The notes under the pieces: model-generated
The model's input: the letters and a program-made list of their open reading frames with translations, nothing else
Told to the model about the DNA's origin: nothing
The model's database searches: none
Part shown: positions 1 to 64,000 of the stretch, piece after piece
Layout of the letters: each line of letters starts with the position of its first letter
How positions within the stretch are numbered: position 1 is the stretch's first letter
Program-made: the position numbers and the translations under genes
NCBI GenBank assembly: GCA_934130595.1
Contig: CAKOYF010000001.1
Span: 68,290 to 132,289 of the forward strand
DNA length: 64,000 bases
Reading direction: 5' to 3'
From: an uncultured Clostridia bacterium
GTDB taxonomy: Bacteria > Bacillota > Clostridia > TANB77 > CAG-465

Positions 1-3000
1 GGATCGTCTGCTGGATGCTGAACAGGACAAAATTCATAAATTGTTCTTCCTTTAGGAACTACTATAATTCCTCCTGGATGTTGTCCAGTTGTCCTCTTTA
101 TTCCAGTACAACCAAGAGACAATCTATTTATTTCAGCCATAGGTTTACTAATGCCTCTTTCTTCAAAGTAGTTTTTAACAAAACCATATGCTGTTTTTTC
201 TGCAACTGTACCTATTGTTCCTGCTTTGTATGTTGTACCAGTACCAAAGATTACTTCTGTGTATTTATGTGCTTTTGCTTGATATTCACCTGAGAAGTTT
301 AAATCTATATCTGGTTCCTTATCTCCTTTAAATCCTAAGAATGTTTCAAACGGAATATCCATTCCATCTTTATCTAAATCTGCTCCACATTTTGGGCACT
401 TCTTATCTGGAAGGTCAAATCCATTAGCACATCCATTTTCTGAGAAGTCTGAATATTTACATACAGGACACCTATAGTGAGATTTTAACGAGTTAACTTC
501 TGTAATACCAGTCATATACGCAGCAAGTGATGATCCAACAGATCCTCTTGAACCAACTATATATCCATGATCGTTTGAATCCCAAACCAGTCTTTGTGCA
601 ATGATATACATAACCGAATATCCATTTGAAATAATTGAATTTAACTCTCTATCTAGTCTATCTTGTACTATATCTGGAAGTGGATCACCATATAATTTAT
701 GCGCTTTTTCCATTGCTATATTTCTTATATCTTGTTCACATCCATCTATATGTGGTGGACATTTCTCGTCTGAAATTGGGCTTATTCTATTACACCAACT
801 TGCAACTAGATTTGTATTTTCTACAACAACTTCATATGCTTTTTCTGGAGTCAAATAATCAAATTCTTTTAACATTTCTTCTGTTGTTCTAAAATACAAA
901 GGAGCTTGCATATCTGCATCATCAAAACCTTGACCAGCTTGAATTATTCTTCTATATATTTCATCTTCTGGATTCATAAAGTGAACATCACAAGTTGCTA
1001 CTACTGGTTTATTTAATTTATCTCCTAAATCAACTATATCTTTATTTATATCTATAAGTTGTTGATGTGTAAGCTTAATATACTCTGGCTCTTCATCTTT
1101 TGGTCTTTTTCCTTCTTTTTTTATTTTCTTTCCTATTCTTTCATAAAACGCATTATTACCTAATGGTTGTATTTCAAGATAATCATAAAAGTTAGCTATT
1201 TGTTCTATTTGACTTCCATCATTTCTACCAACTTTATAGTCTAAAATTTCTTGATATAATTCACCTTGTTCACATGCAGAACCTATTATTAGTCCTTCTC
1301 TATATCTTTTTAGCATTGAACGTGAAATTTTAGGCTTCTTATGGAAATTCCAAACATGTGAATATGAAACTAATTTATATAAATTTTTTAATCCAACATA
1401 GTTTTTAGCAAGTATAATTATATGATTTGCAGGTAAATTCTTAGATCTATCTGATATATTAGTAAACACATAGTTATTTATTTCTATTTTTTCTTTATCA
1501 CAATCCTGTTTCATTCTAATAAACATTTTTGCTGTTGCTCTTGTATCATTTATAGCTCTATGTGCTCCTTCAAGTGGTATTCCTAAATACTCAACTAAAG
1601 TACCAAGTTTATGGTTTTCTACCCCATTATATAGTTCTAGTGACATTTCATATGTATCTATTACTTGTGGCTTAAATTCTAGTCCTAATTTTTTAGCTTT
1701 GTTTTCAATAAAACTAACATCAAAGTGTGCATTATGTGCAACTAAGATACAACCTTTACAAAATTCTAAGAATTCTGGTATCATTTCACTCATTTTAGGT
1801 GCATCTGCAACCATCTCATCTGTAATATGAGTTAATTCTTGTACATTAAATGGTATAGGTTTTTCTGGGTTTACAAATGTTGTATACTCATCTATTATTT
1901 CACCATTTTTTACTTTACAAACTGCTACTTCTGTTATTCCATCAGTATCTGGATTAAATCCTGTAGTTTCCAAGTCAAATACGCAATATGTATCTAATTC
2001 AGGAATTTCTGGTTCTACATCTCTTACCAAATATCCCTCTACACCATAAATTATTTTTATTGGTGCAGCATCAAGTATATCTTGTGTAGTAATTTTTCCC
2101 TCTTTTTGTACTAAATTTGCATAGTTATCTACAATAACATGGTTAGCTTCTGGGAAAGATTGAACAACACCGTGATCTGTTATAGCAATTGCTGGTTGTC
2201 CCCATTTTATAGCTTGCTTAACTAAATCTGTTACTGATGTAACAGCATCCATTGCACTCATTTGAGTGTGAAGATGCAATTCAACTCTTTTATGCTCTGA
2301 ATTATCCATTCTTTCAGGTGGTTTTTCACCTTTACAAATGTTATTTACCATTATAGTTAGTTCATTCGAATATGCATCTATTTGTGGTCTTCCTTGAACT
2401 AATATATATGTATCTTTTTTTAATTTTCCGTCTACTTCTTCATATTTTTGCTTGTCCAAAAACATTTTACAAGATACTGTACTAGTTTTATCTGTAACAT
2501 CAATTGTTAATAATATTTTTCCACTTCTTAGTTCACGTTCTTCTTTATTTATTAACTGTCCATTAATACATACTCTATCTGATCCTGCAACTACCTCTTC
2601 AATTTTAGTTATTACTGGATTTTGAATATTTACTCCATAATATACGTTTTCTGGTTGAGGCTCTTTTGCCATTTCTCTTTCTTTCTTCTCTTCTTCTGTA
2701 AGAGGAGCTCTTGGAACAAACTTTGGCTTCTCCTTATTTGGAGTAGTAACATTATTAGTAGCACCACTTTGATCATGATTTTCTGTTTTAAATGCCTCAG
2801 CTAAATCCTCAAGTTTAACCATTTTTGCCTCAGAAGTATATGAATTTTTTGCACTTTCATCTATATCTTTAAACAATACTTTATATCCAGATCCAAATTG
2901 CTTATCTATACTATTTTTCATATATTCATCTAATCTTTTTATGTATAAAAAATTTGAATAAGGCTTTTCAAGCTCAATTTTTAATATTTTTTCATCATTG

Positions 3001-3332
3001 TCTATATTTATTTTACAATTTTCAAAAAGATCTTGAGTATAACTGTATTTCTTATTTATACAAGTAAGGATATCATACACATTTTGAATGTTTATATCTT
3101 TTGGTTTTCCTGTGTACTCATAATTTATTTTAAAACTAGATAATTCATATTGATTTCTAGCTAATCTTTCAAATTCTTCTATATCCGATTGAGGAATATT
3201 TTCTTGGCTATATGAATCTAGTATTACAGCGTTTAATTTTTTTGAAAATTTTATTTCTTTTACGTTAGCTATATTAAATAAATTTTCTTCTCTTACGCAA
3301 TTTTTAAATACATCTTTAACTATTTTATCCAA
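1..3332 (-). CDS. polC: DNA polymerase III PolC-type, N-terminal ~1100 aa. Partial: the C-terminus lies beyond the window start.
   Basis: Reading frame open on the minus strand from a TTG start at 3332 (RBS GGAGGAG, 7 nt upstream) to the window edge. Translation shows a PHP-domain region (HLHTQMSAMDAV..ITDHG) and a DnaQ-like exonuclease region (ILVAHNAHFDVSFI). The gene is absent from the ORF track because no stop codon falls inside the window. Confidence 0.8.
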   Translation of the reverse strand, partial: MDKIVKDVFKNCVREENLFNIANVKEIKFSKKLNAVILDSYSQENIPQSDIEEFERLARNQYELSSFKINYEYTGKPKDINIQNVYDILTCINKKYSYTQDLFENCKINIDNDEKILKIELEKPYSNFLYIKRLDEYMKNSIDKQFGSGYKVLFKDIDESAKNSYTSEAKMVKLEDLAEAFKTENHDQSGATNNVTTPNKEKPKFVPRAPLTEEEKKEREMAKEPQPENVYYGVNIQNPVITKIEEVVAGSDRVCINGQLINKEERELRSGKILLTIDVTDKTSTVSCKMFLDKQKYEEVDGKLKKDTYILVQGRPQIDAYSNELTIMVNNICKGEKPPERMDNSEHKRVELHLHTQMSAMDAVTSVTDLVKQAIKWGQPAIAITDHGVVQSFPEANHVIVDNYANLVQKEGKITTQDILDAAPIKIIYGVEGYLVRDVEPEIPELDTYCVFDLETTGFNPDTDGITEVAVCKVKNGEIIDEYTTFVNPEKPIPFNVQELTHITDEMVADAPKMSEMIPEFLEFCKGCILVAHNAHFDVSFIENKAKKLGLEFKPQVIDTYEMSLELYNGVENHKLGTLVEYLGIPLEGAHRAINDTRATAKMFIRMKQDCDKEKIEINNYVFTNISDRSKNLPANHIIILAKNYVGLKNLYKLVSYSHVWNFHKKPKISRSMLKRYREGLIIGSACEQGELYQEILDYKVGRNDGSQIEQIANFYDYLEIQPLGNNAFYERIGKKIKKEGKRPKDEEPEYIKLTHQQLIDINKDIVDLGDKLNKPVVATCDVHFMNPEDEIYRRIIQAGQGFDDADMQAPLYFRTTEEMLKEFDYLTPEKAYEVVVENTNLVASWCNRISPISDEKCPPHIDGCEQDIRNIAMEKAHKLYGDPLPDIVQDRLDRELNSIISNGYSVMYIIAQRLVWDSNDHGYIVGSRGSVGSSLAAYMTGITEVNSLKSHYRCPVCKYSDFSENGCANGFDLPDKKCPKCGADLDKDGMDIPFETFLGFKGDKEPDIDLNFSGEYQAKAHKYTEVIFGTGTTYKAGTIGTVAEKTAYGFVKNYFEERGISKPMAEINRLSLGCTGIKRTTGQHPGGIIVVPKGRTIYEFCPVQHPADD

Positions 3333-3439
3333 AAAAATTCTCCTCCTTCCTTTTTTCCTATCCCATTATACTATTTTTTTTCGATTTTGTAAACGAAAAA
3401 GAAGATTTCAAATGTGAAATCTTCTTTTTTTTATGTTAT

Positions 3440-3967
3440 CTAAAATAATTGATTTAAATATTCATCTGTAAAACAATCTAGCAATAGTTCAAAGTTTTTT
3501 TTCTTTAATTTTTCAAAATCATTTGCTATTGCACTTTTTTCATTTTCGTTAAACAAATACGTACAATTATTTATAATTACTCTACCAATTGAGTTATTAT
3601 AATACTCTGCTGTTGAAAATTCTTCTTCTATAACATAGCTTGGTGAACTTTCATTAAAATATTTTTTTATATTTACCGAATTATAATTTTCAACTGTTTG
3701 TTCTTTATCATTCATCCATTTTCTGTTTTTTCTAGATAGATTATATTCTTCTCTTACATCTTCTGAAACTTTTAGATTTTTATAATTTTTAGGTATATCC
3801 TTTAAATTATACACATAATCTAAAATACTTGTTTCATAATATATAGAATATAGTCTTAATTTATAGAATTTTAGATAGCTATTTATTAGTACAGATAATG
3901 CCATTTCATAATCTTTCAAATGCTTATGTGTACTAGTTGTAGTAACTACAATAAAGTATGATGTCAA
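3440..3967 (-). CDS. Hypothetical protein, 175 aa, TTG start.
   Basis: ORF track. No recognisable motifs. Confidence 0.35.
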   Translation of the reverse strand: MTSYFIVVTTTSTHKHLKDYEMALSVLINSYLKFYKLRLYSIYYETSILDYVYNLKDIPKNYKNLKVSEDVREEYNLSRKNRKWMNDKEQTVENYNSVNIKKYFNESSPSYVIEEEFSTAEYYNNSIGRVIINNCTYLFNENEKSAIANDFEKLKKKNFELLLDCFTDEYLNQLF

Positions 3968-4364
3968 TATTATCTCATGGTTATCTTTAGTATAGCAATT
4001 ATACTTATATCCTTTAGGCGTATTAACATCTATACCAACTTTGCTATATTTTAATAATGTTTCTTTAATGTCATATAAAGTTTTTTTGTTTTTTCTATAT
4101 CCGTAGCTGTATTAACTTTCTTTCAGCATCTAGCATTTTAGCTTTTGGATCATCTCCAATAGAATACTCAATTTTTAGTAGTTCTCCTGTAAAAAAATCT
4201 TTTTTTAGATTACTTCTTTTTAATTCACTCATAATCTAATCCTCCTTTTTAATATTAATTTTTATCTAAAGTAGTATATTTTAAATGTTTAAATATTATA
4301 CAAGACAAACCTCTTGATGTCAAGTGTTATGTAATCTATTTTCTTATTAGCTTATTTAACGACA

Positions 4365-4400
4365 AAAAAAGTTACCCAAATACAATGTAACTTTGGATAA
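4365..4400 (-). terminator. Weak intrinsic terminator downstream of mbl.
   Basis: Minus-strand hairpin AGTTAC-loop-GTAACT followed by a run of seven T. Confidence 0.35.
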
Positions 4401-4409
4401 CTTTTAAAC

Positions 4410-5429
4410 TTAATTTTTTCTAAATTTTATTGCATTACCTGATTCAAATAGTTCAACATGTTCTAATGCTTTACCTGTTCCTATTGCTACACAAGATTGT
4501 GCATCTTCAGCAATCATTACTGGTATTCCAGTTTTTTCAGCTATTAACTTGTCTAATCCCCAAACAAGTCCGCCTCCACCTGTTATATATATACCTCTTT
4601 CAGATACATCTGCAACTAATTCTGGTGGAGTCTCTTCTAAAACAGAATGAACACCCTCTAATATTTTTTCGGCACACTCAGATAAAGCATTATATACTTC
4701 ATCTGATGTTACTTCAATCTCAACTGGAAGTCCTGTTGTAATGTCTCTTCCTTTTACTAACATTCTCTCAGGCACTGATTTTGGATACATACATCCTATA
4801 TTTATTTTTATTTCTTCAGCTGTTCTTTCGCCAATTATTATATTTCTATTCCTCTTTATGTATTTTATTATTGCTTCATCAAATTTATCTCCAGCCATTT
4901 TAATAGAAGTACTTCTTACAGATCCTCCTAAAGATATTACCGCAATATCTGAAGTTCCTCCTCCTATATCTACAATCATGCTACCATATGGTTTAGTTAT
5001 ATCAATTCCTGCTCCAATTGCTGCAGCGATTGGTTCTTCTATTAAATATACTTTTCTTGCACCAGCATGAGTAGCCGCATCAATTACTGCTTTTCTTTCA
5101 ACTTCTGTTACTCGTGAAGGTACACATATCATGATTTTAGGAGAAAAAATAAATCTTCCACAAACTTTATTTATAAAATACTTAAGCATCTTTTCTGTTA
5201 TAGTATAATCAGATATAACACCATCTTTTAAAGGTCTAAGCGCAACAATATTACCTGGAGTTCTTCCAAGCATTTTTCTTGCCTCTTGTCCTACTGCTAA
5301 AACCTGATTTGTATTTTTATCTATTGCTACAACAGATGGTTCTCTTAATACAATTCCCTTACCTTTTACATATACAAGTATAGTTGCTGTTCCTAAATCT
5401 ATTCCTATATCTTGTCCGCCAAAAATCAC
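4410..5429 (-). CDS. mbl: Rod-shape-determining protein MreB/Mbl.
   Basis: DIGIDLGTA, actin-fold ATPase motifs (IGGGTSD, GGG). Start trimmed to GTG at 5429 (MIFGGQDIGIDLG) with an AGAGGGGA RBS; the ORF-track start at 5483 is an upstream TTG. Directly downstream of spoIIID, as in Bacilli and Clostridia. Confidence 0.85.
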   Translation of the reverse strand: MIFGGQDIGIDLGTATILVYVKGKGIVLREPSVVAIDKNTNQVLAVGQEARKMLGRTPGNIVALRPLKDGVISDYTITEKMLKYFINKVCGRFIFSPKIMICVPSRVTEVERKAVIDAATHAGARKVYLIEEPIAAAIGAGIDITKPYGSMIVDIGGGTSDIAVISLGGSVRSTSIKMAGDKFDEAIIKYIKRNRNIIIGERTAEEIKINIGCMYPKSVPERMLVKGRDITTGLPVEIEVTSDEVYNALSECAEKILEGVHSVLEETPPELVADVSERGIYITGGGGLVWGLDKLIAEKTGIPVMIAEDAQSCVAIGTGKALEHVELFESGNAIKFRKN

Positions 5430-5503
5430 TATACATTCCCCTCTTTCTGTTACAATTATATTACATTTAGGAACCTTTTGCAACCTTAAATCACAAGTTT
5501 ATA

Positions 5504-5752
5504 CTAACTTATCTTACTATATTTCATTTTTGTAGCCATTCCACCTCTTAAATGTCTTTCAGATTTGTTTATTTCTAATACCTTTCTTGCTTGTTCTGCT
5601 AGTGAAGGATTGAACTTTTTTAATCTTTCTGCTACATCTTTGTGTACAGTAGATTTTGAAATATCAAAAGCTTTTGCAGTTGCTCTTACAGTTGCATTAT
5701 TTTCTATTATATAATTTGCAAACAATTTTGCTCTATCCTCAATATCATTCAT
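5504..5752 (-). CDS. spoIIID: Stage III sporulation protein D (mother-cell transcription factor).
   Basis: Near full-length match to the SpoIIID pattern (..KSTVHKDVAERL.. HLRGG.ATK.KY). Start set at MNDIEDRAK. Confidence 0.85.
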   Translation of the reverse strand: MNDIEDRAKLFANYIIENNATVRATAKAFDISKSTVHKDVAERLKKFNPSLAEQARKVLEINKSERHLRGGMATKMKYSKIS

Positions 5753-5762
5753 AACTTTCCTC

Positions 5763-6587
5763 CTACTCATATAAATATGTTGGATTAATACTTTTTTCAT
5801 TTAGAAATAACATAAAATGTAAATGAGCATCATCTAAATATTCCCCTACTGATGTATTTCCTACCTTACCTATTTTCTGTCCTTTTACTACACTTTCTCC
5901 AACATTTACATTCACATTATTATCCAAGTTTGAATATTGACTTTTATATCCTTTTATATGCTCTATAACTATAGTTTTTCCATAAAAAGAATCATCATAT
6001 ATTTCTTGAACTACTCCTTTTTCTATTGCTTTTACATCTGTACTTTTTTTAGCTGATACATCTAGTCCATCATGTGTTTTCCATTGTGAAAGTGTTTTAG
6101 AATAAATAACTTTATCATTTGAATACATTTTTTGAATTTCTCCGTCTAAAGGTTTTCCAAATACTAATTTTTCTTCTACTTTTTTAGTAACCACTTTCTC
6201 AGTAGCTTTTGTCGCAAGAACAAGTTCTTCTTTATTACTAGTATCACTAGCATTATCTATTGAAGATGAAGTTGCCACACTGCTTGAATCTTTAGGATTT
6301 ATATCACTGCCATATTTTTTTATTCCATCTGTTAAGTCAAGACTTGCTGAAAGCATAAGCAGCAGCACCATAGAAGTTAAAACTTTTATTCCTTGTTTTG
6401 ATATTTTTTTCTCTTTTACTTTTTCCTCTGTAACACTTACGGCTCCTCTTCTAGTTTTTGCCTCTTTACTTTCTTCTACATTAGAATTTTCAAATTTTAT
6501 TACTTTTCCTTTTTCCTTTTTCTCTATACGTTTAAGTCCAAATTTACTCAATACCTTGTCTAAAACATTTTCAATTTTAATTTTCAT
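5763..6587 (-). CDS. spoIIQ: Bitopic M23/LytM-domain protein, SpoIIQ-like.
   Basis: N-terminal cytoplasmic segment plus a TM helix, then a C-terminal LytM domain with H..D and HLHF motifs. Lies between spoIID and spoIIID, as in Clostridia. Confidence 0.6.
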   Translation of the reverse strand: MKIKIENVLDKVLSKFGLKRIEKKEKGKVIKFENSNVEESKEAKTRRGAVSVTEEKVKEKKISKQGIKVLTSMVLLLMLSASLDLTDGIKKYGSDINPKDSSSVATSSSIDNASDTSNKEELVLATKATEKVVTKKVEEKLVFGKPLDGEIQKMYSNDKVIYSKTLSQWKTHDGLDVSAKKSTDVKAIEKGVVQEIYDDSFYGKTIVIEHIKGYKSQYSNLDNNVNVNVGESVVKGQKIGKVGNTSVGEYLDDAHLHFMLFLNEKSINPTYLYE

Positions 6588-6608
6588 ACATTCCCCTCTT
6601 TTCTTTTG

Positions 6609-7613
6609 TTAATTATTAATATTTGTTATCTCTACATCTGTATAGTAATGGTGTATTATCTCTTTATAATCTTTACCAGACTTAGCATCTTTATTTGCTC
6701 CAACTTGACTCATTCCAACACCATGCCCAAAGCCTAAAACGTGAAATTCAATATTTTCATTATTGACACTTAATGTAAAATTTGTTGAATTAATTCCAAA
6801 AAGTGTTCTTAAAGATTCAGCTTTTACATTGTAGTTTCCAATTGAAACATTCTTAACTCTTCCACTTTCTGTATATTCACTTATATGTATATTAAGGAAT
6901 TCTTCTTTGCTTAAATCATGTACATATCCTTTATCTATAAGTGTATTTTTAAAAGTTTCATAGCTTATTACATTAGTACTTTCTCGTCTTTCATAGTCTT
7001 CATCTTCTTCGTTTTCAACAGCTTTTAAGTACGGAACGTCTTCTTGCCCCCATATTGCACTTGCATTTTCTGTTCTTACTGGACTACTTGCATGAAATAA
7101 TGCATTAATAATCTCATTATTATATGTAATAATTTCTCCATCACTCTCAACTATAGCCTTTTTTATTTTTTCTTCTCCTTCAATAATTTCTTCTTGAGTA
7201 AAACCTTTTTTCTTCCATATTTCTTCTAAGTTTTCAATATCATTAAAAGCTTGACAATGTGCAAAACTATCACATACATCTCCATTTTCCTCATGATTGT
7301 TTTTCATCTTGTTAAACAAATATGTTCTAGCTACTACTGCTTGTGCCTTCAAAGCTTCATATTCGTATTTAAAAGGCATTTCGGAGGCTACAACACATAG
7401 TAAGTAGTAATTTAGATCTACGTTCTCTATTTGACCTTTTTGGCTTCTATAAAGACCAATTGTATTTCCAGACTCAAATTGTATTTTTTCCTCTTCAACC
7501 TTTTCTTGATTTTTTTCATCTTTCTTATTTATAGCTAGTACAATTATTACAATCACTAAAAAAGCAGCAAGTGCGTAAAAAAAAGCAAGTCTTTTCTTCA
7601 AGATAAATATCAC
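6609..7613 (-). CDS. spoIID: Stage II sporulation protein D (SpoIID/LytB-domain lytic transglycosylase).
   Basis: N-terminal TM helix. Conserved SpoIID-domain stretches (VVASEMP..KAQAVVARTY, HASSPVRTENASAIWG). Confidence 0.7.
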   Translation of the reverse strand: MIFILKKRLAFFYALAAFLVIVIIVLAINKKDEKNQEKVEEEKIQFESGNTIGLYRSQKGQIENVDLNYYLLCVVASEMPFKYEYEALKAQAVVARTYLFNKMKNNHEENGDVCDSFAHCQAFNDIENLEEIWKKKGFTQEEIIEGEEKIKKAIVESDGEIITYNNEIINALFHASSPVRTENASAIWGQEDVPYLKAVENEEDEDYERRESTNVISYETFKNTLIDKGYVHDLSKEEFLNIHISEYTESGRVKNVSIGNYNVKAESLRTLFGINSTNFTLSVNNENIEFHVLGFGHGVGMSQVGANKDAKSGKDYKEIIHHYYTDVEITNINN

Positions 7614-7757
7614 CCTAATATATATCTATTCACGACTTGCTAAGTTATTATTATTTTATGTTCAAACGACAAAAAAATATAAATCTATATATTATCTAAA
7701 TTATTTCGAAAAAAAACACACCAAAAAGTAATATTACTTTCTAGTGTGTTATTATTT

Positions 7758-10532
7758 TTATTGTATATCGTCGGCAGCTCTTGCATCAATATCATAAAGT
7801 ATAACTGTTCCTTTTACAAAATCATATAATTGTTGTGAATCAATTATCCATATTCCTTTTTCAAGTTGTATTCTTAAACTTGAATCTTTATTTACTTCTT
7901 GACCAGGATTTGAAAATCCTAAATATCCTTCATAATCCCACTGTGTTGTATTTACTGCTGAGCTTGCTGATTTATTAAGTGTATTGTATGATATTGTTTC
8001 ATTTAGTTTTGAATCATAACATGTAATCTCAAATTTTACACCAATATATCCATCTGTTAATGCATTTTGAATACTATCACCATTTTTTACAGCTATTGTA
8101 GTATTTGGTAGTTTAAATTCTCCAAACCATGTTTGAATGTAACCAGTATCATCTAGTGCCATCATATTATCTTTTAAGTAAAATTCACCTGAACTATTAC
8201 CAATATTTAAAGATTCTAATTTTTTAGATAAATATGATGTATTTGAAGCATATAGATCATTAGTATATCTACTTCCGTCATCTGGAGTAAAATATATATT
8301 ATATCCGCTTCCAACAAACTTTTTATATTTATCTGTTTCATCTTTATAATATAATGTTATATCTTTAATAACCTGAGAACCATCCTTAGATAAATAGTAA
8401 TACGTTGGTTTTATCTTTATTTTTCTAGCTTCTACACCACTATTACTTGGCATATAATATCCACTTGTTTTTACATCAAAGGAAAATCTATATCCAAGTT
8501 TTGGAGCATTTATATATCCTGCTGTAGTATGTTTATATGGACCTAATGGTAATGTTCTAGTTGAAGTTGTTCCGTTTATTTTTAAATTATTTCTATCTAC
8601 TAATGCTGTATATTCTTTATTTGCATTTGTATATATGTACATTCTTCTAATTCCAGAATAATATCCAGAGTTCTTATCTAAAACATTGGTATCTGATTGT
8701 CTAAATGCACTCTTATATGCTAAATCTGAGCAATCTGATATTTTAAAATCATATATTTTAGATGCTGTTCTTACTGCTATTGTTTTCATTGCAAAATAGT
8801 ATCCATCACCATACATCTTCACTCCTCTTGTGTAGTTTGAGTCTGTATGTGATTCAGAAAACTCAATATCGTTTGAAAAATTAGCAGTATTATCTCCACT
8901 ATCTGTTATATATTTTCTTGATGTAGCATCTTGTGTTTTATCCATCTGAATAGCTACTTCTTGATCTACCACATTATATAGCAATTCATCTGATGGCATA
9001 TTAGAAGCAGAAGCAAGTATTACTATTTTATGATTAGAAGAATCTCTAGATAATGTTTCATTAGGTGCTACTTGTCCTCTAAAATATGTATATCCATCAT
9101 TATATTTTGCTTGGTTAGTCATTCTTATTGCTGTACCTTTAGTATATGTTTTTCCATTATGTACAACATCAAAATCAAAAATCAAATAATAGTAGTTAAC
9201 AAATGCAGCTTTTTGATTTGCAGTTATATTATTGTAATATGTAAAATCTAAATCTCCACAGCTAAGCTTTATTTCAAAGTTTGCATCATCTGCAAGTATT
9301 ACAGTTGATGAATTTACAACAGAATGATCAATTGTTGAGTTACTTGTAGTTGTAATTTGTGGATCATTTAATTTTACAGGAGTATATACATTTATATAAT
9401 GTTCATTAGTTGATTCATATTCTCTTGTTCCACCATATTCACCATTTAAAACATTATATTCTTGATATATAACATTTCCTTTAGCACTTCTTAATCCATT
9501 TAATACATTTGATTGTATTATAATGTTTGCTAAGAAGTCATCTGCTCCTGCATCATCCCCATCTGTTTTATCTATATCATTTTTTCCAGGGATAACTGTA
9601 GTCTTTTTATCATTATAATTGCTAACTAATCCATTTAATATATCTGTTATACTATCTTTATTATTTATAAATATTGGAGATGTGCTTCCAATTCCTGTTA
9701 TAGCTGCTGCAGGATCAGTATTATCTACCAATTTTCCTGTTATTTCTATTTGACCATTAGTACCTTTATGTACTGATTCAGAAGATTTTAAGTATGCTTC
9801 ATTAAGTCTATACACTACAAAGTTACTAACTTTATAGCTTACCTTACCGTCTTCCATAACCTTTTCGTATGATAAATCTTTTATAACATATTTAGGTGTT
9901 TTAAAATATGGTTTTAAAGATCCACCAGCTGGTATATATGTAACATTAGATTGTAATCCTGCATCGTTTCCATTCCAAACGTTAGTATTACTATATAGCT
10001 TTGGAGATATGTTGTCTACAACATCTTCATTATAATAAAAATCTATTATTGTTACATCATTATTGTTAGACTGTATTGTTGTATATTGAGCATTTGCTTG
10101 ACTATTATTATATTCAACATCTAATTGTGATGTACCCGCTCTTACTGATGCTTTTTTTTGCTCCATTACTGAATATGCATCATCTAAGCTTGGCATAGTA
10201 CATATGTTATATCCCAAATAACTATATTTTTTACCATCAACTTGCATAACAAGTGTTTTAGTAATTTCCATAGTTGCTGAGACTGAATAATTATAATATT
10301 CACTATATGATATTTCAGCATCATCTGATGTAGAATTATTTAATAGTGTACTTTTTCCAGAAGACTCTTTTACTTCTTGAGTATTATTTTGCAATCCATT
10401 TATTATTTCACCATTTGCCTTATTTATATGTCTTACAAAAACTTCTCTACCATTTTCATATGCGTATATTTTAGGTGCTAATATAATGTTAAAAGCAATA
10501 AGCAAGAAGATTAATATTACTTTTTTATTCAT
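7758..10532 (-). CDS. Large secreted protein, 924 aa, Sec signal peptide, no LPXTG. Last gene of the pilus-like operon; candidate tip adhesin or secreted cargo.
   Basis: ATG with an AAGGAGGA RBS. Signal peptide MNKKVILIFLLIAFNIILAPKIYA. Translationally coupled to the upstream gene (stop at 10534). Confidence 0.5.
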   Translation of the reverse strand: MNKKVILIFLLIAFNIILAPKIYAYENGREVFVRHINKANGEIINGLQNNTQEVKESSGKSTLLNNSTSDDAEISYSEYYNYSVSATMEITKTLVMQVDGKKYSYLGYNICTMPSLDDAYSVMEQKKASVRAGTSQLDVEYNNSQANAQYTTIQSNNNDVTIIDFYYNEDVVDNISPKLYSNTNVWNGNDAGLQSNVTYIPAGGSLKPYFKTPKYVIKDLSYEKVMEDGKVSYKVSNFVVYRLNEAYLKSSESVHKGTNGQIEITGKLVDNTDPAAAITGIGSTSPIFINNKDSITDILNGLVSNYNDKKTTVIPGKNDIDKTDGDDAGADDFLANIIIQSNVLNGLRSAKGNVIYQEYNVLNGEYGGTREYESTNEHYINVYTPVKLNDPQITTTSNSTIDHSVVNSSTVILADDANFEIKLSCGDLDFTYYNNITANQKAAFVNYYYLIFDFDVVHNGKTYTKGTAIRMTNQAKYNDGYTYFRGQVAPNETLSRDSSNHKIVILASASNMPSDELLYNVVDQEVAIQMDKTQDATSRKYITDSGDNTANFSNDIEFSESHTDSNYTRGVKMYGDGYYFAMKTIAVRTASKIYDFKISDCSDLAYKSAFRQSDTNVLDKNSGYYSGIRRMYIYTNANKEYTALVDRNNLKINGTTSTRTLPLGPYKHTTAGYINAPKLGYRFSFDVKTSGYYMPSNSGVEARKIKIKPTYYYLSKDGSQVIKDITLYYKDETDKYKKFVGSGYNIYFTPDDGSRYTNDLYASNTSYLSKKLESLNIGNSSGEFYLKDNMMALDDTGYIQTWFGEFKLPNTTIAVKNGDSIQNALTDGYIGVKFEITCYDSKLNETISYNTLNKSASSAVNTTQWDYEGYLGFSNPGQEVNKDSSLRIQLEKGIWIIDSQQLYDFVKGTVILYDIDARAADDIQ

Positions 10533-10533
10533 A

Positions 10534-11856
10534 CTATTCCTCCTTACTAACTATACTACTACTTGTTTTTACTGTCATAGAATTAATAGGTAATTCTTTT
10601 ACAAATAGTGTTTGTGATGTTTCGTTTTTATTCATTACTGTATCTATATAAATTGTTATTTGATTGCTATTATAACTTACTTTTGCTCCAGACAAATCAT
10701 AAAGTAGAATATTGTCTTTTGTATCTGATGATTCAATTACTATTTCAAGCTTTGTTCTTACTCTATAATTTTCGCCATCAAAATATACACAAGGCATTTG
10801 AACTGTTGCTTTTCCATTTAGTTTTATATGATTTTGCTTAACATATTCAACATATTCATCTATCATATCTTCATCTAATTGCTCTAATACATATTTTTTT
10901 AGTTTTCTTTTTACTTGTTCTTTGGTTATTGTATTATAATCTACTGTTAAAATATAATTATAATAATTTTCGACATAACTTTTTATTTGACTATAATATT
11001 GTTTGTTATTAGGATAATACTCTATTGGAGATATAAACTTTTCATTATTTTCATTTTTAAGCTCTAATTCATATACATCTTTTTGAACACTTGCTAATGT
11101 ATATGGGTACATATCTGCATTAGTAGGTATTTTTTCTGAATTAATATTTATTTTTGAATTTCCTACTGTTATTGTATTGTATTTTTCAGCAAAATTTACT
11201 ATTAATTCATTTAATTTACCTTTATATAATTTTCTTTTTCCATCAATTCTTTTAGTGTTTACTTCTATTACTCCCGAATTTAACAAATCATAAATTGCTA
11301 GTTGTTGATCTGTGTTATATGCATTTATATCTTTTACATCATAATTTGCTGAAGTATCTGGTTCTATATCTAATATTTTAGCTTTAATGTTATATAACCA
11401 AACTAATACTTCTTGATATTTAACTTTTTCGTCTGCATTAGAAGCGTTAACTTCTTCTCTTGTTACAATTCCTTGTTTTATTGCATATTCTACCCATATT
11501 GCATTTGAGTATGTTTCCTGAGTTGGAAGTGCAATTCCATCTATAGTAGGAACATTGTATAAGCATGATAAAATCATTTTAATTGCTTCAGATTTTGTAA
11601 CTTTATCTTTTGTATTGGCATCCCCATCATTATATACTTGTGAAAAGCCATATATATCCATCTTTTGTTCGTATTTTTTATACTTATTATAATTTATATT
11701 AGCTAAGGTGTAACCTAAATATATCATTACAGCTATAATTATTGCTAGAATAACAGATATTATTGTTACAACAATTCTATGTTTTTTATTACTCTCTTTA
11801 ACTTTTTTCTGTTGTTCTTCTTGATTTTTGTATGACGGAACAAACCCTTCCTCCAT
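10534..11856 (-). CDS. Membrane-anchored extracytoplasmic protein, 440 aa (single TM near residues 28-50).
   Basis: ATG with an AGGAGG RBS. Lies inside the operon. Confidence 0.5.
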   Translation of the reverse strand: MEEGFVPSYKNQEEQQKKVKESNKKHRIVVTIISVILAIIIAVMIYLGYTLANINYNKYKKYEQKMDIYGFSQVYNDGDANTKDKVTKSEAIKMILSCLYNVPTIDGIALPTQETYSNAIWVEYAIKQGIVTREEVNASNADEKVKYQEVLVWLYNIKAKILDIEPDTSANYDVKDINAYNTDQQLAIYDLLNSGVIEVNTKRIDGKRKLYKGKLNELIVNFAEKYNTITVGNSKININSEKIPTNADMYPYTLASVQKDVYELELKNENNEKFISPIEYYPNNKQYYSQIKSYVENYYNYILTVDYNTITKEQVKRKLKKYVLEQLDEDMIDEYVEYVKQNHIKLNGKATVQMPCVYFDGENYRVRTKLEIVIESSDTKDNILLYDLSGAKVSYNSNQITIYIDTVMNKNETSQTLFVKELPINSMTVKTSSSIVSKEE

Positions 11857-11888
11857 TTAGATCACACCTCCTCTTTTTTTATTATACA

Positions 11889-13067
11889 CTATGGATTACA
11901 AATTGGACAAGGATAAAATCCTGTAAATGTTGTCTTAACACCATTTAGCGTACCTGTTGTTACAGATGTAGCCGCTTCTTGTCTAGATGTAACATATCTA
12001 GGTGACATATTCTTTATCTCACTTAGTTTATATTCTGGACAATTTATATCCTTATGATAAAGATTCATTTTTATTTGTGAATCTTTATTCGGTACTGTAA
12101 AGTAATATCTAGTTTTATTTTCTAATGTAGCTGTTCCAAAAGCTTTCGTATTTAGATATTTATTACCTACAGAAATACCTTGTACAAAAGCAATTATTCC
12201 TACACCATCTACCATGTTATATAGTTCATCTTCTGTTGTTGCTGGAAAAGAAAAAGAATATACCACTCCAGCTTGTCTAGCATATAGATTATTTTCATTA
12301 ACAGCATAAGACATCTCATTAGATACTACTTCTGCTATTATTGATGACCTTGTATCTTTCAAATGTGTTACTATTTGTGATTTTAAACTTTGTTTTACCT
12401 CACTATCTACAACACCTGCTACTAATTCATCATTATTATTTGAATCTCCTAAATAAAAACTTTGAGCTTCTATATCTTCATCATATAAGTAATTGTATCC
12501 TCTATGTGTTACTCTATCGTCCATAGTAAACTCAATAGTATGAATTGATACAACATTAGAAGTTTCTGTACCAGGTACCATCTTATACTCTCCATTTGAT
12601 CTTACAATTGAATATGTATATGTAAAATATCTTTTAGGTTTTAAAACTCTTTGAACTGAACTTGTACCATCACTAGCATTTACTGTTTCGTTTTTAGATA
12701 CTCGTACACCATCATATTCAACTACGGCAACAGCAGGAACAAAAAGGTTAAAATATGATTCTGCTGTTTCATTACCTTCTATTCCTAATGTATTATACAT
12801 AGCATTAAAGAAAGAATCTACTCCAACTTTTGCATTTACGTTTATCTTTTTATTGTTTGAATCTGAATATCCATAGTCTATGCTCTTATCTTGGCTTTCT
12901 ACTTGTTTCATTTCATATGCTGCATCTTCTAGAGCTGAATCTATAACTCTTTGATAATACATTTCCATTTCTTCAGCTTTTATTGTAAATGTAACATTGA
13001 TATATAACACTAACATAAACGGTAATATTATTGCTATAAAAACTAAAGCAAAATCTGTTATTTTCAC
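11889..13067 (-). CDS. Membrane-anchored extracytoplasmic protein, 392 aa, N-terminal TM.
   Basis: GTG start with an AGGAGGTG RBS. N-terminal hydrophobic segment ALVFIAIILPFMLVLYI. Confidence 0.5.
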   Translation of the reverse strand: MKITDFALVFIAIILPFMLVLYINVTFTIKAEEMEMYYQRVIDSALEDAAYEMKQVESQDKSIDYGYSDSNNKKINVNAKVGVDSFFNAMYNTLGIEGNETAESYFNLFVPAVAVVEYDGVRVSKNETVNASDGTSSVQRVLKPKRYFTYTYSIVRSNGEYKMVPGTETSNVVSIHTIEFTMDDRVTHRGYNYLYDEDIEAQSFYLGDSNNNDELVAGVVDSEVKQSLKSQIVTHLKDTRSSIIAEVVSNEMSYAVNENNLYARQAGVVYSFSFPATTEDELYNMVDGVGIIAFVQGISVGNKYLNTKAFGTATLENKTRYYFTVPNKDSQIKMNLYHKDINCPEYKLSEIKNMSPRYVTSRQEAATSVTTGTLNGVKTTFTGFYPCPICNP

Positions 13068-13078
13068 CTTTTCACCTC

Positions 13079-14083
13079 CTATATCTCTGGTATAGTAATT
13101 GAACTATTTATTTTTATTACTATTTCTTGTGAACTTGCACTTGCATTTTTAGAGAATTTTCCTTGAATAACATTAGCTGGTAAGAAACATTTAAAATTAT
13201 TGTATTCATTATTTAAGAAATATGTCTTACTCTTAGTGTCATCTAATGTAAATTTAACTATATATTCTCCCTCACCACTTTCTTCAATTGAAGAAGGAGA
13301 TACAAAGCAATTAGGTGCTGTTCCCACAAGTCTTATATTATCTCTTATTTTTCCTACAAGATTTGTATCGTCTGCATTTAATATTTGAACTTTGAATGTT
13401 AAAATTCTATCTTTAGCAACATCAAAACTATATTCTGGATTTCCATTTACATTTGGCTCATTTCCATCTTGTAAATTTATTTTAATCAATATATCACTTT
13501 GATATAATTGGCTTATTTCTGTGTTTTCCCAGTTGTTATTTTTAATAGTTGCTCCATAAGTAATGTTTATTTTTTCCTTACTTGCTCCTCCTACTATAAC
13601 ATTTAATAATGAAGAAGCCATTGTTGTATTAGTATTTTTTACTGTAACATAAAACTTATCTCCTACATCAAGGAAAAAAATATCATTTTTCAAACTATTG
13701 TCTTTGTCTATTATATTACTTGTTTTTCCAGTCTCATCATTAAAAATATCCTTGTTATAATATGATTTATACTGTTCTACATAAGTTTCATTTCCTTCAT
13801 CTGGATTAGTATTTGAAGGATCTACTGTTAATACTTTCTTTTTAGCCTCAACTTGAATATCATATGAGTTTCCAGTTGTACCAAGTCTTTGTATAAATTT
13901 ATCATACATATCTTGGTCTATATAACCATTTTGCGCTACTTCATCTACAAACATTGTAACTGTTTTTAAAGTTAAGTTATATGACATATCATCTTGTCTT
14001 TCAAAATAGTTATATAAAGGAAGAAGTACTAATAATATTACTAAAAATATTACAGCCACAATCATACTAAGTGTATCCTTCAT
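13079..14083 (-). CDS. Large pilin-like (pseudopilin) protein, 334 aa; paralogue of 14992..16563.
   Basis: ATG with an AAGGAGGA RBS. N-terminal hydrophobic helix IVAVIFLVILLVLLPLY, then the shared motif ..DDMSYNLTLK...NGYI..DMYDKFIQRL..T.NSYD seen in 14992..16563. Confidence 0.5.
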   Translation of the reverse strand: MKDTLSMIVAVIFLVILLVLLPLYNYFERQDDMSYNLTLKTVTMFVDEVAQNGYIDQDMYDKFIQRLGTTGNSYDIQVEAKKKVLTVDPSNTNPDEGNETYVEQYKSYYNKDIFNDETGKTSNIIDKDNSLKNDIFFLDVGDKFYVTVKNTNTTMASSLLNVIVGGASKEKINITYGATIKNNNWENTEISQLYQSDILIKINLQDGNEPNVNGNPEYSFDVAKDRILTFKVQILNADDTNLVGKIRDNIRLVGTAPNCFVSPSSIEESGEGEYIVKFTLDDTKSKTYFLNNEYNNFKCFLPANVIQGKFSKNASASSQEIVIKINSSITIPEI

Positions 14084-14098
14084 TTTATTCCTCCTTTT

Positions 14099-14563
14099 TT
14101 ACCACTGCTCTTCAAGTTCTTCATCTGTAGCTTTTATTATATTTATATAAGTTGTATTTTCATTAGTGCTCTTATCTACAGTAAGTATATATTTATTATT
14201 CATACCAATCTTATTTATTGCCTCTTTATATGTTAAAGTTTTGCTATCTAACATAAGTGGTGTTTCATTTTTTGTTGATAAATTAATATTTACCACAACA
14301 TCATTATTAACAGTATCGTCTGAATATCTGTCTTTTTTTATATAATTATAATAATACGATAAAACTTCTTGTCCTGTTAAAATCAAGTGCCTATTTACTT
14401 CTCCTGTTACAGTTACTGCATCATTAGATTGCTGATGCATGTAATCATAAGCTTCATCTGTATAATTCATCAGCGATGAAAATAAGAAAATAGTTAAAGA
14501 TAAAGCTATAACAAAAATCATAGTATATATACCAATGTAAATAGCCTCATTTGCATTTTCCAT
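14099..14563 (-). CDS. Small pilin-like protein, 154 aa, class-III-like signal peptide.
   Basis: ATG with an AGGAGGTG RBS. N-terminus MENANEA|IYIGIYTMIFVIALSL. Confidence 0.5.
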   Translation of the reverse strand: MENANEAIYIGIYTMIFVIALSLTIFLFSSLMNYTDEAYDYMHQQSNDAVTVTGEVNRHLILTGQEVLSYYYNYIKKDRYSDDTVNNDVVVNINLSTKNETPLMLDSKTLTYKEAINKIGMNNKYILTVDKSTNENTTYINIIKATDEELEEQW

Positions 14564-14574
14564 ATTTTCACCTC

Positions 14575-14979
14575 CTATATTTTAGTAAAACTAATTTTTG
14601 TTTTCATTAATCCATCATATTCAACTTCTTCAACTTTTGATTTATATTTGTCTTCATATTTTAAAATGCCATTATTATATTGGTCATTTAGATAATTTAT
14701 TCCATTTTCATCATTAACGCTAAATCCATTGTATTCAACTACAACTAAATTTTCTTTGTAATATTTATTTGCACAATTTATTACATCTAGTCCTGTAACC
14801 TCTGTGTTATCATAAGAAGCATACTTTCCAAATCTAGCTGTTATAGATGTGTCTGTTGAGTTTACTTGTTTATATACTCCTTTCATTTGGGAAAATATAA
14901 ACATTATTCCTGAAATTATAATAACTGTTACAAATATTCCAACGCCAAACATTAATGCTCTATTTGCTGATTCTCCCAA
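14575..14979 (-). CDS. Small pilin-like protein, 134 aa, class-III-like signal peptide.
   Basis: TTG start with an AGGAGGA RBS. N-terminus MGESANRA|LMFGVGIFVTVIIISG. Confidence 0.5.
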   Translation of the reverse strand: MGESANRALMFGVGIFVTVIIISGIMFIFSQMKGVYKQVNSTDTSITARFGKYASYDNTEVTGLDVINCANKYYKENLVVVEYNGFSVNDENGINYLNDQYNNGILKYEDKYKSKVEEVEYDGLMKTKISFTKI

Positions 14980-14991
14980 ATGTTTTTCCTC

Positions 14992-16563
14992 CTATTCTAT
15001 TCCATATCTTTGTTGATCTATTTTAAAGTTTTCTTTTATTTCTTCTTCTGTTAAAGCTCTATCGTATATTCTTACACAATATATAGTTCCTTTAAATTGA
15101 GTATTAGCACCAGCGCCTGCAAGTGGACTTCCACCAATTACTAAGTTAGTGCCTGTTGCAGCATTTACCATTTCAGTATTAAATGGTATACCATCAACAT
15201 TACCATTAATTCCTAATAATTGTGCACTAGTTTCATATGCAAATTTATCTCCACCTAAAGTTAAGTCCATCTTTCCTACAGATCCAGCTATTGAATATAT
15301 TTTATTAGCTTGCATTATTGTACCATCTGAAACAACTGAAGATAAATTATTTCCTGTTTTATTTGTATAAACATCAAAAGATATTTTTCCTCTTTTTGAG
15401 ACACTTGTAGAATTTAATTGGTTAAATACTATTCCAGCGCCTCCATTATTTAAGCAACTTACTATAGATTGTTCTGAAGTGTCAGGATCTGTTACACTAT
15501 CTAACTTCATTACAACTTCTATAGTCATCTCTGAGAAATTAAATTCTTTTAATGATACATACTCTTTTCCTGTAAAATGTAATCCATTGTATATCCATCC
15601 AGATTCATCATTAAAATCAAAACCAGATAATGTGGCATTATTTCCATTACCACTAAGATCTTTCCAAATATTAGCTGAATTTGAATGAACTGTTCCATCA
15701 TTATACTCACCATTTAATAGAACAACAAGTCCGTTTGTAATATATGAGTTAACTAAAGAACTTGTATTTTCAGAACCTGGTGTATTAGTGCTTTCGTTAT
15801 AGTTTTGGTTATCATCATTTACAGTCTTGTCTCTATATGTTTCAGCTTTTACAGTACCTCCGTAATTTACATATATTCTAGTATTATTTTGACTTGATGC
15901 TCCAAAAGTAATTAAATTATATATTACACTTGCCATAGTTGTATTTTTATTTTTTACTATTACGCTAAACTCGTCGCCTTCATTCATTGTATATACTTGA
16001 GTGTTACTTTCTGGCATATATATACTTGTAATTGCAGGTAAATTTCTAAAATCAATACCTTTATATACATCTAGTGATGTTTTTACAGTAAGAGTTCTAT
16101 CTGTTGAACTAATTACATCTAATATTTGCTTCTCATTATATTTTTTTTCAGATAAGTCATAAGCTAGTACTAAATTATTATATGTTCCTGCATTTACTCC
16201 TTCATTTACAACAATTTGGTTATTTTCATATTGTTCTTTATATAAATTATAATCAAATTTTGCTCTAATTGTAGATAAGTCATCTGTATATGAATATATA
16301 ACAGGATTATATTTTTTTGCTGTATGCTCCATATATACATCATAACTATTTTGAGTTACTGCTAGTTTTTTTATAAAATCACTGTACATTTCTGATGTTA
16401 TATAGCCTTTAGCATTAACATTATCAACAAAATCAGTTGTTATTTTTAGTGCTAAGGCATAAGATATATCATCTTTTTTTTCATAAGCTATATATACTGG
16501 CAATATAAAAAGTATAACAACAGCTATTAGTACTGAAACTACTTTTTGTAAAATTCCATCCAT
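14992..16563 (-). CDS. Large pilin-like protein, 523 aa, with a C-terminal LamG/concanavalin-like jelly-roll domain. Candidate lectin-type minor pilin or tip adhesin.
   Basis: ATG with an AAGAGGGG RBS. N-terminal helix VVSVLIAVVILFILPVY. The C-terminal half resembles a LamG-like domain (..WKDLSGNGNNATL.GF.F....W..NGL.F.G..YV...). Confidence 0.5.
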   Translation of the reverse strand: MDGILQKVVSVLIAVVILFILPVYIAYEKKDDISYALALKITTDFVDNVNAKGYITSEMYSDFIKKLAVTQNSYDVYMEHTAKKYNPVIYSYTDDLSTIRAKFDYNLYKEQYENNQIVVNEGVNAGTYNNLVLAYDLSEKKYNEKQILDVISSTDRTLTVKTSLDVYKGIDFRNLPAITSIYMPESNTQVYTMNEGDEFSVIVKNKNTTMASVIYNLITFGASSQNNTRIYVNYGGTVKAETYRDKTVNDDNQNYNESTNTPGSENTSSLVNSYITNGLVVLLNGEYNDGTVHSNSANIWKDLSGNGNNATLSGFDFNDESGWIYNGLHFTGKEYVSLKEFNFSEMTIEVVMKLDSVTDPDTSEQSIVSCLNNGGAGIVFNQLNSTSVSKRGKISFDVYTNKTGNNLSSVVSDGTIMQANKIYSIAGSVGKMDLTLGGDKFAYETSAQLLGINGNVDGIPFNTEMVNAATGTNLVIGGSPLAGAGANTQFKGTIYCVRIYDRALTEEEIKENFKIDQQRYGIE

Positions 16564-16564
16564 A

Positions 16565-17032
16565 TTATACCCCTCTTATTGTTATTACTTTAGATCCTAA
16601 ATCAGTATCTACATCTTCTACGCTAATTGTAAAATCCTGATTATCCATAATATATCTCAAAGCTCTATTATATGAGCTTTCTCTAATGTTCATTTCTTTT
16701 GAATCCATTACAACTGAATCTAATATTTGAATATTTCCATTTTTATCTAAATACTTAATATTATATGCATTAACGCTAACATTAACGTTATCCTCATAAT
16801 AATTAAAAAGATTAATTACACTAGTTCCTTTAATGTAATTTCCAGTATTACTCATAAGAAGAGTAGATTCAATATCATGTCTATAGATATTTCCAAAGTT
16901 TTTACCTGAACCAGCATTTTTTACTATATTTAAACTTGAATTAAAAAATATTATAATTGCTGATACAGTCATAACTCCAACTAATGTTGTAACACCTATC
17001 ATTATTGCTTTTGATAGATTGTCCTCATCCAT
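16565..17032 (-). CDS. Small pilin-like protein, 155 aa, class-III-like signal peptide.
   Basis: ATG with a GAAAGGAGGAG RBS. N-terminus MDEDNLSKA|IMIGVTTLVGVMTVSAIIIF. Confidence 0.5.
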   Translation of the reverse strand: MDEDNLSKAIMIGVTTLVGVMTVSAIIIFFNSSLNIVKNAGSGKNFGNIYRHDIESTLLMSNTGNYIKGTSVINLFNYYEDNVNVSVNAYNIKYLDKNGNIQILDSVVMDSKEMNIRESSYNRALRYIMDNQDFTISVEDVDTDLGSKVITIRGV

Positions 17033-17117
17033 TCTACTCTCCTCCTTTCGTTATATAAACATATGTTAAAGCATATATTTTGATACACTCTAAAATATGT
17101 CTATATATAATGTTCAA

Positions 17118-17143
17118 GGTATATAACTAAAAAATTATATACC
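17118..17143 (-). terminator. Intergenic stem-loop (9 bp stem) directly downstream of the first pilin gene. Possible partial terminator or attenuator.
   Basis: GGTATATAA-ctaaaaaa-TTATATACC. No clean U-tract. Confidence 0.3.
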
Positions 17144-17171
17144 CTGAAATTATTCATAATTTATATATCTT

Positions 17172-17660
17172 TTATTTTTCTCTAGTAAATAATATTCCTA
17201 ATACAACGTCTCCACTTGTGCTTTTAATAAGTTGTGCTTTATATCTGGCAGAAGCTGGTACATATGTAGAAGTGTTAGAGCTATCAGATAAAGTACTTAC
17301 TTTAGCTTGTGCATGACTTGAATCATAGCTTAAAGCTTTGTCTATTGAAACTGTTCCGTTTCCTCTAACTTTTCCTAGTTCAAGTATATCTCCACCAACA
17401 ATTGGTTGAACTTCAAGGATCATACTTTGATCTGTATTATATAATTGAACTGTAGAAACAACTTTTGCTCCTGTAACTACAACATCATCATATTCTTGTG
17501 TTAGTTGTTGTTGTAGTGCATCAGATAAATTTGTAACTTTGTTTGTTGCATTGTTAATTAAGTTTATAGCTGGATTAACTATTAACATTACAGCAGCTAT
17601 AATTAAAATTGTTACAAATAATCCAACACCTATCATTATTGCTTTTTGTGCATTATCCAT
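17172..17660 (-). CDS. Pilin-like protein, 162 aa, class-III-like signal peptide. First pilin gene after the platform gene, so a candidate major subunit.
   Basis: ATG with an AAGGAGGAATATAA RBS. N-terminus MDNAQKA|IMIGVGLFVTILIIAAVMLIV, archaellin-like (compare A.GIGTLIVFIA). Confidence 0.55.
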   Translation of the reverse strand: MDNAQKAIMIGVGLFVTILIIAAVMLIVNPAINLINNATNKVTNLSDALQQQLTQEYDDVVVTGAKVVSTVQLYNTDQSMILEVQPIVGGDILELGKVRGNGTVSIDKALSYDSSHAQAKVSTLSDSSNTSTYVPASARYKAQLIKSTSGDVVLGILFTREK

Positions 17661-17715
17661 TTATATTCCTCCTTTACACAATTATATTAAAACATCTTCT
17701 TTCAGATGGTTTAAA

Positions 17716-19770
17716 CTAAAACGCCATTTGACTAAAATAATTTAACATTTGTAGTATACTTACTATTAATAGTGGTGCTACTAAATATCCACCTATTAGC
17801 AAGACCATAGGAGTAAATCCTAAAACCTGTCCTATAGAAGCTTTTCTTTTAACTAGATTTTCATTTGCATCTTTTCTCTTTTCATAGAAAAATGCTCTTT
17901 CTGTTTCTAACTCATCAAAAGCTGCTTTTACAGGTATTCTTGTTACAGCAGATTCCAATTGTTCAATTATTCTCTGGAAATCTTTGTTTGGAACTGAATC
18001 TTTTAGCTCTTCAAGTGCTTCTTCAGCTCCTGCTTCATAGTTATTTAAGCATGTTGCTATTGGTTCTCTAAATGCGTATGAGAATCTACATAGCCACTCT
18101 AATATTGTCTGTACATCTACTCTATCAATGTGCATAAGCATTAAAATTATTGACTGAAATTGCATTATTTCATTTTCTTTATCCATTTTTCTTACACTAT
18201 TTTTTATAGTTAAGATTAAATTTGGTATATGATATGCTATCACTGCAACACCTAATGCTATTAAAACATGCCAAAACTTAATATATGAATCATTTATTGT
18301 TGTTATTTTATCATAAATTCTATCTACAGCATCAGTATCAACAGTTCCTGTAGATTTATCTGTTAGACTTTCAGCTAATTCTTCTTTAGATACATTTTTA
18401 TTCTTGTATTTTTGAATATATCCTAAGTCAAATTTTGCTATTTCATCTGCTGCAGCTTGATCTTCTGTACTTAGTTTTCCAAGAGATAAGAACTCATTAC
18501 TTAGTTTTGTATAAGCTGCATTTTTAGTTATAATATTCATATTTAATATTAAAAATATTGTAAGTACAAAACCTATAAGTGCATAAGTTAATTTATTTAC
18601 ATATAGCCACTCTATGGTTAAATATGAATTTGTATCTTTTATTAAATTAACTTCTTTTTTATATTTAGCTGTATGTTGCCTTGTTTTAAAAGCATCTACA
18701 ATGGTTCTTACAAAATTTATTTTATATAATTTTTCTTGCCATTTTACTTTTGAAACTCTATCAAATTTTATTTCTTCTCCATCTTCTCTTAAAACTCTAA
18801 GTAAGATGTATGACATAAATATTGATATTATAATTAATGATTGCATCACAAATCCTATACTACTACTATAAAAATTCGATAGTGCAGCAAAGTTATTTGT
18901 AGCCCATGATTCAATAGGTTTAATAAATATAAGTGGTATAACAGCTATTACTGTTAAACTTCTAAAAGTATTTTTTAATTTGTCTTGTTTTAATATTTCA
19001 AGATATATTTCATTTAATATATTATTTAGATTTTTTAGGTAGATAGATGTATCTTCTATTTTTCTATCACCTAATTCATATGTTAAAAATGAAATTCCTG
19101 CAAATAATTTTAAGAATCTATTTGGAGCAGTATCATAATATCTTTCAAGCTCAACTTCTGGCTGATCAGATATTATTGCTTCTCTTATTCTTTTTAGTTG
19201 TGGAGCAATTTCTTTCTCACTCATTTCATCTATAGTATCAGATAATGCTTCATCAACCATTCCATGCTCATGAAAAGCATGTCTTAGTGTAGTAAACGCT
19301 TCTGGCATCTGTCTTAATATTTTATTTGAAACAGATGTAATTGTTATATCTGTAACTTTTTCTACGACAATAATAAGTCCTATCATTATTATTAATGTCA
19401 TATATAAATCATTTACTACATTTACAAATATTGCTAAAGCCACAAACATAACAATCAACGTCAAAGTCATTAGTCTACCTGTATTTCTTCTAAGTTCATA
19501 CTCAGAATAATCATTTGACATTTCATATTTTAGTCTTATTTTTTTAGCATAATATTTGATTAACGGCATTTTTACAAAAGTCATATACATTACTTGGTAT
19601 AATTTATCAAAAGTCTCTTTAAAATTAACTTTATTTTTTACAACTAATGTATCTTTTGCTTGTAAAATTGAATTGTTACTATACCTTCTTTTTAATACAG
19701 CATAATAAATTAACAAACTTGCAAGGCCAATTACAGATACAACAACTAATGCAATTGCTATATTTGTCAC
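17716..19770 (-). CDS. Inner-membrane platform protein of the GspF/TadB-TadC family, 684 aa. Fused two-domain architecture, as in archaeal TadC/FlaJ.
   Basis: GTG start with a GGAGGTG RBS, 5 nt after the ATPase stop. About 7-8 predicted TM helices arranged as two blocks, each followed by a large cytoplasmic domain. Confidence 0.6.
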   Translation of the reverse strand: MTNIAIALVVVSVIGLASLLIYYAVLKRRYSNNSILQAKDTLVVKNKVNFKETFDKLYQVMYMTFVKMPLIKYYAKKIRLKYEMSNDYSEYELRRNTGRLMTLTLIVMFVALAIFVNVVNDLYMTLIIMIGLIIVVEKVTDITITSVSNKILRQMPEAFTTLRHAFHEHGMVDEALSDTIDEMSEKEIAPQLKRIREAIISDQPEVELERYYDTAPNRFLKLFAGISFLTYELGDRKIEDTSIYLKNLNNILNEIYLEILKQDKLKNTFRSLTVIAVIPLIFIKPIESWATNNFAALSNFYSSSIGFVMQSLIIISIFMSYILLRVLREDGEEIKFDRVSKVKWQEKLYKINFVRTIVDAFKTRQHTAKYKKEVNLIKDTNSYLTIEWLYVNKLTYALIGFVLTIFLILNMNIITKNAAYTKLSNEFLSLGKLSTEDQAAADEIAKFDLGYIQKYKNKNVSKEELAESLTDKSTGTVDTDAVDRIYDKITTINDSYIKFWHVLIALGVAVIAYHIPNLILTIKNSVRKMDKENEIMQFQSIILMLMHIDRVDVQTILEWLCRFSYAFREPIATCLNNYEAGAEEALEELKDSVPNKDFQRIIEQLESAVTRIPVKAAFDELETERAFFYEKRKDANENLVKRKASIGQVLGFTPMVLLIGGYLVAPLLIVSILQMLNYFSQMAF

Positions 19771-19774
19771 TTTA

Positions 19775-21673
19775 TCACCTCCAAGCCATATCTAAGAATT
19801 CATCAAAAGCTTTTATATCTTCTGCAGACATATTATCTCTCATTGCTTTAATGTTTTCTTCGCTAATAGGATTTTTAAATACATATTTTCCATCAACAAA
19901 TTCTACGATGTTTCTATATGTATAGTTTTTACTTTGTGTCATATGTTGAAAATATTCAACAGCATTATCCATAAACTTGTCTAGTTTTTGATTTACATCT
20001 TTTACTTTTCTATAATCATTATTATATGTATATGTTTGCTCTAATGGAATACATTCTGTTATTCTTTCAATGTATCTAGTACCATCTACAGCTCTTTTTA
20101 AATGTATATCAAAGTTTATAACTTGAACAACCTGTACTTCTGCAACTTGTTCAGAATTGAACATTCCAATTTTTAATAATGAGTTTCTAAGTGATGTTAT
20201 TAAGTTTGGAAATGTCTTTGCATGGTGTGTAAATAATGTAAATTTAGATGCAACCTGTGCCATCTGAATCATCCAAGCAGCAACTGGATCAGTTGCAACC
20301 TCTCCTAATATGTTTACACCACCATCTGTTTTCTTTTGAACATCTAGTCCTTCTTGTCCTGTTATAGTATCTGTTTCTCTTAAAGATAAGATGTTATGAT
20401 ATGGATAAATTTTTCTTAAGTGTAATTCGAATGCAGTTTCCTGTACACGAATTGTTATTGTTGGATATAAGAATTTCATTATAGCCATCAATAATGTAGT
20501 TTTACCACAACCCTGCTCACCAGTTATTGCAGTAACTCTGGCTCCTCTAATTAAATATTTTAATAACTCTACAACATTTTCTTTATTTTCATGAACAAGT
20601 AATTGTTCAGGTGAAATTAATGTAGGTGGAGCAAATTTTCTAACAAAAAAAGCCCAAGATTCAGAGAAGTTTGGTCTAAGAACAACAACTCTGGAACCAT
20701 CTTTCATTTCATTTATTTTATAACCAACAGACTCAGATAACTGTCCTGGGTTATTATATTTGTATATGTTTTGACATACTCTTTTTAACTCTGCTTCACT
20801 ACCAAAAGATAAGAAAGATAAATATGTAGCTTTACCTTTATAGAATATCCATACAGAATCATATGACATTGGTATTTTAGCTTCATTCATTTGTGTTAAG
20901 TAATCATCAATATCACTTAACTGATCTAGGAATGATGGTGGAATACCTGATACACCACCTGATACACCATCAATATTCATATCTCTTATATCATCTACGA
21001 CGCTATATCCTTTATATTCTTGGTATATTCTTTGTACTACTATCTCTAGCTTGTCTTCAAATGAAAGTGTTTCAGTTGAAACTTCATTTGTAAATATATC
21101 ATCAATCTCTTTTGCTGTAATTACATATGAAGGTACTGTAGCATCAAATTCATATTTTGGATAATCTAGAGCGTACTTTGTTATTATCTTTGTTAAAGCT
21201 TCTGCTTTATATGTTTTCTTGTAAATATGCATTAATATTTCAAATTTATCTTGTGATGTTAATTCATTAAAGTTATTAAATGGAATTGCATAGTTAATAT
21301 TAAAGTTATTTACTTTATAATCATTCTTTAGCAAATCAAACATTAATGATTTTACATACTTTTTATCATTTGAATCAGCATATCCGGCACCTTTTAAAGC
21401 TCTCTTTAATTCATATTTAACATTTTTTCTTCTTTCAAATTCTTCTTCAGATAATGCTAAATCATACAAATTCATTCTAGTAATTTCATCAAATTGCTTT
21501 TTTATATAATTTTGCATAGTAGAAAGACTATATGTTGTCTTTTCTCTTGTTAAACTATCTTCTACCATTTGGTCTGCACCAGATTTTTTTACTTTGTAAT
21601 AGAAAAACGCTGCTACAAATGCTAATAAAAGAAGTATTAACAAAATATTAAATACAAATGCAACTGACATCAT
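19775..21673 (-). CDS. Secretion/pilus ATPase of the TadA/CpaF/FlaI type (VirB11 superfamily), 632 aa, with an N-terminal TM anchor.
   Basis: Walker A GEQGCGKTT, Walker B and a His-box (THHAKT). No tetracysteine zinc motif, so not a GspE/PilB type. N-terminal helix VAFVFNILLILLLLAFVAAFFYY. Confidence 0.7.
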   Translation of the reverse strand: MMSVAFVFNILLILLLLAFVAAFFYYKVKKSGADQMVEDSLTREKTTYSLSTMQNYIKKQFDEITRMNLYDLALSEEEFERRKNVKYELKRALKGAGYADSNDKKYVKSLMFDLLKNDYKVNNFNINYAIPFNNFNELTSQDKFEILMHIYKKTYKAEALTKIITKYALDYPKYEFDATVPSYVITAKEIDDIFTNEVSTETLSFEDKLEIVVQRIYQEYKGYSVVDDIRDMNIDGVSGGVSGIPPSFLDQLSDIDDYLTQMNEAKIPMSYDSVWIFYKGKATYLSFLSFGSEAELKRVCQNIYKYNNPGQLSESVGYKINEMKDGSRVVVLRPNFSESWAFFVRKFAPPTLISPEQLLVHENKENVVELLKYLIRGARVTAITGEQGCGKTTLLMAIMKFLYPTITIRVQETAFELHLRKIYPYHNILSLRETDTITGQEGLDVQKKTDGGVNILGEVATDPVAAWMIQMAQVASKFTLFTHHAKTFPNLITSLRNSLLKIGMFNSEQVAEVQVVQVINFDIHLKRAVDGTRYIERITECIPLEQTYTYNNDYRKVKDVNQKLDKFMDNAVEYFQHMTQSKNYTYRNIVEFVDGKYVFKNPISEENIKAMRDNMSAEDIKAFDEFLDMAWR

Positions 21674-21683
21674 ATCACCCCTC

Positions 21684-22496
21684 TTACTCTTTTATTTTTA
21701 ATATTTTTACTATTTCCTCTACTATTTCTGTTGCCCTTAGCATAAACTCACCATTATAATCTTTTGCTGGAGCGTTTATATTTCTGTATAAAAAGTCTAA
21801 GACATTACCATCATTACATGCATCTGTAAATAAATAGTTATGTGGAAGTACGTAACATGGTTCTGGAATTTTGTACTTTAATTTAACATTAAAAATATTA
21901 TACTTAGATCCAGACTCATAATCTCCTAAAACAAATATTTTTTGTTTATCTTTTAAGCTATCTATACTATTAAGTTTCTTTAATACGTTATTCAATTTTT
22001 CTATTTCCTGAGGAATTACACACACTATAATGTCTGACTGTTCCATTACTCTTATTGCACTATCATCAGTAGTAGTCTTAGGTAAGTCTATAAACACTAA
22101 GTCATATACTTCATCTGCATTTTTAGCAATTAGTGGCATGCTAATTAAATTTTCTCTTTTTTCTGTTGTTGTATTAGCTATGGCACTATAAAGTATATCT
22201 AATCTTCCTTTTAATACAGGCTTTGAATAGTTTTGAATTATGTCCGGTGACAATTTATTACTCTTAATTAAACGCATTATTGCATTCATACCAAGATTAG
22301 TATCATTAAAACTATTTGCATTTACTAAATCATCATACATAGTAAATGATGAAGCTATTTTTTTAGCATTTGAATTTGCATCTATTAAAAGAGAAGATGT
22401 TTTATGTGTTATTCCCATTAGAGAACTAATAGCAATAGCAGTATGTGTACATCCACTTTTTCCCTCTTCTGGACTCCAAAATACAATCTTTGCCAT
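21684..22496 (-). CDS. ParA/MinD-family ATPase, TadZ/CpaE-like, 270 aa.
   Basis: N-terminal P-loop-like SPEEGKSGCT and Walker-B-like DLVFIDLP. RBS AGGAGGAG. Confidence 0.5.
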   Translation of the reverse strand: MAKIVFWSPEEGKSGCTHTAIAISSLMGITHKTSSLLIDANSNAKKIASSFTMYDDLVNANSFNDTNLGMNAIMRLIKSNKLSPDIIQNYSKPVLKGRLDILYSAIANTTTEKRENLISMPLIAKNADEVYDLVFIDLPKTTTDDSAIRVMEQSDIIVCVIPQEIEKLNNVLKKLNSIDSLKDKQKIFVLGDYESGSKYNIFNVKLKYKIPEPCYVLPHNYLFTDACNDGNVLDFLYRNINAPAKDYNGEFMLRATEIVEEIVKILKIKE

Positions 22497-23204
22497 TTAA
22501 TTTCTCCTCCTTTTTATTTCTTTTAATACTTCTTTAGAAGAAACATCTCCTAATATTCTAGAAATATACTCACATAAGTACAATATATATGTTTTTGTAT
22601 GTTTTCTTAAATCTATAAGTCCACTGAATTGTGAATCTATATTAACCATCATATCTTGTTCATCAGTACTAATATCATAAACCTCATCTGTCCACTTAAC
22701 TGCATAATTATTTATTTTTTCTTCTAAATAATTTGTTGCTGCTCTAGATAAGTATGCTCTATATAAAATCTTTGAAAATACTAATTCTTTATCTGGATTT
22801 TCTTCTCTCATTTTATGTACAAGTTCATCATTTTTTGTTACTGATATAACATTAGTATCTATATACATATATGATTTATCTACTTGTAAATCTTTAAATT
22901 TAGCGTACGTATTTGCATCCTCTATATCTATTAAGACATAATTATATAATTTAAGATCTATATTCTTTTCACTTAAATATTTTTCTAATGAATCGTATGA
23001 ATCAAACCCAACTGCAAAGTCTATATCCGCATATCTAGTTACATATTCTGAGCTATTATCTATAGTTGGTACTATACATTTATATTTTTTATCTGATGTA
23101 GCATCAATTACTAATACAGATTTTCCCATAATATTTAAAGCTCTAGCTGTTGCAATTACAAAGTCATATTTATCTACATATCCATACATTCCAATTACTT
23201 GCAT
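22497..23204 (-). CDS. ParA/MinD-fold protein with a degenerate P-loop (likely pseudo-ATPase), 235 aa.
   Basis: N-terminus VIGMYGYVDKYDFVIATARALNIMGKSVLVIDAT aligns to ParA-family architecture but lacks the GKT/S lysine. Confidence 0.4.
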   Translation of the reverse strand: MQVIGMYGYVDKYDFVIATARALNIMGKSVLVIDATSDKKYKCIVPTIDNSSEYVTRYADIDFAVGFDSYDSLEKYLSEKNIDLKLYNYVLIDIEDANTYAKFKDLQVDKSYMYIDTNVISVTKNDELVHKMREENPDKELVFSKILYRAYLSRAATNYLEEKINNYAVKWTDEVYDISTDEQDMMVNIDSQFSGLIDLRKHTKTYILYLCEYISRILGDVSSKEVLKEIKRRRN

Positions 23205-23219
23205 TTAAACTACCTCCTA

Positions 23220-24251
23220 CTATTTTCCTTCTAATAAGTTTTCTCTTTCAGTTTGTTGCATAATAATAGATTGTTGTGCTCCTGTAACTACATTTTCGTA
23301 ATCATCACTATTTTGTGATTTGTAGTTTTTGATTCCACTTTCTATTGTAGATCTTGACTCAGCATTTAATCTTGAAAGCTCAGTACTTGCATTTTTTAGT
23401 AAATATTGGTTTGATTTCATAGCACTCATAACATAAGTATTTGGTTGATAGTTTTGTGTTGTTTTTGTTGAAGCATTTGCAAAGTTTTTATATTTATATA
23501 TATAATCATATAATTTAGTTGCTGCTTCAGTTACATCCATCTTTTTAAGTTCATCCCAGTCTTTTTCAATAACTGTTTCAAGATATCCTTTTGTTTCACT
23601 TTCAATATCTGAAGATGTTTTAACTTGAGCATCACTATCTGTATATCTTAAAGCATATAATTTAGATCCACTGTTTAAGAAAGAATCAACTACTGCACTG
23701 TTTAATAGTTGGATTTCATCCTCAGATAATTTCATCCAGAAAGTTGTGTCATATATTTTATCTATGTTCTTTTGTGCAAGAACTATGTAATCTGTTCCAT
23801 TAGGATACATTATTCTAATATCTACAGTATCTCCCTCAACAAGATCACTAGGCATAAGAACTGTATTTATTTCAACGTCTCTTACATCAGCAGCTACAAC
23901 TTCATCACTTACCATATCTCCTGTAATAGGCACTTTTGCAGCTATATTATATTTTGCACTTAGTCCAACAACACTTCCTGAAGATACAACTCCTGTTGGT
24001 ACTGTATGATTGTTTACATTTACAGTTTCAATCATATCTGCAGTTATAATTTCTCCTTGTACAACGTTTCTTTTTAAAACAACTACTGGTGTAGTATAGT
24101 TTTTAATATAATTTTTGTTTGTTCCATCTTTATATGATTTTATAGTAAAGAAAGAAAATACACTTACACCAACGGCTACAACGATTCCAACACTAGCTCC
24201 AATCAATATACCTTGTATTGTTTTCTTTTTAATTTGACTCATTCCTATCAT
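23220..24251 (-). CDS. CpaB/RcpC-like pilus assembly protein (N-terminal TM plus SAF domain), 343 aa. First gene of the operon.
   Basis: TM helix ILIGASVGIVVAVGVSVFSFF followed by a SAF-like segment (VVVLKRNVVQGEIITADMIETVNV). RBS GGAGG. Confidence 0.5.
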   Translation of the reverse strand: MIGMSQIKKKTIQGILIGASVGIVVAVGVSVFSFFTIKSYKDGTNKNYIKNYTTPVVVLKRNVVQGEIITADMIETVNVNNHTVPTGVVSSGSVVGLSAKYNIAAKVPITGDMVSDEVVAADVRDVEINTVLMPSDLVEGDTVDIRIMYPNGTDYIVLAQKNIDKIYDTTFWMKLSEDEIQLLNSAVVDSFLNSGSKLYALRYTDSDAQVKTSSDIESETKGYLETVIEKDWDELKKMDVTEAATKLYDYIYKYKNFANASTKTTQNYQPNTYVMSAMKSNQYLLKNASTELSRLNAESRSTIESGIKNYKSQNSDDYENVVTGAQQSIIMQQTERENLLEGK

Positions 24252-24312
24252 TTGTTATCAACCTCCATAAACCAATCAAATTACTTATTTTTTCGGTTAT
24301 ACTTCTTAATTT

Positions 24313-24341
24313 AGTATATCTCTAAAAGCATAAAAAATCAA
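24313..24341 (-). promoter_or_regulatory. SigmaA-type promoter of the pilus-like operon (TTGATT-17-TATACT).
   Basis: Minus strand: -35 at 24336..24341, -10 at 24313..24318, with an AT-rich UP-like region upstream. Confidence 0.45.
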
Positions 24342-24430
24342 CCGCGAAAAAATAAAAAAAAGGTCACGTTTTGAATTGAAATATAAATGTAATTTATATG
24401 ACACTTGTTTGTATTTTATTTAGTTGTATT

Positions 24431-24473
24431 AAAAAAGAAAAAAATTTCTCTTATTGCTTTAAGAGAAATTTTC
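24431..24473 (-). terminator. Intrinsic terminator of the dacF-like gene.
   Basis: Perfect 12-bp palindrome AAATTTCTCTTA/TAAGAGAAATTT with a 6-nt loop, followed on the minus strand by UUUUUUUCUUUUUU. Confidence 0.7.
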
Positions 24474-25665
24474 CAAATATAAATTTTAGATAATCTGTTA
24501 TTCTTGATTTATTTATAGTATTATTAGCAACAATGTTAGTCTTGCCTATGCTTTCATTTGTATTTTTATCTATTATTTCTACACTTCCAATAATATCACC
24601 AGATTCTATTGGTGCAGATAGTTCTTCATTATATGTAACAATTTGATCTGTATCAACATTTTTGCCTCTTTCCACAAGACTATATATATCATCTTGTAAC
24701 CTTGTTTCTAGTTTTTCTGCTATATTTTTGTTGATTTGTAATTCCTCTAAAATAGTACTAGAAGAGCATATTTTTTTCGTTTCATACGTTGCAAATCCAT
24801 AATCTAGCAACGTTTTTGTTTCAGCAAGTCTTACATCTGAGCTTGGAGCTTTCATTACAACAGATATATACGTTGTATCTTTACGTGTTGCAGTAGCTAC
24901 TAAATTATATAACGCATTAGAAGTATATCCTGTTTTTAATCCTGTAGCTCCATCATAAAATCTAATTAGTTTATTTGTACTAGTAAGCTCTGTCTTTCCA
25001 CCTCTTAAGCTATCCATCCAAATTGAAGTATAATTTAAAATATTAGGGTGTTTAGTTATTAATTCTCGAGCCATAAGAGCTACATCTTTTGCACATGTGT
25101 AATGACCTTCTTCATCTATGCCATGACAATTCATAAAATGTGTGTTTTCCATTCCTAGTTCTCTTGCTTTAGCATTCATAGCAATAACAAAATTTTCTTC
25201 GTTTCCTCCAATTAGTTCTGCCATTGCAACGGTTACATCGTTTGCTGAAACTACACATATAGCTTTTAATGCCTCATCTATTGTTAATTGTTCTCCTTCT
25301 TCAAACCATATTTGAGAGCCACCCATACTTGCAGCATTCTTACTACAAGTTACTGTATCTGTATATTCTAATACTCCTGAATCTATCTGTTCCATTATTA
25401 ATAACAAAGTCATAACCTTTGTAACAGACGCCGGAAGCATTCGTTCATTTTCATTATTTGCATATAATATTCTACCAGTACTCGGTTCCATTAATATTTG
25501 CGCCTCAGATTCAAATGTAAAAGAAGGATTAGCAACTGTTGAAATACTACTTTCTTGCTTATCTTTTGACTTCTTTTCATATAAATAATTTGCACCAAAT
25601 ATATACTGTATATTCAACATATTAACTATTAGTAATGCAATTAGTATTTTATATAACTTATTCAC
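24451..25665 (-). CDS. dacF: Serine-type D-Ala-D-Ala carboxypeptidase (PBP5/DacF-like).
   Basis: SVTK (SxxK), SAND (SxN) and KTG motifs. Start trimmed to GTG at 25665 (GAGGTGGAATAT RBS); the ORF-track start is an upstream TTG that overlaps the likely promoter. Confidence 0.65.
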   Translation of the reverse strand: MNKLYKILIALLIVNMLNIQYIFGANYLYEKKSKDKQESSISTVANPSFTFESEAQILMEPSTGRILYANNENERMLPASVTKVMTLLLIMEQIDSGVLEYTDTVTCSKNAASMGGSQIWFEEGEQLTIDEALKAICVVSANDVTVAMAELIGGNEENFVIAMNAKARELGMENTHFMNCHGIDEEGHYTCAKDVALMARELITKHPNILNYTSIWMDSLRGGKTELTSTNKLIRFYDGATGLKTGYTSNALYNLVATATRKDTTYISVVMKAPSSDVRLAETKTLLDYGFATYETKKICSSSTILEELQINKNIAEKLETRLQDDIYSLVERGKNVDTDQIVTYNEELSAPIESGDIIGSVEIIDKNTNESIGKTNIVANNTINKSRITDYLKFIFGKFLLKQ

Positions 25666-25775
25666 ATATTCCACCTCAATATATTGTATTAAATAATATG
25701 TAAATTTATTAATTATATTGTATAAATATACAATCCTAGCTTTCAAATTTTTATACTAGTATATTGGAAATATAT

Positions 25776-25859
25776 ATAAATAAGGAGATATGATTTAACA
25801 TATCTCCTCTGTATTTCACAAACGTATATAAGACAAAAATTCCACAAATCTTATATACT
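25776..25859 (-). ncRNA. Candidate sRNA, unit A.
   Basis: Minus-strand promoter TTGAAT-17-TGaTATACT (-35 at 25889..25894, -10 at 25866..25871). Body has hairpin 2 (GUAUAUAAGA/UCUUAUAUAC) and terminator hairpin GGAGAUAUG/CAUAUCUCC (25784..25807) followed by a U-tract. Confidence 0.55.
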
Positions 25860-25895
25860 AACCATAGTATATCATAATTTTGCTTTCTATTCAAA

Positions 25896-25980
25896 TAAAA
25901 ATAAGGAGATATGATTTAGCATATCTCCCATGTATTTCACAAACGTATATAAGACAAAAAATTCACCAATCTTATATACT
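25896..25980 (-). ncRNA. Candidate sRNA, unit B.
   Basis: Promoter TTGAAC-17-TGcTATACT (-10 at 25987..25992). Terminator hairpin at 25905..25928 followed by a UUAUUUUUAUUU tract. Confidence 0.55.
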
Positions 25981-26015
25981 AACTATAGTATAGCATATTT
26001 CTGTTTTTTGTTCAA

Positions 26016-26101
26016 ATTAAATAAGGAGATATGACTTAACATATCTCCTCTGTTTATAACCAATGTATATAAGACAAAAAAATTCACCAATCTTATATAC
26101 T
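26016..26101 (-). ncRNA. Candidate sRNA, unit C.
   Basis: Promoter TTTACA-17-TGgTATACT (-10 at 26108..26113). Terminator hairpin at 26025..26048. Confidence 0.55.
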
Positions 26102-26132
26102 AATATTAGTATACCATATTTATATAAAAATG

Positions 26133-26210
26133 TAAAAGGAGATTAGAGCTCTCCTTTTACGTCATACAACAAAGATATATAGGTCTATAAAAACCCATTC
26201 CCTATATATC
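26133..26210 (-). ncRNA. Candidate sRNA, unit X (divergent body).
   Basis: Promoter TTGAAC-17-TGtTATAAT (-35 at 26240..26245, -10 at 26217..26222). Distinct terminator AAAAGGAG/CUCCUUUU at 26134..26158 followed by a U-tract. Confidence 0.45.
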
Positions 26211-26247
26211 AATTGTATTATAACATAATTTTGTTTTTGGTTCAAAT

Positions 26248-26331
26248 TAAAATAAGTAGATATGATTTAACATATCTACTCTGTTTGTAATATCATATAT
26301 AAGACAAAAAATTCCTCAAATCTTATATACA
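26248..26331 (-). ncRNA. Candidate sRNA, unit D.
   Basis: Promoter TGaTATACT with a weak -35. The terminator hairpin carries a compensatory double substitution (GUAGAUAUG/CAUAUCUAC at 26256..26279) that preserves pairing. Confidence 0.55.
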
Positions 26332-26669
26332 AGTATTAGTATATCATGTTTTAAAATAAAAATAAACAAGATATTATATCTTCTTTACTATTAGCACCAC
26401 ACCATAGCTTTCTTTATATTTAGTATTAAAGATTATTCTCCAAAATACTTTTTGATCTATTCGTCGCCTAAAACTTTACCGCCCACATAGACTATCTGGA
26501 GTTTTCTAATAACAAAAAATATGGAGAAAAATCTTCTCTTTTATTTAATATAATGAATCTAAATCATTTATATCTATACTATATAATTATATTCTACTTG
26601 TATAAGTTACAGTAGTTTTGGCACAGTTATTAAACTAAAAATTTTAATTCAAAAGCTCAATTTAAGCTA

Positions 26670-27056
26670 CTAATCTTTGCTAATTTTAGTTTTAATACAT
26701 TTTTTTATTAAATTTCCTACAAATATTCCAACTAAGGATATGATTCCAAATATAACAAATATACTTATATCGGGAATAACAAATCTCTTATATGCTAAAT
26801 CATACGTTATATAATCACATAACATAATAGAGATTCCAAAAAGTAAAACTAAAAGGTATTTACTTCTACCTCTAATTTTCAAACTATAAATTACTGATGT
26901 AATAAAAGTACTCAAAGGAAATAAATAAATAAAATATATTATACCGCCTAATCCTGTGCCCTCAACATCTTTATTACGCCAAAGTATTATTTCTGATATA
27001 ATCAAAATAATAAAATATATAATTATTGGTAAAAAATCCTTAATTTTTTTCTTCAT
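26670..27056 (-). CDS. Small polytopic membrane protein, 128 aa (about 4 TM helices), function unknown.
   Basis: ORF track. Hydrophobicity pattern. Flanked by direct copies of the sRNA unit. Confidence 0.4.
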   Translation of the reverse strand: MKKKIKDFLPIIIYFIILIISEIILWRNKDVEGTGLGGIIYFIYLFPLSTFITSVIYSLKIRGRSKYLLVLLFGISIMLCDYITYDLAYKRFVIPDISIFVIFGIISLVGIFVGNLIKKCIKTKISKD

Positions 27057-27537
27057 ATATACTCCACCTCTCTTATTTTAATATTATCATAAAAAAATAT
27101 ATTTACAATATCTAATATTACAATTAAGCATTTTTATCTACTTACATTTAAATTATTATTTAGATTTTAATTAAGATTCAATTTTATCTAAATTCTTCTT
27201 AATATATAGAAGTCTTATAACGCTTTTGGCTCAGTTTTTTCTTGGATCATGTATTACTCACCTATTCTACAATTTTAGGTAATTCTGTATATAATAGTTA
27301 TTTTCTAGTTCTAATATTGGTAAATATAAATCCTTTTTTAGATTTTCTAATACATTTACATGTACAATTGAAATTTCTACTTCTTTAAAATCAATTTTTA
27401 CAATTCTAAATTAAAATTTGGTTATATACTCATCTTCTTGCAGTTCTAACTTATTAAAATTTAATTCATATACTTTTTCTAAATCCAATTTAGCTATAAA
27501 CATTTTAAAATCATCTTTATTTGCTTTCTATTCAAAT

Positions 27538-27621
27538 TAAAATAAGGAGATATGATCTAACATATCTCCTCTGTATTTCACAAACGTATATAAGACAAAA
27601 ATTCCACAAATCTTATATACT
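27538..27621 (-). ncRNA. Candidate sRNA, unit E (solo copy).
   Basis: Promoter TTTACA-17-TGaTATTAT (-35 at 27651..27656, -10 at 27628..27633). Terminator hairpin at 27546..27569. About 95% identical to unit A. Confidence 0.5.
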
Positions 27622-27754
27622 AATATTATAATATCATATTTATATGAAAATGTAAAATGAGTCTTTTGTAATCTCTTTATTTACGCTTTTAGTTATATAT
27701 ATTATATTTATGTAATTTATTTTGTTCATATTATTGAATAAAAAGCGCTTTCTA

Positions 27755-27783
27755 TTGCAAAATTTCACTTTTTATGGTATTAT
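27755..27783 (+). promoter_or_regulatory. SigmaA-type promoter of the glycosyltransferase gene (TTGCAA-17-TATTAT).
   Basis: -35 at 27755..27760, -10 at 27778..27783. The 5' leader begins with the hairpin GGGTAAA/TTTACCC (27789..27809) followed by UUUUU. Confidence 0.45.
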
Positions 27784-27832
27784 TATATGGGTAAAAAATT
27801 GTTTACCCGATTTTTAATAAAGGAGGAATTTT

Positions 27833-29344
27833 ATGAGAATTTTACAAGTTACCGGATTTCCAAACAATGGTGCTGGTAGTGGTACTTTAATAACTACTCA
27901 AGCTGAGGGATTAGTAAAAAATAATCATGCAGTATGCTGCATATTATCTGAAAACAATACTAACTTTCCTAGACTTGCTGGTGTTAAATATCACATGATA
28001 CCTTTTACTGCTGAAGAAAACGCAGAAAAGATACCTGGTCAACTAGATTTTAACTTTCCTATGTTTACAACTCACACTAGATCAACAGCCACATTTTGGA
28101 ACATGGATCTCGATGAAATAAAAGCAATTGAACAAAAATATAGGGAGGCTATTGCACAAGAAATCGAAGAATTTAAACCTGATGTAATTCATGGTCAACA
28201 CAACTGGATTCATAACGCTGTTGCTACAGAATTTGATTTACCAGTAGTAGTTACAATCCATGGAACTGACTTAATGGGATATGAAAGAAGTCTTAACAGA
28301 TTAAAAGAACTTAGAGAGCTTGTACATTCTGGTACACTTTCAAAAGATGAACTTTTAAAATGTAAAGAAGAAGTGGATAAATATGCTCACTTTGTACAAA
28401 TGGCAAGAAAATCCGCTGCTGATTCTCAAGGAATAATTGTTATTTCAGAGGCTCAAAAGCAAAAATTCTGTCAATTGTTCCCAGATCAAGCAGATAAGGT
28501 TGAACAAATCACTAATGGTTATAACCCAGATGTATTTAAAGTTATGCCTGTAGATAAAAAAGATGTTTTAGCATCTCTTACAGCACAAAATACACCTGAT
28601 GGTAAAATACCTACTGACTATGATAAGATAGTTACTTTCGTTGGAAAGTTTGCAGATTTCAAAGGTATTGACGTAGCTTTAGACGCTGCTAAAAAATACG
28701 AAGAAGCTGCCGCAGAAAACGGCTTAAAAGTTGCAACTATTATTGTTGGTAGCGGTGCTTTAGAACAACAACTTAAAGCTCAAGCAAAAGATTTACAATT
28801 ACAACATACTTATTTTGTTGGAAGACAACAACATGATGTAATACGTAAGATTCAAAATGCTTCAGATGTTTCATTAGTTCCATCAAGAGAAGAACCTTTT
28901 GGTCTTGTTGCAATTGAAGCTACTGCATGTGGACATCCTGTAATAGCTACAAACAATGGTGGTCTTTGTGAAGTTGTTAATAACACAGGTAAAAGAATTA
29001 AAAAAGATTTTGATCCTTCTACTGATGCACAAGATCCAAGCATTCTAGCACCAGACGCTGGAACAACAGATGTTTACACTACACCTCTTGGTATATTAAT
29101 ACCTCAAGAAGATAGTGAAGCTTTAGCTGATGGAGTTATGGATATCGTTACTGGTAAAAAGACTTTCGATGGTCAACAAATAGCTGAATTTACAAAAGCT
29201 AATTATGATCAAGAAGTAATAAACCAAAAACTTCTTGCTTTATTCGGCAGAGTTTCTGAAAACTATGTATCTAAAGGCAGTGGGGCCAAAGGTAAATCAT
29301 ACACATTAAAACCACAAACTAGTGGGTTTGATCGTGAAGATTAA
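27833..29344 (+). CDS. GT4-family glycosyltransferase, 503 aa (retaining GT-B fold).
   Basis: Strong AAAGGAGGAA RBS. C-terminal GT4 signature EEPFGLVAIEATACGHPVIATNNGG and an N-terminal MRILQVTGFP..GSG motif. Confidence 0.7.
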   Translation: MRILQVTGFPNNGAGSGTLITTQAEGLVKNNHAVCCILSENNTNFPRLAGVKYHMIPFTAEENAEKIPGQLDFNFPMFTTHTRSTATFWNMDLDEIKAIEQKYREAIAQEIEEFKPDVIHGQHNWIHNAVATEFDLPVVVTIHGTDLMGYERSLNRLKELRELVHSGTLSKDELLKCKEEVDKYAHFVQMARKSAADSQGIIVISEAQKQKFCQLFPDQADKVEQITNGYNPDVFKVMPVDKKDVLASLTAQNTPDGKIPTDYDKIVTFVGKFADFKGIDVALDAAKKYEEAAAENGLKVATIIVGSGALEQQLKAQAKDLQLQHTYFVGRQQHDVIRKIQNASDVSLVPSREEPFGLVAIEATACGHPVIATNNGGLCEVVNNTGKRIKKDFDPSTDAQDPSILAPDAGTTDVYTTPLGILIPQEDSEALADGVMDIVTGKKTFDGQQIAEFTKANYDQEVINQKLLALFGRVSENYVSKGSGAKGKSYTLKPQTSGFDRED

Positions 29345-29350
29345 AAATAA

Positions 29351-29393
29351 AAATACGCTTAAAATGTAATTAATTTTTAAGCGTATTTTTTTG
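29351..29393 (+). terminator. Intrinsic terminator of the glycosyltransferase gene.
   Basis: ATACGCTTAAAA/TTTTAAGCGTAT stem followed by TTTTTTT. Confidence 0.65.
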
Positions 29394-29398
29394 TGACA

Positions 29399-29425
29399 TA
29401 AAAAAACCGCTACTAGATAGCGGCT
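29399..29425 (-). terminator. Intrinsic terminator of the convergent minus-strand gene 29448..29951.
   Basis: CCGCTA/TAGCGG stem, followed on the minus strand by UUUUUUUA. Confidence 0.55.
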
Positions 29426-29447
29426 TAAACAAAAAATTAAATAGTTA

Positions 29448-29951
29448 TTATTCAACGTCTTTTTTCTCTTCTTTTTCAGCTTTTCTTAATTTCGAATTAA
29501 TATCTGTTGTATTTCTACAAGTAATAATTTGAATTAACATGAATTCGTATGTTATTCTTATTATTAAATTTCCAAATATTAATAAAGCTACAGCTGATAT
29601 AATATTTACAGCAATTAGACCTAATGACAATAAAGTTACAAATATAGCAGCTACAAGATATGTTATTTTTAACAATGTTTCAACTACCATATTTTTAAAG
29701 CTTAATGTTTCATATAACCAGCCTAAAAATCCTGTGAACTTACCTTCATTCTTTTTACTTAAGAATGTAAAGTATAGTGCAATTCCCCCAACTATTGCAA
29801 CTATTAAAGCAATAATTGACCAAATTCCTAAAACAGCCATGCTATCAGCAGCTTTTGATACGCTGTTTAGAGAACTAGGACTATATAAACTTGAAGAACT
29901 CATAAAATCCCCTCCTATTAATACCATAACATAAACAAATAAATTATTCAA
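29448..29951 (-). CDS. Membrane protein, 167 aa, function unknown.
   Basis: ORF track. Three hydrophobic helices and a C-terminal KKDVE tail. Confidence 0.4.
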   Translation of the reverse strand: MNNLFVYVMVLIGGDFMSSSSLYSPSSLNSVSKAADSMAVLGIWSIIALIVAIVGGIALYFTFLSKKNEGKFTGFLGWLYETLSFKNMVVETLLKITYLVAAIFVTLLSLGLIAVNIISAVALLIFGNLIIRITYEFMLIQIITCRNTTDINSKLRKAEKEEKKDVE

Positions 29952-30633
29952 TATCTAGTTCTAAGTTTTCCATAGGTATCTCTACTTGAATTATTCCCGC
30001 AACATATGGGGCTATACTTTCCGGATTAAAAAATATAATAATATCTTTATCGTTTATTATATAATTGCTAAATGTATCTACATCTTTTACAAGACCTTTT
30101 GATATCCATGAATCATTTGAATATTGTTTAACTTTACTATTTTCTTTTATCTTTTCACCGCAAACATTAAAAAGTTTTTCTATTAACTCGGGATATTTTT
30201 CTATAATATCTTTCATTTCTATTACTTCATCTTCTTTAAAAACAATAGTAAAAACCTCATCTAAATCATGACCTATTCCAACGTTGCTTTTTATATTAAA
30301 TTTAAAAGATGTAATATCATTATGCTCAAATTCTTCAAATGAAATTGTCAGCTTCTTCTTTTGAGATATATACTCACTACTTTCTAATTTTTCTTTGTAA
30401 TAATCTATTTTTTCTTTTATCTTGTTATTTACTTTTTCATATTTTGTAACAGGATAAAAAATATTTATACTTTTATCCTTAGTATCTTCACATATACTTT
30501 CTATTTTATATTTGTCTATATTATTTGATACATCTTTAACACTCACTATATTATTACTTTCTATTGAGACGATTTTAGAGGAAAGTATCATAACAAAGCA
30601 TAAAAAAAGAGCAAGTAATTGTTTATGATTCAT
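29944..30633 (-). CDS. Secreted protein or lipoprotein, 229 aa, possibly of the DUF4163/DUF3298 (RsiV/PdaC-like) type.
   Basis: Signal peptide MNHKQLLALFLCFVMILSS. Domain call is from general composition only. Confidence 0.35.
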   Translation of the reverse strand: MNHKQLLALFLCFVMILSSKIVSIESNNIVSVKDVSNNIDKYKIESICEDTKDKSINIFYPVTKYEKVNNKIKEKIDYYKEKLESSEYISQKKKLTISFEEFEHNDITSFKFNIKSNVGIGHDLDEVFTIVFKEDEVIEMKDIIEKYPELIEKLFNVCGEKIKENSKVKQYSNDSWISKGLVKDVDTFSNYIINDKDIIIFFNPESIAPYVAGIIQVEIPMENLELDIE

Positions 30634-30677
30634 ATTATCACCTAAAACAATTATATGCTCACTCTATTTTTTTATTT

Positions 30678-31091
30678 CTATTTTTCATCTAAATCAAATG
30701 GAACATTTAAAAAATAGTCTACCTTTTTTACTACTTCTTTTCCATCTACATAACAAATTATATCAATATCTCTACACATATCTACAATGTATTGTAAACA
30801 TATTCCACATGGTATTAGTGTAGAATCAAAATCTTTAGCATCTCTTCTTTTTCCAGCAACTGCTATTGCAAGAAATTCTCTATCTCCATGAGATATAGCA
30901 GTTTGTATTGCATTTCTTTCAGCACACACAGATAAATTAGGGATTTTACTATCTTCTACATTAACACCAACATACACTGTTCCACTTTTAGCAAGTAGGG
31001 CAGCACCAACTGTATAGTCTGTAGAGGGTGTATATGCATTTTTAGAAATATTCTTAGCAATATTCATTAAATCTTCTTGTTTCATATTCAA
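30678..31091 (-). CDS. cdd: Cytidine deaminase.
   Basis: CAERNAI and PCGICLQ zinc-binding motifs; 137 aa. Confidence 0.85.
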   Translation of the reverse strand: MNMKQEDLMNIAKNISKNAYTPSTDYTVGAALLAKSGTVYVGVNVEDSKIPNLSVCAERNAIQTAISHGDREFLAIAVAGKRRDAKDFDSTLIPCGICLQYIVDMCRDIDIICYVDGKEVVKKVDYFLNVPFDLDEK

Positions 31092-31098
31092 TTCTCCT

Positions 31099-31905
31099 TT
31101 AAAAGCTTAGCTTTTTTAATATTTCAGGTCCTATTAAAACCAATTGGTATACAAATAATACAATAATTATACCTAGTAATGCACTATATATCATATTTAT
31201 TGTTCTAGCTTTTGTATGAGTAACCTTCATTCCAAATATCATTAAACTTAATATTCCACAAATTGCTCCAACAAGAAAACTTCTTGTTATTATGCATGCA
31301 TAAGTTGTAAGGCCAAATGCTAGTGCAATCTTTAAACTTGGTCCAGAATGTGCATATTCTTCTCCTCTGCCAAACATTCCCTTTAAAATGACTGTCAATA
31401 CAACTATCATAAATATAACAGTAAGTAGTATGTTTCCACTAGAAGAAAACACATTTGCTAATATACTACTAGTTGCAACTTTTAACTTGTCCGAAAAAAG
31501 AAAATATGCAACTATAACAGATATACTAGATGAAATAAGTACTCCACCTGCTGCAATATCTTTAGCAGCTTTTGCTCTGTCATCATATTTGTCTGTAACC
31601 AAATCAACAATATATTCAGCAACAGAGTTTATCATTTCAGAGAATATAACAAATCCAACTGTTAAGCACAAACAAACAAACTCTGTTTTATCTAATCCTA
31701 AGACTACTCCTGCAAGTAATACACATACAGCACAAAAGTAATCTATTCTTAAGTTTCTTTCTGTTTTAAAAGCTTTTATAACACCATCTATTGAATGGTG
31801 CAATGCTGTAGCAAAATTTTTGTTTTTAACATTTTTTAGTCTTTGTAAATTTTCTTCTCTTTCATCAAGGTTACTTTTTTCTACTTTTTCTTGATCTTTA
31901 TCCAT
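31099..31905 (-). CDS. dgkA: DgkA-family lipid kinase (undecaprenol/diacylglycerol kinase) with an extra ~110-aa C-terminal multi-TM extension.
   Basis: ALHHSIDG ... EMINSVAEYIVD motifs in the first ~150 aa. Total length is 268 aa versus ~120 aa typical. Confidence 0.6.
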   Translation of the reverse strand: MDKDQEKVEKSNLDEREENLQRLKNVKNKNFATALHHSIDGVIKAFKTERNLRIDYFCAVCVLLAGVVLGLDKTEFVCLCLTVGFVIFSEMINSVAEYIVDLVTDKYDDRAKAAKDIAAGGVLISSSISVIVAYFLFSDKLKVATSSILANVFSSSGNILLTVIFMIVVLTVILKGMFGRGEEYAHSGPSLKIALAFGLTTYACIITRSFLVGAICGILSLMIFGMKVTHTKARTINMIYSALLGIIIVLFVYQLVLIGPEILKKLSF

Positions 31906-32410
31906 TTACTTCACTAACTCCTATTTTACTTAATATCTTTTCTTCTAAAGCTCTCATTTCTTTTTTCTCATCTTCAACCATATGATCATATCCCATCAAA
32001 TGACATACACCATGTGTTATCATATAAAGCATTTCTCTTAATATACCTGTTTGATATTCTATAGCATGCTCTTGTAAAACATCAATACATATTATTATAT
32101 CTCCAAGTTCAAGTTCTCTTACTTTTTTATCTTCTTCAAGATTTGCAAAGTCATTTATTTCTTCTCTTGAAAATATTGGAAAAGATAATACATCAGTTGG
32201 TCTATCTACATTTCTATATTCTTTATTTATTCTATGTATTTCATCTTTATCTACAGCACTTATTGATATTGATACATTTTGATTTTCTATATTTTTCTCA
32301 GCTAATGCAGTTTGAACAATAGTATCAATATCTGATGTAATATCTCTATCACATTTTTCTTTAATATATTCAACAAGTCTTTCGTCTAAATCCACATTTA
32401 TTTTATTCAT
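31898..32410 (-). CDS. ybeY: rRNA maturation endoribonuclease YbeY.
   Basis: HGVCHLMGYDH zinc motif; 170 aa. Confidence 0.85.
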   Translation of the reverse strand: MNKINVDLDERLVEYIKEKCDRDITSDIDTIVQTALAEKNIENQNVSISISAVDKDEIHRINKEYRNVDRPTDVLSFPIFSREEINDFANLEEDKKVRELELGDIIICIDVLQEHAIEYQTGILREMLYMITHGVCHLMGYDHMVEDEKKEMRALEEKILSKIGVSEVNG

Positions 32411-32417
32411 TTTATTT

Positions 32418-33602
32418 TTAATTCCTTTCTCTAAAGTATCCTACTTCTTCTGATATTTGATAAACAATTTTTACTTCTATTTTTTCCTCATCTTCATATT
32501 CTATACTTATTTGTGAATCTAAAATTTTTCCATTTCTAACATTAGGCATTATTTCATTTTTTATATAGCTCTCTGCATCATTTTGTGCCTTCTGTAAAAT
32601 CTCTTCTTTAGTAATCTCTATATCAATTAAATCATATATTTTAAATTCATACCAGCTAATTCCTATATTATTACCAAATATTTTTACACTTTTGCTATTT
32701 TTTATTATATCATACTTTAAAGATTTATCCAAATAATTTATGTAATTTTCTTTTTTATTTATATCTATACCTATACTATATTTTGTTTTGCCAGTATAAT
32801 TTTTTTGCTGTATTAAATAGCTATATTCCTTTTCATATTCATACTCTGTTTTTAAAGTTATTACACCTTTTGCTGTAACGTCTTTTGTATCTACAGTATC
32901 GCTGTAAATTTTCCCTTCAATTAAAATTCTACCATCTTCTACATAATCTCCTGCTTTAGATATTGCTGTTCCATTTTCAACTACAATTTTTTCTATAATT
33001 CCACTTTTATCTGAAATTATATCTCCTATACTATTTGTATTTATTGCTCTATCTGGTAGTTTTGTCTTTTCAACAATATTTACATATACATTTGTTCCTT
33101 CTATATCTATTCCCACCCAAGCTATATCTGGTACCATTACTCTTAAATTATTTATAACCTTTTTAGTCTCTAATCCTATTTTGTTTTTTCCAACAGCTAC
33201 TCCTGAGCTTTCTAAAGCTTGTTTTATATCTTCAGTTTTTATGTAGTTATTTCCAGATATTTCTATATTCCATATAAATGTAGTAGATGCTATACAAAGA
33301 CTAAAAAATATTGCTAATAATATTATTACTAATCTTCTCTTTCTATATTTAAATAATTTAAAATATATTCCTTCTTTTTTTAAAATCTTAACTTTGCATT
33401 TAGTCTTTTTAGATATTTTTCTAAGTTTTTTAAAGTCTTTTATAGCAATACTAAACCTTACTATTCCGCCTCCAATAGTTTTTATATTCCAAATGTTTAT
33501 ATTATTTATTTTACAAAGATTTATATATCTTTCTGTAAAAAAGCCCTGCACCTCAACTTCTACAGTACCGCTTATTTTCTTTATTCCTTCCTCTAAATTC
33601 AT
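32418..33602 (-). CDS. yqfD: Sporulation protein YqfD.
   Basis: 394 aa with a central TM helix. Position yqfC-yqfD-(phoH)-ybeY-dgkA-cdd as in Bacillus. Confidence 0.6.
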   Translation of the reverse strand: MNLEEGIKKISGTVEVEVQGFFTERYINLCKINNINIWNIKTIGGGIVRFSIAIKDFKKLRKISKKTKCKVKILKKEGIYFKLFKYRKRRLVIILLAIFFSLCIASTTFIWNIEISGNNYIKTEDIKQALESSGVAVGKNKIGLETKKVINNLRVMVPDIAWVGIDIEGTNVYVNIVEKTKLPDRAINTNSIGDIISDKSGIIEKIVVENGTAISKAGDYVEDGRILIEGKIYSDTVDTKDVTAKGVITLKTEYEYEKEYSYLIQQKNYTGKTKYSIGIDINKKENYINYLDKSLKYDIIKNSKSVKIFGNNIGISWYEFKIYDLIDIEITKEEILQKAQNDAESYIKNEIMPNVRNGKILDSQISIEYEDEEKIEVKIVYQISEEVGYFRERN

Positions 33603-33610
33603 TATTATAC

Positions 33611-33949
33611 CTACCTATTTTGAAATCCAACATTACTTATTTTTCCTGATATAAGTAACTCTGAATCTGTAATCTCATTTATTTTCAAACTACTTCCATC
33701 TAGTATTACATATATATTTTGAGTTTGAATTTTTATATAATTATCATAATAATCTACAATGTTATTTTTTCCTTCTATTAATATCTGAGCATTTTCTATC
33801 ATTGTTATTCTTGCTAAATCTGATAACTCTTGTGGTAAATTTAACGTTTCTATAAATCTCTCTTTTACCTCTGAAACTTTTGATTTAAAGCTTATTTTTT
33901 TTAACATTTTTTTGCTATCCTTTTTTATTTTTTTCACGCTATTTATCAC
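33611..33949 (-). CDS. yqfC: Sporulation protein YqfC (YabP family).
   Basis: Small protein upstream of yqfD, YabP/YqfC-like. Start possibly at an internal Met. Confidence 0.5.
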   Translation of the reverse strand: MINSVKKIKKDSKKMLKKISFKSKVSEVKERFIETLNLPQELSDLARITMIENAQILIEGKNNIVDYYDNYIKIQTQNIYVILDGSSLKINEITDSELLISGKISNVGFQNR

Positions 33950-34029
33950 CTATCTTAAGTATATTTATACTTCTTATTTTTTATTACTTAGAAAAGAAAA
34001 TAGCAGAGAAAATAAACTTCTCTGCTATT

Positions 34030-34485
34030 TTAAATTACAAGAATTTCATGCTCGCTATCTTTTGTTTTAGCATTTAAATATCCTTTTATTCCTTTTCCTT
34101 CATCAGATAAAGAATACTTGTGTTCTATTTGATAATTAATTAATTTTGGAACATTATTCTCTATTACTAATTCTTTTAAGAATTTTTCTTTCTTTACATT
34201 ATATATTTTCTTCTTATATAATGCTACTCTTGCTGTAGATTTACTATTCATTTGTCTTGGTACAATGTATTGATTCTTTGATGTAATTATACTTACAGGA
34301 CCATTTTCATCATCAATTTTATCGTAAGAAAAAGATTTTATTCTCTCTCTTCCTCCTAGCCATATAAAATATCCAAAATGGTGTATTTTTCGTATTATTA
34401 ACATTTGTTCATACTTTCCGTATAAACTCCTCCTGTTCAATAATGCAAAGCTTTGTTGACATGTCCAGTATAGAATCATCTCCAT
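34030..34485 (-). CDS. Hypothetical protein, 151 aa.
   Basis: ORF track only. Confidence 0.3.
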   Translation of the reverse strand: MEMILYWTCQQSFALLNRRSLYGKYEQMLIIRKIHHFGYFIWLGGRERIKSFSYDKIDDENGPVSIITSKNQYIVPRQMNSKSTARVALYKKKIYNVKKEKFLKELVIENNVPKLINYQIEHKYSLSDEGKGIKGYLNAKTKDSEHEILVI

Positions 34486-34650
34486 AATAATAATCTAAAA
34501 CATGTGGAAACCTCATACTCAAAACCTCCTTTTTTTAATTAAAAATTAGTAACTATTTTTATGTACGACTACTATTATACTACTTTTGTGATTAAAAGTC
34601 AATTATGTAAACACATAATAAAAAACAGGTGGAATTTATCCACCTGTTTT

Positions 34651-36258
34651 CTATTGTTTTTCTAATATTGTTTTTCCATCAAATGTATAGTAACCTTTAT
34701 TTAGTTCTATAACATTTACTGTTTCGTCTCTGTTTAGATAATCTGCAACTGAATAAGAATAAGTCATTTTTCCTGTTTCTATACTATAAATATTTATAGA
34801 TTCTCCATTTTGAACTCCTATATATTTTTCTACACAGAATAATTTTGTACCTTGAGCTTTATCTACTTTTACTTTTCCATCTTTATCTACTACTGATACA
34901 ACATTTTCTTTTGTATTTTCTATAGTTAAATAATCATTTGTAGCATTTACTTCATCTTCTTGAGCTAATTCTATTTGAGAATTTTTACCTAATAATAATA
35001 GTTTTTGTGAAGTACTACCTTCAATGTTCTTTTCAACAGTAAGTCCAAATCCTTTAGATGAATATTCAACTATTCCATCCATTACTTTCTTACCTTTGAA
35101 AGTATATACTTCATATGATGAAACATCATTTGATGGATTTAATACAAGATATTGTAAATTGTTTATATTGTTTCCATTAAATTCACATCCTGAAACTTTA
35201 ACTGATTTTTTATTTTCATTTATTATTTTTACACCATCTGTTTCATTTTCTATGAAATATACATTTCCATCAATGTCTTGAACTGGATTTATTTTATTTT
35301 CTGATTCTAATACTTTTTTAAAGTCTGTATCATATACAGTATATTTGTATTTTCTTGTTCCTGAAGTTACATTCTTTTGTTCTACTACAACATATTTTTT
35401 GAAATATACTCTAGCATCAGAAGAATAATCTTCAGATGTATCTAATTCTGTTTTTAGTTTTCCTTTTTTATCATAAAAGCTTATCTTTCCATCAGATTTT
35501 AAAATATTGTATGATATATTAACATCTTGATTATCTTGGAATAATTCTTCTCCTGTTACTAAATCAAAATATTTCTTTTCTCCGTCAAAAGATATATAAA
35601 TTATTGTATCATATTCATCATTAAATTTATTAGCATATGAAATACTATGTAATGCAACTTCTGTTTCATAAAATTGTTTTCCTGATTCATTTATGAAAAT
35701 ATATTTTCCATCTTTTTGACATTCAAATACAACTTCTGTTGCTTCTTGAACTGTAGTAATTGATATATAACTATATTCTGGATTTATTATAACTTTTCCT
35801 TTATAATCTATTACTCCATATTTTCCATCTTTTTCAACTTTATAAAATTTTCCACCAACTACTTGTGTAAAGTTTGTATATTCACCAAATTTTACTACTT
35901 CACCTTTATTTTTATTTATAAGTGCCATTTGTGTAGTTCCTGTATCTTTATCTAGTTTAGATACACATGTAACATCGTAATAGAAGTCATCCATTGAAGT
36001 ATATCCTTCATATTCTTTAACTTTTCCATCTAAATCAACATATGTATATTTACTATCTGTAACATCAACTAGTTTTTGATATCCAACTAATGTTGTATCT
36101 TCTTTCTTTCCACTAGTTCCACAGTTTTTTACAACAACTACCACTAATATAATAGCAATAATTAATAAAGCTAATTTTACTATTGGTCTTTTTAATATTT
36201 TAGATAAAGTGGTACCTTTTTTTCCGGCAGCCCCACGTGAGTTTGTTTTCTTATCCAT
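34651..36258 (-). CDS. Membrane-anchored protein with repeated WG-type (KWG-like) beta-repeats, 535 aa.
   Basis: N-terminal TM helix. Recurring ..DGKYGVIDYKGKVIINPEY.. style repeats. Confidence 0.4.
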   Translation of the reverse strand: MDKKTNSRGAAGKKGTTLSKILKRPIVKLALLIIAIILVVVVVKNCGTSGKKEDTTLVGYQKLVDVTDSKYTYVDLDGKVKEYEGYTSMDDFYYDVTCVSKLDKDTGTTQMALINKNKGEVVKFGEYTNFTQVVGGKFYKVEKDGKYGVIDYKGKVIINPEYSYISITTVQEATEVVFECQKDGKYIFINESGKQFYETEVALHSISYANKFNDEYDTIIYISFDGEKKYFDLVTGEELFQDNQDVNISYNILKSDGKISFYDKKGKLKTELDTSEDYSSDARVYFKKYVVVEQKNVTSGTRKYKYTVYDTDFKKVLESENKINPVQDIDGNVYFIENETDGVKIINENKKSVKVSGCEFNGNNINNLQYLVLNPSNDVSSYEVYTFKGKKVMDGIVEYSSKGFGLTVEKNIEGSTSQKLLLLGKNSQIELAQEDEVNATNDYLTIENTKENVVSVVDKDGKVKVDKAQGTKLFCVEKYIGVQNGESINIYSIETGKMTYSYSVADYLNRDETVNVIELNKGYYTFDGKTILEKQ

Positions 36259-36345
36259 AATCTACCTCTTTTCTATCGTTTTTTACATGTATATCGTACA
36301 CTATTTTATATTTTTTGTCAATATTTTGCAGCGTATACGTTATTA

Positions 36346-37029
36346 CTATAGCTTAATTTTTATACCATCTTCGCTATCAATAAATACTAAATACATTTTA
36401 TTATTATTTTCATCTTCTAAATCAAATCTTGCAACTATATTTTTAGATTCACCTTCATCTAAAAATCCACTAACAAACTCTTCATCTCCAGAATATTGAC
36501 AATATTTCAAATCATAATTTGTAGCATTATATAGTCCTAAGTCATACAATGAAAAATATTCACTATCTTTTAAAGATTCAACATCTATATTTACATAGTA
36601 TTTATCCCCATCTATTGAAACATCATTTACTTTTATTATAAAAGATTCTCCAATTCTTACTTCATCATTAATATTATATTCTTTATAATCCTTGAATTTT
36701 TGTTCATAATAATTATCATAATCAACAACTTCATTATTAACAAATTCATCAAAGCATAATGCTATAAACTTATATGAGAATATATTTATTAATACGCAAA
36801 TAATAATTGCAATTATAGCAATTATTAGTGCTATAATTGATGCATCCTTTCTCTCTTTACCATCATTTTTCCTCATTCCTAATATAGCAAAAACTATAGC
36901 AGTTATCCCAAAAACAATAACAAATGGTATTCCAAATAATGGTGTTAAAGCACATACAAATGCGGCTATACTTCCAACTAATGCAGCTATATACATATTA
37001 TTCCCCCTATCATAATTTATAATCATCAA
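36346..37029 (-). CDS. Membrane protein with three N-terminal TM helices and an extracytoplasmic DUF4352-like beta domain, 227 aa.
   Basis: ORF track. Hydrophobic N-terminus followed by a D/E/Y-rich beta-type domain. Confidence 0.35.
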   Translation of the reverse strand: MMIINYDRGNNMYIAALVGSIAAFVCALTPLFGIPFVIVFGITAIVFAILGMRKNDGKERKDASIIALIIAIIAIIICVLINIFSYKFIALCFDEFVNNEVVDYDNYYEQKFKDYKEYNINDEVRIGESFIIKVNDVSIDGDKYYVNIDVESLKDSEYFSLYDLGLYNATNYDLKYCQYSGDEEFVSGFLDEGESKNIVARFDLEDENNNKMYLVFIDSEDGIKIKL

Positions 37030-37330
37030 AAATATAACAATTTTCTAATAACCAAGATATTTGATCTTTAGTGTTATACTTATCTGAATATAATACTTTT
37101 ATCATTTCATCTATATCTTTTCCATACATATCATTGTACAAATCTTTTATCTTTATTAAATAATCATAGAAAAAGTATGATTTATCGTATTTTTCTTTTT
37201 TATATTTTATCATTTTCCTAAATAGTTTTGTATACTCATTTAAAATTATATATTTAACATTGTCATAGTCTTTTTTTAATGTAGATTTTTCAATTTTCTT
37301 TTCTAATTTTCTTAGTTTCATAAATATCAC
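37010..37330 (-). CDS. Small hypothetical protein, 106 aa (K/Y-rich).
   Basis: ORF track only; overlaps the downstream gene by 20 nt. Confidence 0.25.
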   Translation of the reverse strand: MIFMKLRKLEKKIEKSTLKKDYDNVKYIILNEYTKLFRKMIKYKKEKYDKSYFFYDYLIKIKDLYNDMYGKDIDEMIKVLYSDKYNTKDQISWLLENCYIFDDYKL

Positions 37331-37405
37331 TAATTAAAATATATCATATATTTCTAATATATACAAGAAAAAAGCTCCGTATTAATACGAAGCTTTTTTT
37401 AATTC

Positions 37406-38308
37406 TTATGCTTTTTTATTTTTCTTTACTAATTTATCTATTGTATACCAAATATTTGTTGCAATAAATATAGAAGATAATGTACCTTCAGCAACACCTA
37501 TAGTAAGTGGTAAAGAGAATTGTTTTAATGTTTCTTGATCTTTTACCAATGCATATATTAATACAATGCAAATTGCTGTTAATGTTGTTAATGAAGTTAC
37601 AATTGTTCTATTTAATGTTTGACTGATACTTGTATTAATAACGTCTTTAACATCATTAGATTTTGTTACTATTCTTCTATTTTCTCTTATTCTGTCGTAT
37701 ACAATTATTGTATCATTTATTGAATATCCAATAATTGTAAGTATAACAGCTACAAATGTAGAGTTTATTGGGAATTTAAATACTCCATATACTGCTAATA
37801 AGAAACATACATCAAATATTAATGCAAGTACTGCAGATATTGCAGCAGTATATCCAAGTGCTTTAAATCTAATTGCTACATATACTAATAGTAAAATAAT
37901 AGAAACTACAACAGCTATTATTGCTGTATTTACTAATTCTTTACCATATGAAGCTTGTACATTTTTTACTGTAGCATCTCCCATATTTGGATATTTTTCT
38001 CTCAAAGCATCAACAATTGCATTTGATTCTTCTTCTGAAATAACTTGAGTAGTAATTGTAACAGTGTTATTACCTGAACTATTAGATTGAATTTCTGGTA
38101 CTTGTTTACATACTCCCTCAACTATTGATTTAATATCTGATACATTATACTCTTCGTTTAAATCTACTTGTATTCTTGTACCACCTTTAAAATCTATATC
38201 AAAAACATAGCCTGTTACAAATCCATATATTAAACCTGCAGCTACTATGATTAAAGAGATAGCTAAAATAATATTTTTATGCTTTAAAAAATCTAGTTTT
38301 ATTGTCAT
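37406..38308 (-). CDS. secF: Protein translocase subunit SecF.
   Basis: 300 aa, six TM helices. 4-nt overlap with secD. Confidence 0.8.
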   Translation of the reverse strand: MTIKLDFLKHKNIILAISLIIVAAGLIYGFVTGYVFDIDFKGGTRIQVDLNEEYNVSDIKSIVEGVCKQVPEIQSNSSGNNTVTITTQVISEEESNAIVDALREKYPNMGDATVKNVQASYGKELVNTAIIAVVVSIILLLVYVAIRFKALGYTAAISAVLALIFDVCFLLAVYGVFKFPINSTFVAVILTIIGYSINDTIIVYDRIRENRRIVTKSNDVKDVINTSISQTLNRTIVTSLTTLTAICIVLIYALVKDQETLKQFSLPLTIGVAEGTLSSIFIATNIWYTIDKLVKKNKKA

Positions 38309-39606
38309 TTTGTTTCTACCTCCTTCTTTATTCCAAATAAGAAAGTATTCTTGTTAGCAAGTGGCATAAATTGTTTTAAAATAAACTTAGATACTACAAG
38401 TGCAGTTAATAAACTTAACAATACACCTAGTGCTAGTACAAGTCCAAATCCTTTAACCATACCTGAACCTAAGAAATATAGTGTAAATGCAACTATTAAT
38501 GTTGTTACATTTCCATCTATAATAGTGCTCATTGCATTTTTAAAGCTCTTTTCAAAAGCTTTTCCTGATGCAACTTTCTTTGCAAGTTCTTCTTTTAATC
38601 TTTCAAATATAATAACATTTGCATCAACAGCCATACCTATAGATAGGATTAAACCTGCTATACCTGAAAGTGTTAATGATATTCCTGTATTTGAAATTAC
38701 TAATAATAATATTGAAACATATATAATTAAAGCAATAGATGCAACAACACCTGGTAATCTGTATATAATTAGCATTATTAAACAAATAACTACTAATGCA
38801 ACAATACCAGCTCTTATACTAACTTCTAGTGCTTGTTGTCCAACATATGGTCCAATATATTCTTTATTTACAATTTTTAAGTTAAATGGTAAACTACCTG
38901 AATCGATAAGCATTGCGTATTCTTCTGCAATTTGTTTCTTTTCTGCATAAGTTCCATTTCCAACTGTTATGATTGCTGTTGAAGAATCTATTTTAGAATT
39001 TACTGTTGGTGAAGTAATACATTCTTCATCTAAATATATTGGCATTGCTTTTCCAACCATTTTTTCAGTAGCTTCAGCAAATTTTTGTCTTCCTTCATCA
39101 CTGAAGTTAAGTACTACGTGTGGTGTTCCTATTCCTGTACTATCTACTGCGTCTTCACTATATTTTGCAGATTGAATGTCATCACCTTTTAATAATACAT
39201 TATTGTCTGAGTCTCTAAATTCAACTACTGCAGTTCTATCAAGTCCTTCAATTGCTGCTAGGGGATCTACTGATGTATCACTAGTATCTGTTGGTATTTC
39301 AACATTAATCTGATTTGTGTTAGAATCAACTCTAATAATATAATCATAGATGTTCTTAGCTTCTAATCTTTTTTCTATAACTGCCTTTGATTTTTCTAAA
39401 TCGTCTGCTGTAATTTCTTTTCCTTCTTCTGCTTCAGCTTGATATAATACAGTAACACCACCGCTTATATCCAAACCTGTTTTAATGCTTTTTGCGCCTT
39501 TAATTATAGTTTTATCTCCTACTTTAAGACCAAATATAGCAAGATAACCTAAAAGAAGCATTACTACAATAGAAATTACAATCTTAATAATATTGTCTTT
39601 CTTCAA
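38305..39606 (-). CDS. secD: Protein translocase subunit SecD.
   Basis: 433 aa. Periplasmic-type domain followed by an RND-like TM bundle. Confidence 0.8.
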   Translation of the reverse strand: MKKDNIIKIVISIVVMLLLGYLAIFGLKVGDKTIIKGAKSIKTGLDISGGVTVLYQAEAEEGKEITADDLEKSKAVIEKRLEAKNIYDYIIRVDSNTNQINVEIPTDTSDTSVDPLAAIEGLDRTAVVEFRDSDNNVLLKGDDIQSAKYSEDAVDSTGIGTPHVVLNFSDEGRQKFAEATEKMVGKAMPIYLDEECITSPTVNSKIDSSTAIITVGNGTYAEKKQIAEEYAMLIDSGSLPFNLKIVNKEYIGPYVGQQALEVSIRAGIVALVVICLIMLIIYRLPGVVASIALIIYVSILLLVISNTGISLTLSGIAGLILSIGMAVDANVIIFERLKEELAKKVASGKAFEKSFKNAMSTIIDGNVTTLIVAFTLYFLGSGMVKGFGLVLALGVLLSLLTALVVSKFILKQFMPLANKNTFLFGIKKEVETK

Positions 39607-39759
39607 TTAAATCCCTCCTATAATACTTGTAATTATACTATCTTTAAATATTATAGTCAATATTTATCTACAACTTTTGACAGCTATTATTTCATAATTT
39701 TAATGCAAAAAAAGAGACTCTTAAAAGATAAATTCTTTTATAGTCTCTTTGTTGTTAAA

Positions 39760-40428
39760 TTATTTATTTTCACTTATAGGGTTAATGTCATTTGATGCAT
39801 CTTGTGTATATTCTTCTACAGGATTAGTATTACTTATTTCATTATCTATTTCATCATTTTCTACTTTTATTGGTCCTGAAGAAATGTTTTTATTGTGTAT
39901 CAAACTTTCTATATTATTATATTTTTCTACAGTATTTTTTACTGCATATAATACAGTTGCACTTTCAAATGTTTTGTCTGCATTAGTATATATAATAATT
40001 ACTCCAAAATTCATTATTCTGTCTAAGAAAGTTCTTCTTATTTCTACCTCACGTATATTAGAGTATTCTATTGTTTTTTTAGTCTGGCTTAAAAAAGTGT
40101 TTTCACACACTAAGCAATCTTTATAAAACTTATACTTAATACCTTTATATTCTAATATTTGATATAAAACTCTTGCTATAAACACTATAATAAATACTAC
40201 CAATAATATAATTGCTATAACACTACATACACTATATATGTTTTTTATCATGATATTATTGGTATTTAAAATATATCCTTTACATATTCCCATTAATATA
40301 TTGATTATAACACCTACTATAGCTGCAATAAATGAAGATTTCATTTTTCTTCCCATAGGTGTTGTTAATTCGTATAGGAACTCAAACTTAGGACTTATTT
40401 CATATAATACTTCTCCTTTTTGTTCCAA
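39760..40428 (-). CDS. Membrane protein with a bacterial PH (bPH_2/YdbT-like) domain, 222 aa.
   Basis: Two TM helices then ..YSNIREVEIRRTFLDRIMNFGVIIIYT.. typical of bPH_2. Confidence 0.4.
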   Translation of the reverse strand: MEQKGEVLYEISPKFEFLYELTTPMGRKMKSSFIAAIVGVIINILMGICKGYILNTNNIMIKNIYSVCSVIAIILLVVFIIVFIARVLYQILEYKGIKYKFYKDCLVCENTFLSQTKKTIEYSNIREVEIRRTFLDRIMNFGVIIIYTNADKTFESATVLYAVKNTVEKYNNIESLIHNKNISSGPIKVENDEIDNEISNTNPVEEYTQDASNDINPISENK

Positions 40429-40449
40429 ATATATCTCCCCCTCTAATAA

Positions 40450-41166
40450 CTATTCCTTAATAATAGTACCTATTTTTTCACCATTTACTGCTCTTTTTAT
40501 AGAATCTTTTTCATTAAGTGCAAAAACTAAAATTGGAATTTTATTTTCCATACATAAAGTAATTGCTGTTGTATCCATAACTCCAAGTTTTTCATTAATT
40601 GATTGCATATAACTTACTTCATCATATTTTACTGCATCATCATATTTTTTAGGGTCTTTGTTATACACACCATCAACATTTTTAGCTAGTAATATAACAT
40701 CTGAATCCATTTCAACAGCTCTTAATGCAGCTGCAGAATCTGTAGTAAAGTATGGGCTACCTGTACCACATGCAAATATAACTACTCTACCTTTTTCTAA
40801 GTGTCTTACAGCTTTTCTTCTAATATATGGTTCAGCAACTTGTTTCATTTCAATTGCTGTTTGTACTCTTGTTTGTACATCTTTTGATTCTAGCATTTCT
40901 TGTAATGCTAATGCATTTAATGTAGTTGCTAGCATTCCCATATAGTCTGATGTTGTTCTTTTTATATAGTCACCGCCATATTTTCCTCTCCAGAAATTTC
41001 CTGCTCCTATAACAATAGCTACTTCTACTCCAGCTTTATTTAAGTCTACAATTTGATTTGCAACTCTTTCTAGTTTATCGCTATCTATTCCTCTTCCATC
41101 ATCTTGGCCTATAGCTTCGCCACTTAATTTAACTAAAATTCTTTTATACATTTTAATCTCCTCCAA
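40450..41166 (-). CDS. pyrH: UMP kinase.
   Basis: [10 protein letters not shown] and GAGNFWRG motifs. True start may be the Met at MYKRIL. Confidence 0.9.
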
Positions 41167-41220
41167 ATTATAAAAATTATATCATTTTAGATTTTGTGTG
41201 TCAATTTTATTATAATAGAT

Positions 41221-41255
41221 ATAAAAAAACTCGTAATAAAATTACGAGTTTTTCA
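41221..41255 (-). terminator. Intrinsic terminator of tsf.
   Basis: AAACTCGTAAT/ATTACGAGTTT stem followed on the minus strand by UUUUUUUA. Confidence 0.7.
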
Positions 41256-41259
41256 AAAA

Positions 41260-41907
41260 TTAGCCTTTGATTTGTTTCATTACTTCTTCAGCAAAGTTTT
41301 CTTCTTTTTTCTCGATTCCTTCGCCTCTTTCAAATCTAACAAATCTTCTGATTACTATATTTTCTCCAATTTTAGAGATTAATTCAGTTAATAGTTGTCC
41401 AACTGTTTTATCTGGATCTTTAACAAATGGTTGATCTAATAAACAGATTTCTGAGAAGAATTTGTCCATTCTTCCTTCAACTATTCTTTCAGCAATTGCT
41501 TCTGGTTTACCTTCAGCAATAGCTTTTGCTTTTTGTGCTTCTTTTTCTGCATCAACAATTGAAGCAGGTACATCTTCACGTTTTACATATTGTGGAGCAG
41601 CTGCAGCTACGTGCATTGCAATATCTTTAACAAATTGTTTAAATTCTGGATTGTTAGCAACGAAGTCTGTTTCTGAGTTTACTTCAACTAAAGCACCATA
41701 TTTACCATTGTGAATATAAGCTTCAACTAGACCTTCAGCAGCTATTCTTCCTGCTTTTTTAGCAGCTTTTGCCATACCTTTTTGTTTTAAAAGTTCTATA
41801 GCTTTATCCATATTTCCTTCTGCTTCTGTAAGTATTTTTTTGCAGTCCATTATACCTGCACCTGTTCTATCTCTTAATTCTTTAACTTGCTCGGCTGTTA
41901 TTGCCAT
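41260..41907 (-). CDS. tsf: Elongation factor Ts.
   Basis: [26 protein letters not shown]-type N-terminus; 215 aa. Confidence 0.9.
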
Positions 41908-41936
41908 TTAAAGCACCCCCTATTTATATATTAATA

Positions 41937-42809
41937 TTATTCTTGTTCAGTTTTTTCTTGCTCTGCTACTTCTTCTTTAACTTCAGTAGTTTCTTCTTTT
42001 CTGTTTTCTCTTTTTGTATAGTTTCTTCTGTTGTTTTGTTTTGGTTTTCTTTCTATTTTATCTACGCCTTCTTTGTCTACTAATTCTTGCATAGTTTCAA
42101 TATCTTCGTCGTCGATAGTAGTTAAGTTACCTTCTTTTGCTTCAACAACAGCGTCAGCTATTTTTCCAGCGATTAAACTTACTGATCTTACTGCATCATC
42201 ATTACCAGGAATTACTAAATCAACATCATTTGGATTACAGTTTGAATCGATTAATCCAATTGTTGGAATGTTTAATCTTCTAGCTTCTCTAGTACAGATA
42301 TATTCTTTTTTAGAGTCAGCTAAGAATATTAATGATGGAAGTTTTTCCATATCTTTAATACCACCAAGGTTAGTATTTAAGATTTCCATTTCTTTTCTTA
42401 ATTTAATAACTTCTTTCTTTGGTAAAACTTCGAAAGTTCCGTCAGCTTCCATTTTTTCTAATTCGTTAAGTCTAGCTATTCTAGTTTTAATTGTAGAGAA
42501 GTTAGTTAAAGTACCACCTAACCATCTGCTATTGATGTAGTACATTCCACATCTTTCAGCTTCTGTTTTAATAGTTTCTTGGATTTGTTTTTTAGTTCCT
42601 ACGAATAAAACAACTCCACCTTCTGCTACAACTTTTTTAGTTTCGTTGTAAGCTTCTTGTAATTTCTTTAAAGTTTTTTGTAAATCTAAGATATATATTC
42701 CGTTTCTTGCTGTGAATATATATGGAGCCATTCTAGGATCCCATCTTTTTGTTTGGTGACCAAAGTGTACACCAGCTTCTAGTAATGATTTCATTGGTAT
42801 AATTGCCAT
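41937..42809 (-). CDS. rpsB: 30S ribosomal protein S2 with a ~45-aa charged C-terminal tail.
   Basis: [23 protein letters not shown]. Start trimmed to the Met with an AGGAGGAA RBS; the ORF-track start at 42854 is over-extended. Confidence 0.9.
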
Positions 42810-43006
42810 TTTAAAAATTCCTCCTTCTTCAATATCCTCCACAGTCATCTTCATTTTATACGTCCATTTTTGGAAGAAGATTAAAACTCCGACTGTGTGT
42901 GTATTTGTATGTATACTAGATTTTACATACAGCGTTATTATTATAACATAAAAAAATTAAATGTGCAATGTTTTATGTAAAAAATAATGCTTTATTACAA
43001 GAAAAT

Positions 43007-43038
43007 AAGAGCTATGTTATCATAGCTCTCATTTTTTT
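43007..43038 (-). terminator. Bidirectional hairpin terminator downstream of ftsH.
   Basis: AGAGCTATG/CATAGCTCT stem with T-runs on both flanks. Confidence 0.55.
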
Positions 43039-43042
43039 AATC

Positions 43043-44857
43043 TTATTCTTTAAATATTGCTTCAAATTCTTCTCCAGTTATCTTTTCATTTTCTAGTAAT
43101 TTTTTAGCAACTTTGTGTAATTTATCTATATTTTCTTTTAGTATTCTTTCTGCACTTGTATATGCATTCATAACAATATCTTTTACCTCTGCATCAATTT
43201 GAGCAGCTGTATTTTCACTATAATCTCTAGTATGAGTTGCCATATCTTTTCCTAAGAATACTTCTTCCTCATTTCCACCAAAGCATATAGGTCCTAATTT
43301 TTCAGACATACCATATTTTGTAACCATTTCTCTAGCAATTTTTGTTGCTCTTTCAATATCATTAGATGCACCAGTACTGATATCATCTAAAACTAAATGT
43401 TCAGCAACTCTACCACCTAAAAGAGAAATTATATTTTCTTTCATTTCATTTTTAGAAGCATAGCTTTTATCTTCATTTGGTTTATACATTGTGTATCCAC
43501 CCGCCATACCTCTTGGTATGATTGAGATTTCATGAATATCATCATGGTTTGGTAAGCATCTTGCTACTACTGCGTGACCAGCTTCATGATAAGCTGTAAG
43601 TTTCTTTTCTTTTTCACTTATAACTTTACTCTTTTTCTCTGGTCCCATCATTACTTTTACCATTGCTTCTTCAACATCATTTATATCTATTGTCTTTTTA
43701 TCTTTTCTTGCAGCAAGTAAAGCTGATTCATTAATCATATTTTCAAGATCTGCACCACTAAATCCAGCTGTATTTTTAGCAATAACTTTAAAATCTATTC
43801 CTGGAACAAATGGTTTGTTTTTAGCATGTAATTGTAATATTTCTTCTCTTGCTTTTAAATCTGGTCTTCCTACAACAATTTGTCTATCAAATCTTCCTGG
43901 TCTTAATAAAGCAGGATCTAGTATATCTGGTCTGTTAGTAGCAGCCATAACTATAATACTTTCATGTGTGGCAAAACCATCCATTTCAACTAATAATTGG
44001 TTTAGAGTTTGCTCTCTTTCATCATGTCCGCCACCAAGACCTGCGCCTCTGTGACGACCAACAGCATCAATTTCATCTATGAATATTATACAAGGTGAAT
44101 TTGCTTTAGCCTCTTTAAACATATCTCTAACACGTGATGCACCCACACCAACAAACATTTCTACAAAGTCTGAACCACTTATGCTAAAAAATGGTACGTT
44201 TGCTTCACCGGCAACAGCTTTTGCAAGTAATGTTTTACCAGTACCTGGTCCACCAACAAGTAATATTCCTTTTGGAATTCTTGCTCCCATATCTATATAT
44301 TTTTTAGGATTCTTTAAGAATTCTACTTCTTCTTTTAACTCTTCTTTTTCTTCTTCTAATCCAGCAACATTATCAAAAGTAACTTTCTTAGGTGAATTTT
44401 TATCTATTTTTTGAGCTCTACTTTTTCCAAAGTCCATTGCTTTACTATTACTATCATTAGTTTTTCTTAATACAAACATAAGTATAAATAATGTTCCTAG
44501 TAATAATAAGATATTTGGAATGTATGGAGCCATTGCTTCAACAAAAGTCTCTTGAGCAACAGTAAGTTCAAATTCTCCTGATGTTACTCTATCTTGCACG
44601 CCTTCAATAAAGGTAGTTGATGATGGGATATCTACAACACGTATAATATTTTCCTCATCTTTTAATTTAACGTTTGCCGCTAATCTATCTGTAGACATTT
44701 GTATGCTTTGTACATCTTGTTCTTCTATCTTTTGCATTAATTCAGTATAAGACATTTCTTTAGTTTGATTAGAATCAAGTAATGTAATAGCATAAATAGC
44801 AATTGCAATTAAAATTGCATATACAGCTAGCGTTCTAAAAGCACTTTTTTTATTCAT
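43043..44857 (-). CDS. ftsH: ATP-dependent zinc metalloprotease FtsH.
   Basis: Two TM helices, AAA Walker A GPPGTGKT, SRH region and the HEAGHA zinc motif. Confidence 0.95.
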
Positions 44858-44875
44858 CTTTTTCTCCCTTCAGTT

Positions 44876-45859
44876 TTAGTATATAACAGCTATGTTTTTC
44901 TTAACTATTTCAATTGTAAATTTATTACCTATTATATACTTTTTTCCTTTTATATTATTATTTAACAATTTAATTATATCTAATACATGAACACTTTCTA
45001 TTCCGTCTAAATTAGATATTTCTCTTTCTATTATTTTTCTTACTATTCTATTTTTTATGCTACTATGTTCATTCATAAATACGGAAAAATTAAAAACAAT
45101 TTTAGAGTCATCCTCATTTATTATAACTTTATTAAAAATGTTTTCTGTATATTCCTCAATAAAATCATTGTCTTCTTTTAAAATTTCTCTCATCCTTTTT
45201 ATATTATTTACAAAATTAGGATTTAAACCTTGTAAATAAGGAATTAAAGTAAGTCTAATTTTATTTCTAAGATATATCTCCTCTTCGTTAGTTTTATCTA
45301 TACAAGGATTTAACTCTAGTTCACTATTATATAATAAAATATCTCTTTTTTCAATAGTAAGAAGAGGTCTAATAATCTTATTAAATCTGAAATCCATTCC
45401 TGTTAAGCCTTTTAGTCCACATCCTCTTATTTCATTTAGCAAGATAGTTTCTATATTGTCATTTAAGTTATGAGCTACAGCTATAAGATCAGCATTTTGC
45501 TCCTTTCTTACTTTTTCAAAAAATTCATATCTAACTTCTCTTCCGCAAGCTTCTTCAGACATTTTCTTTTCTTTTGATAGCATTGGAATATTTACTTTCA
45601 GATAGAAAAAAGGAATGTTTCTTTGTGTACAGTAGCTTTCAACATATATTTTTTCATCGTCTGATTCTTTTCTTATTCCATGATTTACATGAGCTACAAT
45701 TATACTAAATTTCAAATCGTTACTCAATTTATTTAGTACATCTAGTAAGCACATTGAATCCGGTCCGCCAGATACTGCAACAACAACCTTTTGTCCTTCA
45801 TTAATAAGTTTATTATCTATTATATTATTTTTTACAATACTTATAATATTATCAACCAT
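44876..45859 (-). CDS. tilS: tRNA(Ile)-lysidine synthetase.
   Basis: PP-loop SGGPDS. Start trimmed to the Met at 45859 so it does not overlap dnaB (the ORF track extends to 45907). Confidence 0.8.
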   Translation of the reverse strand: MVDNIISIVKNNIIDNKLINEGQKVVVAVSGGPDSMCLLDVLNKLSNDLKFSIIVAHVNHGIRKESDDEKIYVESYCTQRNIPFFYLKVNIPMLSKEKKMSEEACGREVRYEFFEKVRKEQNADLIAVAHNLNDNIETILLNEIRGCGLKGLTGMDFRFNKIIRPLLTIEKRDILLYNSELELNPCIDKTNEEEIYLRNKIRLTLIPYLQGLNPNFVNNIKRMREILKEDNDFIEEYTENIFNKVIINEDDSKIVFNFSVFMNEHSSIKNRIVRKIIEREISNLDGIESVHVLDIIKLLNNNIKGKKYIIGNKFTIEIVKKNIAVIY

Positions 45860-45860
45860 T

Positions 45861-47198
45861 CTATTCATTTCCTTTATATAAATTTGCAAATTTTGTATAT
45901 TTTCCAAGCCAAGCTAGCTCTACTGTTCCTGTCTCACCATGTCTGTTTTTAGCAACAATTACTTCTGCTACATTTTTCTTTTCTGTTTCTTTATCATAAT
46001 AATCTTCTCTATGTAAAAACATTACTATATCTGCGTCCTGCTCTATAGAACCAGATTCACGAAGATCACTTAACATTGGTCTATGATCTGCTCTTGCTTC
46101 AGTAGCACGGCTTAACTGTGATAATGCAATAACAGGTACATTAAGCTCTTTAGCAAGTATTTTAAGTCCTCTAGAAATTTCTGATATTTCTTGTTGTCTA
46201 GAACCATTTGCTGTTTTAGATTCCATTAACTGCAAATAGTCGATAATTATTAAGCCTATATTTTTCTCTAATTTAGCTTTTCTACATTTTGCTCTTATTT
46301 CAGATGGTGTAAGAACAGGTGTATCATCTATATATATTGGTACATCAGCTAATCTATTACTTGCATCAGCCATTTTTATCCAATCATCTTGTTCTAAATT
46401 TGCATTATTAATTTTCATGCTATCTATTTCGCTTTCACTACTTAGCATTCTTTTTACTAACTGTTCCTTTGACATTTCTAGGTTAAATATCATTACAGGA
46501 ACTTTATCATGCATAGCTACGTAAGACGCAATATTTAATACAAATGCAGATTTACCCATTGCAGGACGGGCTGCAACAATAATTAAATCTGAATCATTTA
46601 ATCCAGATATTTTTTCGTCTAAATCTATAAATCCAGATTCCATACCAGAAAGCTTTTCTTTGTTTTGATACATTTTTTCTATAGAGTCTAATGTATTAAC
46701 AAGTATCTCTTTCATTCCAGAATATGACTTACTATTTCTATTTTGAGCAAGATCAAATATTCCTTTTTCAGCTTGCTCAATTATAGCGTCTAACTCTTCT
46801 GTTTGTGCATATGAAACTTTCATTATATCACTGGTAACTTTTATTAGGTTTCTTGATGTAGCTTTTTGTTCAACGATTTCAACATATCTTTCAATGTTTG
46901 ATGTAGTAGGTACGTTATCTATTAATGTTGCTAAGTTTTGAGTTCCTCCAACTCTTTCTAGAGTTCCTCTTAACTTTAATTGTTCTGTTACAGTTATCAT
47001 GTCTATTTCTTTTCCGACAGAATAAATATCCATCATAGCTGCATATATTTCTTTATTATCTTCTCTATAAAAATCTTCTGGTTTTAAAACTTCTACTGCT
47101 GCTTGAACTGCATCTTTTGATACTAGCATAGAGCCTAAAACAGCTTGTTCTGCCAGAGTATCATTTGGTTGTACCTTATTTACTACTTCGTTTTCCAT
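45861..47198 (-). CDS. dnaB: Replicative DNA helicase (DnaB family; DnaC in Bacillus nomenclature).
   Basis: 445 aa, Walker A ARPAMGKS, RecA-like C-terminal domain. Conserved gdpP-rplI-dnaB order. Confidence 0.9.
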   Translation of the reverse strand: MENEVVNKVQPNDTLAEQAVLGSMLVSKDAVQAAVEVLKPEDFYREDNKEIYAAMMDIYSVGKEIDMITVTEQLKLRGTLERVGGTQNLATLIDNVPTTSNIERYVEIVEQKATSRNLIKVTSDIMKVSYAQTEELDAIIEQAEKGIFDLAQNRNSKSYSGMKEILVNTLDSIEKMYQNKEKLSGMESGFIDLDEKISGLNDSDLIIVAARPAMGKSAFVLNIASYVAMHDKVPVMIFNLEMSKEQLVKRMLSSESEIDSMKINNANLEQDDWIKMADASNRLADVPIYIDDTPVLTPSEIRAKCRKAKLEKNIGLIIIDYLQLMESKTANGSRQQEISEISRGLKILAKELNVPVIALSQLSRATEARADHRPMLSDLRESGSIEQDADIVMFLHREDYYDKETEKKNVAEVIVAKNRHGETGTVELAWLGKYTKFANLYKGNE

Positions 47199-47207
47199 TT
47201 GTTACAC

Positions 47208-47654
47208 CTACATTCCTACTACTGTTACCCTTAGTTTTGCAATTACTCCTTCATATAATTTTACGTTTACTGTATATGTTCCTAAATTTTTAATAGGATC
47301 ACTTATACTTATTTTTTTCTTATTTACCTCTATATTAAATTTCTCTTTTATTTTTTCTGAAATATCTTTTTCAGTTACACTACCATAAAGCTTACTTCCT
47401 TCGCCAACTTTATGTCTAAATTCTATTGATCCTCCTTCAATAATCTTTTTATCTTCATTAGCTTTTTGTAATTCTGTTTGCTTTTTGTACTTTTGAGCAC
47501 TAAGCTTTCCTTGTGCTTCATTTAAATTCTTGTTATCTGCTATTACAGCTAATTTTTTAGGTAATAAAAAATTTCTAGCATAGCCTTCACTAACTTCTAT
47601 TACTTGAAGTTTTTTTCCAACTCCCTTTATGTCCTTATTTAATACTACTTTCAT
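47208..47654 (-). CDS. rplI: 50S ribosomal protein L9.
   Basis: MKVVLNKDIKGVGKKLQVIEVSEGYARNFLLP. Confidence 0.95.
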   Translation of the reverse strand: MKVVLNKDIKGVGKKLQVIEVSEGYARNFLLPKKLAVIADNKNLNEAQGKLSAQKYKKQTELQKANEDKKIIEGGSIEFRHKVGEGSKLYGSVTEKDISEKIKEKFNIEVNKKKISISDPIKNLGTYTVNVKLYEGVIAKLRVTVVGM

Positions 47655-47679
47655 TTTTTACCTCCCATTAATTAATTTT

Positions 47680-49677
47680 TTATTTAGATAAATATTCATC
47701 AATACTTTCTAATAGTTTTTCTTTAGCCTCCTCAAGTGTTGAGCCTGCAATTTGTGCTCCAGCAAATGTTAGATGACCACCGCCACCAATTTTTTCAAGT
47801 ATTGCTTGAACATTTATATCTCCCATTGATCTTCCTGATATCATAACGATTCCATCAACCATACAAAGCACAAATGATGCTTGTATTCCAGATATTGAAA
47901 GCAATTCATCTGCAGCTTGAGCTACGATTATTGGCATATCTGGATGTGTCTCTGTTGTAACTGAAATTGCTATTTTATCATGGATAAATTCAGCATTTTT
48001 TACTATATTAACTTTTGCTACATAAGTTTCAAAATTGTTTTGGAATAATAATTTTATTTCAGCAACATCTATTCCAAATTTTTTCAAATATGCTGCAACT
48101 TCAAAAGTTCTAACTCCTGTTTTAAACATGAAGTTTTTAGTATCTACTACAAGTCCAGCATACATACATTCTGCTTCATTAGATGATATGCTGATTCCAT
48201 CCATGTACATAAGTAGTTCAACAACAAGCTCTGTTGCTGAAGAAGCATATATTTCATGATATGTAAGCACAGCATTGTCTATAAATTCAGGACCTCTTCT
48301 GTGGTGATCTATAACTGCTATACTTTCAAACTTATCTAAAAATTCTGGTTCTACAAGATAAGACTTTTTATGTGTATCTACTACGACTAGTAATGAATTA
48401 GTAACATCTTCGCTTTTTACATCTGCGTATGTTTTGAATACATCTTTGTAGTTTTCATCATATTTTATTTTTTCTATCAAAGCTTCAGTACTAGCATTAC
48501 ATTTAGCATCTACTACTATATTTACAGGTTTTCCTAAATATTTAGCTATTTTAACTATTCCTATTGCAGCACCAATACAATCTATGTCTGAATTTCTATG
48601 TCCCATAACATATACTTTTTCAGATTTTTCGATTAATTCTCTAATTGCTTGTGCCATTGCTCTTGCTTTTACTTTACTCATCTTTTCAAGACCTACATTA
48701 GATCCACCAAAGAAGTCGTATTTTTTATCTTTTTTTACAACAGCTTGATCTCCACCTCTTCCTAAGGCAATATCTAATGCTGATTGTCCTGCATTATATC
48801 TATCTTCTAGAGTTTCTTCTGAATATGAAATTCCCATAGAAATTGTAATTGGAAGTTTAGTAAGCTTAGTGACATTTCTTACTCTTTCAAGAATATCAAA
48901 AGACTCCTTTTCCATTTTTTCAACATATTTCTTTTCTATAAAAATAGCATATTTATCTTTGTCTAATCTAGCTAGCACACCTTTATTTTCTCTTGCCCAG
49001 CTTCTAATTTCTTTTGTTAAGACAGATGTAACTTCAACTTTTTGAATTTCATCAAGTCCTTGTAATGTTTCTTCATAGTTATCTATAAATAACATTCCTA
49101 TTGCTACTCGTGTATCTTCTAAACTTTGTTTTAAAGTGCTTTCATATGTTCTATCTACAAAAGACACTAACATGCAATCAAATTCTTCAAACTTAATTTG
49201 ATTGCACATTATATTATATACATCACCATTTCCTAGCTCTTCTAATAAGCTAGCTTTAGGATTTTTCTTTTTTAAAGATTCGAGTTTTAGTGTTGATTTT
49301 TCAATATAATCATCTGGTAGTATATGTTCAGCTGTGTTATTTTTCCAAATAACTTTTCCTTGCATACTAACTATAGCCATAGGGACATCTACTAAATCCA
49401 ATGACTCTTTAAAAATTAAATCAACATTTTTAGATAATTCATTCAATTTGAATTTTTTATCTTTTAACTCTTTAATACACATAATAATTGCAATAAGACA
49501 TAGTAGAAATATAGCGAATATGTCAATATAAATTGTAAGCGGTACTATTATAGATAGGAACGCTGCACATATAATTAATAAGGCAATTATTACAATTCTA
49601 AATGAAAAAGACTTAAAAAAACCAAACTTATTTCCTCTATCTTTATCCATAAAAACGAACTTCCTCTTTTCTTGCAT
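47680..49677 (-). CDS. gdpP: Cyclic-di-AMP phosphodiesterase GdpP (two TM helices, PAS, degenerate GGDEF, DHH/DHHA1).
   Basis: 665 aa with DHH motifs (HRNSDIDCIGAAIG, DHH) and a GGGH DHHA1 end. Position upstream of rplI-dnaB. Confidence 0.85.
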   Translation of the reverse strand: MQEKRKFVFMDKDRGNKFGFFKSFSFRIVIIALLIICAAFLSIIVPLTIYIDIFAIFLLCLIAIIMCIKELKDKKFKLNELSKNVDLIFKESLDLVDVPMAIVSMQGKVIWKNNTAEHILPDDYIEKSTLKLESLKKKNPKASLLEELGNGDVYNIMCNQIKFEEFDCMLVSFVDRTYESTLKQSLEDTRVAIGMLFIDNYEETLQGLDEIQKVEVTSVLTKEIRSWARENKGVLARLDKDKYAIFIEKKYVEKMEKESFDILERVRNVTKLTKLPITISMGISYSEETLEDRYNAGQSALDIALGRGGDQAVVKKDKKYDFFGGSNVGLEKMSKVKARAMAQAIRELIEKSEKVYVMGHRNSDIDCIGAAIGIVKIAKYLGKPVNIVVDAKCNASTEALIEKIKYDENYKDVFKTYADVKSEDVTNSLLVVVDTHKKSYLVEPEFLDKFESIAVIDHHRRGPEFIDNAVLTYHEIYASSATELVVELLMYMDGISISSNEAECMYAGLVVDTKNFMFKTGVRTFEVAAYLKKFGIDVAEIKLLFQNNFETYVAKVNIVKNAEFIHDKIAISVTTETHPDMPIIVAQAADELLSISGIQASFVLCMVDGIVMISGRSMGDINVQAILEKIGGGGHLTFAGAQIAGSTLEEAKEKLLESIDEYLSK

Positions 49678-49804
49678 TTTTTCCTATATTTTACTATCTT
49701 TGGTTTGAAATGTCAAGTAAACATAATATTTTAGTAACATTATTATGTGAATTTAAGCCAAAAAAAGAAAATATAATTTTTACATTATATTTTCTTTTCA
49801 ATTG

Positions 49805-50593
49805 TTATACAGCTACTTTTTCTGACAATCTAATTCTGTCTGCAATCATTGCTATAAATTCTGAATTAGTAGGCTTTCCTTTATTAGAATTTACAGTATA
49901 GCCAAATATTTTTTCATGCATTTCTATCTGTCCTCTATTCCAAGCAACTTCTATAGCATGTCTTATTGCTCTTTCAACTCTTGATGGAGTTGTAGAAAAC
50001 TTCTCAGATAATGTAGGATATAAAGATTTAGTAACTGAATTTAGTATTTCTTCGTTGTTTACTGCAAGTATTATTGCTTCTCTTATATATTGGTAACCTT
50101 TAATATGAGCAGGTACACCAACATCATGTATCATTTGAGTAACTCTAACTTCTAATGGTAAGCTTTTGTTACCATATGCAACCATGTATTCAGTTTTAAT
50201 TTCCTCTTCTTCCTTTAATAAATCTCTAACTCTATCTACAAGTGTTATCATATCAAAAGGTTTTACGACATAGTAAGTTGCACCTAAAGATATTGCTTTT
50301 TGTGTTACTTTTTCTTGTCCTATTGCAGACATTATAATAGTAACAGGTTTCTTTATTCCTACTTCATCTTTTAGATCTTCAAGGACAGATAAACCATCTT
50401 TTTCTGGCATAACTACATCTAGTAGCATAACATCAGGCTTAGACTGTTTTATAGCATCAATTACATTATTACCATCATATAATGGTTCTAGTGCAACCAT
50501 ATCTTTTTGAGAGTTTATGTACATATTTAATAATTTTACAAACTCTTTATTATCATCAACTATCATTACTTTTATTTTATCATTATTTTCCAT
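49805..50593 (-). CDS. spo0A: Sporulation master regulator Spo0A.
   Basis: Receiver domain (VDDN..D) plus the Spo0A-specific C-terminal domain (..KPTNSEFIAMIADRIRL). Confidence 0.95.
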   Translation of the reverse strand: MENNDKIKVMIVDDNKEFVKLLNMYINSQKDMVALEPLYDGNNVIDAIKQSKPDVMLLDVVMPEKDGLSVLEDLKDEVGIKKPVTIIMSAIGQEKVTQKAISLGATYYVVKPFDMITLVDRVRDLLKEEEEIKTEYMVAYGNKSLPLEVRVTQMIHDVGVPAHIKGYQYIREAIILAVNNEEILNSVTKSLYPTLSEKFSTTPSRVERAIRHAIEVAWNRGQIEMHEKIFGYTVNSNKGKPTNSEFIAMIADRIRLSEKVAV

Positions 50594-50635
50594 TTTACTT
50601 GCTCTCCTTTACAGCCTATCCTATAAAGCACCATT

Positions 50636-50664
50636 ATTATACAATTGTTTTAACAGAAAATCAA
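50636..50664 (-). promoter_or_regulatory. SigmaA-type spo0A promoter (TTGATT-17-TATAAT).
   Basis: -35 at 50659..50664 and -10 at 50636..50641 on the minus strand, about 40 nt upstream of the RBS AAAGGAGAG. Confidence 0.5.
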
Positions 50665-50684
50665 TATATTTATGTCTTTTTGAC

Positions 50685-50701
50685 TGTCAATTTTTGTCGA
50701 A
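50685..50701 (-). promoter_or_regulatory. Two adjacent Spo0A-box-like heptamers (TGTCAAT, TGTCGAA) just upstream of the spo0A promoter.
   Basis: Plus-strand TGTCAAT at 50685..50691 and TGTCGAA at 50695..50701; 0A-box consensus is TGTCGAA. Confidence 0.45.
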
Positions 50702-50780
50702 AAATGAATATTTCTCAATTTATATATAATTTTATATATTATATTTTTATAGTCATAATTACAAGTTATAATTCAAAATG

Positions 50781-50818
50781 CAAAAAACCCCTCCAAAGCT
50801 TGGCTGCTTTGGAAGGGT
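50781..50818 (-). terminator. Intrinsic terminator after the GNAT/trpS unit (GC-rich stem).
   Basis: CCCTTCCAAAGC-loop-GCTTTGGAGGGG followed on the minus strand by UUUUUUG. Atypically GC-rich for this genome. Confidence 0.7.
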
Positions 50819-50867
50819 GAATCTTTCTTATTTAACTAACCAAATTTGGTCAGATCGGATAGTAGTT

Positions 50868-51485
50868 TTATTTAGCTCTTACAACAATAACCTGTGCATC
50901 TCTTGCGTTTAAGCGCTTGAAAATGTTGGCAATCTTCTCATTTCTAAAAGTCTGTGCGATTTTCTCGTCCGGGTACGCTTCACGTACGATCAGATACTCA
51001 TCTGCGCTCTCGGTAAACTCGTTTTTCTTAACAAGTTCATAAATGCTTTCAGGAATGACATCATTGCTAACATTCGGATAGAATTCCTTAGAATCAATTG
51101 CAAATCTTGTCAGAGTTTCAAACATTCTAGGATTATGAGTTCTAGCAGAAATGAAAGTTAAATTATCACTTCCAAAAACTGTCTGAATCATCATAAGGCT
51201 AAGTCCTTTGCCCTGTGCTCTCGGATGTAATACAACTCCATGTAAATAGAGAGTACTAATATCTCTGAGCTTTGCAAAAACGGAAAAACCATCGAGGGAA
51301 CCGTCTTCATCGAACGCCAAACAAATCGTATAATCTTCGTTTCCAAACAGATGATCATATACATCCTTGTAATCTGTCGGAAAATGCGCTGCATTTGCAA
51401 CCTCTAAGCACTGCTTAGCGATTTCTTCCTTGTTTTCAAAGTCTGCAGGAACACCAAAACAAATTCGCCATCCATACCACAACAT
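50868..51485 (-). CDS. GNAT-family N-acetyltransferase, 205 aa, substrate unknown.
   Basis: ATG with an AAGGAGGTA RBS. GNAT acetyl-CoA motif HPRAQGKGLS. GC clearly higher than flanking DNA. Confidence 0.6.
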   Translation of the reverse strand: MLWYGWRICFGVPADFENKEEIAKQCLEVANAAHFPTDYKDVYDHLFGNEDYTICLAFDEDGSLDGFSVFAKLRDISTLYLHGVVLHPRAQGKGLSLMMIQTVFGSDNLTFISARTHNPRMFETLTRFAIDSKEFYPNVSNDVIPESIYELVKKNEFTESADEYLIVREAYPDEKIAQTFRNEKIANIFKRLNARDAQVIVVRAK

Positions 51486-51547
51486 AACTATACCTCCTTG
51501 TAATAATAATGTTAGGGTCTTTGTTACCTACTGAGTTGGCAGCTTGC

Positions 51548-52549
51548 TTATACTTTACTGACAAATCCGACAGCATCATATACTTGTGCAAGCTTGGTTT
51601 TTGCGGTTTCGTGTGCATTTCTAGCTCCTTTCGCATAGATTTCTCTGAGGAAGTCATCATACTCTTTAGAGTCTAATTCATGGTATCTCTCCTGAATCTT
51701 ACCTAAAGTGTCTGCGACAACTTCACCAACAGCTACCTTAAAAGTCCCGTATCCGACACCTTCAAATTCTTTTTCTACTTCTGCCACACTCTTGTGTGTA
51801 ATAGAAGAGTAAATATCAATGAGGTTACGAATACCAGGCTGCTCCTCTGAATATCTTACAATATTCATAGAATCTGTTTTAGCTTTTTTGAACTTTCTGA
51901 TAATGGTATCCTTTGAATCTAATAAGGAAACAAATCCGTTCGGATTCGGATCCGATTTAGACATTTTCTTCAAAGGATCTTGCAGACTCATAATTCTTGC
52001 GCCTGTTTCAGAGATGAAAGCATCAGGAATCTTAAAGATCTCACGTTTATAGGTAGAATTAAATCTCCTAGCAAGATCTCTTGTAATTTCAAGATGCTGT
52101 CTTTGATCTTCTCCAACAGGTACATAGTCCGGGTCATACAAAAGAATATCAGCTGCCATAAGAACAGGATAATCAAACAGGCCAACGCCAACGTTTTTCT
52201 GTTTCTGAGATTTGTCCTTAAACTGTGTCATACGGCTGAGTTCTCCCATATAAGTAGAACAGTTCAAAATCCAAGCCAGTTCGGCATGCTCATGTACATG
52301 AGACTGCACAAAGATAGTGTTAATATTTGGATCAAGTCCACATGCAATGTACTGTATAACAGCTTTCTTTGTGTTTTCACGTAATGCTACCGGGTCCTGT
52401 GGTACTGTGATTGAGTGTAAATCAGCAATAAAGAATTTGCATTCATATTCATGCTGAATGTTAACCCAATTCTTCAAGGCACCTAAATAGTTGCCAAGAG
52501 TGAGTACGCCTGAAGGTTGAATTCCGCTTAAGATGGTCTTTTTTTCCAT
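51548..52549 (-). CDS. trpS: Tryptophan--tRNA ligase.
   Basis: Class-I HIGH-region equivalent (SGIQPSGVLTLGNY) and KMSKS. Start trimmed to MEKKTIL with a GAAAGGAG RBS. GC about 40% versus under 30% elsewhere in the window. Confidence 0.85.
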   Translation of the reverse strand: MEKKTILSGIQPSGVLTLGNYLGALKNWVNIQHEYECKFFIADLHSITVPQDPVALRENTKKAVIQYIACGLDPNINTIFVQSHVHEHAELAWILNCSTYMGELSRMTQFKDKSQKQKNVGVGLFDYPVLMAADILLYDPDYVPVGEDQRQHLEITRDLARRFNSTYKREIFKIPDAFISETGARIMSLQDPLKKMSKSDPNPNGFVSLLDSKDTIIRKFKKAKTDSMNIVRYSEEQPGIRNLIDIYSSITHKSVAEVEKEFEGVGYGTFKVAVGEVVADTLGKIQERYHELDSKEYDDFLREIYAKGARNAHETAKTKLAQVYDAVGFVSKV

Positions 52550-52628
52550 GCTAAACGCTCCTTTCAATGGTGGTTATTTAGTTGTCAATGTGCGCCAAAC
52601 TACTTCAACTGAAATAGTTTACGGAGCA

Positions 52629-52658
52629 ATTATACATGCCGACACTCATTGTGTCAAT
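52629..52658 (-). promoter_or_regulatory. Consensus sigmaA promoter for trpS (TTGACA-17-TATAAT), short leader.
   Basis: -35 at 52653..52658 and -10 at 52629..52634 on the minus strand. Leader of about 55 nt with no T-box elements. Confidence 0.6.
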
Positions 52659-52669
52659 AGCAAACTCAA

Positions 52670-52715
52670 AAAAAGATGAAAAAAGTAGCTATTTTGTTGT
52701 AAATAGCTACTTTTT
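52670..52715 (-). terminator. Intrinsic terminator of the M20 peptidase gene.
   Basis: AGTAGCTATTT/AAATAGCTACT stem, with T-runs on both sides. Confidence 0.6.
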
Positions 52716-52728
52716 AGGCTTATTTTGT

Positions 52729-53760
52729 CTATTTTATACATACTTCATTAATTATATCTTTATATTGCTCTACTAATTTATTTAAGCTTTGAATTGTTAT
52801 ATGTTCGTCTACTTCATGGGCTGTTACAGGCCCTGCTCCTAAAATCATTCTGTTTCCTTTTAACATACTTGCTTCTGTAAAGTAATTTGCTGTATCATGT
52901 GTATTGATAAAATCAATATCGTTATACCAAGCATTAATTTGTTGTATAATATCTGCTTCACAATCATATTTTAAAGCAAGTTCTTCTACTTTATCTTTTA
53001 ATATTTTTATATGTTCATCTTTTGCAATTCTAAAATCTAAAGTTGCTTTACAATATGCTGATACTGAATTTATTGCACTTCCTCCATTTATTACTCCAAC
53101 ATTCATAGTTGTGTATGGAATTTCAAATTTCTCATTTATATCTTGCTTTATATTTTTATTGTAAAATTCATCTAATTCGTAAAGAAACTTTATACATGCT
53201 AGATTTGCACTCTTTCCTTTGGCAGGATTACTTGAATGAACTTTAATTCCTTTAAAGCTTAAATTATATGCTAGTAAACCTTTACAACCAGTAACAGTTA
53301 CATTATTTGTAGGTTCTCCAACTAATATATATTCAGGAAACTTCTCGTTTGTATCTAGAACTTCTCTTATTCCTTCAAAGTTTTGCTCTTCTGAGTAAGT
53401 AAAGTATGCTTTTATACCATGTTTTAATTTAGACAAATCAATTTCACTAACTGCTTTAATAAATGCTGCAATTCCGCTTTTCATATCACAGCTTCCTAGT
53501 CCATATAATTCTTCACCTTTTTGAGTTAACTCAAAAGGATTAGTTTTCCATCCATCTATGTATTCAACCGTATCTGTATGTCCAACAAATCCAAATTTAG
53601 GATTTTCACCATAAGACATAATCAAGTATTTTCCCTTACGCTCAGTTTTAAAATTTAACTTCTTCATTTCACTTTCAATATAATTTATTATTTTATCATT
53701 TTCTTTATCTTTAATTGTATTAAAAGATACTAGTTCTCTTAAAATATTTACGACTTCCAT
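52729..53760 (-). CDS. M20-family metallopeptidase/deacylase (ArgE/DapE-like).
   Basis: 343 aa with GHTDTV and ..GSCDMKSG.. metal-binding motifs. AT-rich like the host genome. Confidence 0.7.
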   Translation of the reverse strand: MEVVNILRELVSFNTIKDKENDKIINYIESEMKKLNFKTERKGKYLIMSYGENPKFGFVGHTDTVEYIDGWKTNPFELTQKGEELYGLGSCDMKSGIAAFIKAVSEIDLSKLKHGIKAYFTYSEEQNFEGIREVLDTNEKFPEYILVGEPTNNVTVTGCKGLLAYNLSFKGIKVHSSNPAKGKSANLACIKFLYELDEFYNKNIKQDINEKFEIPYTTMNVGVINGGSAINSVSAYCKATLDFRIAKDEHIKILKDKVEELALKYDCEADIIQQINAWYNDIDFINTHDTANYFTEASMLKGNRMILGAGPVTAHEVDEHITIQSLNKLVEQYKDIINEVCIK

Positions 53761-53907
53761 TATTATCTCCCTCGTTCATTTTTTCGTTATTGTATTTTAC
53801 AATATATCCAAAAATATGTCAACTATAACTTTATATTTATTATATATAGTTTATATACAATAATAAAAGAAGAGAGCATGCATAACATGCTCTCCTCGTT
53901 GACATCA

Positions 53908-54453
53908 CTATAAGTTAGATTTAAAAGATTTAAGATTAGAATGCAGTACCGTATTAAACTCCACTGCCTCGCCGTCTTCTCCTCTTTCAATCAATTTAGA
54001 AGTGATAGTATCTGTAGAAATAACACACTCAATAGAGGAATCTTCTGAAACATAAAAAACTACAATAACGTAATCCGTTAAAGAAGAACGGTTATGCACA
54101 GACAGCACCTGGATTTTCGTATCAGGCTCAATAGCCTTCAAGATCTCGGTACACTTACTATCTAAGAATTCGTCGTTTACAATGTCTGCTATTTTCTTTA
54201 ACAGCTCTCTTCCTTTACAATCAAGTTTCTCATCATTAAAAGATAATGCAATAATATATCTGTTGCTAGTACTACTGCTTTTGTTTCTTTCAATGAAGTT
54301 ATTAATTTTCAGTTTCATAAATCTGCTGCTTAATGCTTCACGGTTTTCAACATACGTGCTCACATCAAAGCATAAATCCGTTTTTGTTGCAAAAAAATCA
54401 ATAATAGAATAGATAAACCGAGTATACGTTGCCTTTGCTGCTTTTTTCCCCAT
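53908..54453 (-). CDS. Hypothetical protein, 181 aa, higher GC than its surroundings.
   Basis: ORF track. No recognised motifs. Confidence 0.35.
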   Translation of the reverse strand: MGKKAAKATYTRFIYSIIDFFATKTDLCFDVSTYVENREALSSRFMKLKINNFIERNKSSSTSNRYIIALSFNDEKLDCKGRELLKKIADIVNDEFLDSKCTEILKAIEPDTKIQVLSVHNRSSLTDYVIVVFYVSEDSSIECVISTDTITSKLIERGEDGEAVEFNTVLHSNLKSFKSNL

Positions 54454-54750
54454 AACTATACCTCCTAATTATAAGTGATAAAAAAAAGAATTGTTACAAA
54501 GTACAAATTTGTACTTTTGCTAAGCATACCAAACTAGTATAGTTCAATATTTCAGCTTTTTTTACGGCTGTTATTTTAACATTTTATTAGCAGATATTCA
54601 ATATTTTATATGCATTTATTTGATTTTTTCATGATTTTTTAAATTTCCAAAAATTTCCTGTATTATTTTTTCATAGTTACACAAATTAATAGTGTAAAGT
54701 GTAACAAACATAAAACACTTTAATACAAAAAAAACTGGAGGTGAATTTAA

Positions 54751-54966
54751 ATGGCTTCAACAAACAGCAAAATGACAAATAAACAAGCTAAAGCTGCTTT
54801 AGACAAATTCAAATATGAAGTAGCTAACGAAATCGGAGTTAACCTAAAACAAGGTTATAACGGTGACTTAACTTCTAAACAAGCTGGTTCTATAGGTGGT
54901 GAAATGGTTAAAAGATTAGTTGCTAATGCTGCTAACCAAATGCAATCACAACAACCTAACCAATAA
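54751..54966 (+). CDS. Alpha/beta-type small acid-soluble spore protein.
   Basis: MASTNSKMTNKQAKAALDKFKYEVANEIGV...SKQAGSIGGEMVKRLV signature. RBS GGAGGTGA. Confidence 0.9.
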   Translation: MASTNSKMTNKQAKAALDKFKYEVANEIGVNLKQGYNGDLTSKQAGSIGGEMVKRLVANAANQMQSQQPNQ

Positions 54967-54996
54967 TTTAGGTATAATTAGTGTTAGAAAGTTAAA

Positions 54997-55028
54997 AAGA
55001 TGGTGAGTTAATTCACCATCTTTTTTAT
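54997..55028 (+). terminator. Intrinsic terminator of the SASP gene. It overlaps the 3' end of the convergent gene and is likely bidirectional.
   Basis: AAGATGGTGA/TCACCATCTT stem followed by TTTTTTAT. Confidence 0.65.
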
Positions 55029-55390
55029 TTACCTATTTCTAAATCTACTGAATTTCCATGTAAGTCTGTACCTTTTCCAGTTTTGTAATCTAGATTATAT
55101 CTTTCTACATAGTCTGCATTTTCATCTGTAGAATCATATATTTCTATAATCATAACATCTTTATTATCTGAATATAATATAATATCACTTGCTGTATTTC
55201 CAGTTTCTTTTTCATAATATTTATTTGCACAATCTTTCCATTCTTGATTAGTATGCTCTACTATTTTTTCTTCTTGTTTTACTTCCTCTTTATTATCTAC
55301 TGCTTTATTTTTATTATTAATAACAACAAAAACAATTGATATTATTATTAAAACTAAAATTAAAAATACAATCAATCTTTTTTTATTCAT
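55025..55390 (-). CDS. Small secreted or membrane-anchored protein, 121 aa.
   Basis: N-terminal signal/anchor MNKKRLIVFLILVLIIISIVFVV. Confidence 0.4.
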   Translation of the reverse strand: MNKKRLIVFLILVLIIISIVFVVINNKNKAVDNKEEVKQEEKIVEHTNQEWKDCANKYYEKETGNTASDIILYSDNKDVMIIEIYDSTDENADYVERYNLDYKTGKGTDLHGNSVDLEIGK

Positions 55391-55455
55391 ATTAGCCTCC
55401 TATTAAATAACATTATCTACTATATAATATCAAAAAAAAACCAAAAAGTCTATTA

Positions 55456-57558
55456 TTATTCAAGATATTTACAGATATTATTAGTATATATTATTTCTAA
55501 CTTGTGCAAGGCTCTAGTCATGGCTACATATAATAATTTCATATCTAATAAGCTATCACTATTATAAACCGAATCATCAGCATCAGCTATTATTACAACG
55601 TCAAATTCTAATCCTTTAGAAAGATAAGATGTTAATATACATACACCACCGTCATATTTTTCTTGATCTTTATATATTATTTCTGATTCTATATTATTTG
55701 ATTTAAGTGTCTTATGTAGTTTAGCCATATTTTCCTGATTTTTATATATTATTGCAATTGATTTAAAACCATCATTTAAGTATTTTTTTACTTGATTTGC
55801 TATATATTCTTCTTTGTTACTATTAATATTACTTTTAATAACTGGTCCTGCACTACGTATAACAGGTTGTGCCATTCCAAGATTAATTGCATGAGATATT
55901 TTATTTGCTTCATTCATTATCTCCGTAGATGTTCTGTATGATTTTTTAAGATTAAGTAAATTAGCATCTGGAAGTACATTTTCTATTACCTCATTCCAAT
56001 TTGTTATAGCTCTATATGCATATATTCCTTGAGCCATATCACCAAATATAGAAAAATGAGCATTAGGAAAAAGCTTTCTTAAAATATAAAATCCAAACAC
56101 TCCAAAATCTTGAGCCTCATCTATAACAACACTTTTTATCCTCTTATATTCTTCGTTTCCAAATAAATATAATTTAATATACATCAGTGGAGCAATATCT
56201 TCATTTTCAATGATGTTTTTTTCTAGTGATTTTAAAGTATATTCTTTTATTTTTTGATCATCTGTAGTTTTTATAAATTTCTTGTAAATATTTAATACTT
56301 TAACATTACTTATACTTAAGAACTTCTTTATATCCTTTTCAAATCCGTTTGTTGTTAGCTCTTTAAGCATTGCTATTTCTTTTTTAGCAACTTTCTTTTT
56401 CATCTCAATTGTAGTTTGTTCTTTTTCTTTTTCAAACATTAATGTTTTTATTCTATTATATATATTCTCATCATTTTTTATTCTATTTGCAATTACTTTA
56501 GCAGTCATCTCAAGCTTTTGTGCAACACACTCACCTTGTATTTGATTATATACATCTAATATTTCATATTTAGACAAAATTAATATATCATTTAACACTA
56601 GTCCAGTATCTAATATTAAGCGCTTTTCAAGGTTATTTAGATATTTTTCTAACAACTTCATATAATTTAAGCTAGATTTAAATTTTAAATCTGAATTTTC
56701 TTTATTTCCATTTATTATATCGTTTAATTTCTTAGTTGAATCCTCAAATTTTAACTTTTCAACAGTATAATTAGAAGCCAATTCCTCAAATGTAAGTTGA
56801 ATAGCATTGCCAGCATCTAAATCTGGCAAAACATTTGATATATAATTAATAAAAAACTTATTTGGTCCTATAACCATAAATTGATTCGGTTTATATTTAT
56901 CCGCATTATTGTACATTAGATATGCAATTCTATGTAAAGCAACTGTTGTCTTTCCAGAACCAGCTACTCCTTGAACAATTATATCTTTTTCAATACTTTC
57001 TCTAATTATACTATTTTGCTCACTTTGAATTGACGCTACTATATTTTTAAGCCTACTATCTGCATTTGCACCTAAATATGGTTTTAATAGCTCATCATCT
57101 GATACTGAATCTACATCAAAGATTTCCTTTACTTCACCTTTATTTATAATGATTTGTCTTTTTAATGTAAGGTTTCCGTTAATCCTTCCTTGAGGTGCAT
57201 TATATCCGACTTTTCCTAAGTTACTATCATAGTACAATGAAGCCACAGGAGCTCTCCAATCAGTAACAACAACTTTTCCATCTAAATCAATTACCCCAAT
57301 TTTTCCTATATAAAGTTTATCTTTATATTTTCTGCTATCTTCTTTAAAATCTATTCTTGCCAAATATGGTTTTTCTTTTATTCTATTTATATTAGCAATT
57401 TTAGTAGCTGTTGAAGACATCAGATTTTCTAGTAGCACAGGATTGCTTCTGTACTTGCTTGGTAAAGTTTTTAATATTTCTTCTTCACCATTTTTTATAT
57501 AGCCTAACTCGTCAATTGTTTTTACTAGCTTTTGCTTTTCATATTCTAAATCTTCCAT
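55456..57558 (-). CDS. helD: HelD-like (UvrD/helicase IV family) DNA helicase, 700 aa.
   Basis: HelD-type N-terminal region (..VVTDWRAPVASLYY..) and Walker A GVAGSGKTT. UvrD-like C-terminal region. Confidence 0.7.
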   Translation of the reverse strand: MEDLEYEKQKLVKTIDELGYIKNGEEEILKTLPSKYRSNPVLLENLMSSTATKIANINRIKEKPYLARIDFKEDSRKYKDKLYIGKIGVIDLDGKVVVTDWRAPVASLYYDSNLGKVGYNAPQGRINGNLTLKRQIIINKGEVKEIFDVDSVSDDELLKPYLGANADSRLKNIVASIQSEQNSIIRESIEKDIIVQGVAGSGKTTVALHRIAYLMYNNADKYKPNQFMVIGPNKFFINYISNVLPDLDAGNAIQLTFEELASNYTVEKLKFEDSTKKLNDIINGNKENSDLKFKSSLNYMKLLEKYLNNLEKRLILDTGLVLNDILILSKYEILDVYNQIQGECVAQKLEMTAKVIANRIKNDENIYNRIKTLMFEKEKEQTTIEMKKKVAKKEIAMLKELTTNGFEKDIKKFLSISNVKVLNIYKKFIKTTDDQKIKEYTLKSLEKNIIENEDIAPLMYIKLYLFGNEEYKRIKSVVIDEAQDFGVFGFYILRKLFPNAHFSIFGDMAQGIYAYRAITNWNEVIENVLPDANLLNLKKSYRTSTEIMNEANKISHAINLGMAQPVIRSAGPVIKSNINSNKEEYIANQVKKYLNDGFKSIAIIYKNQENMAKLHKTLKSNNIESEIIYKDQEKYDGGVCILTSYLSKGLEFDVVIIADADDSVYNSDSLLDMKLLYVAMTRALHKLEIIYTNNICKYLE

Positions 57559-57671
57559 AATACCCTCCTTTTTTTGAAATGCTTTTTTATTATAACCTAA
57601 TATTATGTAATATGCAATAAAAGAATAAAAAAAGATGATACTAAATGTATCACCCTTTTAACTAAATAATA

Positions 57672-58985
57672 TTATCCTAAAAATCCTGAATAATTTCTGC
57701 TTACCATTTGTGTCTCTATTGTATTTAGTACTTCTAATCCAACACTTACTAAGATAAGTATTGAGTTACCACTAAATGATATAGATTGATTTGTGAAAGC
57801 CTGTAAAACTATTGGTAGAATTGCTATAGCAGCTAAGAATAAAGATCCTGCAGCTGTAATTTTTAATAATACATTGTTAATGTAATCTGATGTATTTTTA
57901 CCAGCTCTTATACCTGGAATAAATCCACCATTTTTCTTTAAATTATTAGCAATTTCTACTGGATTTACTATAAACATAGTATAAACAAATGTAAATAGTA
58001 TGATTAGTAACATGTATATTACTGCATATCCTACTAAGTAACCCCATGGACTACTTGAAGATGCTGTAAATAAAGTATAAACACCTTTCCAAAATCCTGT
58101 TAAAGAATTTACATCAGTTACTAGGCTTATAATTATACTTGGGAATGACATAAATGACATTGCAAATATAAGTGGCATAACGCCAGCCATAGCTAATTTT
58201 ATTGGAATGTGTGTACTTTGACCACCATACATTTTTCTTCCAACTACTCTTTTTGCATAATTTACAGGAATTCTACGTTCAGCTTTTTGAACAAATACTA
58301 CTGCAGCAACTACAGCTATTAATCCAACTATAAATGCAGCAAATATTAATATTCCAGTAAATCCGCTTCCAGCAATATTAGCAAATGCTTTTATTGTTGA
58401 TGGTAAACCAGCAACTATACCAAAGAAAACTATCATTGATATACCGTTACCGATACCATGTTCAGTAATTTTATCTCCTAGCCATGTTAGTAATGAAGTA
58501 CCAGCCATTAAAGAAATTATAAATAGGAAAAATCCTAGATATTTTCCAGCACCATATGTTAATGGTGTTAAAAGATATGCTTTGTATGTGAAGTATAATC
58601 CTAAACCTTCAATAAATGCAAACGCAATTGTTAAATATTTAGTATACTTACTTAATTTCTTTCTTCCGCTTTCTCCTTCTTTGGCTAAACGCTCTAAACT
58701 TGGTATTACAAATTGTAATAAGTTTAAAACGATAGATGCTGTAATGTATGGTCCTATTGTCATTGAAAAAATAGATAATCTGCTAAATGCTCCACCAGAG
58801 ATTAGGTTGATCATTGCTGATAATCCATTTGTTCCAGCACCTAATTGTTGATTAATTGTTATTTTATCTAGACCAGGAATTGTAATAAAAGTTCCTACCC
58901 TAAATAAAAGTAATATTAGAAAAGTAAATAATAACTTTTTTCTAACATCTTTGACTGAGAATATGCTTTTAATATCTTCTAACAT
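57672..58985 (-). CDS. secY: Preprotein translocase subunit SecY.
   Basis: 437 aa, 10 TM helices. N-terminus ..KLLFTFLILLLFRVGTFITIPG. Confidence 0.95.
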   Translation of the reverse strand: MLEDIKSIFSVKDVRKKLLFTFLILLLFRVGTFITIPGLDKITINQQLGAGTNGLSAMINLISGGAFSRLSIFSMTIGPYITASIVLNLLQFVIPSLERLAKEGESGRKKLSKYTKYLTIAFAFIEGLGLYFTYKAYLLTPLTYGAGKYLGFFLFIISLMAGTSLLTWLGDKITEHGIGNGISMIVFFGIVAGLPSTIKAFANIAGSGFTGILIFAAFIVGLIAVVAAVVFVQKAERRIPVNYAKRVVGRKMYGGQSTHIPIKLAMAGVMPLIFAMSFMSFPSIIISLVTDVNSLTGFWKGVYTLFTASSSSPWGYLVGYAVIYMLLIILFTFVYTMFIVNPVEIANNLKKNGGFIPGIRAGKNTSDYINNVLLKITAAGSLFLAAIAILPIVLQAFTNQSISFSGNSILILVSVGLEVLNTIETQMVSRNYSGFLG

Positions 58986-58986
58986 A

Positions 58987-59427
58987 TTACTTCACCTCAG
59001 TCTTTCCACCTACAGCTTGTATTTTTTCTTCAGCAGTTTTTGAAAATTTATTAGCTACAACAGTAAGTTTTTTAGTTAGAGTTCCGTTTCCTAGAACTTT
59101 AACTCCATCTAATTCATTTTTAATTATACCTTCAGACATTAATAGTTTGCTATCAACAACTGTACCATTGTCGAATTTTTCTAAATCACTTAAGTTAACT
59201 ATTGCGTATTCAGTTGCAAAGTGATTTTTAAATCCTCTTTTAGGAATTCTTCTATATAAAGGTGTTTGTCCACCTTCAAATCCTCTTCTAATGCTACCGC
59301 CTGTTCTAGCTTTTTGACCTTTGTGTCCTTTTCCAGCTGTTTTTCCAAGACCACTTCCAATACCTCTACCTACTCTTTTAGAGGTAGTTGTAGCACCGTA
59401 TGCTGGAGCTAATTCGTGTATCTTCAT
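58987..59427 (-). CDS. rplO: 50S ribosomal protein L15.
   Basis: [30 protein letters not shown]. Confidence 0.95.
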
Positions 59428-59472
59428 TCAAGCTTCCTCCTCTCTTATTAATTACTAGTAATCATTATATCA

Positions 59473-59982
59473 TTATTTAAGTATTTCTTCTACTGTTTTT
59501 CCTCTAAGTTTAGCAACTTCTTCTGGTGTTCTCATAGCTTTTAATGCTTTTATTGTTGCATAAACAACATTTCTGCTGTTACGAGAACCAAGAGTTTTAG
59601 CTGTTACGTTTTTAACACCTGCAAGTTCTAGAACTGGTCTTACTGCACCACCTGCAATGATACCTGTACCTTCAACTGCTGGTTTTAATATTACTTTAGA
59701 TGAACCAAAGTTTGTAGTGTACTCATGAGGTAAAGTACCATTTACTAATGATACTTCAACTAAGTTTTTCTTAGCGTCATCAGTAGCTTTTTTGATAGCT
59801 TCTGGAACTTCTGCAGATTTACCTGTACCAACGCCTACGTGACCATTTTCGTCACCAACAACTACTAATACACTAAATCTAAAAGTTCTACCACCTTTAA
59901 CAACTTTAGCTACTCTGCTTACATTAACAACTTTTTCTTTTAATTCAGTTTTAGTTTCTGCCATTTTAGTTTCTCCTTTCAT
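59473..59982 (-). CDS. rpsE: 30S ribosomal protein S5.
   Basis: ..[24 protein letters not shown].. Confidence 0.95.
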
Positions 59983-60341
59983 TAGAATTCTAATCCAGCT
60001 TCTCTAGCTGCATCTGCTAATGCTTTAACTTTTCCATGGTATAAGTAACCATTTCTATCAAAGACAACAGTGTTAATTTTTGCTTTTTTAGCACGTTCTG
60101 CGATTAATTTTCCAACTTCTGTAGCTGCTTCAACGTTAGATGCTTTAGCTTTAACTTCTTTATCTAATGTTGATGCTGAGCAGATAGTAGTTTGTTTTTC
60201 ATCGTCTATTACTTGTGCATATATGTTATTTAGACTTTTGAAAACACAAAGTCTTGGTCTCATAGAAGTACCTTGAACTTTAGTTCTAACTCTTTTTTGT
60301 CTAATAGTTCTTGTAACTTTTCTATCTGTCTTATTTATCAT
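59982..60341 (-). CDS. rplR: 50S ribosomal protein L18.
   Basis: 119 aa. ..[18 protein letters not shown].. Confidence 0.95.
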
Positions 60342-60369
60342 CTTAAGACTCCCTCCTTAACTTCTAAGA

Positions 60370-60906
60370 TTATTTCTTACCGCCAGCTTTTCCTTCTTTT
60401 CTTATTATTCTTTCGCCAGCGTATTTAATTCCTTTACCTTTATATGGTTCAGGTTGTCTCTTTTCTCTAATATTAGCAGCAACTTGACCAACTAATTGTT
60501 TGTCAATACCTTTTACTACTATTGTATTTGGATTTGGTACATCTATAGTTATTCCTTCTATTTCTTCAATTTCAACAGGATGAGAATAACCTAAAGTTAG
60601 TACTAATTTATTACCTTGTTTTTGTGCTCTATATCCTATTCCGTTTACTTCTAATGTTTTTTCAAAACCATTAGTTACACCTACGATCATGTTATGAATT
60701 AAAGTTCTTGTTAATCCATGAATATTTCCGTGCATTTCATTGTCTATAGTTACTTTAATTTCATTTTCTTCTTGTGCTATATTAACGCAAGGTAAGAATT
60801 CTTGTGTTAAAGTTCCTTTTGGTCCTTTAACTGTAACTGTGTTTCCTTCGATTTTTACTTCAACACCAGCTGGTATTGCTATAGGACTTTTACCTATTCT
60901 TGACAT
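60370..60906 (-). CDS. rplF: 50S ribosomal protein L6.
   Basis: [17 protein letters not shown]. Confidence 0.95.
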
Positions 60907-60940
60907 TTGGTATACCCTCCTTTATTTTTTAAATTCTATA

Positions 60941-61333
60941 TTACCAAATATATGCTAAAACTTCGCCACCAACATTTTCTTTTCTAGCAGCTTTATCTGT
61001 CATAATTCCTTTAGATGTAGAAATAATTGCTATACCTAATCCGTTTAAAACTCTAGGTAAGTCTTCTACATTTGCATATATTCTTAGACCTGGTTTACTA
61101 ATTCTTTTTAAACCTTGTAAAACTTTTACATTGTTTTGATATTTTAATGTAATTCTTAAAGTTTTGTGTGAATCTTCAATTATATCTGCTGACTCAACGA
61201 AACCTTCAGATACTAAAATATTTGCTATTGCTTCTTTTTCCTTAGAATAAGGAACGTCAACTGTTGCATGTCTTTGAGCGTTAGCATTTCTTATTCTAGT
61301 TAACATGTCTGCAATTGGATCTGTTGTATTCAT
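60941..61333 (-). CDS. rpsH: 30S ribosomal protein S8.
   Basis: [17 protein letters not shown]. Confidence 0.95.
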
Positions 61334-61352
61334 TGCCTTTATTCCTCCTTTT

Positions 61353-61538
61353 CTACCAGCTTGCTTTTTTTACACCTGGTATATCTCCTTGATATGCTAA
61401 TTTTCTAAAGCATAAACGGCATATTCCATATTTTCTCATGTAAGAATGTGGTCTTCCACATATTTTACATCTGTTATAATATCTTGTGCTAAATTTTGGT
61501 TCTCTTTGTTGTTTAGCTATCATAGATTTTTTTGCCAT
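61353..61538 (-). CDS. rpsZ: 30S ribosomal protein S14 type Z (zinc-binding).
   Basis: 61 aa with the CKICGRPHS...CRLC zinc ribbon. Confidence 0.95.
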
Positions 61539-61550
61539 TTCAAGTCCTCC

Positions 61551-62090
61551 CTACTTTTCAGCGAATGGTAAGCCTAATAATTTTAATAATTCATAAGCTT
61601 CTTCATCTGTTTTTGCAGTTGTTACAAATACGATGTCCATTCCTCTTACTTTATCTATTTTATCATATTCTATTTCAGGGAAAATAATTTGTTCTTTTAC
61701 TCCCATGTTATAGTTTCCTTTTCCATCGAAAGAGTGTGGATTAACTCCTTTAAAATCTCTTACACGTGGAAGTGCTACGTTAAAGAATTTAGTAGCGAAA
61801 TCGTACATTTTTGCATTTCTTAATGTTACTTTGCATCCAATATTCATACCTTCTCTTAATTTGAAAGCAGCTATTGATTTTTTAGCTTTAGTAACGATTG
61901 GTTTTTGTCCAGAAATCATTTCTAGTTCTCCCATAGCTACGTCTAAAGCTTTAGAGTTATCTTTAACTTCTGAAACACCCATGTTTATAACTATTTTATC
62001 TAGCTTTGGTACTTGCATTATTGATTTGTATCCAAATTTTTCCATTAATGCAGGAACAACTTCAGTTGTATATTTTTCTTTAAGGTTCAT
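61551..62090 (-). CDS. rplE: 50S ribosomal protein L5.
   Basis: [21 protein letters not shown]. Confidence 0.95.
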
Positions 62091-62108
62091 TAACTTTTTC
62101 CCTCCTTA

Positions 62109-62429
62109 CTACTTCATTTCGTTACAGCATTTGCAAAATCTTGTTTTAGTACCGTCTTCATTAACTTTAACTCCAAGTCTTACACCTTTTTCGCATTTAT
62201 CACAATAAAAGCTTACTTTAGATGCATAAATTGGACTTTCAGATTTAACGATTCCAGATTCTTGACCTTGCTTTCTAGCTTTAACATGTTTTGTTCTAAC
62301 GTTTATATCTTTAACAATTACTTTACCAGATTTTTTATCTATGTCTAGTATTGTTCCTTTTTTTCCTTTTTCAGCTCCTGTATTTACAATTACAGTATCA
62401 CCTTTTTTTAATTTCATTTTTGTTAACAC
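62109..62429 (-). CDS. rplX: 50S ribosomal protein L24.
   Basis: KKGDTVIVNTGAEKGKKG. Unusual C-terminal CDKCEK..CKCC zinc-ribbon-like extension. Confidence 0.9.
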   Translation of the reverse strand: MLTKMKLKKGDTVIVNTGAEKGKKGTILDIDKKSGKVIVKDINVRTKHVKARKQGQESGIVKSESPIYASKVSFYCDKCEKGVRLGVKVNEDGTKTRFCKCCNEMK

Positions 62430-62449
62430 TTTAATTTCACCTCCGTATA

Positions 62450-62818
62450 TTAAAGAACTTCAGGTGCTAGAGATAGTATTTTCATGTATTCACCATCTCT
62501 TAGTTCTCTTGCTACTGGTCCAAAAATACGTGTTCCTCTTGGTGTTTTATCATCTTTGATTAAAACAGCAGCGTTTTCATCAAATCTAATATAAGAACCA
62601 TCTTCACGTCTAAGACCTCTTTTACTTCTAACAATTACAGCTTTAACAACATCGCCTTTTTTAACTCCAGAGTTAGGTGCTGCTTTTTTTACAGATGCAA
62701 CGATAACATCACCAATGTTACCCCATTTTCTGTAAGAACCACCAAGAACTCTAATACACATTAATTCTTTAGCTCCAGTGTTGTCTGCAACTTTTAATAA
62801 TGTTTGTTGTTGTATCAT
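62450..62818 (-). CDS. rplN: 50S ribosomal protein L14.
   Basis: [27 protein letters not shown]. Confidence 0.95.
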
Positions 62819-62847
62819 GGATTAGTCCTCCCTTCAAATATATTTTA

Positions 62848-63123
62848 CTATTTAACTTTTTCCACAATTCTTACAAGTCTATATCTTTTATCTTTACTTA
62901 GTGGTCTAGTTTCCATTACTTCTACAATATCTCCGATATCACATTCGTTGTTTTCGTCATGAACTTTAATTCTTAATGTTTTATTTTTGATTTTGTTGTA
63001 AAGTGGATCTTTAACTTTGTCGTCTATAGCAACAACTATTGTTTTGTCCATTTTATTACTTACAACTTTTCCTTGTTTAGTTTTTCTTAAATTTCTTTCC
63101 ACGTTCTTATCCTCCTTTACCAC
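62848..63123 (-). CDS. rpsQ: 30S ribosomal protein S17.
   Basis: ..[16 protein letters not shown]. Confidence 0.95.
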
Positions 63124-63323
63124 TAATTATTTTCCTTTTCTGCTATTACAGTATTAACTCTAGCTATTTCTTTTTTTACTAAAGTTATTTTCTTAGGGTT
63201 ATCAAGGCCATTTAGAGATTTTTGAAATCTTAATTTAAAAAGTTCGTTTTTAAGTTCTTTCAATTCTTTTTGTAGTTGTTCAACTGACATATTTTTGTAT
63301 TCATTGATTTTACTAGATTTCAT
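63123..63323 (-). CDS. rpmC: 50S ribosomal protein L29.
   Basis: 66 aa. ..[14 protein letters not shown].. Confidence 0.9.
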
Positions 63324-63751
63324 TATTGTACTCCTCCTTCTTGATCTTCTCTTTTAACTATTTTACATCTTATTGGAAGTTTGTGAATAGCTTTAGCTAA
63401 AACTTCTTTTGAAGTAGCTTCGTCAAGACCTGAAATTTCAAATAATATTCTTCCTGGTTTAACAGCTGCTACGAAATATTCTGGATTTCCTTTTCCTGAA
63501 CCCATACGAGATTCAGCTGGATGTTTAGTTATAGGTTTATCTGGGAATATTTTAATCCAAGATTTACCAACTTTTTTAGTATATCTAGAAATAGTAACTC
63601 TGACAGATTCTATTTGGTTAGCAGTGATCCAAGCTGGTTCTAAAGCTTGTATTCCGTATTCACCATCTGTAACTTTAGTACCTCTTTGAGCTTTTCCTTT
63701 TAATATACCTTTTTGTACTTTTCTATATTTAGTTCTTTTTGGTGACAACAT
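63323..63751 (-). CDS. rplP: 50S ribosomal protein L16.
   Basis: [15 protein letters not shown]. Confidence 0.95.
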
Positions 63752-63753
63752 TT

Positions 63754-64000
63754 TTAGTTACCTCCTTCTTCAGTTTTTTTTGTAGGAAGTACTTCTCCTT
63801 TATATATCCAAACTTTAACACCTATAATACCATAAGTTGTTTTTGCTTCAGCAAATCCATAATCGATATCTGCTCTTAAAGTTTGAAGAGGAATTGTACC
63901 TTCATGATATGATTCTGTTCTAGCAATTTCTGCTCCACCTAAACGTCCAGATACAGCAGTTTTAATTCCTAGTGCTCCAGCTTTCATTGTTTTTTGCATT
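63754..64000 (-). CDS. rpsC: 30S ribosomal protein S3, C-terminal part. Partial: the N-terminus lies beyond the window end.
   Basis: ..[35 protein letters not shown].. Confidence 0.9.

Follow-up and report, generated by a model that had tools for sequence, protein, structure and literature searches.

What kind of machine is encoded by the run of minus-strand genes that occupies 7758-24251 in this DNA of an uncultured Clostridia bacterium? The window, i.e., the whole 64-kb stretch that was analyzed, contains 14 co-directional open reading frames (g01 to g14) there, all of which were found where a first-pass annotation had placed them (Table 1). Each is preceded by a GGAGG-type ribosome binding site, and the gaps from g01 to g14 measure 15, 0, 10, 4, 55, 139, 1, 12, 11, 15, 11, 32, and 1 nt, such that 10 of the 13 junctions fall between 0 and 15 nt. 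The run is bounded by the terminator of the upstream dacF-like gene (a stem-loop and T-run just 3′ of that gene, read by eye from the sequence) and by a strong terminator of its own. With its reading frames, binding sites, and small gaps confirmed, the 14-gene run is a genuine operon, as first annotated.

Table 1. Positions of the operon's genes and predicted signals in the 64-kb window
Feature	Position	Strand	Length (aa)	Basis or character
Sigma-A-type promoter TTGATT-17-TATACT	24313..24341	-		9/12 score; conserved in relatives
g01, CpaB/RcpC-like bitopic protein	23220..24251	-	343	1 TM (residues 14-32) and SAF domain
g02, ParA/MinD-like, without Walker A motif	22497..23204	-	235	family-profile match to MinD
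g03, ParA/CpaE-like, degenerate P-loop EEGKSGCT	21684..22496	-	270	weak profile matches
g04, membrane-anchored CpaF/TadA-family secretion ATPase	19775..21673	-	632	PDB profile matches
g05, polytopic protein in platform position	17716..19770	-	684	about 8 TM; read as fused TadC/TadB-like platform
g06, probable major pilin	17172..17660	-	162	first pilin gene; N-terminus MDNAQKA/IMIGVGLF
Intergenic double hairpin after g06	17033..17171	-		MFE -39.6 kcal/mol, z = -8.0
g07, small pilin-like	16565..17032	-	155	N-terminus MDEDNLSKA/IMIGV and TM; homologues in related loci
g08, large pilin-like, C-terminal ConA-like lectin domain	14992..16563	-	523	N-terminal TM 8-26
g09, small pilin-like	14575..14979	-	134	N-terminus MGESANRA/LMFGVG and TM
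g10, small pilin-like	14099..14563	-	154	N-terminus MENANEA/IYIGIY and TM
g11, large pilin-like (family of protein 937)	13079..14083	-	334	N-terminal TM 5-23
g12, large minor-pilin-like, family of "pilin 938"	11889..13067	-	392	N-terminus MKITDFALVFIAIILPF
g13, bitopic membrane protein, large extracytoplasmic part	10534..11856	-	440	TM 28-46
g14, secreted, Sec-type signal peptide	7758..10532	-	924	hydrophobic N-terminus 5-23, then ...KIYA/YE
Intrinsic terminator of the operon	7715..7750	-		16-bp stem then U-tract; MFE -19 kcal/mol, z = -5.6

The probable product of the operon is a Tad-derived (type IVc-like) filament machine fitted to the single-membrane, thick-walled cells of TANB77, an uncultured gut order of Clostridia; judged by sequence, this machine, known from its genes alone, is very divergent from canonical Tad. 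The components on which a Tad-clade type IV filament machine had been proposed were all recovered: a CpaB-like protein, two ParA-like proteins, a CpaF-like ATPase, a polytopic protein in the platform position, and pilin-like and large extracytoplasmic proteins. In Pfam and NCBIfam searches, the SAF domain of g01 exceeded its cutoff (E = 3.7e-8, 34.2 bits versus a cutoff of 21), but all other machine components scored below curated thresholds, and g01 itself matched TIGR03177 (pilus_cpaB) at E = 8.9e-6, under the family cutoff. The ATPase g04 reached only subthreshold scores against T2SSE/TadA profiles. Against structures in the PDB, it matched CpaF at E = 1e-8 as a single sequence and at E = 3e-27 as a family profile, the latter scoring 98 bits for CpaF versus 56 bits for FlaI (E = 1.6e-14), 42 bits apart, and 1e-7 to 1e-8 for GspE/PilB. 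CpaF was well ahead of FlaI, archaeal GspE, VirB11, PilT, GspE, and PilB, and g04 is by these profile scores a CpaF-clade ATPase, clearly nearer CpaF than FlaI or GspE. It carries the Walker A motif GEQGCGKTT and an N-terminal transmembrane segment (residues 4-22), and its homologues comprise 338 cluster representatives at E < 1e-30. The single fused platform and the ATPase without a zinc-binding tetracysteine motif, both pointed out previously, are real features; zinc-binding cysteines are normally absent from CpaF/TadA too. In the platform protein g05, a PilC-type domain was recognizable at the fold level only, with no match in Pfam or NCBIfam.

The two ParA-like proteins of the window both lack the Walker A lysine. 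The family profile of g02 matched MinD (4v02, E = 2.2e-4), Pfam CbiA was reached at E = 0.11 at best, and the P-loop is absent from every member of the g02 family. For g03, which matched TIGR03815 (CpaE_hom_Actino) at E = 0.004 and, as a family profile, the ParA-family structure 3ea0 at E = 0.018, the earlier label of a TadZ-like ParA ATPase holds for the fold but not for the active site: some clades retain GKEQTGKT, but in the window's lineage the lysine is replaced by Cys, Gln, or Asn, and here it is cysteine.

None of the pilin-like genes matched a Pfam or NCBIfam pilin family, and the small ones (130 to 160 aa) gave no match to Flp_Fap, TadE, N_methyl, or Class_IIIsignal; g08 matched Laminin_G_3 (LamG, residues 332-510, E = 1.6e-11). 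Their N termini, described at first pass as archaellin-like, are indeed archaeal-like and strongly conserved: the leader M-[ED]-N-A-[SQ]-[KR]-A followed by a hydrophobic stretch is common to 117 distinct N termini, resembling archaeal class III signals in its [KR]-A and hydrophobic stretch, without Glu+5, and is not Flp-like. Of the small proteins, whose folds had been set as a test, g06 gave an AlphaFold2 model (pLDDT 83.8) with a 55-residue N-terminal helix (residues 3-57) followed by a beta domain, and with no significant match among solved structures. The N terminus of g06 is nearly invariant across the nearest relatives, an identical protein is present on 489 contigs, and g06 is the probable major pilin. 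Among the large proteins, g08 and g11 are paralogues (E = 3e-14), g11 has homologues in TANB77-type loci and on plasmids, and g12 is homologous to the last pilin-like gene of the related locus L030 (E = 3e-8 and 3e-5) and to plasmid genes (E = 5e-36). No prepilin peptidase was found in the 64-kb window, by a motif scan of the 80 related loci (1.7 Mb), or among the annotated genes of five clusters on plasmids. With [KR]-A at the end of a conserved 7-residue leader, the pilins look like substrates of a class III (prepilin) peptidase, whose gene would lie elsewhere in the genome.

A sigma-A-like promoter had also been annotated. The motif is present, but its score of 9/12 alone is at chance level in this AT-rich window (122 such sites versus 133 expected). 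Among the 15 nearest relatives, 13 have the same -35/-10 pair and spacing 39 to 67 nt 5′ of g01, compared with 1 match in 72 same-size coding segments, and the intergenic DNA around the pair has otherwise diverged among the nearest loci. We take the promoter as real because of this conservation in diverged DNA, not because of its score. The double hairpin between g06 and g07, which none of 200 shuffled sequences matched in folding energy, is followed by no U-tract and may act as an attenuator or mRNA stabilizer, favoring the major pilin over the minor ones.

Relatives of the window are metagenome-assembled genomes of low-GC, uncultured Clostridia from the gut, among them "Candidatus Merdicola" (a TANB77/CAG-508 genus). 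The order of g01 to g05 is strict in all 80 related loci, across which the ATPase retains 60 to 97% identity and the pilins diverge much faster, as expected of surface-exposed subunits. A "TANB77 pilus cluster" was described in 2024 as conserved in 122 of 129 TANB77 species and restricted, among gut genomes, to TANB77 (Kim et al., Nat Commun 15:10726, PMC11680825). That cluster, proteins 927-938 of HRGM_Genome_2725 (CAG-245 sp000435175), was annotated independently, by structure comparison, and comprises a CpaB-like protein (927, 358 aa, versus 343 aa for g01), a TadZ-like protein (928, 231 versus 235 aa for g02), a CpaE-like protein (929, 280 versus 270 aa for g03), TadA/CpaF with one transmembrane helix (930, 640 versus 632 aa for g04), and an 8-TM fused TadC/TadB (693 versus 684 aa for g05), followed by single-TM pilin-like proteins of 143 to 237 aa and a large TadE/PilV-like last pilin. 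The N-terminal quarter of protein 938 is TadE/PilV-like, and recombinant "pilin 938" activated dendritic cells via TLR4 (PMC11680825). Loci of the L030 type match the published layout almost exactly; the window's version has 14 genes, with the LamG-bearing g08, the bitopic 440-aa protein, and the 924-aa secreted protein as extras. The window operon confirms this cluster gene for gene and is not a discovery. The first-pass statement that no obvious equivalent is known from Clostridia fails on this publication and on the Tad systems in Clostridia already listed by Denise et al. 2019 (PMC6668835). Kim et al. mention neither a prepilin peptidase nor an operon, and the passages of their paper considered here are silent on the leader motif of the pilins, on the lost P-loop, and on homologues carried by plasmids; relative to that paper, the absence of a peptidase at the loci, the leader motif, the loss of the Walker A lysine, and the presence of the cluster on plasmids of cultured Bacillota are additions.

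The whole homologous cluster also resides on large plasmids of cultured Bacillota, including Lysinibacillus sphaericus C3-41 pBsph, Thermobacillus composti pTHECO01, Alkalihalophilus pseudofirmus pBpOF4-01, and plasmids of Paenibacillus spp., Clostridium argentinense, and C. botulinum; a literature search found no paper on these clusters. Gene order is as in the window. By blastp, homologues of g01, g03, g04 (40 to 60% identity), g05 (24 to 36%), the g08/g11 family, g12, and the g14 C terminus are present in all three clusters compared, and homologues of g02 and g06 in two of the three. The plasmid clusters have fewer pilin genes than the window, at least one plasmid pilin has the same leader (MSTNASKA/LYFG), and most genes are annotated merely as hypothetical. 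An SLH or cell-wall-binding protein is encoded on their 3′ side, as are a giant DUF5704 protein and GGDEF/HD proteins. This plasmid residence in many cultured Bacillota raises the alternative that the machine is a mating or DNA transfer apparatus, a conjugation-associated or DNA uptake pilus rather than an adhesin. Some clusters are near transfer genes. That of pTHECO01 has genes for a type IV coupling protein and for a replication-relaxation protein a few kilobases away. In pRSJ17_1, a C40 peptidase gene and one for a large ATP-binding protein precede the cluster. The best NCBIfam match of g04 is moreover TIGR03819, "TadA family conjugal transfer-associated ATPase," at an E value (1e-5) far under the cutoff. 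However, there is no relaxase, coupling protein, or VirB4 near the window's chromosomal cluster, competence-type DNA receptor or channel genes were not recognized, the pBsph cluster adjoins replication genes with no transfer genes annotated, carrier plasmids are mostly typed as nonmobilizable, and GGDEF and HD genes are more typical of adhesion or biofilm control. We regard a DNA transfer role as unlikely.

The two large extracytoplasmic proteins cotranscribed at the operon end, whose counterparts are conserved in the plasmid clusters, could instead be cargo of a type II-like pseudopilus, a short filament pushing g13, g14, or other proteins through the wall. Neither matched a family profile (g13) or Pfam (g14). 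The former is kept in the nearer loci at 34 to 69% identity and occupies the slot of the SLH or cell-wall-binding proteins of the plasmid clusters, and residues 579-923 of the latter, its C-terminal third, share homology with the C-terminal region of the giant DUF5704-annotated proteins that close them (E = 3e-15). The many minor pilin-like genes per one major gene would also fit secretion. Nevertheless, g14 has an ordinary Sec-type signal peptide and so does not depend on an exporter of its own, the ATPase falls with CpaF rather than GspE, and the hairpins behind g06 point to strong expression of a major subunit, leaving pseudopilus-type secretion with a still lower probability.

The sporulation- or spore-associated appendage suggested at first pass derives from the neighborhood. 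The flanking genes are as named there (dacF-like Peptidase_S11, SpoIID, M23 peptidase, and SpoIIID, to which MreB is added), and the operon sits amid chromosomal housekeeping and sporulation genes, between the dacF-like gene and spoIID/M23/spoIIID. Many related loci have a dacF homologue on the 5′ side, and in L030 the cluster is followed by a SpoIVB-like gene (identified by eye). The neighborhood is not conserved, however: only some loci have dacF upstream, the nearest relatives have a 4.7-kb insertion between it and g01, and L030 carries a recombinase and a HAD hydrolase 5′ of the cluster, which ends within the fetched flank beside different genes. Downstream spoIID/spoIIID were never found in related loci, in flanks that rarely reach that far. 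Since other Bacillota carry the cluster on plasmids beside replication genes and the conserved promoter is a sigma-A-type -35/-10 pair, the sporulation link is not upheld, and such an appendage is highly improbable. Least probable of all is a rotary filament for motility, archaellum-like and taken over from archaea, which the single fused platform and archaeal-type leader favor but the CpaF-like ATPase, the Tad-type accessory genes (CpaB, TadZ/CpaE-like), and the lack of recognizable ArlH (KaiC-like), ArlX/CDE, and ArlF/G oppose; the proposal that the machine is more archaeal than Tad falls with the ATPase scores and these missing genes.

For a Tad-derived filament machine, we propose the following scheme. 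The conserved promoter would drive g01 to g06, the two hairpins probably keep that transcript abundant, and g07 to g14 would be expressed by read-through or internal starts up to the strong terminator. The CpaB-like protein and the two lysine-less ParA/MinD-like proteins may be nonenzymatic scaffolds that place and assemble the machine, like TadZ/CpaE. A membrane-tethered hexameric ATPase of the CpaF family would turn the single fused TadC/TadB-type platform, which would lift pilins, their leaders cleaved by the peptidase encoded elsewhere, from the membrane and stack them via their N-terminal helices. The major subunit would be g06, and a complex of g07, g09, and g10 with the large g08, g11, and g12 would prime the filament or form its tip. 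The ConA-like lectin module of g08 and the large g13 and g14 may bind carbohydrate or host surfaces. Because of this one lectin domain and these large proteins, and by analogy, the role of the operon is likely adhesion to mucus, host cells, or other microbes.

With the canonical Tad/Flp systems (Aggregatibacter tad and Caulobacter cpa), the operon shares a CpaF/TadA-clade ATPase, a CpaB/RcpC-type SAF protein, ParA-like TadZ/CpaE proteins, TadB/TadC-type platform domains (recognizable by fold alone), and several minor pilin-like proteins, and like them it has no retraction ATPase gene. It differs from them in its one-protein platform, in an ATPase that carries a membrane anchor of its own and is extended at the N terminus by roughly 270 residues, in pilins of 130 to 160 aa with a globular domain and no G/xxxxEY Flp motif, and in a locus without a TadV/CpaA peptidase; secretin, TadD, and pilotin are also absent, as expected in a monoderm. 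Archaeal type IV pili and the archaellum (Epd pili, FlaI/FlaJ) resemble the operon in having one gene for a polytopic platform, a short pilin leader that ends in [KR]-[A/G] and precedes a hydrophobic helix without Glu+5, and a beta-rich globular pilin domain. In contrast to those systems, no ArlH, ArlX, ArlCDE, ArlFG, or FlaK/PibD/EppA gene was found in the window, and its CpaB- and ParA-like accessory genes are features of bacterial Tad systems.

The region contains precisely the 14 minus-strand open reading frames (ORFs) annotated at first pass (g01 to g14, numbered from the promoter), and a ribosome-binding site of the GGAGG type lies ahead of each. The intergenic gaps from g01 to g14 measure 15, 0, 10, 4, 55, 139, 1, 12, 11, 15, 11, 32, and 1 nt; the 139-nt gap, located 3′ of the first pilin gene, folds into a pair of long hairpins (−39.6 kcal/mol, z = −8.0). 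The downstream boundary is a 16-bp hairpin with a U-tract (z = −5.6), and the upstream boundary is a stem-loop with a T-run just 3′ of the dacF-like gene, the latter read from the sequence rather than computed. The flanking genes are as originally described: a Peptidase_S11 gene precedes the operon, and genes for SpoIID, an M23 peptidase, SpoIIID, and MreB follow it. No tRNA and no Rfam family was detected in the window. The proposed promoter (TTGATT-17-TATACT) is present, but its 9/12 match is by itself no better than chance (122 promoter-type matches in the window versus 133 expected from shuffled sequence). The identical −35/−10 pair, with the same spacing, occurs 39 to 67 nt 5′ of gene 1 in 13/15 of the nearest related loci, and a coding control of equal size gave 1 hit in 72. 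The promoter is credible because the pair is conserved within intergenic DNA that is no longer alignable among these loci.

The g04 ATPase, searched as a single sequence, matched the solved structure of CpaF across the N2 and C-terminal domains (E = 1e-8), scored 19.0 bits against Pfam T2SSE (cutoff, 24.9), and fell far under the cutoff of TIGR03819. A family profile built from 47 cluster representatives was compared with the PDB and matched CpaF at an E value of 3e-27 (98 bits), FlaI at 1.6e-14 (56 bits), and archaeal GspE at 1.6e-11 (46.5 bits); VirB11, PilT, GspE, and PilB gave weaker E values and lower bit scores than archaeal GspE, with GspE and PilB at 1e-7 to 1e-8. Because CpaF ranks above FlaI, the motor is placed by profile similarity in the Tad/archaeal clade, on its bacterial Tad side, which contradicts its earlier description as FlaI-like. 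A type II-like secretion machine was rejected, since GspE and PilB match g04 far more weakly than CpaF does. By the counts of an exhaustive search, the g04 family is well separated: relaxing the threshold from E < 1e-30 to E < 1e-3 raised the number of cluster representatives only from 338 to 1178. The transmembrane (TM) helix at residues 4-22 of g04 appears to be common to the family, as the alignments of most representatives begin near residue 5-10. A tetracysteine motif is absent from g04, as read in its sequence.

A corresponding gene cluster has been published. According to Kim et al. (Nat Commun 2024, PMC11680825), a 10-14-gene stretch annotated by eggNOG, topology, and Foldseek is conserved in 122/129 species of the order TANB77, and its proteins agree with those of the window in length, order, and topology. 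The same paper gives the structural similarity of the g12 homologue to TadE/PilV and reports that recombinant protein 938 acts through TLR4 to activate dendritic cells and that it improves the anti-PD-1 response in mice. Tad systems in Clostridia had already been noted by Denise et al. (2019, PMC6668835). In light of these two descriptions, the statement that Clostridia have no known equivalent was wrong, and the finding is a rediscovery, correct in substance and already published. The window has a GC content of about 28%, and the genomes nearest to the cluster are all metagenome-assembled genomes of uncultured gut Clostridia, including Clostridium sp. CAG:1219 and Candidatus Merdicola. Merdicola belongs to the GTDB order TANB77, family CAG-508 (PMC13106387).

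Proteins of the published TANB77 cluster (PMC11680825) and those of the window
Published protein	Published assignment	Length (aa)	Window gene	Length (aa)
927	CpaB	358	g01	343
928	TadZ	231	g02	235
929	CpaE	280	g03	270
930	TadA/CpaF, 1 TMH	640	g04	632
[quoted passage not shown]
932-937	single-TMH pilin-like	143-237	g06-g11	134-523
938	TadE/PilV-like pilin	621	g12	392

Related loci were collected with a 9-sequence ATPase alignment, and g01-g05 are strictly syntenic in 80/80 of them; one locus, L030, repeats the published TANB77 layout almost exactly. ATPase identity across the loci is 60-97%, whereas the pilin genes are ~70% identical even in the closest relatives and vary in number, a pattern that fits exposed subunits. 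The sporulation genes flanking the operon had suggested a sporulation-linked role, such as a spore appendage. However, dacF lies upstream in only part of the related loci, and spoIID/spoIIID were found in none, though the fetched flanks rarely extend beyond the cluster end. In L030, where the flank includes the cluster end, a recombinase and a HAD hydrolase lie upstream and an apparent SpoIVB-type peptidase lies downstream. The unstable neighbors and the sigma-A-like character of the conserved promoter argue against a sporulation-specific role, and the spore-appendage reading was rejected.

Several other features of these neighborhoods were recorded. In the four nearest relatives (L001-L004; ATPase 95-97% identical), ~4.7 kb separate the dacF-like gene from gene 1, compared with 200 nt in the window. 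Within the window, GC content is lowest (22.7%) in a stretch that contains a 128-aa four-TM ORF without family assignment and adjoins a GT4 glycosyltransferase gene, the only clear plus-strand gene. A 535-aa ORF between the YqfD-containing sporulation block and SecDF has no Pfam match at E ≤ 0.001.

Features located in the window, in related loci (L001-L030), and in plasmid copies (L081-L085)
Sequence	Feature	Position
Window	Conserved promoter pair	24341..24313
Window	Downstream hairpin with U-tract	7750..7715
Window	g13, bitopic protein	10534-11856
Window	g03, ParA-like protein	21684-22496
Window	Lowest-GC stretch	26000-28000
Window	128-aa four-TM ORF	26670-27056
Window	GT4 glycosyltransferase gene (+)	27833-29344
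Window	535-aa ORF (-)	34651-36258
L001-L004	Interval between dacF-like gene and gene 1	about 2700-7400
L005	Tandem major-pilin genes	13147-14130
L006	Tandem major-pilin genes	14040-15479
L010	Tandem major-pilin genes	4092-5659
L030	Tandem major-pilin genes	15913-16734
L081	Plasmid cluster copy	11331-25839
L082	Plasmid cluster copy	11501-24904
L083	Plasmid cluster copy	11467-24060
L084	Plasmid cluster copy	5654-19939
L085	Plasmid cluster copy (C. botulinum)	about 14293-26345
L085	lepB	28002-28490

Among all 14 proteins, only the SAF domain of the CpaB-like g01 and the ConA-like Laminin_G_3 domain of the large pilin-like g08 exceeded Pfam and NCBIfam cutoffs. The SAF domain named at first pass was confirmed, T2SSE/TadA remained sub-threshold in g04, and the pilin-like proteins matched no pilin family, TadE included. 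Family profiles of the two ParA-like proteins matched MinD (g02, E = 2e-4) and a ParA-family ATPase (g03, E = 0.018). A Walker A motif is found in none of the relatives of g02, and the P-loop of g03, kept as GKEQTGKT in some clades, reads EEGKSGCT in the window. The catalytic lysine is therefore missing from both window proteins, which are more likely to be scaffolds than enzymes. Across the g03 homologues of L001-L080, the window's lineage and many others carry Cys, Gln, or Asn in place of the Walker A lysine, a pattern suggesting that this scaffold-type protein has lost ATPase activity repeatedly. For g05, the 684-aa polytopic protein in the platform position, we infer a platform function. 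It matches no curated Pfam or NCBIfam family and nothing in the PDB by sequence search; T2SSF was not matched at E ≤ 1 in a Pfam scan of 15 diverse homologues, and its N- and C-terminal halves aligned in hhalign with only E = 0.017 over 44 columns.

The probable major pilin, g06, has a pilin-like architecture, and the small pilins consist of 134-162 aa with a globular domain. The 117 distinct pilin N termini from 80 loci share the consensus M-[ED]-N-A-[SQ]-[KR]-A, after which come [LI]-x-[IM]-[AG] and a hydrophobic helix. In 81/117 the leader has 7 residues; K/R occupies −2 in 90% and Ala occupies −1 in 94% of the 117, frequencies obtained with a search pattern that itself required [KRE][AGS]. 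Positions +4 to +6 are A/G/V, not E-Y, and neither Glu+5 nor the Flp G/xxxxEY motif occurs in these 117 sequences. The earlier proposal of archaeal-style N termini holds insofar as the class III-like [KR]-A motif fits, but Class_IIIsignal and Pilin_N, like Flp_Fap and N_methyl, had no Pfam match in the pilins, and no peptidase was found. Judged by these motifs and profiles, the leader is archaeal in style and the motor clearly of the bacterial Tad type; cleavage of the pilins is presumed. The large pilin-like proteins g08 and g11 are paralogues, and their N-terminal hydrophobic segments and that of g12 contain, by eye, a Pro, as in TadE. The last pilin-like gene of L030, presumed to correspond to protein 938, is a homologue of g12. 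In four related loci, the major-pilin gene is present in 2-3 tandem copies that are identical in their N-terminal halves but differ in their C-terminal domains, which looks like copy-number and antigenic variation. In the 440-aa g13, residues ~85-165 resemble by eye an S-layer-homology or cell-wall-binding repeat (…VTKSEAIKMIL…AIWVEYAIKQGIV…), for which no model or BLAST match was obtained; g13 stands where plasmid clusters have their SLH or cell-wall-binding proteins.

No A24 peptidase was recognized among the polytopic ORFs of the window (the scanned TM-rich ORFs are DAGK, SecD, SecF, and SecY), and the A24 motif G[GAS][GAS]D.K was found in no ORF of the window or of 1.7 Mb from the 80 related loci. 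A prepilin peptidase is likewise not annotated in any of five plasmid clusters and is not mentioned by Kim et al. (PMC11680825). No peptidase that would account for pilin maturation is therefore linked to the cluster in these sequences. On the Clostridium botulinum plasmid, the signal peptidase I gene lepB lies just 3′ of the cluster and its GGDEF gene; it is the sole protease-type maturation candidate seen near any cluster copy and may be unrelated.

A tblastn search of plasmids yielded 34 records with full-length g04-family ATPases, and annotated regions were compared from five plasmids of cultured Bacillota: Thermobacillus composti pTHECO01, Alkalihalophilus pseudofirmus pBpOF4-01, Clostridium argentinense pRSJ17_1, Lysinibacillus sphaericus C3-41 pBsph, and C. 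botulinum pINGR16-02E1. The first four share the order SAF protein, two ParA-like proteins, ATPase, ~680-aa protein, and small proteins, and end with an SLH or cell-wall-binding protein and then a giant protein (DUF5704 in three); the pINGR16-02E1 cluster is somewhat different at both ends. In pTHECO01, pBpOF4-01, and pRSJ17_1, blastp homology was detected in 3/3 for g01, g03, g04, g05, the g08/g11 family, g12, and the C terminus of the 924-aa secreted protein g14, and in 2/3 for g02 and g06. The plasmid genes are annotated almost wholly as hypothetical, some clusters are close to transfer genes and others are not, and GGDEF and HD genes lie 3′ of the cluster in some plasmids. The whole cluster also recurs on large plasmids of Paenibacillus, with full-length homologues in Paenibacillus polymyxa. 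Literature searches on DUF5704 and on CpaF-type clusters of Bacillus conjugative plasmids found no account of the plasmid clusters. By homology, the cluster is not confined to TANB77, and its presence on plasmids of cultured bacteria makes it accessible to experiment.

The evidence best supports a Tad-derived filament machine for a monoderm cell, in which g01-g03 would act as scaffolds, g04 as a membrane-tethered CpaF-type motor, and g05 as a fused platform. The predicted filament would be built from g06 as the abundant major pilin and g07-g12 as minor and modular pilins, one with a lectin domain, with g13 and g14 as putative wall- or surface-associated partners; a role in adhesion in the gut is likely. 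We regard as possible but rather doubtful the further proposal that the cluster is a distinct, unnamed type IV filament subfamily across Bacillota, vertically inherited on the chromosome in TANB77 and carried by plasmids in Bacilli and Clostridium. Such a subfamily would be set apart by a CpaF-like ATPase anchored in the membrane, a fused platform, ParA scaffolds that lack a P-loop, and non-Flp pilins with an archaeal-type leader, matured by a peptidase other than a linked A24 enzyme or not matured. If so, it would represent a Tad offshoot in which archaeal pilin features were partly kept or regained, open to direct study in cultured plasmid carriers. As for the Tad-derived machine itself, the cluster and its Tad-like nature are already published, and therefore no new system is described here. 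The modest additions are the plasmid homologues beyond TANB77, the lack of a linked peptidase for pilin maturation, and the archaeal-style leader on a Tad motor. What remains of interest is the missing maturation enzyme, the pairing of archaeal-style pilins with a Tad motor, and cultured plasmid carriers that could make tests feasible; TANB77 is an abundant uncultured gut lineage, and how the predicted filament is built is also of practical interest.

Among known systems, type IVa pili, Com pseudopili, and type II secretion systems combine a PilB/GspE ATPase with the N-methyl G/F-x-x-x-E pilin motif, neither of which characterizes the operon. The archaellum and archaeal type IV pili have an ATPase nearest to FlaI/ArlI together with ArlH and ArlX/CDE genes, and their class III signal peptides are processed by FlaK/PibD/EppA; an archaellum was rejected on the CpaF and FlaI scores and because KaiC-like and Arl accessory families matched none of the 14 proteins in Pfam or NCBIfam. 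Of the hallmarks of Tad/Flp systems, the Flp-type major pilin (short prepilin, G/xxxxEY, Flp_Fap) and a dedicated prepilin peptidase (TadV/CpaA, peptidase A24) within the locus were not found, and the CpaF/TadA-clade secretion ATPase, the CpaB/RcpC SAF protein, and the TadZ/CpaE ParA-like protein are present. The operon matches the ordered set of the TANB77 pilus cluster, including its two COG1192 ParA-like proteins, and has the same TM pattern.

Follow-up and report, generated by a model that had tools for sequence, protein, structure and literature searches.

The window, by which we mean the whole stretch of 64,000 nucleotides that was analysed, comes from an uncultured Clostridia bacterium and carries a 14-gene operon on the minus strand, running from a CpaB-like gene to a terminator at 7715-7750. 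The CpaB-like gene is followed by two ParA-like genes, a CpaF-like ATPase gene, a gene for a polytopic platform protein, four small pilin-like genes with two large paralogues, and three conserved genes. We call the large paralogues bigA and bigB. Both were confirmed as minus-strand open reading frames, and their start codons are preceded by the strong Shine-Dalgarno sequences AGAGGGG (bigA, ATG start) and AAGGAGG (bigB). From the start of the operon to its end, the features are:

23220..24251, minus strand: CpaB-like protein, 343 aa; N-terminal membrane helix and SAF domain; first gene of the operon
21684..23204, minus strand: two proteins at the CpaE/TadZ positions, 270 aa and 235 aa; this placement follows gene position and the structural assignment given in the available part of a published account (PMC11680825)
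19775..21673, minus strand: divergent CpaF/TadA-type ATPase, 632 aa; N-terminal hydrophobic segment
17716..19770, minus strand: polytopic membrane protein at the TadB/TadC platform position, 684 aa
17172..17660, minus strand: s1, 162 aa; small pilin-like protein, candidate major subunit
17113..17148, minus strand: 16-bp hairpin after s1, in a 139-nt gap
16565..17032, minus strand: s2, 155 aa; small pilin-like protein, directly upstream of bigA
14992..16563, minus strand: bigA, 523 aa; N-module, linker and LamG jelly roll
15829..16563, minus strand: bigA N-module, residues 1-245; predicted helix, then small alpha/beta domain
15754..15828, minus strand: bigA linker, residues 246-270; N/S/T-rich, predicted disordered (pLDDT below 50 at 246-265)
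14995..15753, minus strand: bigA LamG/concanavalin-A-like jelly roll (predicted), residues 271-523; Pfam match at 332-510
14575..14979, minus strand: s3, 134 aa; small pilin-like protein, closest paralogue of s1 (hhalign s1-s3 E 2e-15)
14099..14563, minus strand: s4, 154 aa; small pilin-like protein, directly upstream of bigB
13079..14083, minus strand: bigB, 334 aa; compact N-module and beta-rich C-terminal domain
13526-14083, minus strand: bigB N-module, residues 1-186
13082-13525, minus strand: bigB C-terminal domain, residues 187-334; beta-rich
7758..13067, minus strand: three conserved downstream genes, g392, g440 and g924
7715..7750, minus strand: intrinsic terminator-like hairpin with a T-run, at the operon end

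The initial annotation had described two large paralogues with a common N-terminal module, and our comparisons bear this out. BLASTP aligned residues 1-83 of bigA and bigB at 45% identity (E 3e-20), an alignment in which the previously noted motif LP(V/L)Y..(K/Q)DD(I/M)SY(A/N)L(A/T)LK...GYI...MY..FI..L..T.NSYD can be seen, and recovered a second common block (135-181 versus 190-239, 46% identity over 50 residues, E 3e-9). Profile-profile comparison with hhalign, built on orthologue alignments from eight loci, matched residues 1-245 of bigA to residues 1-186 of bigB with a probability of 99.8% (E 8.8e-29). Judged by sequence comparison, the N-terminal relationship lies far beyond chance. This N-module consists of two conserved blocks with a variable insert between them; in bigA, these are block 1 (residues 1-95), the insert (96-189) and block 2 (190-240). 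AlphaFold2 modelled bigA (108 homologues found, mean pLDDT 84) with a continuous 51-residue helix at residues 2-52 that includes the hydrophobic stretch 8-26; the first half of this predicted helix is the sole hydrophobic segment, and a small alpha/beta domain comes next. The predicted topology of helix plus small alpha/beta domain is identical in bigB, whose model is of moderate confidence (mean pLDDT 68) and whose C-terminal domain gave only weak beta-sandwich matches in Foldseek.

The C-terminal region of bigA had been likened to LamG/concanavalin-type domains, and structure prediction had been suggested as a check; profile and model both support the likeness. The Pfam model Laminin_G_3 (PF13385) matched residues 332-510 with a score of 45 bits, above the cut-off of 27.6 (E 1.6e-11). 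AlphaFold2 predicted an all-beta domain at about residues 275-523, with pLDDT mostly above 90 and a jelly-roll fold, for which the best PDB matches in Foldseek were the lectin-like receptor-binding HC domains of clostridial neurotoxins (E ~1e-9, probability 1.00). By profile and by predicted fold, the domain belongs to the Laminin_G_3 / ConA-like lectin-glucanase superfamily. Residues 268-522 were also matched by two PHROG families of unknown function (E 1.6e-7 and 5.5e-7), and a profile search of PDB sequences with bigA found nothing.

By analogy, the LamG domain of bigA probably binds a glycan or another surface ligand. That it is not a glycan-binding lectin, and instead binds protein or lipid or is a glycoside hydrolase-like module, is an alternative that we take seriously while holding it to be the less probable. 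In its favour, PF13385 is a broad superfamily model that spans lectins and glucanases, no sugar-binding residues could be assigned in the domain, and its nearest structural matches are the neurotoxin HC domains. These share the predicted fold but only 14-17% identity with bigA, and no shared ligand site can be claimed; we know of no proven sugar site in the jelly-roll half of HC domains. Among 34 orthologues, ten positions are at least 97% conserved, all of them Gly, Asn or Tyr and none Asp or Glu; six Asp/Glu positions reach 88-94% conservation, and we identified no glucanase-type catalytic pair. This pattern argues weakly against an enzyme. Also against the alternative, PilC of Streptococcus sanguinis, the nearest functional precedent, belongs to the same superfamily and is a proven lectin.

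The placement of the two genes in a filament operon held up as well, with a conserved gene order, a SAF-domain CpaB-like gene upstream and CpaF as the only significant PDB relative of the 632-aa ATPase (E 1e-8, residues 274-549). The T2SSE and TadA models scored under their cut-offs on this ATPase. The 343-aa CpaB-like protein was matched above the cut-off by Pfam SAF (E 3.7e-8) and below it by TIGR03177 CpaB (E 9e-6), and the 270-aa and 235-aa proteins had no Pfam match. The 684-aa protein at the platform position gave no Pfam, NCBIfam or PDB sequence match; it has 645 homologues, the named ones being from uncultured Clostridia or Christensenellales MAGs, and its equivalent has been termed a TadC-TadB fusion by structure in the available part of the published account (PMC11680825). 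The four small proteins are mutually homologous, with a short polar N-terminus, the motif [KR]-A-[IL]-x-[IV]-G-V and a hydrophobic helix, and the N-terminus of s1, MDNAQKAIMIGVGLF, is nearly invariant across orthologues. The hairpin after s1 has no T-tract and thus could be an attenuator or an mRNA-stabilising element. Among the downstream genes, g392 encodes an N-terminal hydrophobic helix with the start MK(I/L)TD(F/Y), g440 a bitopic protein, and g924 a protein with a signal peptide whose size varies greatly across loci. The operon is best explained as encoding a pilus system of the Tad type (type IV filament) that has diverged very strongly.

The uncultured gut order TANB77 has a pilus gene cluster that was published in 2024 in Nature Communications (PMC11680825), and the comparison that follows refers to the part of that paper available to us. 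The cluster is a conserved run of 10-14 genes for a CpaB-like protein, two ParA-like proteins, a TadA/CpaF-like ATPase with a transmembrane helix, a fused TadC-TadB-like platform and one-helix pilin-like proteins. The window operon matches it in order and sizes, with machinery proteins of 343, 235, 270, 632 and 684 aa here and of 358, 231, 280, 640 and 693 aa there. In both, small and large one-helix proteins without database domains come after the machinery: seven pilin-like proteins of 165, 170, 143, 146, 237, 178 and 621 aa in the representative HRGM_Genome_2725, against 162, 155, 523, 134, 154 and 334 aa, then 392, 440 and 924 aa, in the window. The 621-aa protein, 'pilin 938', was reported to have an N-terminal quarter that structurally resembles TadE/PilV, and a protein of this cluster type under that name was reported to boost anti-PD-1 therapy in mice. 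Window proteins are probably orthologous to protein 938, in a comparison made by order and size rather than by sequence. bigA and bigB belong to a kind of gene cluster already described in 2024; the paired large paralogues, the N-module family, the LamG domain and domain swapping are undescribed in the text of that paper as available.

Homologues of the operon proteins occur only in uncultured Clostridia-type MAGs, and nine full-length related loci from uncultured Clostridia (L001-L007, L009 and L010) share the gene order of the window: machinery, small pilin-like genes (two before bigA in most loci, three in L010), bigA, two small genes, bigB, a gene for ~400 aa, a gene for ~450 aa and a huge gene. 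Exactly two N-module genes are present in each locus with a complete pilin region (the window, L001-L007 and L010) and in the 5'-truncated L009, where the bigB-position protein has 621 aa and carries the N-module. A reduced cluster, L012, still keeps one N-module gene, which suggests a core role. The N-module family comprises 1257 cluster representatives at E<=1e-3, with lengths from 123 to 1559 aa among the 150 matches listed, and has no Pfam or NCBIfam model. The domains appended to it are of extracellular types: in a scan of 98 members, we found ALK/LTK glycine-rich domains in 12, dockerins in 10, LamG in four, Listeria-Bacteroides repeats in two and Big_13 in one. Distal domains are swapped freely between close relatives and, at their largest, span over 1200 residues of Ig-like or repeat domains. 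Among bigA orthologues, identity is 71-78% in the N-module core, 48% in the linker and 58% in LamG. What varies between species, as far as the aligned sequences tell, is the distal module and not the base.

The initial annotation had also called both proteins pilin-like. The operon context with its CpaF-like ATPase and platform-position protein, the lone N-terminal hydrophobic helix and the predicted 51-residue helix with a small alpha/beta domain stand in favour; the searches for pilin signatures came out negative. bigA starts with MDGILQKVV and bigB with MKDTLSMIV, and upstream extension of either reading frame is impossible. Neither has a class III signal peptide: the hydrophobic tract alone is present, with no Gly/Ala at -1 and no Glu5 (position 5 is Leu). 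The G/XXXXE[YF]-type processing motif and the [KR]-A-[IL]-x-[IV]-G-V motif of the four small neighbours are absent from both, and hhalign found no relation between bigA/bigB and the small pilin-like proteins. Searches of Pfam, NCBIfam and PDB sequences returned no pilin family for either protein, TadE, TadG and N_methyl included, and a domain scan of the 98 N-module family members gave no pilin-family match at E<=1e-3. With Pfam TadE (PF07811) and Tad (PF13400) also silent at E<=0.1, we rejected membership in TadE/TadF/TadG by Pfam model and processing motif; in position, bigA and bigB do resemble these proteins, lying after the platform gene and beside small pilin-like genes, with a variable C-terminal module in the large member. 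Foldseek with the moderately confident model of bigB, the LamG-free paralogue, found no pilin in the PDB (best E 7.6e-4, poor TM-scores). A search for the GxGD-type aspartic prepilin-peptidase motif in all ORFs above 80 aa within the 64-kb window was negative.

In the reading that we favour, with a probability of about 0.55, a monoderm, spore-forming gut member of the Clostridia with low GC content makes a highly divergent Tad-type pilus, and bigA and bigB are its two large subunits, modular in build and minor-pilin-like. This host most probably falls within the GTDB order TANB77. We hypothesize that the N-module is the assembly part, whose hydrophobic helix at the extreme N-terminus would anchor the protein in the membrane with the N-terminus in and the C-terminus out. 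The CpaF-like ATPase and the platform would then extract this helix, which would bundle with the helices of s1-s4. Because the C-terminal domains are bulky, we propose that the tip is the only possible site for the large subunits, where they would serve to prime assembly and, on a flexible linker, present their distal modules. The distal module would be the effector, exchanged between lineages: a LamG/ConA-like jelly roll in bigA and a beta-sandwich domain in bigB. With a conserved base and a different outward-facing domain on each, the two are most likely swappable adhesive tip subunits; incorporation into the filament, a tip position and ligand binding would hold for them, as would the proposed role of tip adhesin, by analogy.

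Two known systems provide this analogy, and bigA and bigB most likely work like TadG/KilN or PilC. TadE/TadF/TadG and KilL/KilM/KilN are predicted to assemble into trimers at the tip, with a variable C-terminal domain exposed by the large subunit (PMC12075869). As for TadG/KilN, bigA and bigB follow the platform genes in the neighbourhood of smaller pilin-like genes, combine an N-terminal hydrophobic helix and a globular part with a variable C-terminal modular domain (proposed to sit at the pilus tip in TadG/KilN), and come as paralogous sets within one genome (PMC12075869). However, the Tad and Kil proteins have a predicted prepilin-peptidase site after a leader and match Pfam TadE/Tad, and bigA and bigB have neither; Tad/Kil pili belong to diderms with secretins, whereas the window system belongs to a spore-forming Clostridia-type organism. 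PilC, with a ConA-like lectin module, and PilB, with a vWA module, of S. sanguinis come from a monoderm host, as would bigA and bigB, and are likewise built from a short base (of pilin type in PilB/PilC), a linker and a grafted binding module (PMC9934059, PMC8179133). They too are two modular subunits per system and are proposed tip caps (PMC9934059, PMC8179133). PilB and PilC are part of a type IVa-like pilus, and each begins with a canonical class III signal peptide whose leader is 8 residues long, in contrast to the leaderless bigA and bigB with their Tad/CpaF-like machinery; lectin activity and structure are experimental for PilB/PilC, while bigA and bigB are known here from genes and models alone.

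It is rather unlikely, in our estimate, that bigA and bigB are membrane-anchored bitopic proteins (N-in, C-out) that never polymerise. They could then be accessory or alignment parts of the machine in a PilN/PilO-like role, with outer domains that link the machinery to glycans of the cell wall or to partner proteins, or co-regulated surface-displayed binding proteins on an uncleaved signal anchor. The missing leader, cleavage motif and peptidase in the window fit this, as do the distinct N-terminal motif that the four small neighbours share and the failure of both sequence searches and Foldseek to tie bigA and bigB to pilins. Bitopic alignment proteins generally have a transmembrane helix that runs into a long helix, followed by a small alpha/beta domain, which is the predicted plan of bigA, and, on the cell surface, LamG and dockerin modules might just as well have cell-wall polymers or cohesin partners as their ligands. 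Yet Foldseek did not return PilN/PilO-type proteins either, distal parts of more than 1200 residues that are freely swapped are typical of exposed adhesins and not of machine parts, and the fixed pairing of small pilin gene(s) with a following large gene mirrors TadE/F/G-type tip sets.

There is also a bolder extension of the tip-subunit reading, which we regard as improbable: bigA, bigB and possibly g392 would be leaderless type IV filament subunits, with the N-module as a universal socket for interchangeable tip effectors. Translation would begin at the equivalent of the mature-pilin N-terminus, with Met1 in place of Phe1 and P22/Y24/Y27 in pilin register; a start there would therefore allow entry into the filament without any prepilin peptidase. 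Very unlikely is a type II-secretion-like or non-adhesive Tad-type machine with a short pseudopilus and with bigA, bigB and g924 as cargo or surface-release substrates: large variable proteins, including g924 with its signal peptide, do come after the machinery genes in every locus, and no filament has been observed for a TANB77-type system, the available part of the published work included, but bigA and bigB have only a signal-anchor-like helix and no cleavable Sec signal, the helix and adjoining module are the most conserved part of each protein, which fits an assembly interface better than cargo, and we know of no precedent for a Tad system of a monoderm that secretes in a type II-like manner.

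The guts of humans and animals commonly harbour TANB77 bacteria, which are uncultured, and the available part of the published account (PMC11680825) associates the conserved pilus cluster of these bacteria with checkpoint immunotherapy response. Our analysis shows that the large 'pilin-like' proteins of this cluster make up a single large family, so far unannotated, whose base is conserved and whose outer domains are freely exchanged. For the biology of type IV filaments, the locus presents a Tad-type system with presumed large subunits that lack a leader peptide, and no peptidase within the 64-kb window. [quoted passage not shown] If bigA and bigB were ordinary membrane anchors, the pilus operon would simply have a family of modular surface proteins attached to it. 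The N-module family provides a concrete handle on what TANB77-type bacteria stick to.

The minus strand carries two open reading frames, bigA (523 aa) and bigB (334 aa), each with a strong Shine-Dalgarno sequence before its start codon; upstream extension of either frame is impossible. BLASTP aligned residues 1-83 of the two proteins at 45% identity (E 3e-20) and identified a second common block of 50 residues (46% identical), while profile-profile comparison, using orthologues from eight loci, aligned bigA 1-245 to bigB 1-186 with a probability of 99.8% (E 8.8e-29). Thus, the paralogy and shared N-terminal module proposed in the initial annotation are real, and the N-terminal motif it described is readable in the BLASTP alignment. 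This N-module consists of two conserved blocks with a variable insert between them: block 1 covers about residues 1-95 and block 2 the last ~50 residues, with the pattern ...Y.MN.GD.F.V..KN.NTT.A....N..T.....R.YVNYGG. Among the LamG-type orthologues, identity is highest in the N-module core (71-78%), lower in LamG (58%) and lowest in the linker (48%).

Both genes belong to one minus-strand operon, which ends at a terminator-like hairpin (7715-7750) and is organized as follows.

Genes of the bigA/bigB operon, in operon order
First gene, minus strand: CpaB-like protein with a SAF domain
Next two genes, minus strand: proteins at the CpaE/TadZ positions
19775-21673, minus strand: 632-aa ATPase, with CpaF as its only significant solved relatives (E 1e-8)
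After the ATPase, minus strand: 684-aa polytopic protein without database match
Upstream of bigA, minus strand: small pilin-like protein s1 (162 aa), a 16-bp hairpin, then small pilin-like protein s2 (155 aa)
14992-16563, minus strand: bigA
Between bigA and bigB, minus strand: small pilin-like proteins s3 (134 aa), then s4 (154 aa)
13079-14083, minus strand: bigB
After bigB, minus strand: three conserved genes of 392, 440 and 924 aa (g392, g440, g924)

The ATPase scores below the T2SSE and TadA family cut-offs. It has an N-terminal extension of ~270 residues with a strongly hydrophobic segment, MMSVAFVFNILLILLLLAFVAAFFYY, at its start, which is unusual, as TadA/CpaF ATPases are normally soluble. 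The flanks of the operon are chromosomal, with a PBP5-type carboxypeptidase upstream and SpoIID, an M23 peptidase, SpoIIID and MreB/Mbl downstream; the GC content is about 28%. An AT-rich stretch is found upstream of the PBP5-type gene (25747-27832; GC about 23% for 26001-28000); of its ORFs, just one exceeds 80 aa, and this codes for a 128-aa membrane protein. The adjoining gene (27833-29344) is the sole long plus-strand gene in that part of the window. Neither Rfam nor tRNA scans gave a match anywhere in the window, and plus-strand ORFs inside the operon region were discarded as shadows of 53-73 aa without support.

The four small proteins (14099-17660, minus strand) are homologues of one another (hhalign E from 2e-15 to 1e-5) and constitute a separate family. 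In each, a short polar N-terminus precedes the motif [KR]-A-[IL]-x-[IV]-G-V, next to which comes a hydrophobic helix, and Glu5 is absent; we take these N-termini to resemble archaeal-type class III signal peptides more than bacterial Flp or type IVa motifs. No match to pilin models was found for s1-s4 in Pfam or PDB sequences, and Pfam returned nothing meaningful on 16 orthologues. The 16-bp hairpin (17113-17148, minus strand) lacks a T-tract and lies in the 139-nt gap 3' of s1, a placement typical of an attenuator or mRNA stabiliser behind a major-subunit gene, which suggests that s1 is the major subunit. Kinship of the N-module with the small proteins or with g392 was rejected because hhalign gave probabilities of just 2-3%. 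A tandem duplication of a small-small-large gene trio was also rejected, as s2-s4 is the weakest of all pairings between the small proteins; the best pairs, bigA-bigB and s1-s3, fit such a duplication, a hint that is at most suggestive and from which we claim nothing.

Two of the downstream genes have features of their own. The g392 protein (11889-13067, minus strand) and its orthologues in seven related loci (L001-L007) begin with MK(I/L)TD(F/Y)ALxF...LP, where position 5 is invariantly acidic and position 6 aromatic (Met1 = 1), reminiscent of Glu5-Tyr6 in mature Flp/TadE-type pilins; g392 has no leader peptide, ends in a CPxC-type motif (CPICNP) and matched nothing in Pfam or NCBIfam. The last operon gene, g924 (7758-10532, minus strand), encodes a protein with a signal peptide and no known domain, whose counterparts (L004 16060-19554; L005 from 19062; L007 from 18595) are part of a size range of 922 to more than 2000 aa across the related loci. 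It is a further candidate for a surface-exposed or adhesive part of the system.

Scans of bigA, bigB and every neighbouring gene against Pfam, NCBIfam and PHROGs matched no pilin or Tad model; the sole matches were LamG on bigA and, over the same region, two PHROG families of function unknown. BigA residues 332-510 match Laminin_G_3 (PF13385) with an E of 1.6e-11 and 45 bits (gathering cut-off, 27.6 bits). The AlphaFold2 model, built with 80 homologues as input (mean pLDDT 84), comprises a single helix (residues 2-52), a small alpha/beta domain ending near residue 240, a linker that is rich in N/S/T and disordered (pLDDT below 50 at 246-265) and an all-beta domain from ~275 to 523 (pLDDT mostly above 90). 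The top 50 Foldseek PDB matches were all to clostridial neurotoxins, in their lectin-like receptor-binding domains (E about 1e-9, probability 1.00). This predicted all-beta domain and its neurotoxin matches confirm the C-terminal jelly roll that had been proposed for bigA. Across 34 orthologues, ten positions reach at least 97% conservation, each being Gly, Asn or Tyr and none Asp or Glu; Asp/Glu is conserved at six positions at 88-94%, and no glucanase-type catalytic pair was identified. This pattern argues weakly against an enzyme, and by analogy the jelly roll is a putative sugar-binding domain. The bigB model, of moderate confidence (mean pLDDT 68), shows the same topology in its N-module (H2-52, E54-56, H57-68, a long strand, etc.) and has a beta-rich C-terminal domain. 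Foldseek against the PDB with this model, aimed at the LamG-free N-module fold, returned only weak, poor-TM beta-sandwich matches, none of them significant, and no pilin.

We hypothesize, with a probability of roughly 55%, that bigA and bigB both serve as large, minor-pilin-like subunits of the tip. The N-module would supply a membrane-embedded helix and an interface with the small pilins, and a lineage-specific binding module would be presented on a flexible linker; the two proteins would thus polymerise, sit at the tip and bind ligands there. The description of both as pilin-like held for the N-terminal helix and the filament-operon context, and did not for the signal peptide, a pilin model or a Foldseek pilin match. 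The main rival, which we consider distinctly less probable, is that they are non-polymerised bitopic anchors or alignment components with wall-binding or partner-binding domains. It is favoured, and the tip-subunit reading opposed, by their leaderless N-termini, which lack both the class III signal peptide that defines pilins and the [KR]-A-[IL]-x-[IV]-G-V motif of s1-s4. It is also favoured by the lack of a GxGD-type aspartic prepilin peptidase motif in ORFs longer than 80 aa across the 64-kb window, so that the operon has no dedicated peptidase nearby, and by the failure of Pfam, PDB, hhalign and Foldseek PDB searches to link bigA or bigB to pilins. PDB sequences searched with bigA and with the family and small-pilin alignments (phmmer and profile) gave nothing or chance matches, such as haemagglutinin at E>0.4. 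If Met1 = 1, P22, Y24 and Y/F27 of bigA/bigB are presumably in register with mature type IVa pilins; hhalign against sequences of such pilins pairs position 8 with position 8 at an insignificant probability of about 1%, and we regard the register as a lead, not evidence. On a less likely reading, bigA and bigB could be filament subunits that are independent of a peptidase.

In gene order and protein sizes, the cluster matches a published 'pilus gene cluster exclusively conserved in TANB77' (PMC11680825). The published account gives CpaB (358 aa), TadZ-like (231 aa) and CpaE-like (280 aa) proteins, a 640-aa TadA/CpaF with one transmembrane helix, a 693-aa TadC-TadB fusion and seven one-helix 'pilin-like' proteins, with no prepilin peptidase among the components it gives (PMC11680825). 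The last of the seven, the 621-aa 'pilin 938' of HRGM_Genome_2725 (CAG-245 sp000435175), is reported there to have a structurally TadE/PilV-like N-terminal quarter and to activate dendritic cells; in mice it reportedly improved the response to anti-PD-1 (PMC11680825). Since the related locus L009 carries a 621-aa N-module protein without Pfam domain at the bigB position, orthology to pilin 938 is probable. Other family members of 620-627 aa and 236 aa lie on short contigs or in a different, reduced cluster. The matches listed for the 684-aa protein were close relatives only, with no 693-aa platform protein among them. One mechanistic precedent is the predicted tip trimer of Tad/Kil pili (TadE/F/G or KilL/M/N), in which a variable C-terminal domain is displayed by the large subunit; Myxococcus has four paralogous sets (PMC12075869). 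Another is the pair of modular pilins, PilB and PilC, proposed to sit at the pilus tip in S. sanguinis, with a proven ConA-like lectin in PilC (PMC9934059).

Every homologue of bigA (108) and bigB (186) originates from a metagenome or from a MAG of uncultured Clostridia. A profile of the N-module alone recovered 1257 representatives of 50% identity clusters at E<=1e-3, of which 721 reach E<=1e-10, with lengths of 123 to 1559 aa in the best 150 of the 1257. In 98 members, Pfam found no pilin or Tad family; the appended domains, of extracellular types, were ALK/LTK glycine-rich (12/98), dockerin (10/98), LamG (4/98), the Listeria-Bacteroides repeat (2/98) and Big_13 (1/98). The window and nine related full-length loci have identical gene order; the N-module genes number exactly two per locus, occupy fixed positions and differ in their distal parts (607 and 1244 aa in L005; 1494 and 621 aa in L009). 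The 1494-aa L009 protein (1112-5596, bigA position) has ~850 residues between the two conserved blocks; therefore, the internal variable loop also takes domain insertions. The reduced cluster of L012 (1270-11884) has five machinery genes followed by only three others, a small pilin-like gene (187 aa), a gene of 430 aa and, last, the N-module gene (627 aa), which hints at a minimal functional set.

The pilus system type is already published, and modular lectin-bearing pilins have experimental precedent. New here are the definition and size of the N-module family, its two conserved paralogous positions, the leaderless N-termini and the repertoire of swapped modules, including dockerins. A type I dockerin ends both N-module proteins in some relatives (327 and 427 aa in L006, 10001-10984 and 11951-13234; L008, 163-2025), and no cohesin turned up within the cluster. 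A dockerin on a pilus-associated protein would mean that partner proteins are recruited.

Follow-up and report, generated by a model that had tools for sequence, protein, structure and literature searches.

The window, as we call the whole stretch of DNA that was analysed (64 kb, from an uncultured gut member of the Clostridia), contains a 13-gene operon in which four small pilin-like genes lie together with machine genes. These encode a SAF protein resembling CpaB, two proteins resembling TadZ, an ATPase resembling CpaF and what is probably a fused TadB/TadC platform. An earlier note on this DNA had described the four as paralogues and quoted their N-termini; all four open reading frames are present on the minus strand, with exactly these N-termini:

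p162, 17172-17660, minus strand: candidate major pilin, N-terminus MDNAQKAIMIGVGLFVTILIIAAV
p155, 16565-17032, minus strand: putative minor pilin paralogue, N-terminus MDEDNLSKAIMIGVTTLVGV, with R/K-A and then I/L-x-I-G
p134, 14575-14979, minus strand, TTG start: putative minor pilin paralogue, N-terminus MGESANRALMFGVGIFVTVII
p154, 14099-14563, minus strand: putative minor pilin paralogue, N-terminus MENANEAIYIGIYTMIFVIAL, in which the leader is acidic and positions +2 and +6 are Tyr

A fifth gene in this interval, p523, is unrelated to the four. Judged by HHalign comparison of family profiles built from 75 related loci, the paralogy of p162, p155, p134 and p154 is beyond chance, most pairs scoring 95-99%: p162 with p134 99.4% over 128 columns, p155 with p134 98.8%, p162 with p155 98.6%, p155 with p154 95.0% over 134 columns and p162 with p154 94.7%. 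The weakest pair, p134 with p154, still reached 89.8% over 69 columns.

The N-terminal signature

Each of the four proteins begins with a polar leader (7, 9, 8 and 7 residues in p162, p155, p134 and p154), which ends in Ala and is followed by a hydrophobic tract of exactly 21 residues, as read directly up to the first polar pair. The Ala at -1 is found in 92/94, 52/54, 62/67 and 46/53 members of the four chromosomal families (252 of 268 overall), none of which has Gly there. Position -2 is K/R in three families and E/Q/D/T in the p154 family, while all four have I/L at +1, G/A at +4 and V, A, I or T at +5, with neither Glu nor Asp at this last position. Tyr at +6 is confined to the p154 family (47/53). 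In the three less conserved families it is the Ala and the G/A at +4 at which conservation peaks. The plasmid homologues have S-A or E-G ahead of the hydrophobic tract, Gly standing at -1 in one of them. The leaders are neutral to acidic, not basic, with a charge of -1 to -3 in the p154 family; such leaders are unusual for a signal obeying the positive-inside rule.

How does this compare with known signals? [quoted passage not shown] The leader and the 21-residue tract of the four proteins agree with this definition, while Gly at -1 and Glu5 are lacking. A class III signal of archaeal flavour, as proposed in the earlier note, fits by its short hydrophilic leader, Ala at -1, 21-residue tract and missing Glu5. 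The note was also right that the Flp motif G/xxxxEY is absent, with no Glu or Asp at +5; its statement that both Glu5 and Tyr6 are lacking stands for Glu5, but for Tyr6 in three families only and not in that of p154. Its likening of the cleavage site to the K/R type of archaellins was overstated: basic leaders are not seen, K/R at -2 is missing from the p154 family and the plasmid proteins have S-A or E-G.

The comparison with Flp, TadE and archaellin profiles which the note had suggested gave no significant Pfam matches. Identity with Flp pilins was rejected, as there is no G/xxxxEY motif, no Pfam Flp_Fap match (PF04964, at E up to 10 in 46 pilin-family members) and the proteins have 134-162 aa with a head; Rhizobium Flp aligned with an HHalign probability of 0.2%. 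With the type IV pilins of archaea and with archaellins, which are substrates of PibD, FlaK and EppA, the four share a short leader, tolerance of Ala at -1, the lack of Glu5, about 21 hydrophobic residues and a beta-rich head; three of the families also share K/R at -2. In contrast to these, the proteins described here have neutral or acidic leaders and Gly at +4 rather than +3, there are no archaeal accessory genes, and homology in sequence or fold was not detectable, with no significant Pfam match to Arch_flagellin (PF01917) or archaeal pilins and no PDB profile match. The type IVa and Com pseudopilins (PilA, ComGC) are similar in size (130-170 aa), in a leader of fewer than 10 residues and in their helix-plus-head build, but here there is no G/FTLxE motif, no N_methyl match and no PilM, PilN or PilO, and the ATPase scores poorly against PilT, GspE and PilB.

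No prepilin peptidase (A24) was found in the window (64 kb) or among related loci totalling 1.7 Mb, and neither jackhmmer with Rhizobium TadV nor a GxGDxK motif search found anything in the window, 79 chromosomal loci and the plasmid loci. Since no such gene lies nearby, cleavage can only be inferred; the leader is probably removed after the invariant Ala.

p162 and the hairpin after its gene

The gene of p162 is the first after the platform gene and is tandemly duplicated in 19 of 69 loci. Its N-terminus is constant: MDNAQKAIMIGVGLF does not vary even in homologues of only about 40% identity, and over about 150 clusters the first 27 residues stay the same while the heads diverge, as would be expected if the N-terminal helix is the assembly interface. 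Nearly all of 147 library representatives of the family start with MDNAQKA or a close variant, the exceptions being N-terminally truncated sequences or proteins which share the head domain only, and in a few homologues Phe, Pro, Val or Ser replaces the Ala at -1. The leader of this family is as strongly conserved as the helix. The AlphaFold model of p162 (pLDDT 83) predicts a 55-residue N-terminal helix (residues 3-57) and a small beta-rich head, so the structure prediction proposed in the earlier note yielded a pilin-like secondary structure.

The gene is followed by a conserved RNA structure and the operon is preceded by a likely promoter:

17053..17148, minus strand: two stem-loops after the p162 gene, the first a 16-pair stem at 17148..17113
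24313..24341, minus strand: sigma-70-type promoter of the operon found by consensus scan, TTGATT, 17 nt spacer, TATACT

The 139-nt intergenic region after p162 folds with -39.6 kcal/mol (z = -8.0 against shuffles), and the stem sequence AAGGTATATAA..TTATATACCTT recurs 3' of the pilin gene in most related loci (median z -4.6). Where the pilin gene is present in tandem, the hairpin usually follows the last copy only; in one locus (L032) it also follows the first. The imperfect hairpin reported earlier at 17118..17143 thus exists and is conserved across the lineage, but its extent was misjudged, the real stem spanning 17113-17148 and being accompanied by a second one. The stem-loops probably either stop transcription in part or stabilise the RNA, and in both cases the transcript of the major subunit would exceed that of the downstream genes. 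At the other end of the operon, TTACA-containing repeats lie just upstream of the promoter, at about 24365-24400, and both these and the -35 and -10 hexamers recur 5' of the cpaB-like gene in distant related loci. Because of its gene position, its conservation and the terminator-like hairpin, p162 looks like the one major subunit and p155, p134 and p154 like three minor ones, in line with the division that the earlier note had suggested.

Is it possible that these proteins are not processed at all? They could be uncleaved, signal-anchored (bitopic) membrane proteins which together with the ATPase and the membrane protein form a short pseudopilus close to the membrane or a wall-spanning device for secretion or transfer instead of a long adhesive pilus, the N-terminus being an interaction surface and not a processing site. 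The absence of a peptidase gene from every locus examined, the acidic leaders, the bulky residues at -1 in rare homologues and a p162 leader conserved equally with the helix would all agree with this, as would the plasmid copies near genes for a type IV coupling protein, relaxases, cell-wall hydrolases and a single-stranded-DNA-binding protein. However, conservation that peaks at Ala and G/A +4 in the three other families is what a recognition site would give, the 21-residue tract and the helix-plus-head model match pilins, and the strong, terminator-like hairpin that follows one of the subunit genes points to high expression of a structural subunit. Prepilin peptidase genes are often located away from pilus loci. 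The peptidase gene tadV has itself been treated as a possible 'loner' (PMC6668835). We consider an uncleaved anchor unlikely, though it is the likeliest of the alternatives.

The machine genes and the larger surface-type proteins

Upstream of p162 the operon encodes the following proteins:

23220..24251, minus strand: CpaB/RcpC-like protein with an N-terminal membrane helix and a SAF domain
22497..23204, minus strand: small cytoplasmic protein, weakly TadZ/CpaE-like
21684..22496, minus strand: TadZ/ParA-like protein with a degenerate Walker A motif
19775..21673, minus strand: TadA/CpaF-family traffic ATPase, 632 aa
17716..19770, minus strand: polytopic membrane protein of 684 aa, probable fused TadB-TadC platform

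By sequence comparison the ATPase is a member of the TadA/CpaF family, with CpaF as its best solved relative: the single sequence finds CpaF among solved structures at 1e-8, and the profile search gave 4e-14 for CpaF against 1.5e-3 for FlaI and 0.017 for PilT. Its match to Pfam T2SSE lies below the family cut-off, and its best NCBIfam match, a weak one, is the 'TadA family conjugal transfer-associated ATPase'. At its N-terminus the protein is extended by 270 residues and carries a membrane helix specific to this lineage; it is 73-98% identical across 75 loci of the genome collection. Both kinds of Tad accessory protein, TadZ/CpaE and RcpC/CpaB, are represented in the operon. The CpaB/RcpC-like protein matches Pfam SAF at 3.7e-8 and NCBIfam pilus_cpaB at 8.9e-6, under the family cut-off, and in a small test set its family HMM picks out, at 2.3e-10, a protein annotated as RcpC/CpaB. 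The HMM of the 21684..22496 family finds the annotated AAA ATPase of a Tad locus (TadZ) at 3.3e-9, also in a small test set, and the T. composti homologue is annotated ParA; that of the 22497..23204 family gave 0.006 for TadZ and 0.049 for CpaE in a set of 27 proteins. The 684-aa protein had no Pfam match (T2SSF included) and no sequence match to a solved structure, and its AlphaFold model (pLDDT 38) was unusable. HHalign aligned its N-terminal half with a TadB/TadC template end to end (82%, E 1e-5, 290 columns) and its C-terminal half with TadC at P 0.005 over 272 columns, against E 0.1-0.4 for reversed controls (0.1 for the N-terminal half). From this one moderate score we infer that it is probably a fused TadB/TadC platform.

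The pilin genes are interspersed with, and followed by, genes for larger proteins:

p523, 14992-16563, minus strand: membrane-anchored, with a C-terminal LamG/concanavalin-like domain (Pfam Laminin_G_3, 1.6e-11)
p334, 13079..14083, minus strand: paralogue of the N-terminal part of p523 (BLASTP 1.5e-28, HHalign 100%)
p392, 11889..13067, minus strand: membrane-anchored, N-terminus MKITDF
p440, 10534..11856, minus strand: single-pass membrane protein, kept in most related loci
p924, 7758..10532, minus strand: large secreted protein, homologous to the DUF5704 proteins which end the plasmid clusters

p523, which has homologues of 169-184 aa in the plasmid clusters, is a candidate adhesin or tip protein. 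In p392, Thr4, Asp5 and Pro16 are invariant in the alignment and the C-terminus carries a Cys motif (GFYPCPICNP); each of the four plasmid clusters has a homologue of it (5e-15 to 7e-53). By eye only, its MKITDF..LP resembles mature TadE N-termini. A Pfam search for TadE (PF07811) found no match in p523, p334 or p392, HHalign of the larger downstream proteins with TadE, TadG and DUF4320 templates reached at most 1.6%, and a family search with p440 gave no significant match. The p924 family HMM finds the DUF5704 proteins of P. polymyxa (9.5e-30) and T. composti (8.6e-18).

The operon thus shares with the Tad/Flp (type IVc) systems, such as Caulobacter CpaF and Aggregatibacter Tad, the TadA/CpaF-family ATPase, the CpaB/RcpC-like SAF protein, the TadZ/ParA-like proteins and the probable TadB/TadC platform. 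In both, several genes of pilin type come next, and the places of TadE, TadF and TadG in Tad loci are here taken by larger membrane-anchored proteins. It differs in pilins of 134-162 aa with a globular head, whereas Flp has 50-80 aa and is helix-only, in the lack of G/xxxxEY, of Pfam Flp_Fap or TadE matches and of tadV in the locus, in a single fused platform gene and in the extension of the ATPase with, in this lineage, its membrane helix. There is no secretin, which is expected in a single-membrane bacterium. Similar by description are the divergent tad-like loci of Gram-positive bacteria without recognisable prepilins, which Imam et al. (2011, PMC3244431) placed in 'no Flp' groups. These occur in Clostridia, their tadA is recognisable while the other genes are distant from canonical tad, and no protein matches the bacterial prepilin motif; unlike our locus they were reported with tadV, and their structural subunits were left unidentified.

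Could the pilins instead be homologues of archaellins or archaeal pilins, acquired from archaea with an archaeal-type machine? CpaB-like and TadZ-like genes are hallmarks of bacterial Tad, the ATPase is far closer to bacterial CpaF than to FlaI or an archaeal GspE-like protein, and the lack of significant Pfam and PDB matches and the non-basic leaders also speak against such an origin. All taxon-labelled matches and every genome or plasmid locus examined are from Firmicutes, most matches in the unannotated library carrying no taxon label. On the other side, the helix carries a G-V-G motif, which like Ala at -1 and the absence of Glu5 is reminiscent of archaellins, and a single-gene platform is the usual arrangement in archaea; the Tad systems in general are descended from Epd-like pili of archaea (PMC6668835). 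An acquisition from archaea seems very improbable to us, and the surrounding machinery is of a Tad-like rather than an archaellum-like kind.

Distribution and the proposed filament

The module recurs, in part or in full, in 75 loci of the genome collection and is also found on plasmids of Thermobacillus, Paenibacillus, Butyrivibrio and Clostridium botulinum; a full-length ATPase with the whole module is present on large plasmids, also in Lysinibacillus and Cytobacillus. The clusters on these plasmids of cultured Firmicutes hold homologues of all components except the p440 family and the upstream carboxypeptidase gene. The gene at 22497..23204 is kept in all chromosomal loci and in three of four plasmid clusters, one small TadZ-like gene being missing in that of C. 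botulinum. In the window the locus is flanked by housekeeping and sporulation genes, namely a D-Ala-D-Ala carboxypeptidase gene and spoIID, and this position recurs in many related loci.

Perhaps, then, the filament is mainly a mating or aggregation pilus of mobile elements, of which the chromosomal copy in this gut lineage is a domesticated or integrated form. The whole module with its full-length ATPase on large Firmicutes plasmids, the relaxase and coupling-protein genes within 10 kb in T. composti and the 'conjugal transfer-associated' label of the best, weak NCBIfam match of the ATPase would suit this; in P. polymyxa a relaxase-family gene was the only one of this kind nearby. However, the locus in the window has no relaxase, integrase or coupling protein nearby and keeps its chromosomal position, the plasmids are typed non-mobilizable, and GGDEF and HD-domain genes beside the plasmid clusters point to c-di-GMP-controlled adhesion. 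Such a primary role is distinctly improbable in our view.

The set is most likely a non-Flp, Tad-like type IV filament. We propose, with a probability of roughly 0.6, that the four genes encode the major (p162) and minor subunits of a type IV filament, and that the machine which builds it, Tad-like (type IVc-related) but highly divergent, comes from the same sigma-70-driven operon. The proposal draws on gene content, paralogy, the N-terminal signature, conservation, the Tad-like ATPase and the predicted helix-plus-head structure, and the filament itself would form as follows. The subunits would insert into the membrane through the 21-residue hydrophobic helix, and a prepilin peptidase encoded elsewhere in the genome would cut off the leader of 7-9 residues after the invariant Ala. 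The CpaF-like ATPase, acting via the fused TadB/TadC-like protein, would pull the subunits out of the membrane, and they would stack through their N-terminal helices with the small beta heads pointing outward. p523, p334, p392 and the large DUF5704-like protein are likely to be components for the tip, for priming or for adhesion.

To our knowledge, a machine of this divergent type has never been studied. More tentatively, and with rather less confidence than in the filament itself, we suggest that it represents a distinct family of type IV filaments that has gone unrecognised in the Firmicutes (Bacillota), chromosomal in a Christensenellales-like gut lineage and plasmid-mobile in spore formers, with globular-headed subunits, a non-canonical signal, a fused platform and no cognate peptidase. 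If this is true, the subunits, with Ala at -1, no Glu5, neutral to acidic leaders and no cognate peptidase, would therefore either depend on an unknown or borrowed enzyme for their processing or enter the filament uncleaved, and the lineage could be one that, inside the Tad clade of bacteria, retained or reacquired features of archaeal type.

A conserved operon with Tad-like components

The four small pilin-like proteins p162, p155, p134 and p154 (the digits give the length in residues) are encoded within a 13-gene minus-strand operon. The best-supported reading is that they are one major subunit, for which p162 is the candidate, and three minor subunits of a type IV filament built by a very divergent Tad-like machine; we put the probability that they are filament subunits at about 0.6. 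We hold with high confidence that these are genuine, paralogous genes belonging to a conserved Tad-like operon. The features to which we refer are as follows.

24341..24313, upstream of the cpaB-like gene: sigma-70-type promoter (TTGATT, 17 nt, TATACT)
23220-24251, minus strand: CpaB/RcpC-like SAF-domain protein (SAF 3.7e-8; family HMM against annotated RcpC/CpaB 2.3e-10)
22497-23204, minus strand: weakly TadZ-like protein
21684-22496, minus strand: TadZ/ParA-like protein (3.3e-9 against an annotated Tad-locus ATPase)
19775-21673, minus strand: ATPase, 632 aa
17716-19770, minus strand: polytopic membrane protein, 684 aa
17172-17660, minus strand: p162
17148..17113: first stem, 16 pairs, followed by a second stem-loop to ~17053
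16565-17032, minus strand: p155
14992-16563, minus strand: p523, a larger protein with a LamG-type domain, between the p155 and p134 genes
14575-14979, minus strand: p134, TTG start
14099-14563, minus strand: p154
after the pilin-like set, in this order, minus strand: the larger proteins p334, p392, p440 and p924 (924 aa)

The window has a GC content of ~28% and carries almost all of its genes on the minus strand. It contains genes for ribosomal proteins, secY, ftsH, spo0A, spoIID and an mreB/mbl-type gene; no tRNA genes or Rfam matches were found in it. Contigs of up to 196 kb from human gut metagenomes carry copies of the locus identical in sequence, and the close relatives are MAGs labelled 'Clostridia bacterium' or 'Christensenellales bacterium'. 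The operon is flanked by carboxypeptidase (dac), spoIID and M23-peptidase genes. Could it have a sporulation-specific role, as these neighbours suggest? We set this aside because the conserved promoter is sigma-70-like and plasmid copies lie in other contexts; a promoter of this predicted type argues against sporulation-specific expression. The promoter position is kept in distant loci, with TTACA-containing repeats just upstream. In the window these direct repeats (e.g. AATTACATTTATATTTCA, TATTACAATAATATTACA) lie at ~24365-24400, upstream of the -35 element, and they recur at the equivalent position in loci L005-L075. They look like a candidate operator for some regulator. Directly upstream of the operon, here and in most related loci, is a PBP5-type D-Ala-D-Ala carboxypeptidase gene (24451-25746), while the plasmid clusters have NlpC/P60 or other cell-wall hydrolases nearby instead. 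These cell-wall enzymes may possibly be linked to the passage of the filament through peptidoglycan. Just upstream of the carboxypeptidase ORF and overlapping its annotated 5' end is a tandem array with a 121-bp unit (25774-26281; TRF: 2.9 copies), which has five palindromic hairpins GAGGAGATATGTTAAnTCATATCTCCTT at a spacing of ~120 nt, terminator-like on both strands.

Among solved structures, the ATPase is most closely related to CpaF (1e-8 in a single-sequence search). With a profile that included plasmid homologues, CpaF scored 4e-14, followed by an archaeal GspE-like protein (1.6e-4), VirB11 (6e-4), FlaI (1.5e-3), PilT (0.017) and GspE (0.3). Because CpaF scores well above FlaI, PilT and GspE, the motor is, as judged from these profiles, of the Tad type and neither archaellum-like nor type IVa-like. 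In this lineage the N-terminus of the ATPase has a hydrophobic, membrane-helix-like segment MMSVAFVFNILLILLLLAFVAAFFYY that is absent from the plasmid homologues, and an N-terminal region of 270 residues without any family match is common to all homologues, including the plasmid ones. For the 684-aa membrane protein, sequence searches of Pfam and the PDB gave no match. When its profile was extended with plasmid homologues, the N-terminal half aligned over the full length of a TadB/TadC template (HHalign 82%, E 1e-5, 290 columns), and the C-terminal half aligned with TadC end to end but weakly (P 0.005, 272 columns); controls with reversed templates gave E 0.1-0.4. It is probably a fused TadB-TadC platform. 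Its predicted structure, from a shallow alignment of near-identical sequences, had a pLDDT of 38 and was unusable, and database searches with the ATPase or the platform returned near-identical sequences only, reaching no distant annotated relatives. In the best-supported reading, the system would work like a Tad pilus.

Among the remaining operon proteins, p523 and p334 are paralogous to one another and have no relation to the four pilin-like proteins. The p392 protein (11889-13067) has invariant Thr4, Asp5 and Pro16 at its N-terminus (MKITDF...LP) and no leader; by eye this end is like a mature TadE-like pseudopilin, without profile support. An invariant Cys motif at its C-terminus (Cys343 and GFYPCPICNP) could bind metal or form disulfides.

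Four paralogous candidate subunits and their N-termini

The N-termini quoted in the earlier note for all four ORFs are exact matches in the window, and its view of the proteins as paralogues proved right. Pairwise BLASTP similarity is weak and for the most part N-terminal, so we aligned each family across 75 related loci from genomes and compared the profiles by HHalign. The similarity reaches past the hydrophobic helix, with values of 99.4% for p162 and p134 (128 columns), 98.8% for p155 and p134, 98.6% for p162 and p155, 95.0% for p155 and p154 (134 columns), 94.7% for p162 and p154, and 89.8% for the weakest pair, p134 and p154 (69 columns). An AlphaFold2 model of p162 based on 46 homologues (mean pLDDT 83) has a helix at residues 3-57, then strands and two short helices, and is consistent with the 'lollipop' of pilins.

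Searches of known families and folds gave little. Foldseek of the pilin model against the PDB found nothing significant (best E 1.0), and neither a viral structure library, searched by structure, nor the PDB, searched with the pilin-family profile, gave a match. Pfam, NCBIfam and PHROGs held no meaningful family for the four proteins, the 46 homologues or the plasmid homologues. Models for Flp_Fap, TadE, N_methyl and archaeal pilins matched none of the four or of the 46, and weak His1_capsid and MacB_PCD matches were dismissed as hydrophobic-helix noise. HHalign comparisons of low power, with single-sequence templates, indicated no relationship of the pilin, p392 or p523 families to Flp, TadE, TadG or DUF4320, or to small C. 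botulinum Tad-like pilins. Membership in the Flp family was rejected, as neither its defining motif nor its profile was found.

What the four families do share is an N-terminal signature, numbered here from the bond after the Ala that precedes the hydrophobic tract. This Ala is present in 92/94 sequences of the p162 family, 52/54 of p155, 62/67 of p134 and 46/53 of p154. Position -2 is K or R in three families and only E, Q, D or T in the p154 family. Position counts over the four give I or L at +1, I/V/F/T at +3, G or A at +4 and V/A/I at +5, where Glu or Asp never occurs; Tyr at +6 is confined to the p154 family. In each of the four proteins the tract read directly after the Ala is exactly 21 residues long. 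The first 27 residues of the p162 family, M[DE]NAQKAIMIGVGLFITIIIIAAVML, are nearly invariant across ~150 clusters at 50% identity in which the heads diverge to ~40% identity, a pattern that would be expected of an assembly interface.

Class III signal peptides are defined by a short hydrophilic leader, a terminal Gly, a 21-residue tract and Glu5, and a missing terminal Gly and a missing Glu5 are common exceptions in archaea (PMC4471445). Of these features the four proteins have the leader and the tract, and lack the terminal Gly and Glu5. The description of the signals as archaellin-like holds for Ala at -1 and for the absence of Glu5, as is common in archaeal pilins, but the leader is atypically neutral to acidic: neutral in p162 and p134, mostly -1 or -2 in p155 and -1 to -3 in p154. 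A relationship to archaellins themselves could not be demonstrated. The single Arch_flagellin match among the four proteins and 46 homologues had E 0.23, and the ATPase favours CpaF (4e-14) over FlaI (1.5e-3). Our confidence in an archaeal ancestry of the subunits is low.

Are the subunits cleaved? No ORF like a family A24 prepilin peptidase was found in the window or the fetched loci, either with the GxGDxK active-site motif, which matches the positive control, Rhizobium TadV, or by jackhmmer seeded with TadV, a search that covered 1.7 Mb of ORFs; a peptidase may be encoded elsewhere in the genome. For this reason we can only infer processing. Processing after the invariant Ala is probable, and we assign the exact cleavage position tentatively, at somewhat less than even odds. 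We keep alive the alternative that the subunits are uncleaved anchors, which is favoured by the acidic leaders and by Phe, Pro, Val or Ser at -1 in a few p162-family homologues. Cleavage by signal peptidase I was considered since a gene for this enzyme (lepB) lies ~5 kb downstream of the C. botulinum copy; it was rejected because the candidate site precedes the hydrophobic region instead of following it, and the residue at -3 is not small.

The hairpin that had been noted after the first pilin gene is real, although it extends further than described, as a 16-pair stem with a second stem-loop. For the 139-nt intergenic region the folding energy is -39.6 kcal/mol (z = -8.0). In related loci this stem sequence, AAGGTATATAA..TTATATACCTT, is found again downstream of p162-family genes (median z -4.6; 74% below -2). 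In loci with tandem major-pilin genes the stem usually follows only the last copy; L032, with a strong stem after the first copy as well, is an exception. The simplest reading is that the gene for the major subunit is followed by a partial terminator or by an element that stabilises the RNA, and the conserved stem sequence could be bound by a protein.

Spread of the family and plasmid copies of the module

When one genome per species was scanned, the pilin family was encoded at 75 loci, all from uncultured Clostridia or 'Clostridium sp. CAG', each with the operon whole or in part and its gene order kept. Identity across these loci is 73-98% for the ATPase, 53-94% for the platform and 30-90% for the pilins. 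An exhaustive profile search (E <= 1e-3) gave 1,132 pilin clusters at 50% identity, and the family, which at least 75 species-level genomes carry, occurs in abundance in gut metagenomes of humans and animals. In 19/69 loci (L006, L025, L026, L028, L030, L032, L042, L056, L059, L069 and others) the gene for the major pilin is tandemly repeated, with 2-4 copies; the N-terminal helices of the copies are identical and the heads divergent, which suggests antigenic or functional diversification. Without the N-terminal helix, the head (profile positions ~35-160) also forms the C-terminal part of some other proteins (library sequences P0378, residues 366-495; P0376, 157-280; P0339, 71-192). One of these is a 496-aa collagen-repeat protein whose repeats match phage tail-fibre families (E 1e-17 to 1e-24). 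Such occurrences suggest that the head may be a portable surface-exposed or binding module.

Full-length homologues of the ATPase (37-61% identity, >90% coverage) are encoded on plasmids of Thermobacillus composti, Cytobacillus, Paenibacillus polymyxa, Lysinibacillus, Butyrivibrio proteoclasticus and Clostridium botulinum. The four plasmid regions that we examined, T. composti pTHECO01 (L080), C. botulinum pFI1111E1 (L081), P. polymyxa pPPM1a (L082) and B. proteoclasticus pCY186 (L083), keep the order SAF protein, TadZ-like proteins, ATPase, 665-691-aa membrane protein, small pilin-like proteins, p523-like protein, p392-like protein and DUF5704-type large protein. Family HMMs matched the plasmid homologues at 5.5e-25 to 1.8e-11 for the pilins, 1e-51 to 1e-14 for the p523-like, 7e-53 to 5e-15 for the p392-like and 2e-179 to 1e-66 for the platform proteins, and the p924 family matched DUF5704 proteins at 9.5e-30 and 8.6e-18. 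The plasmid homologues are all annotated 'hypothetical', and literature searches found no paper describing the pilin family or DUF5704. Plasmid pilins begin with MSTNASKALYFGAS, MGENARKALYMAVG, MNNASSALKVAAG and MGGSLSEGLRTVFA; a small residue followed by L or I is thus general and K/R at -2 is not. GGDEF and HD-domain genes flank the module copies in L080-L083, and relaxase, type IV coupling protein, cell-wall hydrolase and single-stranded-DNA-binding genes lie near them. A separate, smaller Tad-like locus on C. botulinum pRSJ10_1 (L084, 12387-14561) encodes five small proteins with KKGG-LSQLLSVV-type N-termini, without Glu5 and Tyr6. Non-Flp signals may be common among Firmicute Tad-like systems.

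Implications for Tad-like systems

Tad pili are major colonisation factors and have been little studied in single-membrane bacteria. The present locus may be of the same kind as the Gram-positive tad-like loci without a recognisable prepilin or subunit described by Imam et al. in 2011 (PMC3244431). The system now has candidate subunits, a sequence signature, which would explain why motif-based pilin finders miss such subunits, and a parts list of 13 genes. Several organisms that can be cultured have the same module on plasmids (Paenibacillus polymyxa M1, Thermobacillus composti KWC4, Butyrivibrio proteoclasticus B316 and C. botulinum), so that its processing, its assembly and its function are directly testable in these carriers. 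Should cleavage of the subunits prove to follow Ala in the absence of Glu5, or not to take place, the rules by which bacterial pilins are found would widen, and this would bear on the question of how Tad systems came to differ from archaeal pili.
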